DNA from: Thalia democratica
Taxonomy: Eukaryota
NCBI GenBank assembly: GCA_965202585.1
Contig: OZ241828.1
Coordinates: 54,312,001-54,376,000 of the forward strand
Direction of reading: 5' to 3'
Length of the DNA stretch: 64,000 nucleotides
Numbering within the stretch: the first letter of the stretch is position 1; each line of letters opens with the position of its first letter. The notes beneath the pieces are model-generated. The model was not told where the DNA came from. It was given only the letters and a program-made list of their open reading frames with translations, and searched no databases. Both the position numbers and the translations under genes were made by a program. Positions 1-64,000 of this stretch are shown here, in pieces.

Positions 1-102
1 GGTGAGATTTACAGCCTAGACTTTCGTATGACGTGAGACAAGCTCAAGTTTAACATAAGTTCAAACACACCAATTCGATCATCAGACCACAAGCCTTCGG
101 TA

Positions 103-223
103 GACTGAGACCCGAGTTTTGTTCCTATTAGTGTTTTTTTGTATTTGTTTTTAGTGAAATATTGAGTTAATTATAAGTTATTGAATATTGAGTTCCAATA
201 AGAACAAAACCTGGGTCTCAGTT
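103..223. mobile_element. Small hairpin MITE (Tc1/mariner-type ends), copy A
   Basis: ~26-bp imperfect terminal inverted repeats (actgagacccgagttttgttcctatt / aataagaacaaaacctgggtctcagt), flanked by TA on both sides. Confidence 0.6.
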
Positions 224-1335
224 TAACTCAAAATGTATAAAAGTGATAGATTTTTAGCACACTTTTAAAAATCTATGAAAATTAACATTAAAAAATTTAC
301 AGTTCATATGTCTGTATTAGAAACTCTATTTAACAAAATATAATTTTCTAAGTTAATTAAGTCTTTAACATTCTATAAAACTGAATTATAACCATACTTA
401 ATGCTTTCATATAAAATTCAACATGATTTTTTATTAAAAAAATTCTTTTGATCCCTTTCTATTGAAGACTACATGAAAATTTAAACTCTTTAAATCAAGA
501 AATAATTTTTTTTAAGAGCATTGTTAAATTAAGAAAATTAACACAAACTAGAAGCTCCAATTATAAAAAAAACAACTTACCATTATAAAAGATAATTCAT
601 AATTGCTAAAAATAGCCATACTTTATTTAGTTTTAAAATTTGTCTAGGACATATCTCAAGGGAAAATATAAAAATTTTAAAAATGTATTAGAGCACATTC
701 TGAATAAAAAAATAAACTGAAGATCTTTATAAAATAAAAAATTGTTATAATACAAAGTTCTTTAAAATAAAATAACAGTAAAATTAATGAGTGTCAAGTC
801 TGCTGTATACATGCTTGAGCAAACTACTAAAACTTTTTAAATAAATTGACACACCAAGACATTAAAAATTTTTGAGCTAAAGCACAAATTTGATTTTACA
901 ATATAATAGTATAACATAATTAAAATCAACACAAAAACTATACAACAATTTTAAGATATGAATTCTTTAATCTTTTATTATAGAGATTTCAAACAACCTA
1001 GAATCTTAAAAACTAACTTAATCAAGTTCTTGACTTACAATGTACAATTTTTGATATATTATGTACAAAAAATAATCATGCTCTATACCTTTAAATAATA
1101 AATGACCTTAAAGTTTTTATGTGTTAGTTAAAATGTTTACATGTATTAATTAAATTAGAGTTGCCTCCTTAAAGTACGAAAATTTAGTGAAATAATAAAT
1201 TTTTTAACAATAAATATTTTTAAAAGTTATAAAGCAATGTTTTGAAAATTCACAAAAATTTTAGATGTTATTTACATTCAGTTTTTTAAAACATTTACTA
1301 ATTCAAGTCTTAATTATGCTTTTGTAAAAAATTAC

Positions 1336-2636
1336 CTTGTGTTTGATGCACTATAAATGACTTTCCACTTCCAAAGGGTGCAAAAATTCCAATTGAAAAT
1401 GGGGACTCAGCTCTGTAAATAATGTTGGCAAGAGTTTTTGAATAAACTGAGAATCCAAGATGATCAATTTCTCCAACATTGTCACCAACTAATATGTTTT
1501 CTGTTTGATATTAGTGAAATGTATTAAAAAAAATTAGTACATAAAAAGTTTAACAATTAAAAAAAAGCTTTTATTTCTTTAATATTTGATTATCTTAAAC
1601 TTAAATTTTTAAATACTACAGTGCTTAAACACTTATCCGGACAGTTTCAGTTGAAAAGAAAATTTAAAACATTTTCAATAGTAAGCACAAACATTTTTGT
1701 ATGATACAAATATTTAAGCTATCATGATGTGTAAAAAATTTCAAGGGATTTTGTAAATTCTGCAGTTTAGTTTATCATGACGTAACAATACTACTTAAGC
1801 CTACATTCAAACTTTGTTTATAACTAGTTTAGTTATCAAAAACCTTTTTAAGTAAAGTAGTTCAGTTAAAAAAAAATTAAACAATACTATTTAAAATATG
1901 ACTTACAGTTTTTTATTTGAACTTTTAAAGTTTTTTGATAATTGATTAAATTCTTAGTTTTTTAAGAAAACTTATGTATAACAGTTCTTTTATGCTTGAT
2001 TTTTATTTCAAACTTTATCATAGAAGTTGTTAATTCAAACACTTTTGTTTAAGATATGAGATGGATAATTTTTTTTTTTGTTTTATTTTTAAGTTATATA
2101 AGTTTGACACACTTAACATACCAAGTTTTAGAAATGGACAATACATCAATAAAAGAAAACAAGTTGCACTAACCATTGAAAATAAACAAGAAGTTTGTAA
2201 AATGGTAAAAAAATCAATGTGCTAAAGGTTTTTATAACAGAGTAGTTTAGCATACTCAGGTCGCATTTTTTATGACATTTTGAAAAGTAAAGAAAAGTTT
2301 AAAAAGTTCAAAGCAAAAAAGAGGACCTAAACTAAAATGCATTGCAGAATATACAGTAGTTATATTATTTAATGAAAAAATTGATTTTTTGTTTTTTTCT
2401 GGACATGTTTAGAGAAAAATCTTGCCAATCATGTCCTGATAAGTGAATAAGAACTGTACAACTACATTGATTGTACATAGTTAAGGTTATTTATTTTAAA
2501 AGTTGAGTAAAGTCTAAACTTTAACAGAAAACATTCAATTTTGTATATAAAACTGATGTTAATAACCAAATTAAATAATGTATAAATTACCTTTAGGTGA
2601 AATTACTCTTTTTATCAACTTTTCATCACTTGCCAT
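1336..2636 (-). CDS. KAP-family P-loop NTPase (NKPD1-like), copy A, first two coding exons; the rest should lie left of the window
   Basis: Exon 2636-2591 (MASDEKLIKRVISPK, phase-1 donor gtaatt) splices to exon 1500-1336 (ENILVGDNVGEIDHLGFSVYSKTLANIIYRAESPFSIGIFAPFGSGKSFIVHQTQ). This has the KAP D-x-LG N-terminal motif and an intact Walker A (APFGSGKS). Both exons are below the ORF-track cutoff. Confidence 0.85.
1619..2456 (+). mobile_element. pogo/Tigger-like non-autonomous DNA transposon, copy A
   Basis: TIRs cagtgcttaaacacttatc / gataagtgaataagaactg with TA target duplication. Internal remnant at ~2150-2320 reads KRKQVALTIENKQEVCKMV...DILKSKEKF, resembling a CENP-B-type N-terminal HTH. 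Confidence 0.75.
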
Positions 2637-2889
2637 TTCTATCTCTAATTATTGCACATTATTTTGTCTAAAAAATTACAGTATGTTTTAAGCTTCTACT
2701 AGGCTAAGAGCTTTAAAAGTCCTCATATTAAAAAAATATTAAATACATGTTGAATAAGTAACAAAATTAAAAAAAAATTATAAATTAAATAGTAATTATT
2801 ATTCTAGTAAAAGTACCCTTATTATATACTACATTTAAAAAAGACAATTACAAAACAGACACTGCATACCTTAATTTAGAACTATTATA

Positions 2890-3620
2890 TATAAAAATGG
2901 CTAAAGGATTTGAGGCTTAAATTAAATACTGATAAAACAAGGTACATGCTCTTTCAATTTGGTAAAACAAAAGTTTGAAAAATACAAAACAAGGTACTTT
3001 TTAATTCAAAATTTTTTGTACTAAATCTTTAATTCACTTCTGATAAGTCATGTAAAATACAGTTTGTTGTGTTGGAGTAGGACGAGTAAAAGCTAAAACT
3101 ACTGAGATTGATAAACTAGTAAATAAAGCATTAAGGTGCATTAATTTCTAAGGTTGGAATGAAAGTGTTAGCAGTCCAAAAATAGAAAAGAAAATATCAG
3201 ATGTTGAACATATATTTTAGTATGAGTTAGGAGTTTTTATGCACAAATCTAAAAGAGAAACTTTGCCAGTTAACTTTAAGCCATAACTTTACAAATGTTA
3301 ATAAAATTCATAATCATCTAACAAGATTTTCAAAAACAAACCTTTTTTTTCAAGAGTAAATAGTCTTTATGGCCTTAAGAAATTATCCTACCTATGTTGT
3401 AAACTATGGAAGAATTGCTTAAAAACTTAAAGGTTAAAGCTATTTTAAAGCACTTCATTGTGAAATTAGAGATAAATTACTTAAAAGACAATCAAAAAAA
3501 TATCAAGCTTAATCTTTACTTACCATTACTTAAACTTATGTCTTTGTATTGGTGTTTGTACTTTTTTTGGGCTGATTGCTGTTGGTCTCATAAACTGGGT
3601 GTATAATGGTTTTATTATTA
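2890..3620 (+). mobile_element. CR1/L2-clade LINE, decayed 3' fragment, copy A
   Basis: Broken frames read KWLKDLRLKLNTDKTRYMLF, SHVKYSLLCW, KLVNKALRCI, LPVNF, HNHLTRFS, LSYLCCKLWK. These are typical of the RT C-terminal/3' region of CR1-like elements. Borders approximate. Confidence 0.7.
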
Positions 3621-5469
3621 CTTTGTTTAAAAAAAATTTTTACTGTATATAAAATTTAATAGTGCTGTTTCATCTTCATTGATAATGTGATTAAACAAGT
3701 AGGTGTTTTTTTTTTAATTTGTTTTACTAGATTTTAAGTGTTTATCTGTTTCAGAAGATAGAGATTCTGAATTTAGGTGTGCAAACTTCATATTTTTTAG
3801 ATATTCTGATAATTTATTTCTTTTTATTAAAATTTAGTTTTAGGTTTTAAAACAGTTTATCAACCTTGTTAAAATACTTTTATTTTTACTTTATTTTTTA
3901 AAATATTTGTTAAGTTTTATTATTTTATTTTTTAAGTTTAACTGTTCAGTTTTAGGAGTGATTTTATTTTAAGTAGTTTAAACAAATTCAATCAATTAGT
4001 CTAGATTCAATTGATTAAAACTGAATTGTTTAAAAATTTATAAAACAGTTAAAAAAATTTTTAATAGCTGTAATTTTTTACCTACCTACAACCACATATA
4101 CTGAAATTTCTAGACACTATTTAAAAACACATGGTGCTCTTACAGTTTTATGACTATATTAAATAGTTTATGTATACTGACATTACTAATTCTCCCCTTT
4201 TATTTATATTTGAGATAATTGTTGTAATTTTTGTGGTTGCTCTTGGGAGGAGACTGTGGGGAGCCCATGGTAAACTATGGTTTCCATGATCAATGTTGGC
4301 AGTGATGGGTTAAAAAAGAATGCTTACCATTTCTAAAATTGGAAAAAAAGGAAAATTTTAAACTTAGAATTAATTACTTTTTAATTTTTTTCTTTTTGTC
4401 TTAATTATTTTATTATTGTTTTAAAGCTACCTCAAAGTATTAGTAACACGTTAATTGTGTGTAGCTTGATGACCAAAAGGTCTTTCTCCACACTAATCCT
4501 TAGTTGTGAGCATTCACATTTTTATTTCTCTCTTTTCTTTCTTTTACATGTGAAATTTGATTAAAATTCCAGGTTTTAATGATTTTGTTCAAAAATTTTC
4601 TAGTTCCAGGGTATTTTGCCTAAATTGTCAAATTACACAGGTACTTTCAGGTTTTTTAGCATCCCTGTAAAAAAATATAAGTTAGCTTTTCATTCAAGTT
4701 GGGCAGTTTTTATTTTTTGATAGTAAGATTTAATATAAAACTTCTCACAGTTGAAAGTGTAAAAAGAATGGAACATAATTCCAGCATAGCTACTTGTTTA
4801 TTATTCATGAAAGTTTGTATACATCCTCATTATTTTTGTATGTAGGTTGATTACTATGGAGAAAATTTCTGTGGAAGAATTTGCCTATAGATAAAATATA
4901 AACACATCCAGAAGTAAAGTGTAGAGCAGTGGAATAAAGCCCAAAACTTGCAAACTGACTCTTCTGAAACTGGAAGGATGAAAGATCTTTTTGATTAGAT
5001 TAAAATACAATTTAATTTTCTTGTTGGTTCAAATTTTATTTAACTATTTTTTTTTGTATAATGCAGTTAGTATGATTTAATTTTACACTTTACATTTTAA
5101 ACTTATTTAGATACTTTTACTTGGTTTTGGAAAATAAAAATTTTTAATTTTTGTTTTGTGTTTTCTTTTTTAGTGTGATAATGTAGAATATTAGGCTTGA
5201 GAAAACGAGAGAATTCAAAAAAAGCTTACTGTCCTGTTTTATCTTTAGTAACTTTGCATTAACAAAATTATACATAAAAGTGTAAACTGTGAGAAGTTTC
5301 ATATATAGAAGTTTGTGATTTTTTAAGTAAAACCTTTAAAAAAATCTTTGATGCAACTCGGCTGTAGTTCTAAGTTTGCTTCTGATTGGCTAATATTCTA
5401 CTAATTTAAGTTATAAAACTGTTTTTTTTTTATTTTTTAAATATGTTGAGGTTTAAACAATAAATCTCT

Positions 5470-6420
5470 AGAGAGCTTCACACTTAGGGAGTCTTTATAC
5501 AATTTAGACAAAAGTTTAAAAAATAATGGGTTTAAAACAACACTATCATATGTTCAAAATAATTCTATCGGAAAAACTAGAAGAAAATTAAGGAAAAAGA
5601 AAGTTTTTTACTACAATCCTCCTTTTAGTAGTTGTATAAAAACAAATATAAGAAAAAAATTTCTAAAAACAGTATCCAGTGATTTCCCAAAATCAGGCTT
5701 TTATGGTTCTATATTTAATAGAAATATAATTATAATTTCATATTCCTGCATGCCAAATTTAGAAAAAGAACTGTCCAATCACAACCAGAAATTACTTCAA
5801 AACTCAAATGAAACAACTAAAGAAAACAGCAAATTATGCAATTGTAGATTAAAAACTAATTGCCCAGATAACAGTGAATGTCTTACTAAAGGAGTCATTT
5901 ATAAAGCAATAGTTATGTATTACAAAAAGGAAAAATATTTACATTGGTTCAACTGGAAGACAATTCAAAAGTAGATTTTATGAACATACGCAATCTTTTA
6001 GAAATGAAAAAAAGAAAGAAAGTACAAGATTAAGTAGGTTTATGCATAAAATCAAAAATGGCAATGCTGATTAGGGAAAAATGATAAAATGGGAGATTAT
6101 TCATCGCACTAAACAAAATAAACCTAGTAAAATTTGCACCCTCTGCAATTTGGAGAGACTTGAAATTGCATCTACAGACAACAATAAACTTTTAAATTTG
6201 AGATCAGGTTTTGTGGGAAAATATAACATTTCACAAAATTTTATTTGAAGTCTTAATTGACTAAACTTAAGTTTAATTTACCTACCTTAGTTTTCATTAT
6301 ATAATTTTGTTTTGTCTTTTGATAATATTCTATTTTATTTTGATTGCAACTTGTTAGTTTGTTTACTTTGTTACTTGTGATCATTGCTCTAGCGTGAAAC
6401 AACTGTTTAGTAATTAACTC
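5470..6420 (+). mobile_element. Penelope-like retroelement (GIY-YIG endonuclease end, probably Neptune-type), decayed, copy A
   Basis: YYNPPFSSCIKTN...FPK...IFNRN...SYSCMPN...HNQK...CNCR...CP...C...VIYKA...YIGST...FKSRFYEH...KWEII...CTLCNLE, with stops and frameshifts. Borders approximate. Confidence 0.85.
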
Positions 6421-9400
6421 AATTTAAGTTTTGTATTAATTGTATTTTTTATATATTTAGGTAATAGGAGTTTGCAAAGAGGGTATAGATTGAAAGTTTT
6501 GGGTAAGGTCTGTTAGGGATAAAGTATAGATGTTTTTAACATACTGCTGTATTATCACTTTACTTCATTTGCATAATGTTATTGTTGAAAAATTTTGAAA
6601 CCTTACAACTTCAAATTTTTCTATGCACTAACTTACACTACATACTTATAGTTATAAAAATTATTTTTTCAACTGTGGGTGTTTACCTAAAATACAAGTT
6701 TAAAAGAAAAAAACTGTTAAGTAAATGCTTACCTCAGCTATTGTTTACTAAACAAAAAAGAAGTAAGTATAAAGAAAACTGACAATAACTGTTTTTAATC
6801 AGAAATCTTTACATTAACAATAAAAAAAAAACAATTTCTATACCGACGTAATTTTTTTTGATAATGCAAACTGTTTTATATTCTATTTTCGTAGAAATGT
6901 CAAACTTAATGTCTTAGTCTGAATTCTAAGAAATAAGAATCTTTAGTACAACATATTTATGTTTAGAAACAGTTTTAAAATTGTATACTCTATTATAATG
7001 AATATTAAAAGAACAAATTAAAGTTAGATAAGGTTTTTTTTACATTTATTTTAATTTAATTTTCAATGTTTTGATCTAACAATAAAGCAAACACTTTTAG
7101 ACTTAGTTTTTCTTTGGTTCATTTTAGTTGTTATAATATGTATTCATACATTTACATATTTTAGTAATTTGTTTAAGAGCTGTTAATAGTTACATTTTGC
7201 AAAGCATGGCTGACAACAAATATCCATTTGAACTTGTTGGAATTTGGTTTTTAAAATAAGTAATCTTATTAATAAAGAATCTTTAAAAGATTTACGTATA
7301 AATAATGAAAGATCTTATTTTAAAAACAAATACCAAATAATTTTCTTGTTTTTTTTATTTATAAATAAGTTTATTAGTAACTAAAAATATCAAACTATGT
7401 CGTTAAAATGTTTGAGCATCGAAAATTAAAAAAATCAACAAAATGTTTTACAATAGTTATACACTAACTTGAAATGTGTATTTTCATTTGTTTTTATTTG
7501 TCTTTAACTAAATAACTTTATATTTTTAAAAATCACTAATTGTTCAAGTGCTTTCTCTAAAAATTTACTAAGAAAACTATAAAAAAAATTAAGAACAGAA
7601 CTAAGGCAGTGTAAAGCTAATTATATAACAGGGCGATAAATAAAACTTAAAAATTTAGATTTTTTTTTTTAGTATTTAAGTTCGACAATTAAAATTCTGA
7701 CAACTAAAACCAAAAAATATATAATGTTTTAAAGTCGAATTTAGGTTTTGTAAAAGTTTTTTCCAATTATGAACGACTTTAAATATATATTATAAAATGA
7801 ATAAATATATCTGTTTTAAATGACAGTGTTAGCTAACATCAAATAAATCTCAATAAATCTTGAAAAACTTGTTAGAAAATGTAGTTTTACTTATATAACC
7901 TAATAAATTATTATGTAAAATATCAATGCCACTAACAATAATTGTCAGATTTAAACCAGCTTAAAGTCAATAGACAAAACGTTAAAAAGTATCCAAGTGG
8001 TGTGCGACTCGATAAGCGAAAGGATTTTTTGAGCACCAGGTCCTAGAACCAAATATTTTAGGGCTTTTTCTATTGTTCAGTAAACTAGTTCATATTTAAC
8101 ATATATTATATATACATGTGCTAATTTTACAATTCTGGCTACTAACTATGAAACGTATTGAGCACAGATTTGTTGAAAAACTAACGTTACAATCCATATA
8201 CTTTGACAACTGAGCTTAATAAAACTGTTAAATATTTTGTTTCTAAGTTATTCAGTGTTATCACACGTTTATATTTTATCAATTGTTAATACATTAATGC
8301 ATACAGAATTTATGTTTGATCTTACTTAAATTTCTAAGTATTTTTTTTACAAGTTTATGTTACATACCGATTAGTTTTATTATTTTTACTCAAATGTTAA
8401 TATAACTTAAGTAAATCGCAAAGTTGTACAACAAAACTAGTTTATATGCGAAGATTATCTATTAGCACATTAGATGATAATAAAAGAACTAAAAGTCGAC
8501 TAATACAAGTACTTTGTACGAAATGGGTTCTCTTTTGTTTAAAATAAAACTTTAAAACTAGATTAGTGTGAATGTTTAAAAAAGATCAAAATATACAGTT
8601 ATATAAGTAGTTACAGTTAAATAAGATTTCTAAGTAATCGATAAATTTATTTAATCACTATCTGGGATATTAATAGATTAATTTAAAATACATAAGTAAA
8701 ATAAATACATTAATGTAAGCAAGACCACGTAAGCATCATAGCTGATCAGTCTAATAACCGAATTACACTTGTTGTGTAAGAATTTGGCTGAAGTGTTTTG
8801 TTGTAGTATTTACTGTACATCCTAAAAATAATTTTGTTAGTCTAATCGTTTTATTGTTTTTAAGTTGCTGAAGATTATATTTATTTAAAATTTATTAACT
8901 TTTTGCTTATACACTGACTGATTTTTATTTAACATAAGTTTGTAAAACTATTATTTTTATCAGTTGTCAAGAAATGCAGTACAGCTTAGGTTTTTTTAAT
9001 GTTTACAAGCTTATTTTAGCGCTTATTTATACCAACTATCTCAAATAACCTTGCTTATTTGTAATTTTCTATTTAGAATTTAGCTTTCTTTTATACCATT
9101 TTTATTTTTTACATAGAACTTTATAAACTTAGTAAATCACTGTAATATGACATTAAACTGCTATTTAGTGCATTTTATTTTTATTTTTTAGTTTAACAAG
9201 TTTTTTATAATTCTATACAAAGAGTTAAACTTTAAGCTTAACTACACAAATAATTTTAAGTATGTGAATTAGTAGTTATAGTAGAATTAGTAGTATGTAT
9301 CATATAGGATAGACCATAAAAGAACCAGATTTTCTAATTGTAATAAATTTTGATTTTTCTGAAATAATAGCACGAATTCTAAGTAAACATTAATTAATAA

Positions 9401-9733
9401 AAACTAATATTACCAAACATAATTTAACTAAAATTTAAGAAATCTGTAGATAAGGAATTTGATAAGGAAAATTATCAAAAATTTTAAATAAATAGAAATT
9501 TTTTTGATAAAATCTAATAATATAAACTTAGGATGAAATTTTTACTAGCTAACTTATGAAAGCATAGTTTTAAATTTTAACATAGAAGTTGTGTGTTAAA
9601 GTTTGGTTAATTTACAAATTTTATAATAAGCTTAAAAGAACCTAACATTTTGAACTTACACTAACATTATTCAAATCATCAATTAATGTTAATTTTTATT
9701 TAGTGTCCCTTTTAGTTTATTGAAAGTTATTGT

Positions 9734-10109
9734 CAGGGTTTGCCAAATGATTTTAGCAATTTTTCTCTTGATTTTCAAAATTTCCTTCAGGTTTTTAACA
9801 CATTTTTGGGTCTATTTTAGTTTAAAATTAAGTTTAAGGTAAAAAGTAGTTGAAGATTATAAAAAAATTGAAAAGATACTGTAAATTTATTTTAAATTAG
9901 TTTTTAATAAAAAAATTGATGGTGACAAAAATTTTTACCAATATGATAAATTTTTTGTGTCAAGTGGAAATCTTTCTACTTAACTTATAAAAATTGTTTA
10001 GAATTCTTGTTTTTTCCAGTTTTTTTTTTAATTTCTCAAATTCCAAGTTTTGTAGACTAAAATGTCAAGCTCCAGTCTTTTCAGGATCACAGGTTTTTCG
10101 GTAACGCTG
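9734..10109 (+). mobile_element. CAGGGTTGCC-family MITE (~370-410 bp, hAT-like ends)
   Basis: Begins cagggtttgcc, ends ggtaacgctg. Flanks tattgt/tatagt. The empty site is visible in the third copy at 63568-63573. Confidence 0.8.
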
Positions 10110-10261
10110 TATAGTATAAAAACTTGAAAAACTAAAAAGAATAGTTGTTTTAATAAAATATATTAACGTGTTGTCAATTACAGCAATGATAATGCTCCTA
10201 GTATCTACTTTGAAATAATTTATGTCAGAAATAAAAAGTACATGTCTAGGTTTTACGAAAA

Positions 10262-10267
10262 TTTATT
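10262..10267 (-). promoter_or_regulatory. Putative AATAAA poly(A) signal of ART gene A
   Basis: AATAAA ~75 nt after the stop. Present at the equivalent position in copies B (50932-50937) and C (63701-63706). Confidence 0.55.
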
Positions 10268-10342
10268 AAAAAAGAAAGATATTATCTGTGATATTCTTAA
10301 ACCTTGTCTATAAAGAACAAGTGTACCCTGGGCAGATATGTG

Positions 10343-11721
10343 TTATGCTCGAAATTCGAAGCTTATCAAATACCTTGGTATGGTTACTTGGTAATCTGCA
10401 ACAAAGTGATCTTCTATACTTCTTCTATCAACTGAAGTATTTCTGTATCTTCTTCCCAAATGATCTCTTCTGTACTCTTGTTCAGCTTTTTCTATACGAT
10501 CTTTTCTGTACAGCTCTTCACTGATTTCCATGTTTAATTTGTTTACGTATTTTGTAAATTCAACGTCATGTGATTCATCTACGAGCCTTATAAATGAAAG
10601 ATTTTTCAATATATTACGGACACCTCGCATATTCAAGTTTTCGTGAAAAACAGTTTGCAACTTTTGCGACTCGAGAATTTCGTTGACAAACATGAGGTTT
10701 GTCTTTGTTTCAACGTTTCTTCCGCTGGAAAATAAAGAAGCCAAATCAGAACTTTCGGTTAGGTACACGCCTTCTCCGAAAAGACCATTAACAGAGTTTA
10801 TGTAACCAGTTTCTAAAATACCAGCTACACCTTTTTTACCAGTACCATGAAACAACATTAAGTTGCTGCTTTTTACATCGTCTGTTGCCTTTTTATTTTG
10901 CTCGATGACTTTGTATATTTGAGAAAGTTCTAAAGTGTCGTTGTAGTGTCCTGTCGTAGTTGTGTAAAAAAAATCTTTCACGAACTTAAACTCATCTGAA
11001 GTTTCTTTCAGCAGTTGGAGATTGTACTTCCAATTATCTTTATTAATATTTTCCAAATCTGAAAAAGAGTTAGCTTTTATTGTAAATAAATCGTAAAATA
11101 ATTTAAAACTACTTACTTATCAAAGCAGTCCATAAATTTGAACATAAGTTATATTATTTTGTTATCGTAATTGTTAAAAAATTATTTTATTTATTTTTAC
11201 TATTCTAAAAGAAAACAGTAGTTGCAAGTATTTGTTAGATAAAAGCATTCAGTATAAATAAAGATATATATGGAAGGGAACTGTTATTCAATAAATATCA
11301 TATTTATGTATATATACATATCAATATGATAGTTATTGAACAATATATTGATATACATATAAATTTAAATTTGTTGGTAATTTTTAAATTTGTTAAACTA
11401 AAACAAAATTAAAAGAATATTTTCTAGGGGGTTTTTTAAAGTAAGCCCATATTATGTTTTGAATTTTGATATACTGTCTTGTCCTAGACAAGACGTTAAA
11501 ACATAACCGTAGTGTGACACCAGATAACCGAAAGGTTCTTCGTGCACCAGGGTTTATAGGGTAAATAACTAGTATAGGGAAACTGTTTTGAAATTTATAC
11601 CCTGTAGGCAATTATAAAAATAAGTTTTGAAAATCCTTCTTTTAATCTATTTGATTGATCACAAACAGTTTTATTAAAACCACGCGATAAAGCTAACCTT
11701 ACTTGATGACCAAAATGTCAT
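10343..11721 (-). CDS. Stand-alone PARP-fold (ARTD-like) ADP-ribosyltransferase, 244 aa, copy A (intact)
   Basis: Exon 1 11721-11703 (MTFWSS, donor gtaagg, phase 1) plus exon 2 11058-10343 (acceptor tttcag) gives 735 nt in frame. Motifs: LFHGT, GLFGEGVYL, LASLF, DHFVADYQVTIPRYLI. Confidence 0.88.
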
Positions 11722-23029: not shown

Positions 23030-26000
23030 TTAAAATAAAAACTTGTCAAAATTTATGAGTACAGGCTCAAGTTTGAGGAAGTCTCTGGATCCCAAATTTG
23101 TATCTTTGAGAAAGCTAATAAAACTTGCAGCTTTCAAACAGCAAACCTTGGCACAATTTCCACTTTCGGTTAACAAAATTGTTTTAAATTCTTCTTCTCT
23201 AAAAATTATAACAAATTATTAATAAACTTCATAAAAAATTCTATTGAATTTGAAATTATCAAAGTTACCTTTCGTATTAGCTTAAAAAAAACTATTTCTA
23301 TGTCATTTAGGCTTTGTATAAACTTTAAATCATTGATCGTAATTTGTCCTAAGAAAACTTATACTTTACAAAAAGAACTTAATATTTATAAATATTTTAA
23401 AATAGATTCAATAACATATTATTAAAAATTGTACTTTAATCAAGAAAATATTGTACTACTTACATATGTTACTAAACAACTATTTTTAAAATAAAATAAT
23501 TCAAGTATAACAAATTATATTTACTAAACTAATCTATTATAAATTTTAGTCTCTGAACAGAATAGTTTTCTATTATACAACTAAATTATAAATAGAACCT
23601 GTGCAAGCTCAATAGTTTTATGTCTGTCACCAGATTACGAGCGTGAATAACTTGGAGCAAGTAGCTTGATCTGCGGGGCCACTGTCGACACATTATTACG
23701 TAATAAACTAGTTTGCTCACGTCACAATGAACTACACCACCTCTCTTGACAGCATTTTCCAAAACTGCAGATTACTTTATCGATTAATAAAAGCTTATCT
23801 TGTACCTGATTGTGTTACTATTATAAATACGTCACCAAAATAGATTTAATATGTATTTATTTTGATTATAATTAATTATAAACTTTTTATATATACAGAT
23901 CCAGCTTACTCAGTTTCGGCTATTTAAGTCGTATTATTTTATAGCACGAGCTGGTATATTATTGCCTGGTAATTGTTCAATAAGTTCTGAAGGAATTCTT
24001 AATTTAATTTTTAAATAAGATAGAACAAATACTAGTTTTATAGGTTAATTAAGTTTTTGTTCTTTAAAAAATCAAACCAATTTTAATGGGAACGATTTAA
24101 ATTAAAGCTTGAGAAGTTTTTGCGTTTACCGGCAGTATGTTGTCATATAAACTTAACTTATTAGTAAAATTCACAACTTAATACCCTGATACAAAGATAA
24201 AGGCTTGCTTCATATCGAGATGAATTTTTTTTTAAATTTTTTAAATCAAGTTCTGTATAAAAACTAATTTAAAAATACGTTACTAAATACTTGAAAAACT
24301 TTCATTTATTCCAAAAAATCATTTACATCCCGAAAAAAAAGATTAGAGTTGCAAAAGCAAACTTTTTTTTAGAAAATAACATTAGGAAAATGCAGTTTTA
24401 AGTGCTGATAGACTTTCTTATTATGAGCATATTTATATAAAATATCCCAAATTTTCCAGACTTTTTTATTTGTTCCCTACTTTAACTAATTTTGTCTTTT
24501 TTTTTGTTTTTCCTGACTTTCGTGACTTTGTGGCAACCATGAAGATGCTATTTCGATACAACTTAATGCACAATTCTGTTTACAAATAGTACCTCTAAAA
24601 TAAAAGATTCCTAAATTCAAGTGGTTTTAAAACGTAAACATTCTGGTACATTATCTCTTAAGACTAGACGCATGTCTTGAGTAAAACCCCATAGAATTTA
24701 CAACAGCCAGAATAAAAATAATCACTTAATGACAACTATGCTCTGATAAACACTTAAAGTTTTTACCAGGCACGTAGCTTGGTACGTTTCTGCAAAAACG
24801 CATATTTATGTGTGCAAAAACTTGCTTTTATTTCAGCTTGAAAAGACTCTGCTTTTTTAGCTTTTAGTATTCATTTATACTTAGTTATGCACTCCTGAGA
24901 GAAAATTCTGACATATATGTATTCTTTAGCACTTTTAGTGTAGTAAATATTAAACGAATTAAATATACATCTAATTTGTGTACATTTAGCGCATTAAAGA
25001 TTTAATTGGTCAAAAAGCTGCATTGCAAAATTGATTCTAATGAAAGCTGTAGCTTTTTCATTATCTAATGTTACAAAAATTTGCATAATTTAATCTTGTA
25101 AATTATTGACTACGTTGTTAAATGTTTGATTTTGAAAACAATATAAATGTTTTTGAGTTAAATTGTGATTTTCTTATACTTAATTTTTTTTTGTAAGTTT
25201 TTTGGGTTTACACAAGTGGCAACACATAAAGAGTCATAGGGGGTGTGAAGCAAAATAAATTGCCTTGTATTCAGTTATCACTTATACTTCAACATTCAAT
25301 TTTTGAAGTATTAACATAACTGCATATTAATTAGAGGTAGTTTAAATTGCTGTGTTCCCGCTAGGACGTTATCACGCGTCATTTTAGATATTTAATTTTT
25401 GCAGATTCATAACTTTTTTGAGCTAGCTACGTCCCTGGCTTTTACTATTAGTAATGCTGATCGTTAAATAGACATTAATTAAAAAGAAAATTTTCTTATT
25501 TTACTTACCAAATAAAGTCAAATTGATCAAGAATTTGTGCTTAAAGTTATAAACTTCTAATTAAAGCGGATAATTTTACTAAGTAGTCTACATAGTAAGA
25601 GTCTAAGACTCTTTTGTGTTATGTTTAGAGATTTTTATTGGTTTGTTGTAAAACCTACTTTTAAGTTCAACTAAAATTTATTTATAGTTTAAATAGCTGT
25701 TAAGTATATATTTGCTGCTTTACAAATGAACGGAATCATTTTTGCACAAGATCTAAATGTTCTGACCAAGAATTTTTGTTGTTTAATTTTTTTTTTAAAG
25801 TTGTTTTACAGTATAAAATAATTATTTTTTAAAATTTTAAAACTGGAATTTTTGATAAAAATAAAGTGAAAAATTGTTGTTTCGTGTAAAAAATTCGCTC
25901 AGTGAAAAATTGAAGCTCATGCGTTTATACACAGATGGTGTATATTAAAAAATACCGTTCAAAGTTTGATAAAAATCAAATAGAAAGTTTTAGTTAAAAT

Positions 26001-28940
26001 CGTCTGAACGATTGCTGTTTCTACAACCAAGGTATTATTAAAAACATGAGTATTTTAAAATACAACTTTACTTACTGTTAGGCGAACGAAGCATCAAAAT
26101 ATTCTGCCGTTCAACTCTCTGTGTCGAGTTAATACTAATAAATTTTCGTTAAAGTCTAAATGAATAAAAAGTTACCAAGTCATAAAAAAACAGAAGTTTA
26201 TTTAATTCTTCATTATAAATACTTAAATGAGACTTAAAAACTATGCTAACTTAAAAAGCTTTAAAATATCTGCAGTAAGAAACATTAAAATGTATATAAT
26301 ACAAATAACTTGTTAATGTAATAGTTAAAACGCATAAAGATAACAAAGTGAAAACATTATAGTACAAAATTATTTATACAAATATAAAAGTACTTAAAAA
26401 TAAAAGAAAATTAAATATACTAACACGTTTTTGAATAGCAAATATAAGTTGACAAGAAATGTTGAGGTCATTAAAAATTCTTTTCAAAGTTCTGGGATTT
26501 TCATTCAAGTATTTTGACAACGATTCATCTTGAATTAGAAATTTCCTTGCAAATTTTTTATTTAGTTTAATTATAGCCAATGTTGTTTTCATAGCAATAT
26601 AAGCTGTTAATTTAAGCAAGCTAAATCACGAGATTTTGTTATTGTAGTTAGAAAAAACAAATTCAAGTGCGACACTGATTACCTATTTACACTTCCAATT
26701 CAAAGTTATTAGTAAGCATATTCTATAATTTTAACACATCAAAACAAATTTCAAATTAAAGTAACAGTTAAATCTTAAGAAATCTTAACAAATTTAAAAT
26801 GTTTTTTTTTAGTTAAAACCACACTAAATTTCTTAACTTTTAGGATAAAATAATTGGGTGTTAAATTCTTTTAAAATACTATCTAAAAATATTGTACGAT
26901 TAAATTATAAAATTTTAATTTTACAGCTGTATAAAAAAAAGTTTTTTTTTTCAAACTTAATTAAATATATCAAAAGCTTCTATTTTTTTCAATTTAGAAC
27001 CTTAAACATAAAAGTATATATTAACTGCAAAAAATGCAAACATTTCAGATTCAAGACTTACTTTTGTTTATTTATGTGCTTAAAAATATTTTACTTAAGA
27101 AATAAATTTTCGTTTATGCTAATACTGCTTGGAATCATAAAAACACCTAATATAACAACAAAATATTTTGAGCAGAAAACTTAACAGAAACTTTATCCTG
27201 GCTTATTTTGAAACGTTGAATGAAATTTTTAAATTATGTTTTGTTGTTAGTAAAAATTTAATAATAATTAACTAAAAACAGTACAGTAAAATATAAAATT
27301 AACTAATAAAACCAGAATACAAGCCTTAAAATTTTGGATTGAATTCAAATGGTTGAAACAATACAGTAATGATCATATAAAAACCTGCATTCAAAGAAGA
27401 AACGTTTAGAATTTAGAAATCGATTGCAATTTGCAGTGTCAACTTCACAATGGTTATCTCCATTACCGTCCTTTGAATTTCTATAAAAAATTGATTATTA
27501 AATTTATTTAATCAATAATTTTAAAATAGCTAGCTTTCAAAGTTAGTTACTTTTAGAAGATAAGCTCTTATGTTGGTAACCTTTTTCATAATAGAAAATA
27601 GCAAAAATTTTGTTTTATGTAGCAAATAGTTCAAGGTTACTTACCAAAATTAATGACATAATTAAATAGTTTTGATAGATAAGTAAAGGAATACGTAAAC
27701 TTAAAAAAAAAAACTTGGTTATGCAAATTATTTATGTTAATGCTTTAGAAAGTTTAAAAGTTTAACAAATATGTGAACATAATGTTGGAGTGTTTATTGT
27801 TTAATAAAAAAACACTACTAAACAATTGTAATCAACTAAGTAAAGTCTGTTTTAAAAAACTGTCATGACTTATTTACAGTAGCAATCATAAAAAAGTATA
27901 AGCCAAATTCTCAGGGGTAAATACATATATCCAAAATAAAAATAAGTTAGACAAGATAAATTGTATTTATTTAATAAAACTAATTATGAATTTAAAAAAA
28001 GTACTTAACTTACATTTTGCCATCTCCACAATTTTTAACTTCTTTATTATGACTTGTAGTCGTTATACTATTTTCTGCTAAAAATATTTGAAATTAACAT
28101 AATGTTAATTTAGATAGTAAATGAATCTGTTCAGCGTTTCAATAGTTTTAAAACTTGTTATAAAAGTTATAGAGACACTCAACAATTTAAATCAATCTAC
28201 CTCTAGTCAAACTTTTAGAAGTAACTTGCATAGTAACGTCAAAATGAGATTCATGAAGGTCATTCAAAAGTCCCGAAAGAAAAATTTGCTTCTCTTTGTT
28301 TGCTAACTGAAATTGATAATCTGATTAAAACTTTTATCTAGCACTTTCATTATTGTCAAACATAAAAAAATATCTATAGTTACCACTAGAACATAAAAAA
28401 ATCATATATTGTTTGAATACTTTAAAATTTGATAAGTTTATCATTGATTTTAATCTTTTATTAGATAAAACATTTCGAAGCTATTCAAAGTATCTATAAA
28501 AAAAAAACATCAGCTAAAAGATTTAGTTAAACTACTTTAGGCAGGTAAAAGGGAACGTTTATTATTTTGTCCAAATACTTTTCTTTCACCTGTCTCTCCT
28601 GCAAAAGAGGTTGTTTGTCTGACGCGGGGCAAACTTGAAACGCCAACTCGGCGAGTTTGGGGTCAACCGCGATGATGCTGACAAATGGCGAGTGCTGATT
28701 GGACAATAAAATGTGGACCGATTCGAGCAGGGATTTAATTTTTGGCATGGGGCACCGGTCGAGATCGTCGATTGATATGACGACTTTGTAGTCGACGCCT
28801 TCGATCGTTCGCACCACTTGCAGCAGATGCTCTAATATTTCCACCTGTGAATGTTTCACTCAAGTTTAGTGGCTGTGACTAAATTCAGGGTTCGTGCGCA
28901 AATTTTTTTTCATTGAGCCTGACTGAGAACAATTTAGCCA

Positions 28941-28979
<39 letters not shown>

Positions 28980-31900
28980 TAATAAAACACTATGTTTTCA
29001 AATACAATTGTTTCACTGCTCTGTTTAACAGAACAGCTCTTCAGTTTGTCCATTATGATAATTATACTAATGTGATAATGTTTACTATATATCAATAAAT
29101 AAAAAATATTATGTCATAATTTAACCTCAGATTTTACTTTGTACATGAAGCCAAGCTGTTTGGCGAAACTCTCAGTTGAGTTGTCCAGGGTTCTGTTGAA
29201 ACGACGCACCTGGGACTGAAGCGTTGCCATGGCAAGTTTGAAAACAACCAATAAGGAGGCTGATACGGGTGGTAACCATGACAACAGTTGAACATGTACT
29301 GGCACTTCACGACCGTTCTGGTGATAATACATTATATTGAGATTTTTATATTTAAAAACATACTTTTATTTTTAAAGTTGTACAACAAAAGTATCAAGTG
29401 TTTAGCTTAAAGTTTGTCAAAAAACGTTGTTGAAAACTTAAAACTACAAATCAATGATCAATTTAATAATCATCAGACACACAACAATATAAAATTAAAT
29501 TAATTTTGGGAAGCCGAATTTAATTCAGCAAAAGAATTTTTATGAATAATACTTTCAAATTATCAAAAAAATAGTTTTTAATTTTAACTTATTTCATACT
29601 ATCATAAAGGTGCATAAAAATTCAACACTTATTTTAAAAAATCATCTTTTTTTTTCAAAATCTAATAACACATACAATAAATATACTTATTAGAAAATAA
29701 AGTTTTATATATGTATTTTTCTTGTTTATTTTCAAAACTATTTGAAAAAATGTATTGCTTTCTCATTTTTTCTAATATATATGCAATCAAAAATCTTTTA
29801 AACTTTCATAAAGCAAACTAGTCAGATATGAAACAATTTTTTGTACCACATCTAGCAATAAAATCTAAAAATTTGTGTTTATTTATAATTTATTATGACA
29901 AAACGAAGTATTTCTAGAAACAGGGTGGCCAATTGTTTTTAATAAATTTTTCCAAGATTTTTTAAGTACACGTTTTTGGGTCTAATTTTAGTTTTAAATT
30001 AAGTATAAGGTAAAAACTGTGTCAAATAGTATAACAACATTGAAAATATACTGTAAGCTACTTTTAATGTGTATTTTAATAAAAAAAGCTTTGATAATGA
30101 CAATTTTTTTTATCTATTATACTATAGACTTTTTGCGTCAAATCAAAGTTTTACTATGAGCATATAAAAGTTGTTTAAAACTCCAAGTTTTTTGTTGATT
30201 ATTAATCTAAATTCCAATTTTCTCTGTTTTTTTTCAAAATTTCTTAAATTTATGGTTTTTCGAGGATTCAATGTTTTTTAGCCACCCTTTAGAAATAAAT
30301 AGTTCGTTATATATATTTAGTTTTTAGTCTATAAATGACTTACTATGATTAAAAATAATTTTAAATTGTACTACCTCTGGGTTAGTAGCTTTGAAAAGCA
30401 ATTATCAACAATTATTTTATCAAAATTTATTTACATTAGAAGCTTGAAATTTGGTTGGAAAGTATAAGTTCACAGGATTTTAAAATATTTCAATACTAAG
30501 TTTAAGACTAAAATTTTTAAATAAAACTAAAACACTTAAACTTTTATATCAAACTAAACATCAGTTTGCACAGCAAAGTGAAATAAAAAATTACAATACA
30601 AAATTTGAAAACCAACATTGATTACCTCAAAAGGCCTTTAAGAAGCCACTTAAGTTTGTTAGATTTAGCAAACAAAGTATTCACAAGTATAAACTCATTA
30701 ATTGGAAAATTTTAAACTAGCAATGTAATAAAAACTAGCAAGGTAAAACAGTCTTAAGAATTCATCAATAAAAACAAGAACTTAAAAAACAAATTAAAAT
30801 ATCAAGTTATATAATATGAAAATATAAAGGTAAACCTTGAAGAGATTTTAGCGAAAATCGAAAGCAATGTAAACGTAATGTGTTTTATATAATTGTTATT
30901 AATTGTTATTTGTTTCCTTGTTTTTTTGACTAAATAACTTGATAATTCACATTTATGATTATCAATGTAATTAGCATTGTTAAACTAAGTGAAACATTAT
31001 GAATTTTTAGAGAGATTTGTACAAAGTTCCATAACTTCCATGAATCTAGATTTTATAACCACCACCTTGCATATCGTACTGCCTTTTTAGTTAAGACTTT
31101 TCTCCAAAATTTCCGAAAAATTTTCTGATTAAGTAGCAAATATGTAAAAACATATTGCTTAATTTTTAAACATAAATGATGCTGTTACAACTAACTCTTA
31201 TGACATCCAGATTGAGATGAGCGACCAAGGAGTTGACGGCGAACGGGAAGCAGAGAAGTGAAAATGCGAATACAAAGCATGCCAACACTAGAGGGATTCC
31301 ACAACAGATTCGTTTCGGATGACTGACCATGTGTGCGAACAAGGACTTGGTGACCAGCTGGTACTCACTAAAATAAAATGTCAACTGTTTTATTTGTGTC
31401 AGAAACTAATTTATTGACTTTTTCAGGGTTGCTACTCATTTTTTCCAAATTTTTTCCAGGTTTTTCAAATTTCATCCAGGTTTTTAAAAGTACACATTTT
31501 TGGGTCTATTTTTAGTTAAAAATAAAGTTAAAGATAAGAAACTGTGTTAAATAGTATAAAAACATTGAAAAAATACTGTAAAGCTACTTCATTAATGTTT
31601 TTTAATAAAAAAAAATTTGATGATGACAAATTTTTTTAATTATATGATAAATTTTTTGAGTCAAATCGAATTTTTACAAATAAAAATGGGAAAGTTGTTA
31701 AAATTCCAGGTTTTTTTCAAAATTTCTCAAATTCTAGGTTTTTAGTTTAAATACTTCCAGGTAAAGTGGCACTCTGTTTTAAAAAAACATATCAAGACAA
31801 ACAAAAAACTGGTAAGTTATTAGCTTTTTTTAACTACTAATTTAATTACTAATAAATTTGATCGTAAATTTTCAAATTTTATAAACATAACCGTACAAAT

Positions 31901-34900
31901 AAAGATAGAGTGCTAGTTTTTTTTTTGTATAGAAATGCATAAAATAATACTGCATTTATTTGCTACTGCTGTGTAATGATTATGGTTGTAAAAACTAAAA
32001 TTTATTAAAAATATTTTTGGATAATTGGTTATTGTTTGCTGACTGTGATACTCTATTATAACAAAAAATTATTTCAAAATTACAAGAAAAAGCATATTTG
32101 AATAAGTTGTACCTACAGAGATAAAAATGTTACTAAAAAATCTGAAATTTAAAAAGTATATAAAAAGAAAAATGTTAAAACAGTTTATAGCCAAAACTAT
32201 TTTAGGAATAATACTGTACAAATACTTCATTTAAACTGTTTTATTAATCGCGGCTAACTAAAAAAATACTGTTACATAATAAAAATGTAAAATTACTATT
32301 TTTAAAACTTTAAAATAAAAATATTCTTACACATAAAAATTAGAACTTAAGTGTTAAAAATTAAGGCCACAGGAGGGTAAAGATGGATTTTTTTTACAAG
32401 TTGGTCTAGTGTTTTTTTTGTTAAGCGCTAGTTGCTTTTTACTACTTTCTTAAAGTATAAATAACTTTTGAGATATGGCGAAACAAAGCTAGATAGTTCA
32501 AAAGATTCTTAGTGTAATTAGCAAAGTAAAATGATAGAAAAGAGTTTTTCATTAAGTATATATTTTTTCTTACAGTTTTTTCAGCCTAGTATCTTAAATA
32601 ACTTAAACAATTTTATTAGTTAGTTAAATAGTTTTATCTTAAGTAATGCTGTTAAAATGATATTAGTCAAAAAATACTTAATTTTATTATTTTGAAGATG
32701 CTACAGCATGACTTTTTATAATCATGCAACAAACTTTTCCTAAAAATTGAGGTTTTAGCATAAAGAGCCAAGAATGATGTAGATATTTAGTGAACTTATA
32801 AAAACTAAGAAAAATGATCATTGAATTTTTCTTTGAAGGCTTGTATCAACAACTTTTTACAAAAGTTAAATGAAAAGTTTATGTTTTATATAAAGTATCC
32901 TATAGTTAATAGTTTTTAAATAAGCAAAAAACGCAGATAAATGTAAAAAATATGACTGACTTCCGTATGGCCTTAATCTATAAAATAATGATAAAATATT
33001 AATTATTATTTATAGTTCTACGAAATTCACAAAAATCATTTACACTTAAAAAAAATTAGCTATTCTTTACTTTTTTTTAATTTACAATCTTTAAACTTAT
33101 TTTGAACAAAGTAAACAAAAACTACCAAACTATTCATGAATTTAATTACAAGATTTTTTTAAATAATTAGTTGAAGTTTATTACCAAAAAAAGAATTATC
33201 AAAGTACGTAACAAACCATAAAAACAACAATATAAAAAAGCTGGATAAAATTTTGACAAAACTTAAGAAAAACATTAAGAATTTACTTGTTTTCATTTGA
33301 AGCAACTGATTGAGGAAGTTCTGTAGAAGTCGTATCTTCCTGGGTGACTTGATTCGCGCTGCTTCGTTCAAGCTTGCTCATTCGAACCATGCAGTTGCCC
33401 CTCTTTTTACTCGCACACTCAACCCTCACACCGGAAAGCTTCATTTCATCGAGGAAATTTTTGGCCTCATCCGCTTTGCTGAAAGTAATTTTACAAGAAC
33501 CGGGAGCAGAAAAGGCGCAAAAATCCACTTTTCCGTAACTTCTCGCCACTTTGGCGACATGCTCAACGTCCAAGTTTTTGTTTGCCGAATGCAAAATGAT
33601 CGATTTGTTTTTAGAACCTCTGTTTTAATATAATTTTGAACAAATTGAAGTATTGAACAATCGTATTAGACTTACATAACAACTTAAAATAAAAAATTAT
33701 GTTTTCTTTCTTAAGTTGATCTGTAACAAAGTTAAAAATCAAATGGACAAGTGTAGACACAACGTAGAATCGATTTATTTCAGCAGAACAAATATAACAA
33801 CATTGATGCTTTGATAATTTTCAATTAAATGAAAAGATTTATAAAAAAACTTCTTAAAACCAGCTTAAACTTTTTCGATTTAGGTTTATACTTCTCAACT
33901 GTAAGTGTTCTGAACAGCCTAGTTGCAATCACACCGATCTTTTGTTCAACTTCATCCATTATGCCAGTGATGATGGCTGCCCATAAAATATCGCTTCCTG
34001 AGTACTGCCACGCCGAAAACTTCACAAATATAAATTTTCTCAGCGCTGGTCGCCTAAAAATATTGACTATTATTGAAAACAAGTAAAAAATATAGGTTAT
34101 AATTAAAAATAAGCTCCAAATTTTTTTTTAGATTAACTTTATAGTAACAAAAAGAGTTGAAATAGACATGATATAACAAATTTTGTAAGCATTATTTATT
34201 TATATCTACAAGGAAAAACCAGTCAAATTGTAAATTAGAAACTTAAACAAAAAAAAAAAACTTTTAGTAAATTTTTGTTTCATTACATGATATACTAGAT
34301 TCCGAAGTAACTTAAGAAGGACATTGAATAACATTAAAATAAAGTAAATTGTAAAGCAGTGGCTTTGGAAGATATTCTCTTATAGCAGGGTAGACACTGG
34401 TTTTTGAGAATTTTTTTCCAGGTTTTAAAAAGTACACGATTTTGGGTCTATGTTTAGTTTAAATTTAAGTTTAAGGTAAAAATTGTGCTAAATAGTATAC
34501 CAACATTAAATGGATACTATAAAGTTACTTTAAATGTGTTTTTCAACAAAAATAAAAAATAGTTTTTGATGAAGACCATTTTTTCTATCTTTATGATAAA
34601 CGTTTTGTGTCAAATTGTATTTTATTACTTTACATTTAAAAATTTTTTTTAACTCCAGGCTTTTAAGTGGTTTTTGTTCAAAATTGCATAATTTTCCAGT
34701 CTTTTTTTTAAATTATTTTTTAATTTCCAGGCTTTTTTAGCCTAAATTGTCAAATTCAAAGCTTTTCTAGGATTCCAGGTTTGATGGCCACCCTCTTTAA
34801 CATAAATTACTCTAAAAAAATAAGCATCAATCTTTAATTATAACTACTATAGTAAACTGTATTTAAAGTAAGTTTAATTAAAAGTGTTTAATTAACTAAA

Positions 34901-37900
34901 TGATACTCATAAAATAAATTTGTATTTTGTAGCTTTTTTCAGGATTTCAAAACAGTTATAAAATTAATCAGAGAAAAAGATTGAAAAAAAAAACTTTTGC
35001 TAAACTTTAAACTATGTATTTTTAAATTTATACAAATAATAATCATAAAAAAATAGTTTAAAAATAAGAAACTAATTTTTGAAAGAATTTGTCACTCAAA
35101 ACTTTATTTTATAAAAATACTACAAATGATTTAAAGAATTTTAAAGCAATTTTAGTAAAAACTCTTTAAAAAATATCTATTTAGAATAAAAGTTGTATTC
35201 AAATGAAAAAAAAAGGTATAAGCCAAGCTATTACAAAAAACAAACCTAATATGTCGGTCAAAAGTTTCTGTGTGAGAAAACTCAAACAAAGTTTTGCTCG
35301 AGTCAATCAGCGACCCGTTCAAAGTTTCAACTCCTCTGTTAAGCGGTGGCAGCTTCGTGAAAGCCACAAAGAAAATCAACCTGAACACCCGCACTGCGCT
35401 TGCAACGCAACTTGAGTGGCAGAGAAGAGCCACGAGGAAAAGCAACATTATCAGCGTCACCGTGGAAAGGAAAACCACGACGAGGTTGTAACGGATCCGC
35501 TGAATTTCCGTCTCCTTGGCAACCTTCATCTTGTCATCCACTGATTGGCTGGAATTTCTGTTGATCAACCTCCATATTTTGTACTCGCTTCTCGGCGTGT
35601 AGGTGATTACGGCCAAGCTGGCAACGAACAAGCTGACGATGATCGCTGCCAGCAAGTAGAAGAAGCAGTGCAACCTTCTCTTCTTCTCGTGTCTAGCCGG
35701 ATGCTTGAAAGTAATTTTTTCACACTCCTTTTCCAGTTTCTTCAAAAAACCTTTCATTTTTTTTCAAATATTAGAAGTTAACAAAATAAGTAGCTTAGAA
35801 GTTTTAGGAAAAATTTGATAACTTAAAAATCAGTAAACTTTTTAAGACTCTTTAACACGTTGTTTTTAAGCAATTAGTCTAACTTATTTTGATTTTGGTA
35901 AGTCTAATTTTTTAATTTTATTTGTTTTTTTTGGTGATTTAATGTTGTGAGTCCTTTTTTTTGTAGACTAGAGAAAACCTAGTTTAATGGAAATTAGGTT
36001 TTATGTAATACTACTTATAAGCATCACAATTTGAAATTAACTTTTCTTTAACCTTAAATTGGTTAAAAAATGCTAACAGTTCAAAAAAAAAAAACGTTTA
36101 ATTAACTTAAAGCACAAAGACTATCTAAAGTTCAAAATTAAACTTTTTTAAAGGTGAATATAGAATAAATTAGTAAGGGACCAAACTACTATATTTAAAT
36201 ATAAAAATAAATTACAGGAACATTAGGTATACATCAAGTAACCACTCATTTTATTTACTAATAAATATACTAATGCACTTTTTAACTTTTTTATGCAACT
36301 AATTTTTGTAACATGATTTTTTGTTCAAAAACAAAAGAATCAATTTCTTAAATGATGATAATGAAAACTTTTTATTAAATTTTAACAAGCATCAGCTAAG
36401 TTACATCATTATTTTAACAAAAACAAATAATAAAAATAATAAACACACATAAATCACCAAAAAAAAACATATTAAGAAGGTTATACATATTGTTTTATCA
36501 AGTAGAATATAACCTAATGTTAGTAATCATAATCTAAAATTTATATTTCAAACACCACTTTTGATTAAAGCTAAACTTAACTACTTATGAAACACTAAAG
36601 TTTCTCATAAAAATTAAGTTTAGTTTTTTTTAATGTTAAACACATTAAAATTTTATTCTTTAAAATCGGCTTTTCAGTGAGATTATTATTGTATATAGAT
36701 AAACAAAGATATTTCGAAATTTTTGATATCTACAGTTTTAAAGATTTGACCATATGTATGTTTTTTATACAAATTTATAGACTTTACAATTCAGCAAAAA
36801 CATCACGGGCTGACTATCTATTTTACTATTGAATATGTAAAACATTAGATATAAAATTTCTAACTTATTTCACATAGCAGTTTAAATAAAACCTGTAGCC
36901 ACGGTTACTATAGGTTTTTGAAAGTATTTTCAATATAAAATTAAATTTAGTTTAAAAACTGTCTTAAATAGTATGAAAAGATACTGTGATGCTTTTTAAA
37001 ATCAGTTTACAGCTAGTAAATTTAAATAACACAAAAAAAAAGTAAATTATAGATCTTGTGTATCTACTATAAATTGTTTTATATGTTAAAATTCTTTAAA
37101 ATTAAAGAGTTTTCCAGAAATTTATGTTTAAAGTACATGTTCTTCAAGGTTTATTGGCAAACTGTGTAGCTGTCCAAAGCAGTGTTTAATATTTTTATGT
37201 GTAGCTGCAGTAAAACTCACTGTTATAAAAATAACATTTTGTAAAATTTAATGACAAGAATAACATAACAGGTTATAAAAAACAACAGGACCTTAATGTG
37301 TTTTATAGTTTACTTTTTTGTTTTCAACAATAAAATATATTTTGTATTGTGACTAAATAGTGAAAATTAAACTAAACTTATACAATAAAAGTAATATTGT
37401 TGGTATTAAATGAATTTTCAATTAAAAAAAATTTGTATGTTAACTGTTTTTTAGTTTTTTTTAAGGACCTATGTGTAAAATATAAGTTAAGTCTATACTA
37501 AAAAAGGAATCCATCAAACAGAGCTGGTCTTTCCACAGTCAAGTGGTGATTGGTTTTGCAAGTTATAAAAAACTAAAAATGCTTAAAATTACTTTACTAT
37601 ATATCAAAATTGTGAGAGAATATTTTTCTAGAATTTTGTACAAAAATTCGATGTTTTTTCTCGGTATTTTTGAAATTTCTTGAACTCCAGGTTTTTAAAA
37701 TATTTTTTGCATACATTTAAAAAATTAAGGTTTTATGGGAGCCCTGTGTTTGAAATCTCACTTCTGTTTTGTTTTTAAATCAATATTTATAAAATTCTGA
37801 TAACTACTTTATAACATTAAAGTAATTTAGTTAAAGAAAATTTATTCAATTATGAAAATGAATATTTATTGAAAAAACTTGTTTTTTTATTATCTACATA

Positions 37901-40900
37901 TTATACTTTAAAAATATCTAAAACTGAGCATTTAAAAATTAATAAAACATTGAAAAAATTTTTCTTGCATATTCTAGGTCTCTAACTAAAAAAAAGATCA
38001 TAAAAACATGGGTGAAGGTTTACAGCCTAGACTTTTGTATGACGTGAGACAAGCTCAAGACACACCTATTCGATCATCAGACCACAAGCCTTCGGTAGAC
38101 TGAGACCCGAGTTTTGTTCCTATTAGTGTTTTTAAGTATTTATTTTTAGTGAAATATTGAGTTAATTATAAGTTATTGAATATTGAGTTCCAATAAGAAC
38201 GAAACCTGGGTCTCAGTTTTACTCAAAATGTATAAAAGTGATAGATTTTTAGCACAATTCAATAACAATTAACAATTCAATAAAATAATAATTTGATTTA
38301 TTATTTTATAATATCTATGAAAATTAACATTAAAAAATTTACAGTTCATATGTCTGTATTAGAAACTCTATTTAACAAAATATAATTTTCTAAGTTAATT
38401 AAGTCTTTAACATTCTATAAAACTGAATTATAACCATACTTAATGCTTTCATATAAAATTCAACAAGATTTTTTATTAAAAAAATTCTTTTGATCCCTTT
38501 CTATTGAAGACTACATGAAAATTTAAACTCTTTAAATCAAGAAATAAATTTTTTTAACAGTATTGTTAAATTAAGAAAATTAACACAAACTAGAAGCTCA
38601 AATTATAAAAAAACAACTATTCATTATAAAAGATAATTCATAATTGCTAAAAATAGCCATACTTTATTTAGTTTTAAAATTTATCTAGGACATATCTCAA
38701 GGGAATATAAAAAATTTTAAAATGTATTAGAGCACATTCTGATTAAAAAAAAAACTGAAGATCTTTATTAAAGTAAAAAATTGTTATAATACAAAGTTCT
38801 TTAAAATAAAATAACAGTAAAATTAATGAGTGTCAAGTCTGCTGTATACATGCTTGAGCAAACTACTAAAACTTTTTAAATAAATTGACACACCAAGACA
38901 TTGAAAATTTTTGAGCTAAAGCACAAATTTAATCTTACAATATAATAGTATAACATAATTAAAATCAACACAAAAACTATACAACAATTTTAAGATATGA
39001 ATTCTTTAATCTTTTATTATAGAGATTTCAAATAACCCAGAACCTTAAAACATATCGAAACTAACTTAATCAAGTGCTTGACTTACAATGTACAATTTTT
39101 GATATATTATGTACAAAAAATAATCATGCTCTATACCTTTAAATAATAAATGACCCTCAAGTTTTTATGTGTGAGTTAAAATGTTTACATGTATTAATTA
39201 AATTAGAGTTACCTCCTTAAAGTACGAAAATTTAGTGAAAGAATAAATTTTTTAACAATTTATATTTTTAAAAGTTATAAAGTATTGTTTCGAAAATTCA
39301 CAAAAATTTTAGATGTTAATAACATACATCGTTTTTTTTTAATTTTTACTACTTTAAGTAGGGGTAGAGAGTACTTGGGTGATGTTTGCTAGACACATGA
39401 GGAGTCTTGATTTAGATGTGTTTTGGTCTAATTAAGAAGAATTAAAAAAAAAATTTTTTTTAATTCCTAAAAAAAAAAAACTGCACCCCAAAAAACTGAT
39501 CTGGACCCCAAAAATCACATAATTTTTGATTTTTCGACTTAAATAGTAATAAAGTCACTCATACATGTCCTAGACTTATATATTATATCTTAAATGAAAG
39601 CTAATAGTTATAGGTACCTTTAATGACATTTCAACTGCTTTGATATATTATGACGTCATAATTACACAAAATATGCAAATTTTGACTGTAAAATGGAATT
39701 TTTTCTATTATAAAAAGCAAATTCTTCTGCTGGTTTTATTTTTAGTTTCTATGATTTTGAATGACAAATTCTGAAGTCAATCAACCAGAAAGATATTACT
39801 AAGTTATTTCAATTGTTTGTTGATAAAGATATAAAAAACACTCTAAACCACTTTTAGATATTATGTTTACTGAGAGCACCTGAGTAAAAGCAAAAGAATT
39901 AGACATATATTATAAGAACTACATGTAAATTTATTAAAATTAGTGTTATTTTATTTTTTCATTATAAAGCAGGGTTGCCACTTTACCTGAATCCTGGAAA
40001 AACCTGGAATTTGATAAATTTTGAAAAAAAAACTGGTAAAACCTGGAATTTTTAAGAATTTTAACATGTTCAGTAGTATATTAAAGTGTTAAACCCAACT
40101 TCTGAGATATGTTGTAAAATTCTTAAGAAGATGTGTCTCCATGCCGCTCAAGTTTTTGATCGCCAAACAGGTAGAGAATATGGTTTTGGAAAGTTTTGTT
40201 TGTCAAATCCACCACGTGCTACTGAGCTCAACCTATTAAGTAATGAAGAACTGGTTGGACTCCCAACAAACAACTTGGAATCTGAAAGACACCTCGCTGG
40301 ATTTGGAAGGCGAGCAGCAGTGGCAAAGTTTAGGAACCAACGATTCACAGCAAAAGGGATAAGAAATGACTGTACATTACTTATATCTGATTCTTTTCAA
40401 ACTAAACATGAAAAAAAAATTAATAAAGTTGTTTAATTTCTGAATGAGATGGAGCAAAGGTGGGTAGCAGATCAAAAAAATTTAAAGCTCAAACACATAA
40501 AGGAAAAAATTGAAAAAGGGAAAAAAAGGGATCAATATGTGCAGAAACGTCTCAAATTGTGTAAAAGTTGGGGTGGGCCTGTAGTGAGCGTGGAAGAGCT
40601 GCGTTCTATTTTAAAATCTCATCCTCATCGAAATGAAGTTATTGTTCGTAATGAGTTAATTTACTTTAGAGAGTCTCACAAATCTGAAGTGTTATACAAT
40701 CCAGAACTTTTTTAAGTTAATGGTAATACTCACAAAGAAAGACTTCTAAACTTATGTGCTTTTGTTGCAGAAGATGATGAGTACTCTCTATGTTCTTTGC
40801 CAACAAACACTGATGCATTATTAATTGTAGGGGGTTCTTCCCCCAATATACAGAAAGAAAAAAATGAAGATATTATGAAAGGGAATTTTTATGTCACATT

Positions 40901-43364
40901 AATTAGTGAAGGGTCATCAGACACATGGTATATTGCTATGTGTGAAGGTAAAAATGATGATGGGACTTTTAAGATGGACCACCTCATGAGAGTTCAAGAC
41001 AGAAGTAATTCGAAGTGGAAACACCCACCTAAACGTGATTTGCTAAACTTGCATTTAGATTCTATTCTTGATTGTAAAGTTGGAGGGGAATAGGATGTTT
41101 CTAATGAAAGATCTATTACTTTTTCACTGAGAAACCATGTCCAAATAGATTTAATAGTAGAACAGATGTCTTTTACATAAAGTTAAAAAGTAGTTTTTAT
41201 GTATTTTTATGAGTATTATGTACATATAGTCAGTTAGATTTTTATCAATCATTTGACAGTTATTTTATACTAGTATTTTTAAAAGTATCAGTCATTTTGC
41301 AGTAATCTTAAGTGTTAATACTAAATGATACAGTGCAATGTTCGTTTTATTATGTAATGTTCTCTATTTCTTTATTATACTAGTCTCTATTTATTTTGCA
41401 ATCATTAACTTAATGTTTAATGCCATACAACATTATGTTGCCTATAATAAACTATAACTTTTTTTAAATTTCTTTATGTTGTTGTAACGCAAATTGAACA
41501 TTCTTAGGTTATTTTTAAATACTTATAGCTAAATGAATTATGACATCTAATATCCCATTAATATACATACAACATCACCTAAATTTTAAAGGTAAGTAAG
41601 TATATCTACAAAGTTTTATTTTAAAATATTTTGTTTTAATTAGATTAGACAACTAGTGCTTCTTAATTTTTCAAAACGCACCATTTTACAGATAAAATTT
41701 ACATATTTTGTGTGATTATGACGTCATAATATTCCAAAAGCAGTTGAAATGTCATTAAGTGTATGCCTATAATTATTAGCTTTAATTTAAGATATAAAAT
41801 ATAAGTCTAGGACGTGTATGAGTGACTTTATTACTATTTAAGTCAAAAAATCAAAAATTATGTGATTTTTTGGGTCCAGATCAGTTTTTTGGGGTGCAGT
41901 TTTTTTTTTAGGAATTTTTTTTAATTTTTTTTTAAATTCTTCTTAATGATACCAAAACACATCTAAATCAAGACTCCTCATATAGATTTTACAACATGAC
42001 CAAAAAAATGTGCTGTACTACCTACCCCTACTTTAAGTCTTTATTATGCTTTTGTAAAAAAATACCTTGTGTTTGATGCACTATAAATGACTTTCCACTT
42101 CCAAAGGGTGCAAAAATTCCAATTGAAAATGGGGACTCAGCTCAGTAAATAATGTTGGCAAGAGTTTTTGAATATACTGAGAATCCAAGATGATCAATTT
42201 CTCCAACATAGTCACCAACTAATATGTTTTCTGTTTGATATTAGTGAAATGTATTAAAAACAATTAATACATAAAATATTTAACAATTAAAAAAAAGCTT
42301 TTATTTCTTTAATATTTGATTATCTTAAACTTAAATTTTTAAATACTACAGTGCTTAAACACTTATCCAGACAGTTTCATTTGAAAAGAAAATTTAAAAC
42401 ATTTTCAATAGTAAGCACAAACATTTTTGTATGATACAAATATTTAAGCTATCATGATGAGTAAAAAATTTCAAGGGATTTTGTAAATTCTGCAGTTTAG
42501 TTTATCATGACGTAACAATACTACTGAAGCCTACATTCAGACTTTGTTTACAAATAGTTTAGTTATCAAAAACCTTTGTAAGTAAAGTAGTTCAGTTAAA
42601 AAAAATTAAACAATACTTTTTAAAATATGACTTACAGTTTTTTATTTGAACTTTTAAAGTTTTTTGATAATTGAATAAATTCTAAGTTTTTTAAGAAAAC
42701 TTATGTATAACAGTTCTTTTATGCTTGATTTTTATTTCAAACTTTATCATAGAAGTTGTTAATTCAAACACTTTTGTTTAAGATATGAGATGGATAAAAT
42801 TTTTTTTGTTTTATTTATAAGTTATATAAGTTTGACACACTTAACATACCAAGTTTTAGAAATGGACAATACATCAATAAAAGAAAACAAGTTGCACTAA
42901 CCATTGAAAATAAACAAGAAGTTTGTAAAATGGTAAAAAAAACAATGTGCTAAAGTCTTTTATAACGGAGTAGTTTAGCATATTCAGGTCACATTTTTTA
43001 TGACATTTTGAAAAGTTAAGAAAAGTTTAAAAAGTTCAAAGCAAAAAAGAGGAGCTAAACTAAAATGCATTGCTGAACATACAGTAGTTATATTATTTAA
43101 TGAAAAAATTGAATTTTTGTTCTTTTCTGGACGTGTTTAGAGAAAAATCTTGCCAATCATGTCCTGATAAGTGAATAAGAACTGTACAACTACAATGATT
43201 GTACACAGTTAAGCTTATTTGTTTTAAAAGTTGAATAAAGTCTGAACTTTAACAGAAAACATTCAATTTTGTATATAAAACTGATGTTAATAACCAAATT
43301 AAATAATGTATAAATTACCTTTAGGTGAAATTACTCTTTTTATCAACTTTTTATCACTTGCCAT
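23030..43364 (-). CDS. Multi-pass membrane KAP-family P-loop NTPase (NKPD1/Kidins220-like) with RRM-like insertion, ~882 codons, copy B; one premature TGA at codon 45
   Basis: Hand-built phase-consistent GT-AG model. Exons: 43364-43319, 42230-42066, 35750-35246, 34053-33892 (or -33871), 33619-33287, 31367-31196, 29317-29126, 28844-28536, 28306-28201, 28077-28014, 27480-27385, 26545-26425, 26118-26076, 23764-23599, 23198-23030 (2649 nt). Motifs in order: APFGSGKS (Walker A), two TM segments, FVKFSAWQYSGSD, RRM-like exon, two TM segments, QLGFMYKVKSEV, VVISIDDLDRC (Walker B), YLDKIINVPFYLP, NPRTLKRIFN, QWP, FISFL...INFD. The last exon end and a few donors are uncertain. Confidence 0.85.
24767..25437. 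mobile_element. hAT-type MITE in an NTPase intron
   Basis: TIRs caggcacgtagct / agctacgtccctg (12/13 match); 8-bp flanks gtttttac / gcttttac (7/8 match). Confidence 0.75.
28945..28976. repeat. (TA)n microsatellite, intronic
   Basis: Uninterrupted TA run. Confidence 0.95.
29921..30289 (+). mobile_element. CAGGGTTGCC-family MITE
   Basis: cagggtggcc ... gccaccctt, with a perfect 6-bp duplication tagaaa (29915-29920, 30290-30295). Confidence 0.8.
31424..31776 (+). mobile_element. CAGGGTTGCC-family MITE
   Basis: cagggttgctac ... gtggcactctg. Internal ccaggtttttaaaagtacacatttttgggtctatttt is shared with the other copies. Confidence 0.8.
34386..34795 (+). mobile_element. CAGGGTTGCC-family MITE
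   Basis: cagggtagacac ... gatggccaccctc; same internal core. Confidence 0.8.
38098..38218. mobile_element. Small hairpin MITE, copy B
   Basis: Duplicate of 103-223. Confidence 0.6.
39970..40065 (-). mobile_element. One end of a CAGGGTTGCC-family MITE nested in the hAT element
   Basis: cagggttgccactttacctgaatcctggaaaaacctggaatttg is the reverse complement of the right end of the other copies. Confidence 0.7.
40086..41180 (+). pseudogene. C-terminal transposase remnant (365 codons, one frame, three in-frame stops)
   Basis: ORFs 40086-40436, 40449-40715 and 40797-41093 share one frame, separated by single stops. PTNNLESERHL resembles the hAT C-terminal (dimerisation) motif; WGGP and a C-terminal W-x-HP-x3-D beta-rich domain follow. 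Confidence 0.7.
42349..43184 (+). mobile_element. pogo/Tigger-like element, copy B
   Basis: Duplicate of 1619-2456 with the same TIRs and TA flanks. Confidence 0.75.
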
Positions 43365-43619
43365 TTCTTTCTCTAATTATTGGACATTATTATTGTCTAA
43401 AAAATTACAGTATGTTTTAAGCTCCTACTAAGCTAAGAGCTTTAAAAGTCCTTATATTAAAAAAAATTTAAGTACATGTTGAATAAGTAACAAAATTAAA
43501 AAAAAATTATAAATTAAACAGTAATTATTATTCTAGTAAAATTGCCCTTATTATATACCACATTTAAAAAAGACAATTACAAAACAGACACTGCATACCC
43601 TAATTTAGAACTATTATAT

Positions 43620-44340
43620 ATAAAAATGGTTAAAGGATAATAGGCTTAAACTAAATACTGATAAAACAGATGCATGCTCTTTTAATTTGGTAAAACAAAA
43701 GTTTGAAAAATACAAAACAAGGTACGTTTTAATTCAAAATTTTTTGTACTAAATCTTTAATTCACTTATGATAAGTCATGTAAAATACAGTTTGTTGTGT
43801 TGGAGTAGGACGAGTAAAAGCTAAAACTACTGAGATTGATAAACTAGTAAATAAAGCATTAAGGTGCATTAATTTCTAAGGTTGGAATGAAAGTGTTGGC
43901 AGTACAAAAATAGAAAAGAAAATATCAGATTTTGAACAGATGTTCAAGTGTGAGTTAGGAGTTTTTATGCACAAATTTAAAAGAGAAACTTTACCAGTTA
44001 ACTTTAAGCCTTAACTTTACAAATGTTAATAAAATTCATAATCATCTAACAAGATTTTCAAAAACAAACCTTTTTTTCAAGAGTAAATAGTCTTTATGGC
44101 CTTAAGACATTATCCTACCTAGGTTGTAAACTATGGAAGAATTGCCTAAAAACTTAAAAGGTCATATCTATTTTTGAGCATTTCAATGTGGAATGAGAGA
44201 TAAATTACTTAAAAGACAATCAAAAAAATATCAAGCTTAATCTTTACTTACCATTACTTTAACTTATGTCTTTGTATTGGTGTTTGTACTTTTTTTGGGC
44301 TGATTGCTGTTAGTCTCATAAACTGGGTGTAAGATGGTTT
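43620..44340 (+). mobile_element. CR1/L2-clade LINE 3' fragment, copy B
   Basis: Duplicate of 2890-3620. Confidence 0.7.
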
Positions 44341-46189
44341 TATTATTACTTTGTTTAAAACATTTTTTTACTGTATATAAAATTTAATAGTCCTGTTTCA
44401 TATTCATTGATAATGTGATTAAACAAGTAGATGTTTTTTTTTAATTTGTTTTACTAGATATTAAGTGTTTATCTGTTTCAGAAGATAGAGATTCTGAATT
44501 TAGGTGTGTAAACTTCATATTTTTAGATATTCTGATAATTTATTTCTTTTTATTAAAATTTAGTTTTACGTTTTTAAACAGTTTATCAACCTTTTTAAAA
44601 TACTTTTATTTTTACTTTATTTTTCAAAATATTTGTTAAGTTTCATTAATTTATTTTTTAAGTTTAGTTCAGTTTTAGGAGTGATTTTATTTTAAGTAGT
44701 TTAAACAAATTCAATCAATTAGTCTAGAATTAATTGATTAAAACTGAATTGTTTACAAGTTTATAAAGCAGTTAAAAAAATTTCTAATAGCTGTAATTTT
44801 TTACCTACCTACAACCACATATACTGAAATTTCTAGACACTATTTAAAAACTCATGGTGCTCTTACAGTTTTATGACTATATTAAATATTTTATGTATAC
44901 TGACATTACTAATTCTCCCCTTTTATTTAATTTTGAGATATTTGTTGTAGTTTTTGTGGTTGCTCTTGGGAGGAGACTGTGGGGAGCCCATTGTAGACTA
45001 TGGTTTCCATGATCAATGATGGCAGTGATGGGTTAAAAAAGAATGCTTACCATTTCTAAAGTTGGAAAAAAAAAGGAAAATTTTAAACATAAAAATAATT
45101 AGTTTTTAATTTTTTTTTTTGTATTAATTATTTTTTTATTGTTTTAAAGCTACCTCAAAGTATTAGTAACACGTAAATTGTGTGTAGCTTAAATGTGTGT
45201 ACCAAAAGGTCTTTCTCCACACTAGTCCTTAGTTGTGAGCATTCACATTTTTCTTTCTCTCTTTTCTTTCTTTTACATGTGAAATTTGATTAAAATACCA
45301 GGTTTTAATGATTTTGTTCAAAAATTTTCTAGTTCCAGGGTATTTTGCCTAAATTGTCAAATTACACAGGTACTTCCAGGTTTTTTAGCATCCCTGTAAA
45401 AAAATATAAGTTAGCTTCTCATTCAAGTTGGGCAGTTTTTATTTTTTGATAGTAAGATTTAATATAAAACTTCTCACAGTTGAAAGTGTAAAAAAAATGG
45501 AACACAATTCAAGCATAGCTACTTATTTATTATTCATGAAAGTTTGTATACATCCTCATTATTTTTGTATAAAGGTTGATTACTATGGAGAAAATTTCTG
45601 TGGAAGAATTTGCCTATAGATAAACTATAAACACATCCAGAAATTAAGTGTAGAGCAGTGGAATAAAGCGCAAAACTTGCAAACTGACTCTTCTGAAACT
45701 GGAAGGATGAAAGATCTTTTTGATTAGATTAAAAAACAATTTAATTTTCTTGTTAGTTCAAATTTTATTTAACTTTTTTTTTGTATAATGCAGTTAGTAT
45801 GATTTAATTTTACACTTTACATTTTAAACTTATCTAGATACTTTTACCTGGTTTTGGAAAATAATAAATTTTAATTTTTGCTTTGTGTTTTCTTTTTTAG
45901 TGTGATAATGTAGAATATTAGGCTTGAGAAAACGAGAGAATTGAAAAAAGCTTAATGTCTTGTTTTATCTTCAGTAATTTTGCATTAAAAAAATTATACA
46001 TAAAAGTGTAAACTGTGAGAAGTTTCATATATAGAAGTTTGTTTTTTTAAGTAAAACCTTTAAAAAAACTTTGATGCAATTCGGCTGTAGTTCTAAGTTT
46101 GCTTCTGATTGGCTAATATTCTGCTAATTTAAGTTATAAAACTGTTTTTTATTTATTTTTTAAATATGTTGAGGTTTAAACAATAAATC

Positions 46190-47150
46190 TCTAGAGAGCT
46201 TAACACTTAGAGAGCCTTTATACAATTTAGACAAAAGTTTAAAAAATAGTGGGTTTAAAACAACACTATCATATGTTCAAAATAATTCTATCGGAAATAC
46301 TAGAAGAAAATTAAGGAAAAAGAAAGTTTTTTACTACAATTCTTCTTTTAGTAGTTGTATAAAAACAAATATAAGAAAAGAATTTCTAAAAACAGTATCC
46401 AGTGATTTGCCAAAATAAGGTTTTATGGTTTTATATTTAATAGAAATACAATTAAGATTTCATATTCCTGCATGCCAAATTTAGAAAAAGAACTGTCCAA
46501 TCACAACCAGAAATTACTTCAAAACTCAAATGAAACAAATGAAGAAAACAGCAAATTATGCAATTGTAGATCAAAAACTAATTGCCCAAATATTAGTGAA
46601 TGTCTTGCTAAAGGAGTCATTTATAAAACAATAGTTATGCAAAACAAAAAGGAAAACAATATTTACATTGGTTCAACTGAGAGACAATTCAAAAGTAGAT
46701 TTTATGAACATATGCAATCTTTTAAAAATGAAAAATAGAAAGAAAGTACAAGATTAAGTAGGTTTATGCATAAAATCAAAAATGACAATGCTGATTAAAG
46801 AAAAATGATAAAATGGGAGATTATTCATTGCAGTAAACAAACTAAACCTAGTAAAATTTGCACCCTCTGAAATTTGGAGAGACTTGAAATTGCATTTACA
46901 GACAACAATAAACTTTTATTTGAGATCAGGTTTGGTGGGAAAATGTAACATTTCACAAAATTTTATTTGAAGTCTTAATTGACTAAATTTAAGTTTAATT
47001 TACCTACCTTAGTTTTCATTATATAATTTTGTTTTGTCTTTTGTTAATATTCTATTTTATGTTAATTGCAACTTAGTTTGTTTACTTTTTTACTTGTGAT
47101 CATTGCTATAGCATTAAACAATTGCTTAGTAATAAACTCAATTTAACTTT
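46190..47150 (+). mobile_element. Penelope-like GIY-YIG fragment, copy B
   Basis: ORF 46472-46738 (CNCR..CP..C..VIYK..IYIGSTERQFKSRFYEH); duplicate of the 5.5-6.4 kb element. Confidence 0.85.
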
Positions 47151-50100
47151 TGTCTTAATTGTATTTTTTATATATTTAGGTAATAGGAGTTTGCAAAGAG
47201 GGTATAGATTGAAAGTTTTGGGTAAGGTCTGTTAGGGATAAAGTATAGATGTTTTTAACATACTGCTGTATTATCACTTTACTTCATTTGCATAATGTTA
47301 TTGTTGAAAAATTTTGAAACCTTACAACTTCAATTCTTTCTATGCACTAACTTACACTAGATACTTATGGTTATAAAAATTATTTATTCAACTGTGGGTG
47401 TTTACCTAAAACACAAGTTTAAAAGAAAAAAACTGTTAAGTAAATGCTTACCTCAGCTATTGTTTACTAAACAAAAAAGAAGTAAGTATAAAGAAAACTG
47501 ACAATAACTGTTTTTAATCAGAAATCTTTACATTAACAATTAAAAAAAAACAATTTCTAAACCGACGTAATTTTTTTTTGATAATGCAAATTGTTTTATA
47601 TTCTATTTTCGTAGAAATGTCAAACTTAATGTCTTAGTCTGAATTCTAAGAAATAAGAATCTTTAGTACAACATATTTATGTTTAGAAACAGTTTTAGAA
47701 TTGTATACTCTATTATAATAAATATTAAAAAAACAAATTTAAGTTAAATAAGGATTTTTTTACATTTATTTTAATTCTGTTTTCAATGTTTTGATCTAAC
47801 AATAAAGTAAACACTTTTAGACTTAATTTTTCTTTGGTTCATTTTCGTTTTATAATATGTATATATACATATACATATTTTAGTAATTTAAATGAGAGCT
47901 TTTAAAAGTTACATTTTGCAAAGCATGGCTGACAACAAATATCCATTCGAACTTGTTGGAATTTTGTTTTTAAAATAAGTAGTCTTATTAATAAAGAATC
48001 TTTAAAAGATTTACCTATAAATAATAAAAGATCTTATTTTAAAAACAAATACCAAATAATTTTTTTGTTTTTATTTATTTATAAATAAGTTTATTAATAA
48101 CTAAAAATATCAAACTATGTCGTTAAAATGTTTGAGCATCGAAAATTAAAAAAATTAACAAAATGTTTTACAATAGTAATACACTCACTTTAAATGTGTA
48201 TTTTCATGGGTTTTTATTTGTTATTAACTAAATAAATTTATGTTTTTAAAAATCACTAAATGTTCTAGTGCTTACTCTAAAAATTTACTAACAAAACTAA
48301 AAAAAAAATTTAGGAAAGAACTAAAGCAGTGTAAAGCTACTAATATAAATTGGCGATGAATAAAACTTAAAAATTTAGATTTTTTTTTCTAGTATTTAAA
48401 TTCGACAATTAAAATTCTGACAACCTAAACCAAAAACTAAAAAATATGAAATGTTTTAAAGTCGACTTTATGTTTTGTAATAATTTTTTCCAATTACGAA
48501 CGACTTTAAATATATATTATAAAAATGAATAAATATATTTGTTTTAAATGACAGTGTTAGCTAACATCAAATAAATCTCAATAAATCCTAAAAAACTTGT
48601 TATAAAATTTAGTTTTACTTATATAACCTAATAAATTATTATGTAAAATATTAATGCCACTAACAATAATTGTCAGATTTAAACCAGCTTGAAGCAAATA
48701 GACAAGACGTTAAAAGATATCCAAGTTGTGTGCGATTCGATAACCGGGAGGATTTTTCGTGCACCAGGTCCTAGGACCAAATATTTTAGGACTTTTCTAT
48801 TGTTCAGTAAACTAGTTCATATTTAGAATATTTAAGATATACATGTGCGAATTTTACAATTCTGGCTACTAACTATGAAACGTATTGAGCACAGATTCGT
48901 TGAAAAATTAATGTTACAATTCATATACTTTGACAACTGAGTTTAAAAAAAACCTCTAAATATTTTGTTTCTAAGTTATTCAGTGTTATCACACGTTTAT
49001 ATTTCATCAATTTTTAATATATTAATGCATACAGAATTTTTGTTTGATCTTACTTAAATTTTAAGTATTTTTTTTTACAAGTTTATGTTACATACCGATT
49101 AGTTTTATCATATTTACTCAAATGTTAATATAACTTAAGTAAATTGCAAAGTTGTACAAAAAAACTAGTTTATAAGCGAAAATTATCTATTAGCAAATTA
49201 AAAAATAATAAAAGAAGAAAAAGTCGACTAATACAAGTACTTTGTACGAAATGGGTTCTCTTTTGTTTAAAATTAAACTTTAAAACTAGATCAGTGTGAA
49301 TGTTCAAAAAAGATCAAAGTATATAGTATAAGATTTCTAAGTAATCGATAAATTTATTTAATCACTATCTGGGATATTAATAGATTAATTTAAAATACAT
49401 AAGTAAAATAAGTACATTAATGTAAGCAAGACCACGTAAGCATCATAGCTGATCAGTCTAACAACCGAATTACACTTGTTGTGTAAGAATTTGGCTGAAG
49501 TGTTTTGTTGTAGTATTTACTGTACATCCTAAAAATAATTTTGTTAGTCTAATCATTTTATCTTTTTTAAGTTGCTGAAGATTATATTTATTTAAACTTC
49601 GTACCTTTTTGCTTATACACTGACTGATTTTTATTTTAACACTAGTTTGTAAAACTATTATTTTCATCAGTTGTTAAAAAATGCAGTACAGCTTAGGTTT
49701 TTTTAATGTTTACAAGCTTATTTTAGCGCTTATTTATACCAACTATCACAATTAAGCTTGCTTATTTGTAGTTTTCTACTTAGAATTTAGCTTTCTTTTT
49801 ATGCCATTTTTATTTTTTACATAGAACTTTGTAAGCTTAGTAAATCACTGTAATAAGACATTGAACTGCCATTTAGTGTATTTTTTTTGTATTTTTTAGT
49901 TAAACAAGCTTTTTATAATTTTGTACAAAGAGATAAACTTTAAGCTTAACTATACAAATAATTTTAAGTATCTGAATTAGTTGTTGTGGTATCATATAGA
50001 CCAGAACCAGGTTTTCTTGTTGTAATAAATTTAGATTTTTCTGAAATACTACCACAAATTACAAGTAGATATTATTTTACAAAAACTAATATTTAACAAT

Positions 50101-50409
50101 TATAATTTAACGTTTGTTAAAGAAATCTGTAGCTAAGGAATTTGATTGGGAAAACTATCAAAAAATTTAAAAAGTACAAAATTTTCGGTAAAATTTAATA
50201 ATATAAAACTAAGATAAAATTTTTACGTACTAGCTTATGAAAGAATAGTTTTAAATTTCTACATAGAAATTGTGTGTTAAAGTTTGGTTGATTTATAATT
50301 TTCATAATAAAGTTTAAATAAACTTAACATTGTGAACTAACACTGACAATATTCAAGTAAATTATGTTGAGTTTTTTTATTTTCCTTTTAGTTTATTGAA
50401 AGTTGTTGT

Positions 50410-50797
50410 CAGGGTTGCCAAATGTTTTTAGCAAATTTTTTCCAGATTTTTGAAAATTCCACCAGGTTTTCAAAAGTACATATTTTTGGTTGTAATTTTA
50501 GTTTAAAGTTAAGTTTAAGGTAAAAAGTGTGTGAAATATTATAATAATATTGAAAAGATACTGTATAGCTACTTTAAACGTGTTTTTTGATAAAAAATTT
50601 CGATGATTACAAAATTTTTTACCTATATAATAGATTTTTTGTGTCAAGTTGAAATTTTTCTACTTGACATGTAAAAATTGTTTAGAATTCTAGGTTTTTC
50701 CATGTTTTTTTTTCAAAATTTCTTAAATTCCAGGTTTTGTAGACTAATTAGTCAAACTCCAGGCTTTTCAGGATCCCAGGTTTTTTTGATAACCCTA
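50410..50797 (+). mobile_element. CAGGGTTGCC-family MITE (same insertion as 9734-10109)
   Basis: cagggttgccaaatg ... gataacccta; flanks tgttgt / tatagt. Confidence 0.8.
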
Positions 50798-51012
50798 TAT
50801 AGTATAAAAACTTGTGAAATTAAAAGAATAGTTATTCTAATAAAATATATTAACGTTCATAGTAATGATAATGTTCCTAATATTTACTTTAAAAATATGT
50901 CAGAAATAAAGTGTATCTAGTTTTACAAAACTTTATTATAAAAGAAAGATAATATCTATGATCTTTTTAAACTTTGTCTATAAAGAACAAGTGTACCCTG
51001 GGCAGATATATG

Positions 51013-52344
51013 TTATGCTCGAAATTCGAAGCTTATCAAATACCTTGGTATGGTGACTTGGCAATCTGCAACAAAGTGATCTGTTATGCTTTTCCGATCA
51101 ACCGCAAAATTTCTGTATCTTCTTCCCAAAAGATCTCTTCTGTACTCTTGTTCAGCTTTTTCGAAACGATCTTTCCTGTACTGCAATTCACTGATTTCCA
51201 CGTTTAATTTGTTTACGTATTTTGTAAATTCAACATCATGTGATTCATTTACGAGCCTTTTAAATGAAAGATTTTTCAATATATTACGGACACCTCTCAT
51301 AATCAAGTTTTCGTGAAAAACAGTTTGCAACTTTTGCGACTCGAGAATTTCGTTGACAAACATGAGGTTTGTCTTTGTTTCAACGTTTCTTCTGCGGGAA
51401 AATAAAGAAGCCAAATCAGAACTTTCGGTTAGGTACACGCCTTCTCCGAAAAGACCATTAACAGAGTTTATGTAACCAGTTTCTAAAATACCAGCTACAC
51501 CTTTTTCACAAGTACCATGAAACAACATTAAGTTGCTGCTTTTTACATCGTCTGTTGCCTTTTTGTTTTGCTCGATGACTTTGTATATTTGAGAAAGTTC
51601 TAAAGTGTCGTTGTAGTGTCCTGTCGTAGTTGTGTAAAAAAAATCTTTCACGAACTTAAACTCATCTGAAGTTTCTTTCAGCATTTGGAGATTGTACTTC
51701 TAACTATCTTTGTTTATATTTTCCAAATCTGAATAAGAGTTAGCTTTTATTGTATATAAATCGAAAAAAAAATAAAACTACTTACTTATCAAAGCAGTCC
51801 ATAAACTTAAACATAAGTCATATTATTTTGTTATCAAAATTATTAAAAAAATGTTTTATTTTTTTACTATTTTAAACGAAAACAGTAGTTGTAAGTATTT
51901 GTTAGATAAAAGCCTTCGGTATAATTAAAGATAAACATTGAAGGGAACTGTTATTCAATAACTATCATATTGATATATATATATAAGTTTAAATTTGTTG
52001 GTAATTTATAAATTTGTTAAACTACAACAAAATTAAAAGAACATTTTCTAGGTGGTTTTTAAAGTAAGCCCATATTATGTTTTGAATTTTGATATACTGT
52101 CTTGTCCTAGACAAGACGTTAAAACATAACCGTAGTGTGACACCAGATAACCGAAAGGTTCTTCGTGCACCAGGGTTTTTAGGGTAAATGACTAGTAAGG
52201 GGCAATTGTTTTGAAATTTATACCTTGTAGGCAATTATAAAAATAAGTTTTGAAAACCCTTGTTCAAATCTATTTGATTGATCACAAACAGTTTTATTAA
52301 AACCACGCGATAAAGCAAACCTTACTTGATGACCAAAATGTCAT
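51013..52344 (-). pseudogene. PARP-fold ART, copy B: TAG at codon 16, new in-frame ATG at codon 22 (223-aa ORF 51013-51684); pseudogene or re-initiated allele
   Basis: Exon 1 52344-52326 and acceptor 51728 are conserved. TGG->TAG at 51700-51702; CTG->ATG at 51684. The rest is open and differs from A at 17 of 222 residues (hand count). Confidence 0.75.
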
Positions 52345-53006
52345 CAATTCTATATACCAGCTGGTTTGACAATAGTTTTAAAGTTAAGTGTTTTTTTATT
52401 TAGTTTATGTATACATATGCGCTTAGCTGTTTGAAAATTTTGAGTAACAAAAATTATTATATATTTCGTAAGTTTATAGCTTTTTTTATTTAGTTTGAAA
52501 GTATTTTAATCCAATGAAATTCAACTATTTATTTAAATATAATGCTTTTGTATAACTAGTTTCATGTTTGTGTTTTTAAATTTAAAACATAATAAAAATT
52601 GTGTTTTGAACACAGCGTTTTTCAGCTAAAAATGCGTCCTATACCGGCAGTTAGTTCGTACCTAGCAAGTGCGTACCTAGTTGGCAGGTTGTGTACTTAT
52701 TCTTAACAAGTAGATTATAACTTGAAAATATTTAGATAAATATTAATAACAAAAAACTAACTTATAGATGAGGATTCAACAACAGTTCAATATACTGTAT
52801 ACACCATTAAGAAAAACAAAAAATATATTTTTGTCATTGTTTTAATTTATTTCATAAGGTTAAAATCTGTTAAAATTTACTGTTAATAATTCATTTATTT
52901 TAATAAAAGAATAAATGCTAATAATCATAGCTTAAAAAAACTTCATCTTTAAGTTTTTTTTGTCTTTATAAAGATAGCTTTAAATAGAAGTTTAATTAGT
53001 TTATGT

Positions 53007-53609
53007 GGAAATGGGTCAAATATGCACGAAGGCTTATTTTCGAAAATGGTCCTACATGCTCGAAAGGACCATTTACACTAAGGGACATTTTTGCAAGAAG
53101 ACATTTTTCTTGGAGGGTCACTTAAGCATTAAGGGTCATTTTTGCATGAGAGTATAAAAATTATAAATAGAAATAAATATAAGATGACTAAAAAAAAAGC
53201 AAAATAAAAAGATCAAAGATAAATTGATATAGAAACTAAAAAAAGGCAAAAATAAGTTACCGACCAAGGTTAAGGGTTAGGGTATAAAAAAAACAGAAAA
53301 ACTAATTAACAAATATTGTTAAGAAAAAACACACAATAAATATAAATTAAAAAAAATAAATTCATAAAAAAAGAGAGAAAAAAAATTATTACTGATCTAG
53401 GGTTAGGTGTAGGGGTAACAGTGATAGTAGAAATAAAATAAATAAATTCAAACTTCAAAAAAAAAAATTTAGAAATATTCAACCCGTCCAGAAGTGTCTT
53501 CATGTAAAAGTGTCCGTTAGTGCAAAAGTGACCCCCCGCGCAAAGTTTACGCCCTGCAAAAGTTTCTTCGTGCAAAGGTGCCCCTTTGTGCATATTTGAC
53601 ACCTAACCC
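53007..53609. mobile_element. Foldback/Mutator-like host element, copy B (603 bp, uninterrupted)
   Basis: Ends ggaaatgggtcaaatatgcac / gtgcatatttgacacctaaccc with a perfect 9-bp TSD agtttatgt (52998-53006, 53610-53618). Confidence 0.88.
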
Positions 53610-56600
53610 AGTTTATGTAAAGTAAAAAAAAATCAAAAACAAAATCTTGCAAATTATTAATTTCTTTATCAATTTACCTTACAAATAATGTCTTGAAAAA
53701 TAATTTTTTTTGTAATATATTTCATAGATTGAGTTTGAATTAAAATTTTGTTAACAAAAAAATTTAGCAAAAAATTTTTTAAATTCTAAACTTTTTTGTA
53801 CACGACATTTTTGGTAGCTTTTTTCGAAAGCTATTTCATTGGCTAGAGGCTAGACACAGAGCTATGAAAAATTCTACAATAGAAACTTAAAATTTCTTCA
53901 AGATGAACGTTTTGTTTGGCTGATTACTTAACATTTTGTAAAAAAATAAGTTAAGAAAACTTTTTATTAGTTTTTTATTTCAATTTAAATGTTTTCTATA
54001 AGCTTTCTAAAATAAATATTGCGTAACAGGTGAAATTTGGTAGTCACGGCAAGAGAGTCCTAATCACGCAACTCATCCATATTCTAAACTTATTTTTAAT
54101 TATGTCATAAAAACATCTGAAGCTAAGCAATTAACAATTTTCAAAAAATGATTTAAAGTATTACATTAGGTGTTATTTACTACTGTTGAAAAAAAAAGTA
54201 TTTTCTAGTGTGGTAGTAAGCATAATTTATGTATATAAATATAATAATGTTGAGATAAAGTAATGGGAAATTAACTGTAAAAAAGAATGAATGATAAAAA
54301 TCTATACAGATGTTTAATCATATGTTCCTAATCACGATTAAATCAAAGAAATAACTAAAATTAAATTTAAGTACTAGATAAGTACTTAAATATAATCAGT
54401 TGTAACTTTTAATATAGTTAGGTGCTATTTAACAGTTTAAAATTTTAAGTTTTTTAACATTTAAGTTTGTATCCTATTTTATAAAAACGTTCTACAATGC
54501 GTTGTTACCATAATGTTGTATGTAATCAAATTTTAACACTTTTTATAAAAAAAGGAAAAAAGAAAAATAAAGTTTTGTAAGACCTTCACAAATTAAACCA
54601 ATAGTGTTTTGAACAAAATACAGCAATTAATTGTTATATCAATTTATTTTATTTTATACAATTTAAATCTTTACAGCTTAATTAAATATCTCGGATTTAA
54701 TATGACTTATAGTTTAAACTACTGTTATTCTTTGTTATTTTCTATTTCCTAAGCAGCTTAAGCGCTATAACTAAATACCATTTAAAAGCAATTGCAGAAA
54801 AAAGTGAAGTAATGATATTTGAAAACAAAATAATTAGACGTTTATTATTTAAATTATATGTAATAATTTATGCTGAGAAAAGGGTTCAAAACTATTACAG
54901 GAAAAAAATGCTTAGGAACAAAAATTAAGTAGTTACTCAGAATTTACAATACCTAATTTTAAAAACATCTTTATAAAAAAATTAAAAAAAATTGTAAAAT
55001 GCACATAAAAGCCAATTGTGAATATATCTATAGTCCGTTTCCAAAAATCTAATAAAAATAAGTGTTTAAACAAAATTTATTAGTCATATAAATGATTTTA
55101 ACTTTTGTACAAACTAGTCCAGGTATCATGATTCAGATTTAACTTTTTGTTTACTATGAAAATCTTTTATACACCTTTACTTTTAAATATTTTTTAGACA
55201 TGATATGTAAAAAACACTAAGCAAAATAAAAACTTTTAGTATATCAAAATGGTAAAAATTGTCAAGTAAAAATTGAAGAAATATATTTTACTAATAATTA
55301 ACAGTATTTAAAAAAAAATATTTATATGAACATAATATTCAAACTTAGATTTAAACTGTTGTAACTTTTTTTTAGCTAAAAACTTAAAAACGGCCCTTTC
55401 TGCTATAAAAACTTAGTAAAAGACAAAAAAAACATAATGTCAACAAAAAGTAAGGCATTTAATGAAAGCAACGTGGTACAATACTATTACATTAAAGTTT
55501 AAAAAATCTATCTACAACTAAGCCTAAAATGTATACTAGAAGCTATGAAGTATAAACAAATAGTAAACAAATCTATCACATTTAAACTAGTTACAAAAAT
55601 TGTGAAAAACAAACAAAACTAACTAAGTATTTATAAATGTGGGTGAATAATATATACTTTAAAAATCAAGTATAAATTTTTTTATACGGCCTGAAATGAA
55701 TGACTAATTTTATGAATAAATGACTATTAAAACACTCTTAACCTTCAAACTACTACAATCTGGAATTGTGAGCCAAAATGTCACTTTCTAACATAATCTA
55801 ATTTAAACAAAGTCGTTATAAATAAAGCGTTAGTAAGTTTAGCGGTTTAAAATCGGCATATAAAGAATAAAATAAAAATTTAAAGGAAGCAGTTTAGTTA
55901 CAAATATGAACACATTATTTCAAATAAAAGGAACACGTTCATTTTTTTCTCTTAAAACATGTTTTAAAATTGGTACATAAAATATTATTACTGGGTGTAA
56001 GAAAATAACGATTTAAAAGTATTAAACATTTGTATCGATTCTTATATTCTGTTAACCCTTCTTTTGCTTTATTATTCATTATCATTTGTACGAACTTGAA
56101 AAATATATAAAATGATTAGTAGAAGTTTATTATATGCATGATGAAAATTTAAAGATATAATAAACATTGTTGCTTTATAAGCTTATCTTTAGAATTATTT
56201 GTTTAATATTTTCATTTATCCTAATTGCCTACAAGTCTGTATTTTATTCACCTTTTTTTTAAATTTTTAACGTATAACATTAATTTTTCATAAAAACAAC
56301 AAAAAAGTAGGTGGAGTTTTCTAATTTCTTCAGTATTTAGCTACCACACTATTTATATTAATGCATATTATTGCATCTGAATATTAGAGGTTAGATCCGA
56401 TTACAAGACACTAAACTAATTCTAATGTACGGCAAAATTGAATATCCAGTTATTTTTTCTAGAAAATTTTATAAAATGATTTAGTGTTAGGGATTTTAGT
56501 AAAGCATTTGAAATTTATTAAATTAAAGTAGTATTTGAATAATTACACATGTAACATAAATCAACAATAACCAGTTATCACTAACACCTATAAAACTCAG

Positions 56601-56834
56601 ATATTTAACTTGCTAGGTTTTTCAAATTTACCTATTATTAAATTAAACTAATTTGCCACTAATTTTGCAACCTAAACTTTACAATTATTTTTTATAAACC
56701 AAGCTTTTGTTACAACACAAGTTTATTATTTTTAACGCAGTAGAAAAACAAACTCAGCAAAATCCTCAATATAACACAGTTCAAAAACTAAAACATTTCT
56801 CATCCAAAATAAAAACAATTTAGCTCATAAAAAC

Positions 56835-57686
56835 TCAAAATTCATCATGCTTCTTTTTACCGTTCACATCTTTCAGAAAATCAATCTCCATGCCGTTGAC
56901 CGGGTCTATCAAAGTGAGAATGGCAGGTTGGCGCCAGCTAGTGATCCAATATGGAACTTCTGAAATATCAAAAGGAATAGCCAATCCGAAGTTGTAGCAC
57001 TTTGAAGCATCAAGCCTTTCACAGAGTTCAAACTTCATTTCAATAGTCACATTTGAGAGCTGGTCGTAATACATCCTAGAGATGGAAAATTTGTCGAATA
57101 CGTCTAATTTCTTTTTACACCAATGCTGAAGTGGTAAGTTATAATATGCTATATACTTACATAAGTCTCCTTGAAAGTTAGTAACAATAGCTTGGTTTCT
57201 TAATTTTCCAAAAACTTGCAATTTAAACAATTCTGAAGAGCTTATTTCTGCGAAGTATTCAACTAGAAGCCCTGGACACTTGTCAAATATTTGAAATTTT
57301 TCATCAGTCGTGTAACAGGATTCACCTATACAGGATATTTTGTTATCTATATCGTAAAGGCTGAAGACAAGAAATATGAATTTTGGGTCTTCAGTAACTT
57401 TCTTCGGAATGATTAGCTTTTCATCAATTTGGTCGGATGTCAATCGGAATTCAGCTTTAATCTGGAGGCCATCAGTAAAAAAAAGAATGTGGATTTTGTC
57501 GTAGTTATCTAACGACTGCTTAGCTCCGGAAGCGTTCTCAATCAACTTCCTTATGACGTCACATTCTCTGCTGTTTTCTTCTTTTTGAGGACCTTCACGG
57601 GTCGGAGTTGCCGACATTACTGTGGATGATTGCAACAGCAGAAGAAACATGAAGGTGACCAAAATCACATTATATGAAAACATCAT
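56835..57686 (-). CDS. Unknown Cys-rich secretory-pathway protein with HDEF, 283 aa, copy B (intact)
   Basis: Open ORF; signal peptide, eight Cys shared with copy A, identical DVNGKKKHDEF end; acceptor 16 nt upstream of ATG. Confidence 0.85.
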   Translation of the reverse strand: MMFSYNVILVTFMFLLLLQSSTVMSATPTREGPQKEENSRECDVIRKLIENASGAKQSLDNYDKIHILFFTDGLQIKAEFRLTSDQIDEKLIIPKKVTEDPKFIFLVFSLYDIDNKISCIGESCYTTDEKFQIFDKCPGLLVEYFAEISSSELFKLQVFGKLRNQAIVTNFQGDLCKYIAYYNLPLQHWCKKKLDVFDKFSISRMYYDQLSNVTIEMKFELCERLDASKCYNFGLAIPFDISEVPYWITSWRQPAILTLIDPVNGMEIDFLKDVNGKKKHDEF

Positions 57687-59434
57687 TACTCAAAAGTAAA
57701 ACCTAAAAAAAGTTTTAATTTAAAACAAACTAAAAAGCTTGTAAAAACTATGGTTTTAGTTATAAGAGGACTATTTAAAAGAGGGCTTTAAATTAGTTTA
57801 ACAACTGTATTACAACTTTACAAATAAGTAAACTTATAAGTTAGATAAACTTACAAAATACACTAAGCTCAAACATTTTATTTTAAATTTTATAAGTACT
57901 TTCCTTTTCAAATAATATATATTGTTTATAAATAATGGATAGAATTTCAGAAAATTGAAACAATGCTATTCATCTTCAATGAAAAGTCAAAGTATAGTTT
58001 GTGGCAAACTTGTTTTCTAATTAGATTAATATATTTTTACTGAAGTATTTATATAACTCAATAAACAATCAAAATTGTAAAACAAAAATAATCTTCAAGC
58101 AGAAATCTTTAATTAGCTCATTAGAGGTTAGAAAAACAACAAAGCCTTGAAAAGAACAACTAACTTGTACAAAATGGACTATTTCTGTTTGAAAAAATAA
58201 AACTTTTTACTAGGTCAGTGTAATATCTCAATGCAATAAAGGTTTAAAACCTTTTTAAAATATAACAACCTAGTTTTGAAAAATTCTTATAAAAGTTTTA
58301 AACTTTGTTCGCTGAAAGATTATCTTATAGAAAATATTTGAAATGACTAAAATTGCAAGCTAAGGTCAGCTTTTTACAAATTTAAGTTATTTTTTTAGCT
58401 CTATTGAAGCAGGTTTTTTCTTAAGGTTTTCTTAAATAATTTTATTCGTTTTTATGTGAATTTGTGTTTAGAAATGTTTAAACAATCACAAGACTTTAAA
58501 AAAGAGAAAGTATTATCACCACTTATACTAAATTAGATAAATAAAATAAGTTTAACTTCGCCAAATGTTTTTATTTTTTATTCGAAAATATTTTTAGTGA
58601 TTGTAGTAAGCTCGAATGTCATTAGGTGTTGAATAAATTTAAAGTAATATATCAACATTTTTATTTTTTTCTTGCTTCAACTACAAACAGTCGTTGGTAA
58701 TAATTTTTTTATGTGGTTTTATATTAATATGTCGTAGCTAAAAAAGATTGCTCAATTTACTAATTTTATTTAATTATACACTAATGAGCTTGAATTTTTG
58801 AATATGTAACATTTTAGTTTTTTGTTAAGATCTTAATGCACGAACAAGTTTTTAAATAACATTATAGATAAACAACATTGTTATGTGCAGTTTACTGGTT
58901 TATTATATTTGAAATGGTCATAATTTTTTGCCACCGAAATATAGTAGTAAATAAAATATTTAATATGCACATCTTTATTTATTGTCGATTTTAAAACTTT
59001 TTTTTCTAATATCCTTATATTGCAATATTTTACAACAAAACTACATTTCTAAGTATTAAAGTGCTTAAATGAATAAAAAAAACTGCTACTTAACTTATCT
59101 CTTTGCTAGTTCACTTTTTTAAGACATACACTTTGTATTTTTGCAACTTAAAAAGAAAAATACTAGTAAAAGCTTCTACTTTGAATAAAGTTTTTTAAAT
59201 GATACAAAAATCGAAGAGTATTAAACACTTTTTTTTGAAATTTAAAAGAATTAAAAACATCAAAAAAGATAAACAAAGTTTTTTAAAGGTTTGTTATATT
59301 ATCGTTATTTAATATGTCAGGTTAACAACCAATGACTGAAACGTAAAAAATTTAAAAAAAAATTTAATTAGCTACTATAAGTAAAGAACAGTGCGATTGA
59401 ATCTTAATTAGAACTGGGTGCTTTTGAAAGTCGA

Positions 59435-60340
59435 GGCTGGTTAATTTTGCACGAAGGATCACTTTTACACGAAGAGTCACTTTTGCACGTAGTGACTTTT
59501 TCACAAAGAATTACCTTTTCACAAAGACAATTTTGCACAAGTTAAACTTTATTTATTGTTTTTTTGGTAGTTTACTAAGATTACTAATAACCCTTACCCT
59601 TGGTCGGTAAAATTTTTTCCGCTTACTTACCGCTTCGTGCAAAACGTTAATTGTTCGAAATTGACCCTTCGTGCAAAAGAGACGACGTGCAAAAATGTAC
59701 CTTCGTTCATTTCTTATGCCAATCCATTGAAAGTATGTCTTTTTTGAGTGAGTAGCTGTCAAATTTGCACGAGGGAAAAGTTGCACGAGTGCAGAAAATT
59801 ACACGAAGATACTTTACACGACGGGTCACTTTTGCACGAGGAACTTTTGTACGGAGACATTTTTCAAAATTTAATTTTATTATATTATTTCTAAAATTTT
59901 CAAATTAATTAATTAATTGTTTTTTAATTAATTTTTTTTACACTAGCACTGTTAGCTATAACCTTTAACTTCGGTCGGTAAGTAATTTTTTTTATTTTTT
60001 TTATTTTTTTTACTATCTCTTTTACACCTTACCCATTCTCGGTCGGTAGCTTTTTATTTTTTAATTGAAAACAAAAATTTTTTTTAAGTTTTCTATTTGA
60101 TTTATTTATTTAACTTTTCTTACTATCACTGTTACCCCTAATCCTTACCCTCAGTAGAAAACTTATTTTTAATCATTATTATTTTTTATAATAATTTTTA
60201 TTAACTTATTTTTCGTTTTATTTTTACTATCACTATTTTTATTTTTTTTCTATATATTTTTTACTCTCGTTCAAAAATGTAAGTCGTGCAAATTTGGCTT
60301 TGTGTAATTTTGTGCACTCGTGCAATTTAAACACGTTCCC
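59435..60340. mobile_element. Degenerate members of the ttttgcacg foldback family (probably two adjacent elements)
   Basis: Short ttttgcacg and cgtgcaaaa arrays in both orientations, ggtcggt/ccttaccc internal motifs, end gtgcaatttaaacacgttccc. No clear TSD. Confidence 0.65.
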
Positions 60341-60824
60341 GTTTTTAGCTTGTCTATTGGGTCCAATAGAGTGTTTTTGTTATTAGTAGTTTTTTTATTT
60401 TCTAAAAAGTTTTTAGAGGTTTATCGTAATATTTATAATAAAATAACATATAATACTAAGTTCTAAACATTTAATAAAAAAAAGTCTAATTTAGTTTGTA
60501 GGTGAGTACTATACCATTCAAAACAAGACTAAATGAAGCACTGAAAATTTTATCAATATAAAATTATGACTAAGTTTAATTAGTTATTTTAAAGGTCAAA
60601 ACTAAGATTGCAGTCTGTTCCGGGAGCTGTTGATAGTTGCAGTATAATAAAGGAAGCTGAAAACTTCGGTATAGTTTTCTTTTAAAATACTTTTCAGAGG
60701 AAATATTTAAAAGGTTTTATGTTAAGGTTTAGTTTAATGTAATAAATATTTACTTCAAGTTCCTAATTAACAAAGATTTAATCAATTTTTTTTGTGTTGA
60801 CTATAAGACCTAATATTAATAAAA

Positions 60825-60918
60825 GCGGCCCGCGGACGACTACTTACTGTATAGTTTGGCCCGTAAGCATTTTGATAAGTAGAATTAAACCGTTGCCTAT
60901 TAAAAGCTGCTGACCCTG
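60825..60918. mobile_element. hAT (Charlie-like) MITE terminal fragment
   Basis: gcggcccgcgg / tttggcccg motifs ending gctgctgaccctg. Confidence 0.5.
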
Positions 60919-60938
60919 ATACAATGCTATTTATGGTA

Positions 60939-61005
60939 CAGTGCTTATTCACTTATCCGGACTTCACTTATCCGGACGCTCACTTATCCGGACAGTTTCG
61001 GTTGA
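60939..61005 (+). mobile_element. pogo-like element left end with triplicated cacttatccgga
   Basis: ta|cagtgcttattcacttatccgga, the same TIR as 1619 and 42349. Right end not identified. Confidence 0.6.
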
Positions 61006-62104
61006 TAAAATTAAAAAAAAAATTTAATATTAAACACTAACATTTTGGTATGATTTTGGTATGAATTTATACTTTCATAGTTTAAGAAAATTTTAAGTGA
61101 TTTTATTAATTTCACAGCTTGTTTATTATCATGAGTTATGACACTACTAAAGATTACATTCTATCTTTTTTCAAAACTAGTTTATTCATCAAAAATTTAG
61201 TATACTTATTAGATTATTTTTTTAGCTTATTATCAGTGTCAGCCAAAAGCTTCCACAACTTCTTTAAATTCCGTGAGTTTTCTGTTGAAAACGTGAAAAA
61301 CTATAAATATATAACAAAGGTTTATTCTTTCTTATTTTAGCAAAACTTTCAATAAAAACTATTTCGTTTAGAGTGACATGTTTCCGTCAAATTAAATCAC
61401 TTAGCAAGTTTGTCAAAGTTAAAAAAATAAAAAATTAGTTTAGCTTAGTGTTACAAGTAATTTTCAATGCAGTAAGAAACCTGCGAAAGTAGAAAATAAT
61501 TAAGTATGTTTAGCATACTAAACTAATATTTCATTATATACATAGTTTTTTTAGTTAACATTACTCTTAGAAAAATTTGTTAATTTTTATATGCTGCTGT
61601 TTTAGCAGAATTAAAAACATATATTTTTAATACATAAAACTTTATGAAGTAAATTTTTTTTATTAAAATTATGTTTATAAAACTAAAATTCATTGAAAAC
61701 GATTTTTATTTGAAAACTTTGAATTTTAGTAGTAAAACTTAAATTCTAAAAACCTTTTTTAAAAATCTATTGAAATTCTTTATAAAAATACAGTTTTGTT
61801 AAAAAAAAATTTACAGACCGTACATCTCGATAAATAAGCATAAGAAAAAGATGCTAAATATATTTTAATTTGAAGTTGTTAAGTGCTACAATGTTATTAT
61901 GTGTTTGTTTTTTATTAATGTTTAGAACATTAATGCACACAGATTTTATGTTTGATCTTAAATAAAATATCTAAGTATTTTTGTTACAAGCTTATGTAAC
62001 ATACCGATTAGTTTTATTAATCTTACTAAAGTGTTAATATAACTTAAGTGACTTTGAAAATTGCACAAAAAAACCAGTTTATAAGCAGAAGTTATCTATT
62101 AGCA

Positions 62105-62175
62105 CAGGGTTCGGCATTGGCAAACTGCGGCCCAAGAGCACGTTTAGTTTTAAATGGGATACGGCCCGCGAAAGA
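62105..62175 (+). mobile_element. hAT (Charlie-like) MITE left-end fragment
   Basis: cagggttcggcattggcaaactgcggccc ... acggcccgcg; interrupts homology to 8468 exactly at ttagca|c. Confidence 0.55.
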
Positions 62176-63794
62176 AATCTGCGGTCCATCACCATGTTAA
62201 TGTGGATCGCCGAACAAAAATATTTTTAAGTCGATTTTTTTTTCGGTATAATGATGTTGTTGATTAATTTTTTTACGACACTGGAAAACGTTTAAAACCC
62301 AGCAAAATGTTTTACTGCTTAGGCTTAAAAATGTGAAAAAGACAGATTGGCTCTCTTGCACTTTTTTTTCTCAGTTTATATTTAACTGCCTTCTTTTAAC
62401 AGCAACTGGTGAACTAAAAATAAATTTTAAAAGTACTTGGATTAGGTAAATATTTATGAAATACATGTTTAAAAAATTAACCAAATGCTAATGTTTTTTT
62501 TGAACAAAAGTAATGCACAGTAATAAACTCAATTTTTTTTTTGAAACCTAGGTGTTATGTTTAGCATGTAATTTATACCTAAATTTTTATAATAGAAACT
62601 CCACTGTGTAGTATATTTAAGTGTACACAGAAACATTAAAAACATCATAATAAAAAGTATTAATTTTTTTTTTCATTGTGAGTTGTTTTTATTTTTTTAC
62701 ACTTGAAATTAATTCTTATAAACATTAAAGCGCTTATAAATACGGTGTCACCTATGAGTTTTTATAATTTTACATAATGTTATTAAATTGCTGAAGATTA
62801 TAACTATTTTGCTTTCTAATATTTTTCTTTATACGCTAACTGTTTTTTGTCTATTATTAGTTATAAAATTATTAAGTTAGTTATTATGTTAAAAGAAAAG
62901 TTAACAGCTGAGGTAATTTTTTTCTTGAAAAAAAAAATAATTAAACTTTTGTTTAAAACATAAAAAAATGACATTAAAGGCAATTCATAAACTTGGTAAA
63001 TTATTGTAATAATATTCCAATTGGTTTTAAATATATTGACTTTTTTTGAGCTATACAAGCTTTTTAAAATTTATACCAAGAGCTAAAGTTTAATCTTAAT
63101 TATACAAATTATTCTAAGTATTTAAATTCGTAGTTGTGATATCATTCATACTATATCAGAACCAGACTTTCTTATTGTAATAACATTCGGATTTTCGGAA
63201 GTATTTAGAACTAATTCTAATAAAACGATCAAGTAACAATTAGTTCACAAGTATTAATATTTTACAAACATAGTTTAACTTTTAGTTAAAAAATCTTCAG
63301 ATAAGGAAATTTAATAATAAAAATTAAACATAACAAAAGAAAAACTAATAAAAGTTTTCGAGAAAGTTTAAAAAAAATGTAACTTTTATACACTTCTTTT
63401 CAAAATAGAGGTCTAAACTTTAACATATAAATTTAGTTTTAAGTTTAGTTGTTTTAGAAATTTTATGATACAGTTTAAAAGAACTCAAAACTGTATATTA
63501 ACAGTGACATTATTCGAAATATTTAGGTTGAGTTTTTTTCTAACATTCGTTTTATTTTATTAAAAGTTGTTGTATAAAAACTAAGAAAGTTAAAAATAAT
63601 CAAAAAATATAAAACGTTGTCGACCATAGCAATGAAAGTATTCTAAAATGTTTTTTTAAGAATTTTGTCAAAAAACTAGTGTATTTAGGTTTTACGAAAC
63701 TTTATTTTGAAATAAAAGAAAATATTTATGATGTTCTCAAACTTTGTCTACAAAGTACAAGTTTACCCTGCAAAAATAAAAGTTATGCTCGAAA

Positions 63795-63925
63795 CTAGAG
63801 TTGGTAAAGTGCTAGTAGTAGTAGTTGTTATGCCAACTGAGAACTGAAGCGTTTAAACTTTTTTTTTTTTGCTTTGTGTTAAAAATTAAACGCTTCAGTA
63901 AATATAACACTGCTTTTTACCAAGC
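63795..63925. mobile_element. ~130-bp palindromic insertion in the last codons of ART copy C
   Basis: Inner inverted repeat actgaagcgtttaa (63843-63856) / ttaaacgcttcagt (63886-63899); outer ttggtaaa / tttaccaa. The ancestral FRA-stop remnant lies at 63783-63794. Confidence 0.65.
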
Positions 63926-64000
63926 CTCGTGAGTTATCAAGTACCTTGGTATGGTTACTTGGCAATCTGCAACAAAGTGATCTGTTATACTTTTCCGATC
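63917..64000 (-). CDS. PARP-fold ART, copy C, C-terminal 27 codons; continues right of the window
   Basis: Minus strand reads DRKSITDHFVADCQVTIPRYLITHEAW-stop. Confidence 0.8.
   Translation of the reverse strand, partial: DRKSITDHFVADCQVTIPRYLITHEAW

Follow-up and report, generated by a model that had tools for sequence, protein, structure and literature searches.

We identified a tandem gene array in Thalia democratica in which three unrelated genes, coding for a KAP P-loop NTPase, a PARP-fold ADP-ribosyltransferase-like protein (ART) and an ER-lumen protein, are repeated in the same order. The array is lineage-specific and probably arose as a block with these three neighbors repeatedly underwent segmental duplication. 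In this model, the block held the three genes by chance and was then duplicated again and again; the array would have grown through unequal recombination between units of ~38-41 kb, with a smaller ER-ART sub-unit duplicating independently. Gene conversion or recent duplication may keep the KAP exons and the ART region alike among copies, older divergence would persist in the central third of the ER protein, and copies would die through nonsense mutation and TE insertion, a pattern of birth-and-death evolution. No evidence beyond co-duplication was found for functional coupling of the three genes.

Whole-genome searches placed the array on the minus strand of contig C4, where it spans ~230 kb between 54.15 and 54.38 Mb and includes five KAP genes and seven ER-ART pairs. 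Two further ER-ART pairs, inverted, occur at 54.65-54.67 Mb, 0.3 Mb from the array. The smallest repeated unit is the ER-ART pair, represented by nine copies in which the ER gene is 5-7.5 kb upstream of the ART gene on the same strand; pairs that lack KAP are located at C4 54.235, 54.376, 54.65 and 54.67 Mb. TEs are abundant throughout the array. At least two trios elsewhere in it look fully intact, whereas both trios in the window (the whole 64,000-nucleotide stretch analyzed here) have broken members, leaving no intact trio. Features of the window are listed in Table 1. A similar multi-unit array, with spacing different from that on C4, was detected on contig C28.

Table 1. Features of the window (positions are those of the 64,000-nucleotide stretch)
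Feature	Position	Strand	Evidence
Duplication unit A (partial): KAP-A 5' exon, ART-A, ER-A	57..21142	-	self-BLAST
KAP-A Walker-A exon (GSGKS), intact	1336..1500	-	
ART-A exon 2: PARP-fold ADP-ribosyltransferase domain	10343..11058	-	Pfam PF00644, 40.9 bits
ART-A exon 1 (predicted): ATG + 15 codons + 1 nt; donor GTTAGT, phase 1	12203..12248	-	
2.3-kb foldback element, unit A only	12848..15172	.	self-BLAST and unit comparison
ER-A: single exon, 280 aa, signal-peptide-like N-terminus, KKKHDEF tail, intact	18635..19477	-	
KAP-B exon e5: Walker B (DDLDR) and KAP core	28536..28844	-	Pfam PF07693 and spliced metatranscriptome contig
KAP-B exon e4, with TM4	29126..29317	-	spliced metatranscriptome contig
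KAP-B exon with TM3	31196..31367	-	spliced metatranscriptome contig
KAP-B RRM-like exon, 111 codons, both ends phase 2	33287..33619	-	RNA: spliced straight to e2
KAP-B exon e2: KAP core strand (FIFVKFSAWQY...)	33871..34053	-	Pfam; donor confirmed by spliced metatranscriptome contig
KAP-B exon e1: TM1, ~40-aa loop, TM2	35246..35750	-	
Duplication unit B (matching part): KAP-B 5' exon, ART-B, ER-B	38051..59197	-	self-BLAST
2.7-kb insertion, copy B only, within KAP-B intron 1	39360..42027	.	self-BLAST
KAP-B Walker-A exon, in-frame TGA (Arg to stop)	42066..42230	-	
ART-B exon 2, in-frame TAG (Trp to stop)	51013..51728	-	
ART-B exon 1, in-frame TGA (Gly7 to stop)	52762..52807	-	
ER-B: 283-aa paralogue, 64% aa identity to ER-A, intact	56835..57686	-	
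ART-C, final 25 codons in window	63926..64000	-	

Units A and B are direct copies with a period of 38.0 kb, which becomes 40.7 kb past the 2.7-kb TIR-element insertion in copy B. All gene copies in the window are on the minus strand according to tblastn and Pfam, and their order agrees with the initial annotation, which had described three unrelated minus-strand genes repeating with a ~38-kb period. Nucleotide identity between the units falls along their length, from 94-96% at the left end and 92.8% over 10 kb to 88%, then 81%, and finally 78-80% at the right end. The closest relative of unit A does not adjoin it; it is a unit 147 kb away at C4:54.1745-54.1845 Mb (98.7% and 97.1% nucleotide identity vs 80-93% with unit B). 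The copy-B insertion has ~300-bp terminal inverted repeats at 39397-39696 and 41681-41981, and its ORFs had no Pfam matches. The arms of the foldback element in unit A are inverted and composed of ~17-nt tandem repeats (12856-13337 and 14677-15166).

The initial annotation noted that A and B could be one locus assembled twice. More generally, haplotypes or collapsed repeats could have been placed in tandem during assembly, and the protein-level copy of part of the array on C28 and the 97-99% identity of unit A to the 54.175 Mb unit could be taken this way. However, units A and B differ by 7-20% at the nucleotide level and have TE insertions and nonsense mutations that they do not share, C28 contains the same multi-unit array with other spacing, and 53-60% of sampled words of both stretches were present in DNA runs from two studies. 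We consider an assembly artefact extremely improbable. We also think it very unlikely that a large mobile or self-amplifying element carries the block as cargo and in this way spreads ART and its neighbors. Such an element might be expected from the very large, dispersed ART family and from the many TEs, but all copies are in tandem at a single locus, except for one ART-only copy on contig C9, whose intron and flanks are still present, as expected of a duplicate made at the DNA level. In addition, neither terminal repeats nor a transposase bound the 38-kb unit.

The KAP identity proposed in the initial annotation was confirmed. Pfam PF07693 (cut-off 20 bits) matched exon e5 with 55.4 bits and exon e2 with 21.6 bits, the Walker-A exon scored slightly below cut-off at 19.2 bits, and the nearest Atlas cluster to e5 was eukaryotic KAP (score 0.92). 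The partial spliced model of 619 aa, which spans the Walker-A exon to e5, has four TM helices (Kyte-Doolittle peaks at residues 85-103, 144-162, 421-439 and 463-485). All four, together with an RRM-like exon, are located between Walker A and Walker B. Pfam RRM_3 scored this exon at 16.7 bits (E 0.008, under the cut-off of 22.9), and its Atlas neighbors were all RRM families, at scores of only 0.80-0.86; no PDB sequence match was found. The gene appears to code for a P-loop NTPase that crosses the membrane several times and carries an RRM-like insert. Walker A GSGKS, Walker B DDLDR, core motifs and TM helices inside the NTPase domain are shared with the KAP family (PF07693), which includes animal Kidins220/ARMS and NKPD1 and bacterial PifA-type proteins. 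The array protein differs from this family in having the RRM-like exon between the core strand and TM3, in occurring as a five-copy tandem array and in the absence of ankyrin or other known accessory domains from the model.

Only one exon of the gene annotated as NTPase-A, the Walker-A exon, is in the window, where position 1336 is its 3' end; the remainder of KAP-A precedes the window start. KAP-A lacks exon e2, and a repeat sits in its place. The body of KAP-B occupies 28536-35750, and its stop codon is 15 codons ahead of GSGKS. Three other array KAP genes are open across all seven exons, and KAP exons are 94-98% identical in nucleotide sequence between array copies. Marine metatranscriptome contigs contained the splices that join e5, e4 and the TM exon, and the RRM-like exon and e2. 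Of 21 variants, these contigs matched the other array copies at 9-11 and KAP-B at none. The KAP of the array is transcribed in the sea, and its splicing is confirmed. Transcripts were seen for KAP only; the ART-A/ER-A stretch was contained in no RNA run searched, which is a weak negative.

ART was annotated as a PARP-fold protein, and both sequence and structure searches supported this assignment. PF00644 matched the ARTs with 40.9-43.5 bits (cut-off 26.7), profile matches included PARP2, PARP15, PARP1 and PARP12, and the AF2 model of ART-A (pLDDT 82.6) retrieved the ART domains of PARP1/2/4 in Foldseek (E 1e-11, TM-score ~0.6). ART-A is an intact protein of 253 aa, and the length and frame of exon 1, which joins exon 2 in frame, are conserved in 10 copies, two of them on Tara contigs. 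ART-C is also intact, with its bulk past the window end (C4:54375926-54376672). ART-B, 92% identical to ART-A at the amino acid level, reads as a pseudogene or severely truncated gene given its two in-frame stops. ART is a stand-alone PARP-fold protein with no signal peptide and would be cytosolic.

Similar to the catalytic domain of PARPs (PARP1/2/4 and mono-ART PARPs), array ARTs have the PARP fold and invariant His70 and Tyr98, the NAD-binding residues. They differ from PARPs in lacking a regulatory domain, in having a largely helical segment of ~85 residues before the last two strands and in replacement of the catalytic Glu. The H-Y-E triad is incomplete: with the last strand aligned by motif and model secondary structure, without superposition, all array copies have His at the site corresponding to PARP1 Glu988 (DHFVAD). 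The array clade has His, Asn or Gln at this site, and 17 of the 39 family members examined have Glu. Glu126, which is invariant, corresponds in the alignment to a Glu without catalytic role, that of the PARP 'GEV/SEV' strand. ART may at best be a mono-ADP-ribosyltransferase or an NAD-binding pseudoenzyme. Genome-wide, the family comprised 224 matches from 1004 candidates. In the ART region, dS between copies was 0.03-0.2, and ω was 0.4-0.8 in the array and lowest, 0.16-0.26, for the C9 ART, which groups with array ARTs, at a tentative position within their clade.

Fish Gig2 proteins are small and interferon-induced, have weak N-terminal similarity to PARP and underwent lineage-specific tandem expansion; the family was reported to be specific to non-amniote vertebrates (PMC3617106). 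Compared by the description in that paper only, Gig2 resembles array ARTs in being small and stand-alone, in that the N-terminal half alone matches PARP models, in its family-specific C-terminal part and in its large lineage-specific and tandem expansion.

The third protein has a hydrophobic, signal-peptide-like N-terminus (judged by eye) and conserved cysteines, and all intact array copies end with KKKHDEF. Its Tara relatives have KDEL, NDEL, YDEI or NDGF tails, while distant paralogues on C1 and C5 have no tail. Judging from these sequence features, the protein would enter the secretory pathway and be held in the ER lumen by the HDEF/KDEL-type tail, as had been annotated. These features are shared with soluble ER residents of the KDEL/HDEL type; however, neither its sequence nor its fold resembles that of any known ER chaperone or enzyme. 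No fold match was found for the ER-A model (pLDDT 80.5), only 11 matches were present among 1.84 billion representative proteins, and relatives beyond the genome were limited to a few Tara Oceans contigs. Four of the nine ER copies are broken.

The ER protein had also been called hypervariable, and ER-A and ER-B are indeed 42% identical in the core vs 77% in the flanks. However, dS is raised in the core as well (0.69 vs 0.12-0.29 in the flanks; core vs the C-terminal part, at 0.12, Fisher p = 3e-4). Core ω was 0.58-0.72, at dS of 0.55-0.8, and not above 1, compared with 0.4-0.8 for the protein overall. The youngest pair compared had 19 non-synonymous changes vs 1 synonymous change (Fisher p = 0.15). 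Because dS rises along with dN, a gene-conversion mosaic fits the core better than positive selection.

The initial annotation interpreted the trio as a sensor-transducer-effector module, in which a ligand sensed by the variable ER protein sets off a signal that the four-TM KAP passes through the ER membrane, and the cytosolic ART responds by ADP-ribosylation; a shared function would then explain why the genes stay linked and are amplified as a group. Topology is coherent with this idea (for ER protein, KAP and ART: a signal peptide and HDEF tail, TM helices, and no signal peptide, respectively), and none of the five KAP-containing units departs from the common gene order (ER protein, ART, KAP in the direction of transcription) or strand. 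Both enzymes, KAP NTPases and PARP-like ARTs, come from families typical of conflict systems. The predicted non-cytosolic loop 1 is the most variable part of KAP, with variation in 10 of 40 columns vs ~12% elsewhere; however, the two non-cytosolic loops are short (~40 and ~23 residues). All KAP linkage derives from one ancestral block and therefore amounts to a single independent observation. Outside the array, no ART or ER matches were detected in the 10-kb loci around the C1 KAP paralogues, and no ART or KAP was found within 5-10 kb of the ER paralogues on C5 and C6. The C9 ART, the closest ART paralogue and under stronger constraint than array ARTs, has no ER or KAP gene nearby, and ER-ART pairs duplicate and persist without KAP. 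KAP copies share 94-98% identity but ER cores differ by 58%, so the two have not diversified in step. With the catalytic Glu absent from array ARTs and members broken in both window trios, we regard the module as unlikely. An ER-membrane surveillance system of a pelagic eukaryote, in which signals pass from a variable luminal receptor through KAP to ART and which is amplified under pathogen pressure, is similarly improbable.

Linkage recurs within the array, in its five KAP units and seven ER-ART pairs, but not at paralogous loci, except for one adjacency: at C1:47.93 Mb, a distant ER-like gene (28-30% amino acid identity) is 2.1 kb from an ART-like gene. By our own estimate from ART density (224-1004 ART copies, 802 Mb, three non-array ER loci), such an adjacency would occur by chance in roughly 0.5-2% of trials. 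Together with the ER-ART pair being the smallest repeated unit, it raises the possibility that these two genes form a functional pair and that KAP is a bystander in the larger duplication unit. This explanation is unlikely: the C1 genes are convergent rather than tandem and the ART belongs to a different clade than array ARTs, the C5 and C6 ER paralogues have no ART nearby, and the two proteins, ER-luminal and cytosolic, would be in separate compartments. On a Tara contig of 17 kb, a distant ER-like gene also had no ART or KAP within 10 kb; the remaining Tara contigs (≤5 kb) are too short to judge synteny.

Repeated duplication of a chance block remains the preferred explanation. As in other birth-and-death multigene clusters, which are tandem arrays that contain pseudogenes and are homogenised by gene conversion, the tandem units are nested, divergence varies as a mosaic along the unit, and pseudogenes and TE insertions are frequent; unlike these clusters, the unit holds three unrelated genes and not one family. 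If duplication alone links the genes, the locus is a clear but ordinary case of birth-and-death evolution, and its value is in its parts: an ER-resident family without detectable relatives, a KAP NTPase domain with both TM helices and an RRM-like module, and one clade, with the catalytic Glu lost, of a very large stand-alone PARP-like family. If the genes do cooperate, this would be the first eukaryotic system known in which a KAP NTPase and an ADP-ribosyltransferase are coupled across the ER membrane, and KAP NTPases, whose functions in animals are to our knowledge poorly understood, would gain a testable role.

Several observations point away from plain duplication: order and orientation are kept in every unit, the ER-like and ART-like genes on C1 are adjacent, and KAP, whose loop 1 is its most variable part, belongs like ART to a conflict-system family.

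The initial annotation had placed three genes on the minus strand in a repeating order: a membrane P-loop NTPase (KAP), a PARP-like ADP-ribosyltransferase (ART) and an orphan ER-lumen protein (ER). Both this observation and the family assignments were correct; tblastn and Pfam bore out the strand and order of the genes, and the annotated start, 1336, is the 3′ end of the KAP-A Walker-A exon. The pattern also continues outside the window (C4:54312001-54376000; G+C about 25%), and six-frame searches over the whole assembly revealed an array of five KAP genes and seven ER-ART pairs on the same contig, C4, in which two ER-ART pairs stand ahead of each of two KAPs. Two further, inverted ER-ART pairs lacking a KAP were located at 54.650/54.656 and 54.667/54.673 Mb; both ER copies and one ART are broken there. 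Contig C28 (about 0.6-152 kb) has an array like that of C4 at the protein level but spaced differently (two ER genes lie 39.1 kb apart vs 41.7 kb on C4), and is probably an unplaced alternative haplotype.

Features of the window (plain positions) and of the C4 array (minus-strand order, descending kb)
Feature	Position	Strand	Basis or remark
ART-C, last 25 codons	63926-64000	-	tblastn/Pfam
ER-B	56835-57686	-	tblastn/Pfam
ART-B	51013-51728	-	tblastn/Pfam
KAP-B Walker-A exon	42066-42230	-	copy of 1336-1500 exon
KAP-B body	28536-35750	-	tblastn/Pfam
ER-A	18635-19477	-	tblastn/Pfam
ART-A	10343-11058	-	tblastn/Pfam
KAP-A Walker-A exon	1336-1500	-	found via canonical C1 KAP paralogues
Short interspersed repeat copies	29921-30251, 31407-31715, 34386-34726, 9772-10015, 50389-50699		
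ER (broken)	C4 54382 kb	-	
ART-C	C4 54376 kb	-	
ER-B	C4 54369 kb	-	
ART-B	C4 54363 kb	-	
KAP-B	C4 54354-54340 kb	-	
ER-A	C4 54331 kb	-	
ART-A	C4 54322 kb	-	
KAP-A	C4 54313-54300 kb	-	
ER (broken)	C4 54288 kb	-	
ART	C4 54282 kb	-	
KAP	C4 54273-54256 kb	-	
ER	C4 54242 kb	-	
ART	C4 54235 kb	-	
ER	C4 54223 kb	-	
ART	C4 54218 kb	-	
KAP	C4 54209-54194 kb	-	
ER	C4 54182 kb	-	
ART	C4 54176 kb	-	
KAP	C4 54167-54151 kb	-	

Self-comparison of the window showed that 57-21142 (unit A) is directly duplicated onto 38051-59197 (unit B), with identity falling from 94-96% at the left end to 92.8% over 10 kb, then to 88%, 81% and, at the right end, 78-80%. The offset of 38.0 kb grows to 40.7 kb past a 2.7-kb insertion in copy B and is brought back to about 38.2 kb by a 2.3-kb foldback-type element (12848-15172) private to copy A. 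The latter consists of two inverted ~480-nt arms, each built from a GTCACTTTTGCACGAGG-like unit of 16-17 nt repeated ~28 times, and a 1.3-kb centre; its arms account for bogus long ORFs at 12850-13486 and 14568-15306. The element private to copy B (39360-42027) lies in KAP-B intron 1 and has ~300-bp terminal inverted repeats and three plus-strand ORFs of 88-116 aa (40086-41093), for which a Pfam search gave no match. Unit A is less close to its neighbour B than to its closest relative, found at 54.175-54.182 Mb with identities of 98.7% and 97.1% (nt), and therefore duplication or conversion also acted over about 147 kb.

The locus is best explained as a tandem array in which three neighbouring genes undergo birth-and-death evolution, a reading that we consider likely. 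The initial annotation had proposed that the three proteins form a functional module; we found nothing in support of this beyond co-duplication and regard it as very unlikely. As a module would have it, the genes keep one order throughout, and at least two other trios of the array, for example that at C4:54.151-54.182 Mb, appear intact; against this, a single ancestral block lies behind all KAP linkage, and ER-ART pairs have been duplicated without KAP.

Identity of the NTPase was confirmed by a PF07693 match (55 bits on one exon), Walker A GSGKS and Walker B DDLDR, with four hydrophobic helices between the two motifs. In the canonical KAP paralogues on contig C1 the P-loop is on a separate upstream exon, which is how both Walker-A exons in the window were found; this ruled out MKGFLKK (35757) as the start, a reading in which SSKT would have been a degenerate P-loop. 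Candidate 3′ exons were also rejected, 26377-26625 for stops in other copies and 28190-28324 for one stop in one other copy. The resulting model covers seven exons, the start exon and 3′ end lying outside the resolved part, and forms a 619-aa open frame, with the exception in KAP-B of one TGA in the Walker-A exon. KAP-A lacks exon e2 (core strand): a dispersed repeat with a poly-C tail replaces this 183-nt exon and its surroundings. The remaining three array KAPs have all seven exons open. Four junction sides are confirmed by two spliced marine metatranscriptome contigs, one joining the e5 (Walker B), e4 (TM4) and TM3 exons and the other running from the RRM-like exon straight to e2. In metatranscriptome run X9, KAP transcripts were present that are correctly spliced and share 94-97% identity with KAP-B (28596-34053), and therefore T. 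democratica or a close relative is present and expressing KAP in open-ocean samples. At 9-11 of 21 variant positions these transcripts match other array copies, and at none of the 21 do they match KAP-B; thus the KAP-B changes are private, and the source of the RNA is a different copy or allele, or a close relative.

A 111-codon insert in KAP may be RRM-like: RRM_3 matched below threshold (E 0.008), its language-model neighbours were all RRM families at scores of only 0.80-0.86, and a search of PDB sequences found no match. Two compact canonical KAP paralogues, ~14 kb apart on C1 (43165000-43189999), share the Walker A motif GVFARWGSGKSFLL; a comparable insert is present in one (L020:4867-5379) and absent from the other (L019). 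Loop 1 is the most variable KAP segment, a point in favour of the module; on the other side, KAP copies are near-identical and ER cores strongly divergent, and the C1 KAP paralogues occur without partners.

The PARP fold proposed for the ART was likewise upheld, by a PF00644 match, a model with pLDDT 82.6 and Foldseek similarity to PARP1/2/4 (E 1e-11, TM about 0.6). The main ORF has no ATG, with TTG throughout the clade where distant paralogues have ATG; contigs from Tara Oceans also have TTG there, their "M" being a bacterial-style gene call. In every copy a 3′ splice site (YAG) is two bases 5′ of this codon. A 46-nt segment ~1.1 kb further 5′ has an ATG start and a GTTAGT donor in phase 1; its length and frame are kept in 10 copies, two of them from Tara contigs. 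In ART-A this exon 1 (12248-12203) and the main ORF yield an uninterrupted predicted protein of 253 aa. It took the place of a discarded 29-nt "mini-exon" ~70 nt 5′ of the main ORF, which had no in-frame join and a 10-nt length difference in the C9 copy. A 70-aa ORF called upstream of ART in Tara contigs has four in-frame stops in the window copies and was rejected; its region holds exon 1. The 1.2 kb 5′ of the main exon are 76-82% identical (nt) between genome and Tara contigs (12029-12232 and 11301-11700; loci L027-L030), and presumably also hold promoter or intron signals. Under the same model ART-B has two stops, one per exon, and is therefore a pseudogene; there is no intact trio in the window, a further point against the module.

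Among 39 ART family members His70 and Tyr98 are invariant, and the invariant Glu126 pairs with a Glu of the PARP SEV/GEV strand that is not the catalytic one. The DHFVAD segment, aligned by motif, is the counterpart of the PARP1 NEYIVYD strand. By this alignment, all array ARTs have His in place of Glu988, where 17 of the 39 have Glu; the H-Y-E triad is therefore incomplete in the array clade, which resembles mono-ART or inactive PARPs. By description, the ART expansion may have its closest described analogue in Gig2, a family of small PARP-like fish proteins (PMC3617106). Six equally scoring ART copies at C4:28.6-29.5 Mb (e.g. C4:29125985-29126389) lie in open frames of 592-1536 aa, which suggests large multi-domain or element-borne proteins.

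In the ER protein the N-terminus is hydrophobic, cysteines are conserved and the tail reads KKKHDEF; the nearest relatives of this protein (55-67% identity, all Tara) have KDEL, NDEL and similar tails. Its profile gave 11 matches among 1.84 billion representative proteins, and no relatives were found in a JGI metagenome scan. Sequence relatives of two window genes occur only on marine metagenome contigs, mostly from Tara Oceans, and the source is therefore a marine eukaryote whose sequenced relatives are few. With pLDDT 80.5 and pTM 0.77 the AF2 model is confident, and its fold had no match in a Foldseek search of PDB, in AFDB clusters, in an exhaustive PDB alignment (VIA wide; best Z 4.5) or in the ESM Atlas (TM 0.29 or less). 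ER-A and ER-B share 77% identity in the N- and C-terminal thirds vs 42% in alignment columns 109-205. In this core dN (0.40) and dS (0.69) are both raised (ω 0.58), and dS differs significantly from that of the C-terminal part (0.12; Fisher p = 3e-4). The pattern is a mosaic signature, with conversion-homogenised flanks and a core of old lineages, not ω above 1; positive selection thus found no support. The youngest pair, ER-A and the 54.18-Mb copy, shows 19 non-synonymous changes and one synonymous change, which is not significant (p = 0.15), and flanking DNA differs similarly (1.1-1.7%).

Outside the array, the sole ER/ART adjacency is on C1, where the ER paralogue nearest to the array genes (47.936 Mb; 28-30% aa, without the HDEF tail) lies tail-to-tail with an ART-like gene 2.1 kb away (L011, C1:47930000-47939999: ER-like 6375-7223 (-), ART-like 3635-4228 (+)). 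The estimated chance of this adjacency, about 0.5-2% (224-1004 ART copies, 802-Mb assembly, three non-array ER loci), speaks for a link between the genes. However, the two C1 genes are convergent, and the ART of this pair falls outside the clade of the array ARTs; no ART or KAP lies within 5-10 kb of the ER paralogues on C5 and C6 or within 10 kb of an ER-like gene on a 17-kb Tara contig. A solitary ART on C9 groups with the array ARTs (within-clade branching order unresolved) and is the most constrained (ω 0.16-0.26 against this copy vs 0.4-0.8 within the array). The 224 family matches obtained genome-wide from 1004 first-look candidates suggest that ART adjacency is common in this genome. 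A functional pair of ER and ART alone is also improbable in our estimation. Partner genes were absent from the 4-5 kb Tara ART contigs and the ER contigs, whose lengths are too short to decide. No RNA runs contained 10300-19500 (ART-A/ER-A), a weak negative, since one gene with 4% divergence would already fall under the word threshold, and literature linking KAP NTPases with ADP-ribosyltransferases came from bacterial contexts only.

KAP introns and the DNA downstream of ARTs contain a short interspersed repeat of about 200-330 nt, whose copies are 75-81% identical to one another; in one DNA run its contig depth was ~2 million vs ~1000 in flanks, so it is extremely abundant and SINE- or MITE-like. 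Between ART and the KAP Walker-A exon, both units contain a GIY-YIG domain ORF fragment (5750-5974 and 46472-46738 (+); Pfam E 1.6e-4, just under threshold), whose probable source is a GIY-YIG element, Penelope-like or of another kind.

Follow-up and report, generated by a model that had tools for sequence, protein, structure and literature searches.

The analysed stretch of DNA (the window) comprises 64,000 nucleotides and corresponds to positions 54312001-54376000 of contig C4 in the 802-Mb genome G000. It is AT-rich, with approximately 25% G+C, and its exons are richer in G+C. The minus strand carries a gene for a KAP family P-loop NTPase, which was rebuilt from splice consensus sequences, reading frame and comparison with paralogs (Table 1). 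The concatenation of the Walker A, TM1-2, FSAW, insert, TM3, TM4 and Walker B exons gives one open frame, except for a single TGA codon in the Walker A exon. The FSAW exon has a clear acceptor and just two GT donors that leave two bases, GAG AA|gtataa (exon end at 33892) and AAA AA|gtttaa (exon end at 33871). The frame is kept with either of them.

Table 1. Features of the KAP NTPase gene in the window
Feature	Position	Strand	Basis or remark
Walker A exon (…FAPFGSGKSF…)	42066..42232	-	Pfam match of the paralogous exon
Insertion of ~2.6 kb in intron 1	39397..41981		~300-bp inverted repeats at the ends; missing from the neighbouring copy
Exon with TM1, outside loop, TM2 and juxtamembrane segment	35246..35750	-	Hydropathy; phase-1 junction G|GT to the Walker A exon
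FSAW exon, KAP core strand and helix	33871..34053	-	Clear acceptor; donor at 33870 or 33891, both phase 2
Insert exon	33287..33619	-	333 nt; phase-2 introns on both sides; 110 whole and two split codons
Folded part of the insert, residues 1-82	33373..33618	-	AlphaFold2 models and fold searches
Ser/Thr-rich tether, ~28 residues, predicted disordered	33287..33372	-	pLDDT <50; most variable part among the copies
TM3 exon	31196..31367	-	Starts with 1 base (phase 2), ends in phase 0
TM4 exon	29126..29317	-	Spliced model
Walker B exon (…VVISIDDLDRC…)	28536..28844	-	KAP_NTPase, 55.4 bits
Further 3′ exons	near 26.4-26.6 kb and 23.6-23.8 kb	-	Gene reconstruction

The assignment of the gene to the KAP NTPases, made in an earlier note on this DNA, is well founded. 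The Walker B exon and the FSAW exon match the Pfam family KAP_NTPase (PF07693) with 55.4 and 21.6 bits, respectively, at a cut-off of 20, and a paralogous Walker A exon reaches 28.4 bits. The Walker A motif is located at approximately 42.1 kb and the Walker B motif at approximately 28.77 kb. Four hydrophobic segments are predicted on the Kyte-Doolittle scale at model residues 80-110, 141-179, 414-449 and 465-488. They occupy the places expected for the transmembrane (TM) segments of this family: two follow Walker A and precede the FSAW strand, and the other two follow this strand and precede Walker B. In the KAP NTPases, to which Kidins220, NKPD1 and many bacterial proteins belong, the catalytic domain of a P-loop enzyme is interrupted by membrane hairpins. 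The product of the window's gene would share its layout with Kidins220/ARMS and NKPD1: Walker A is followed by the TM1-TM2 hairpin, then by a strand and a helix of the core, and then by the TM3-TM4 hairpin, with Walker B (hhhhDDLD) at the end. Ankyrin repeats, by contrast, were not seen in the upstream part of the window.

The main difference from the known proteins is found in the loop before TM3. In Kidins220, no more than a short basic linker is known between the core helix and TM3. The window's gene differs from Kidins220 and NKPD1 in encoding at this place a predicted folded module of approximately 82 residues together with a tether. In the spliced model, this insert follows the helix ...IGVIATRLFRTL and precedes the third hydrophobic segment, and it is encoded by an exon of its own. 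The acceptor of the exon reads ...aaaacag|A (33621-33620) and the donor AA|gtaaat (33286-33285). The exon starts with one base and ends with two bases of split codons, so that both flanking introns are in phase 2; these phases were deduced from the conserved AG/GT sites and from the only donors that keep the frame. The FSAW exon is likewise 2-2, which results in three consecutive phase-2 introns. The translation of minus-strand positions 33618..33289 opens with GSKNKSIILHSANKNLDVEHVAKVARSYGKVDFCAFSAPGSCKITFSKADEAKNFLDEMKLSGVRVECASKKRGNCMVRMSKLERSS and contains, in this order, SIILHS, VEHVAKVARSYG, KVDFCAF, SCKITF, ADEAKNFLDEM and VRVECA, followed by a Ser/Thr-rich tail. The peptides and the linker are thus the same as in the earlier note, which had also described the exon as a symmetric phase-2 exon between the FSAWQYSGSD strand and the third TM segment; this description is confirmed, and the splice sites proved to be conserved. 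The claim that the exon can be skipped in frame is arithmetically correct, since the exon is 2-2 symmetric and the frame of the spliced model stays open when the 333 nt are removed. The G+C content of the insert exon is 0.44 versus approximately 0.25 in its surroundings, and matches that of the other exons of the gene.

Nine further matches to the insert exon, with 88-94% protein identity, were found in the genome. They lie in a tandem array of five genes on C4 (40-64 kb apart), on the fragment C1556, and on contig C28, where three genes of the C4 array are mirrored. The insert exon is present in every copy of the C4 array. It is open in eight of the ten copies; the copies on C1556 and at C28:126 kb are either frameshifted or truncated, one each. 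Its splice sites are preserved throughout the nine genomic copies as well as on L011, a metagenome contig of 784 nt that derives from a related organism. The exon shares 84% identity with its counterpart on L011, and the sole indel between them is 6 nt long and in frame, whereas the introns are 77-79% identical and contain many indels. At a dS of approximately 0.5, the dN/dS ratio of this comparison is 0.2. The conserved splice sites, the in-frame indel, the contrast in identity between exon and introns and the low dN/dS ratio indicate that the insert exon is a genuine and long-standing coding exon of this KAP NTPase family. Judged from the same comparison, it is under purifying selection since the split from the related marine organism. 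The exon is older than both this split and the amplification of the array. Among the recent copies within the genome, introns are as similar as exons, and the dN/dS ratio of approximately 1 or above is based on few substitutions and decides nothing either way.

The copy in the window is damaged. The in-frame TGA of the Walker A exon is located at 42142..42144 on the minus strand, 14 codons before the P-loop, where the exon reads ...ANIIY, followed by the stop and by AESPFSIGIFAPFGSGKS. All seven other array copies in which this position was found (four on C4 and three on C28) have AGA (Arg) instead. A second change affects the module itself: the codon at 33493..33495 of the minus strand, in strand 3, is TGT (Cys42) in the window and TGG (Trp) in every other copy and in the related organism. 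Because of the stop in the P-loop exon and the Trp-to-Cys change in the module, the window's own gene copy is probably a pseudogene or a null allele. The inverted repeats of the intron 1 insertion (39397-39696 versus 41981-41681) share 90.8% identity, and the collinearity with the neighbouring copy (1298/1308) is broken there.

Lesions are also present elsewhere in the family. The next gene of the array, with its insert exon at C4:54306723-54307049, lacks the whole FSAW exon, and approximately 418 nt are replaced there by unrelated sequence. The FSAW exon on L011 contains a stop. Together with the TGA in the window, the damaged copies on C1556 and C28 and the dN/dS ratio of about 1 among the copies, these observations would suit an exon that is non-functional today, being either in decay or unexpressed within an array of pseudogenes. 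We consider this very improbable. The long-term dN/dS ratio and the in-frame indel speak against it, as do the three other C4 genes, in which each of the six exons assayed is open. A weak hint in the same direction is given by marine metatranscriptome contigs, which contain 8-10% of the sampled words from the stretch that spans the FSAW exon and the insert. Because of the three open C4 genes, the architecture is real at the level of the KAP family as judged from its sequences, even if the window copy is dead.

The fold of the insert was modelled with AlphaFold2 for two sequences. The multiple sequence alignment contained only seven near-identical rows, so that both models rest on little. The model of the window sequence (pLDDT 54.6) shows the order strand-helix-strand-strand-helix-strand and a disordered tail. 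The trimmed domain of a sister copy with Trp42 gave a pLDDT of 74.2 and a pTM of 0.64, with strands at residues 6-11, 29-32, 41-46, 64-72 and 75-82 and helices at residues 18-28 and 49-61. The pLDDT falls below 50 from residue 69 in one and from residue 86 in the other model. The succession of strands and helices that the earlier note had read from the sequence is therefore reproduced in two models of moderate confidence. With its extra C-terminal strand, the predicted topology resembles that of the RRM superfamily. It is not specific for RRMs, because many other folds share the four-stranded arrangement.

Structure searches place the module close to the RRMs. In the Foldseek search with the second model approximately two thirds of the top 50 matches are RRMs, though no E-value is below 0.012. 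RRMs form the largest class among the weak fold matches of both models, and such matches are also common to other ferredoxin-like folds. The best structural matches include the RRMs of NELF-E, calcipressin, SYNCRIP, TIA-1, PTBP1 and RBMY. Searches of the AFDB clusters and of the ESM Atlas returned generic alpha/beta domains.

On the sequence level, no Pfam RRM family exceeds its cut-off on the insert in the seven family members scanned. The Pfam family RRM_3 matches two of the seven members in register with the predicted elements (E 0.008, 16.7 bits versus a cut-off of 22.9). A sub-threshold match of similar level to the family Lig_C, which by its name has nothing to do with RRMs, is found in all seven members with E-values from 7e-4 to 5e-3, which counts as one observation since the members are nearly identical. 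The language-model neighbours of the insert are RRM-clan families with modest scores. The comparison of the insert with the RRM_1 profile of the genome by hhalign gave a marginal score of 14.7. When the columns were shuffled 150 times, four shuffles reached this value. The aligned elements keep their register from helix 1 through helix 2. Sequence searches of the PDB with the insert profile, and with half of the insert of the paralog C1-b described below, gave chance-level matches only. Of the RRM-like domain claimed earlier, the topology is supported, and specific membership in the RRMs is not: no Pfam family is over threshold, the fold matches are weak and the profile score is marginal. In the models, the insert appears as a ferredoxin-like module, and its most likely affiliation is with a degenerate RRM.

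The RNP1 and RNP2 motifs were correctly described as degenerate. Strand 1 reads S-I-I-L-H-S and strand 3 G-S-C/W-K-I-T-F, neither of which agrees with the RNP consensus, and the base-stacking positions are occupied by I8, S41 and K43 in place of aromatic residues. Canonical RNA binding by the insert is unlikely from its sequence. RRMs that lack the RNP aromatics and bind proteins, or RNA in a non-canonical way, are represented by the xRRM of La and LARP7 (Pfam RRM_3), the UHMs, and the RRMs of calcipressin and NELF-E.

No module related to the insert was detected outside the KAP array copies in the 802-Mb genome, either with the single sequence or with a profile. Among 1.84 billion representative proteins, phmmer detected a single real match, P0001, which is an ORF fragment of a related organism; the two other matches are repeat-protein artefacts. 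Within its length limits, a set of 5.8 billion proteins likewise contained no donor but only the fragment of the close relative, and no match to the module was found in the JGI metagenome contigs. The searches for homologous proteins returned ENA metagenome fragments only (P0001, P0004 and P0005). No protein with a KAP-NTPase and RRM architecture was found in the protein sets searched, and a search of the literature yielded no publication that treats KAP NTPases together with RRMs.

Two distant KAP paralogs, C1-a and C1-b, are arranged in tandem on contig C1. Their core exons are 41-55% identical to those of the window's gene. In C1-a, the region from FxAW to TM3 is encoded by one exon and contains a low-complexity linker only, and no insert. 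An insert-free gene of this type is also present in a related organism (P0004). C1-b (C1:43.183-43.192 Mb, L029) has intact GSGKS and DDLDR motifs and is collinear with C1-a except for approximately 85 extra residues in the loop before TM3. These residues are located after ...CRLFRT... and before the ...HxxxPKxxC...TM3 segment, which is the same loop that harbours the insert in the window's gene. They contain an RNP2-like motif (...TLFVNL...) and an RNP1-like motif (...RGWYVVEF...). Compared with the RRM_1 profile, the C1-b insert scores 22.6 (P 5e-4), and none of 150 shuffles reaches this value (maximum 17.7). With an RRM_1 HMM derived from 20 RRMs of the genome, the C4 and C1-b inserts both scored no better than shuffles, and C1-b was set apart from noise by the profile-profile comparison only. 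The C1-b insert is conserved, its intron included, in an ortholog on the Tara Oceans contig L031, with a dN/dS ratio of 0.07. On this evidence the C1-b insert is a statistically supported and strongly constrained RRM.

The intron layout of C1-b differs from that of the array genes. No introns set the C1-b insert off from the coding sequence around it, and an internal phase-0 intron splits it; the introns that flank the insert exon in the array are missing from both C1 paralogs. Only upstream do the structures agree, as the phase-2 intron between TM1-2 and FxAW is common to C1-b and the window's gene. The missing flanking introns and the single FxAW-to-TM3 exon of C1-a would be expected if the insert exon of the array had been acquired recently by shuffling of an RRM exon from another gene, giving rise to an RNA-binding membrane NTPase with a skippable cassette exon. 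The symmetry of the 333-nt exon, whose borders are only a few residues away from the domain ends, also fits this proposal of the earlier note. We nevertheless regard it as improbable: no donor or related module was found in the genome, in the public protein sets or in the JGI metagenomes; the exon predates the amplification of the array and the split from the related organism; and the aromatic residues through which RNP1 and RNP2 contact RNA are replaced. Furthermore, the symmetry is nothing special, since the adjacent FSAW exon is also 2-2. As an event, exon shuffling into a phase-2 intron is possible from the sequence and in keeping with the 2-2 symmetry, but it is unsupported.

No similarity between the C4 insert and the C1-b insert was detectable by Smith-Waterman alignment with shuffles or by hhalign. 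This raises the question of whether the array module is an RRM at all. It could instead be a non-RRM or de novo ferredoxin-like domain, in which case the loop before TM3 would be tolerant to insertions and the C4 array and C1-b would have acquired their inserts separately. Besides the dissimilarity of the two inserts, this is suggested by the missing significant match of the array insert to any RRM family, by the different intron layout of C1-b and the insert-free loop of C1-a, and by the fragment of the close relative being the sole homolog among the 1.84 billion representative proteins. It is harder to reconcile with the prevalence of RRMs among the weak fold matches of both models, with the RRM_3 and RRM_1-profile alignments that run in register with the predicted elements, and with the shuffle test, marginal as it is. 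The entry of two unrelated domains of the same topology into one loop is also the less parsimonious assumption. We consider this explanation somewhat unlikely. With respect to the history of the loop, an ancestral KAP-RRM fusion may have been kept in C1-b and lost in C1-a, with fast divergence and intron turnover in the C4 array; alternatively, independent insertions into one permissive loop may have taken place.

The explanation to which we give an even chance is that the insert exon belongs to a lineage-specific, tandemly amplified group of four-TM KAP NTPases and encodes a ferredoxin-like fold of approximately 82 residues, most likely an RRM without the RNP aromatics, followed by a tether, with the window copy probably being dead or null. 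In such a protein the module would be placed between core strand 2 with its helix and the TM3-TM4 hairpin. It would sit on the NTPase-core side of the membrane, because all strands of the P-loop core must share one membrane side. According to the published topology of Kidins220 the NTPase side is cytosolic, and by analogy the same would apply here. The module would be tethered by the approximately 28 disordered residues and approximately 18 more before TM3. We propose that it could serve as a ligand-contacting or regulatory appendage, which binds a protein, or RNA in a non-canonical way, and passes a signal from the cytosol on to the membrane NTPase.

To our knowledge, the regulation of KAP NTPases is largely unknown. 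A folded module in the cytosolic loop beside the core would lend itself naturally to the role of an input device for the NTPase, and this case is strengthened by the RRM of C1-b, which has statistical support and occupies the same loop. Such a module would offer a concrete experimental handle on the regulation of these enzymes. If, on the other hand, the module is a generic, fast-evolving ferredoxin-like insert in dying copies, it would be a modest curiosity of one lineage. For the exon in the window the support as an RRM is weak and the gene copy is probably dead; the stronger lead is the pattern at the family level, especially C1-b.

The array itself invites a comparison with immune loci. 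Unlike Kidins220 and NKPD1, the window's gene belongs to a five-copy tandem array that adjoins PARP-like genes, and this birth-and-death array resembles innate-immune gene clusters, though by analogy only. In bacteria, transmembrane P-loop NTPases are linked to defence in two reports (PMC13001434; bioRxiv 10.1101/2025.10.07.681051). The window's gene has in common with the NTPases of phage defence (Tmn and the KAP NTPases of defence islands) that a membrane-inserted NTPase is encoded at a variable, amplified locus. In contrast to them it is eukaryotic and intron-rich, and a role in defence would be conjectural. By extension, the KAP NTPases of this marine lineage that carry an RRM in a cytosolic loop, recognisable in C1-b and diverged in the C4 array with its co-amplified genes for PARP-like ADP-ribosyltransferases and for a variable secreted or ER protein, might be membrane-anchored sensors of cytosolic RNA, for example viral RNA, and thus an animal counterpart of the bacterial transmembrane NTPase defence; this reading is improbable.

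The PARP-like gene of the window is located at 10346-11056 (Pfam PARP, 2e-10), and a second copy is present at 51013-51684. The array also holds a gene for a variable signal-peptide/HDEF protein, which would be secreted or located in the ER.

Two distant KAP NTPase paralogs lie in tandem on contig C1 and differ in the stretch between the FxAW helix and TM3. In the first of them, C1-a, this stretch contains no insert. The second, C1-b, carries an insert of approximately 85 residues at the site that is empty in C1-a, and the motifs LFVNL and RGWYVVEF are found within it. The C1-b insert matches an RRM_1 profile with an hhalign score of 22.6, which was reached by none of 150 shuffles. It is conserved in the ortholog on the Tara Oceans contig L031, with a dN/dS of 0.07 for the insert.

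The Walker A exon of the window copy is interrupted by an in-frame TGA. Eight copies from the array were located, five on C4 and three on C28, and this stop codon is private to the one in the window, which suggests that this gene copy is a pseudogene or a null allele. Intron 1 of the same copy contains an insertion that is confined to it and carries plus-strand ORFs at 40086-41093, for which no Pfam match was obtained. The insertion is probably a DNA transposon.

The FSAW exon is missing from the neighbouring array gene, where unrelated sequence with a poly-C run stands in place of approximately 418 nt, and the same FSAW-less state is found on C28 near 126 kb. Direct splicing of TM1-2 onto the insert exon would stay in frame in the neighbouring gene. 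In a related organism, the FSAW exon on the metagenome contig L011 contains a TGA; with only 3x coverage of this contig, the copy may be a pseudogene or the TGA an error.

Features in the window, on C1 and C4, and in a related organism
Feature	Location	Strand	Remarks
Two tandem distant KAP NTPase paralogs	G000 C1:43.169-43.192 Mb		L027:8751-9425; L029:2430-2702 and 2869-3309
Intron 1 insertion, window copy	window 39397-41981		Flanked by ~300 bp inverted repeats, 90.8% identical
FSAW exon loss, neighbouring array gene	G000 C4:54307200-54307580		~4.4-4.8 kb left of window start; L014
FSAW exon copy, related organism	L011:1-110		TGA (TTC TGA ATA) vs AGA in window
In-frame TGA, Walker A exon	window 42142-42144	minus
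PARP-like ADP-ribosyltransferase ORFs	window 10346-11056 and 51013-51684	minus	Single-exon; Pfam PARP, E 2e-10
HDEF-ending ORFs	window 18635-19477 and 56835-57686	minus	~280 residues; N-terminal hydrophobic signal, C-terminal HDEF
Minisatellite	window 12850-15306		G+C-richer
Antisense ORF over insert exon	window 33310-33633	plus	107 codons

The window covers approximately 1.6 units of the five-unit array. The tandem segmental duplication of 57-20931 and 38051-58721 spans ~38-40 kb, with blocks 78-96% identical. Each repeat unit contains one PARP-like ORF. The two HDEF-ending ORFs have no Pfam match, and their middle parts diverge markedly between the copies. The minisatellite unit occurs in many direct and inverted copies and is open in several frames, which encode repetitive GHFCT/VTFAR peptides. 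The antisense ORF is interpreted as a side effect of the G+C richness of the coding exon that it overlaps, rather than as a gene.
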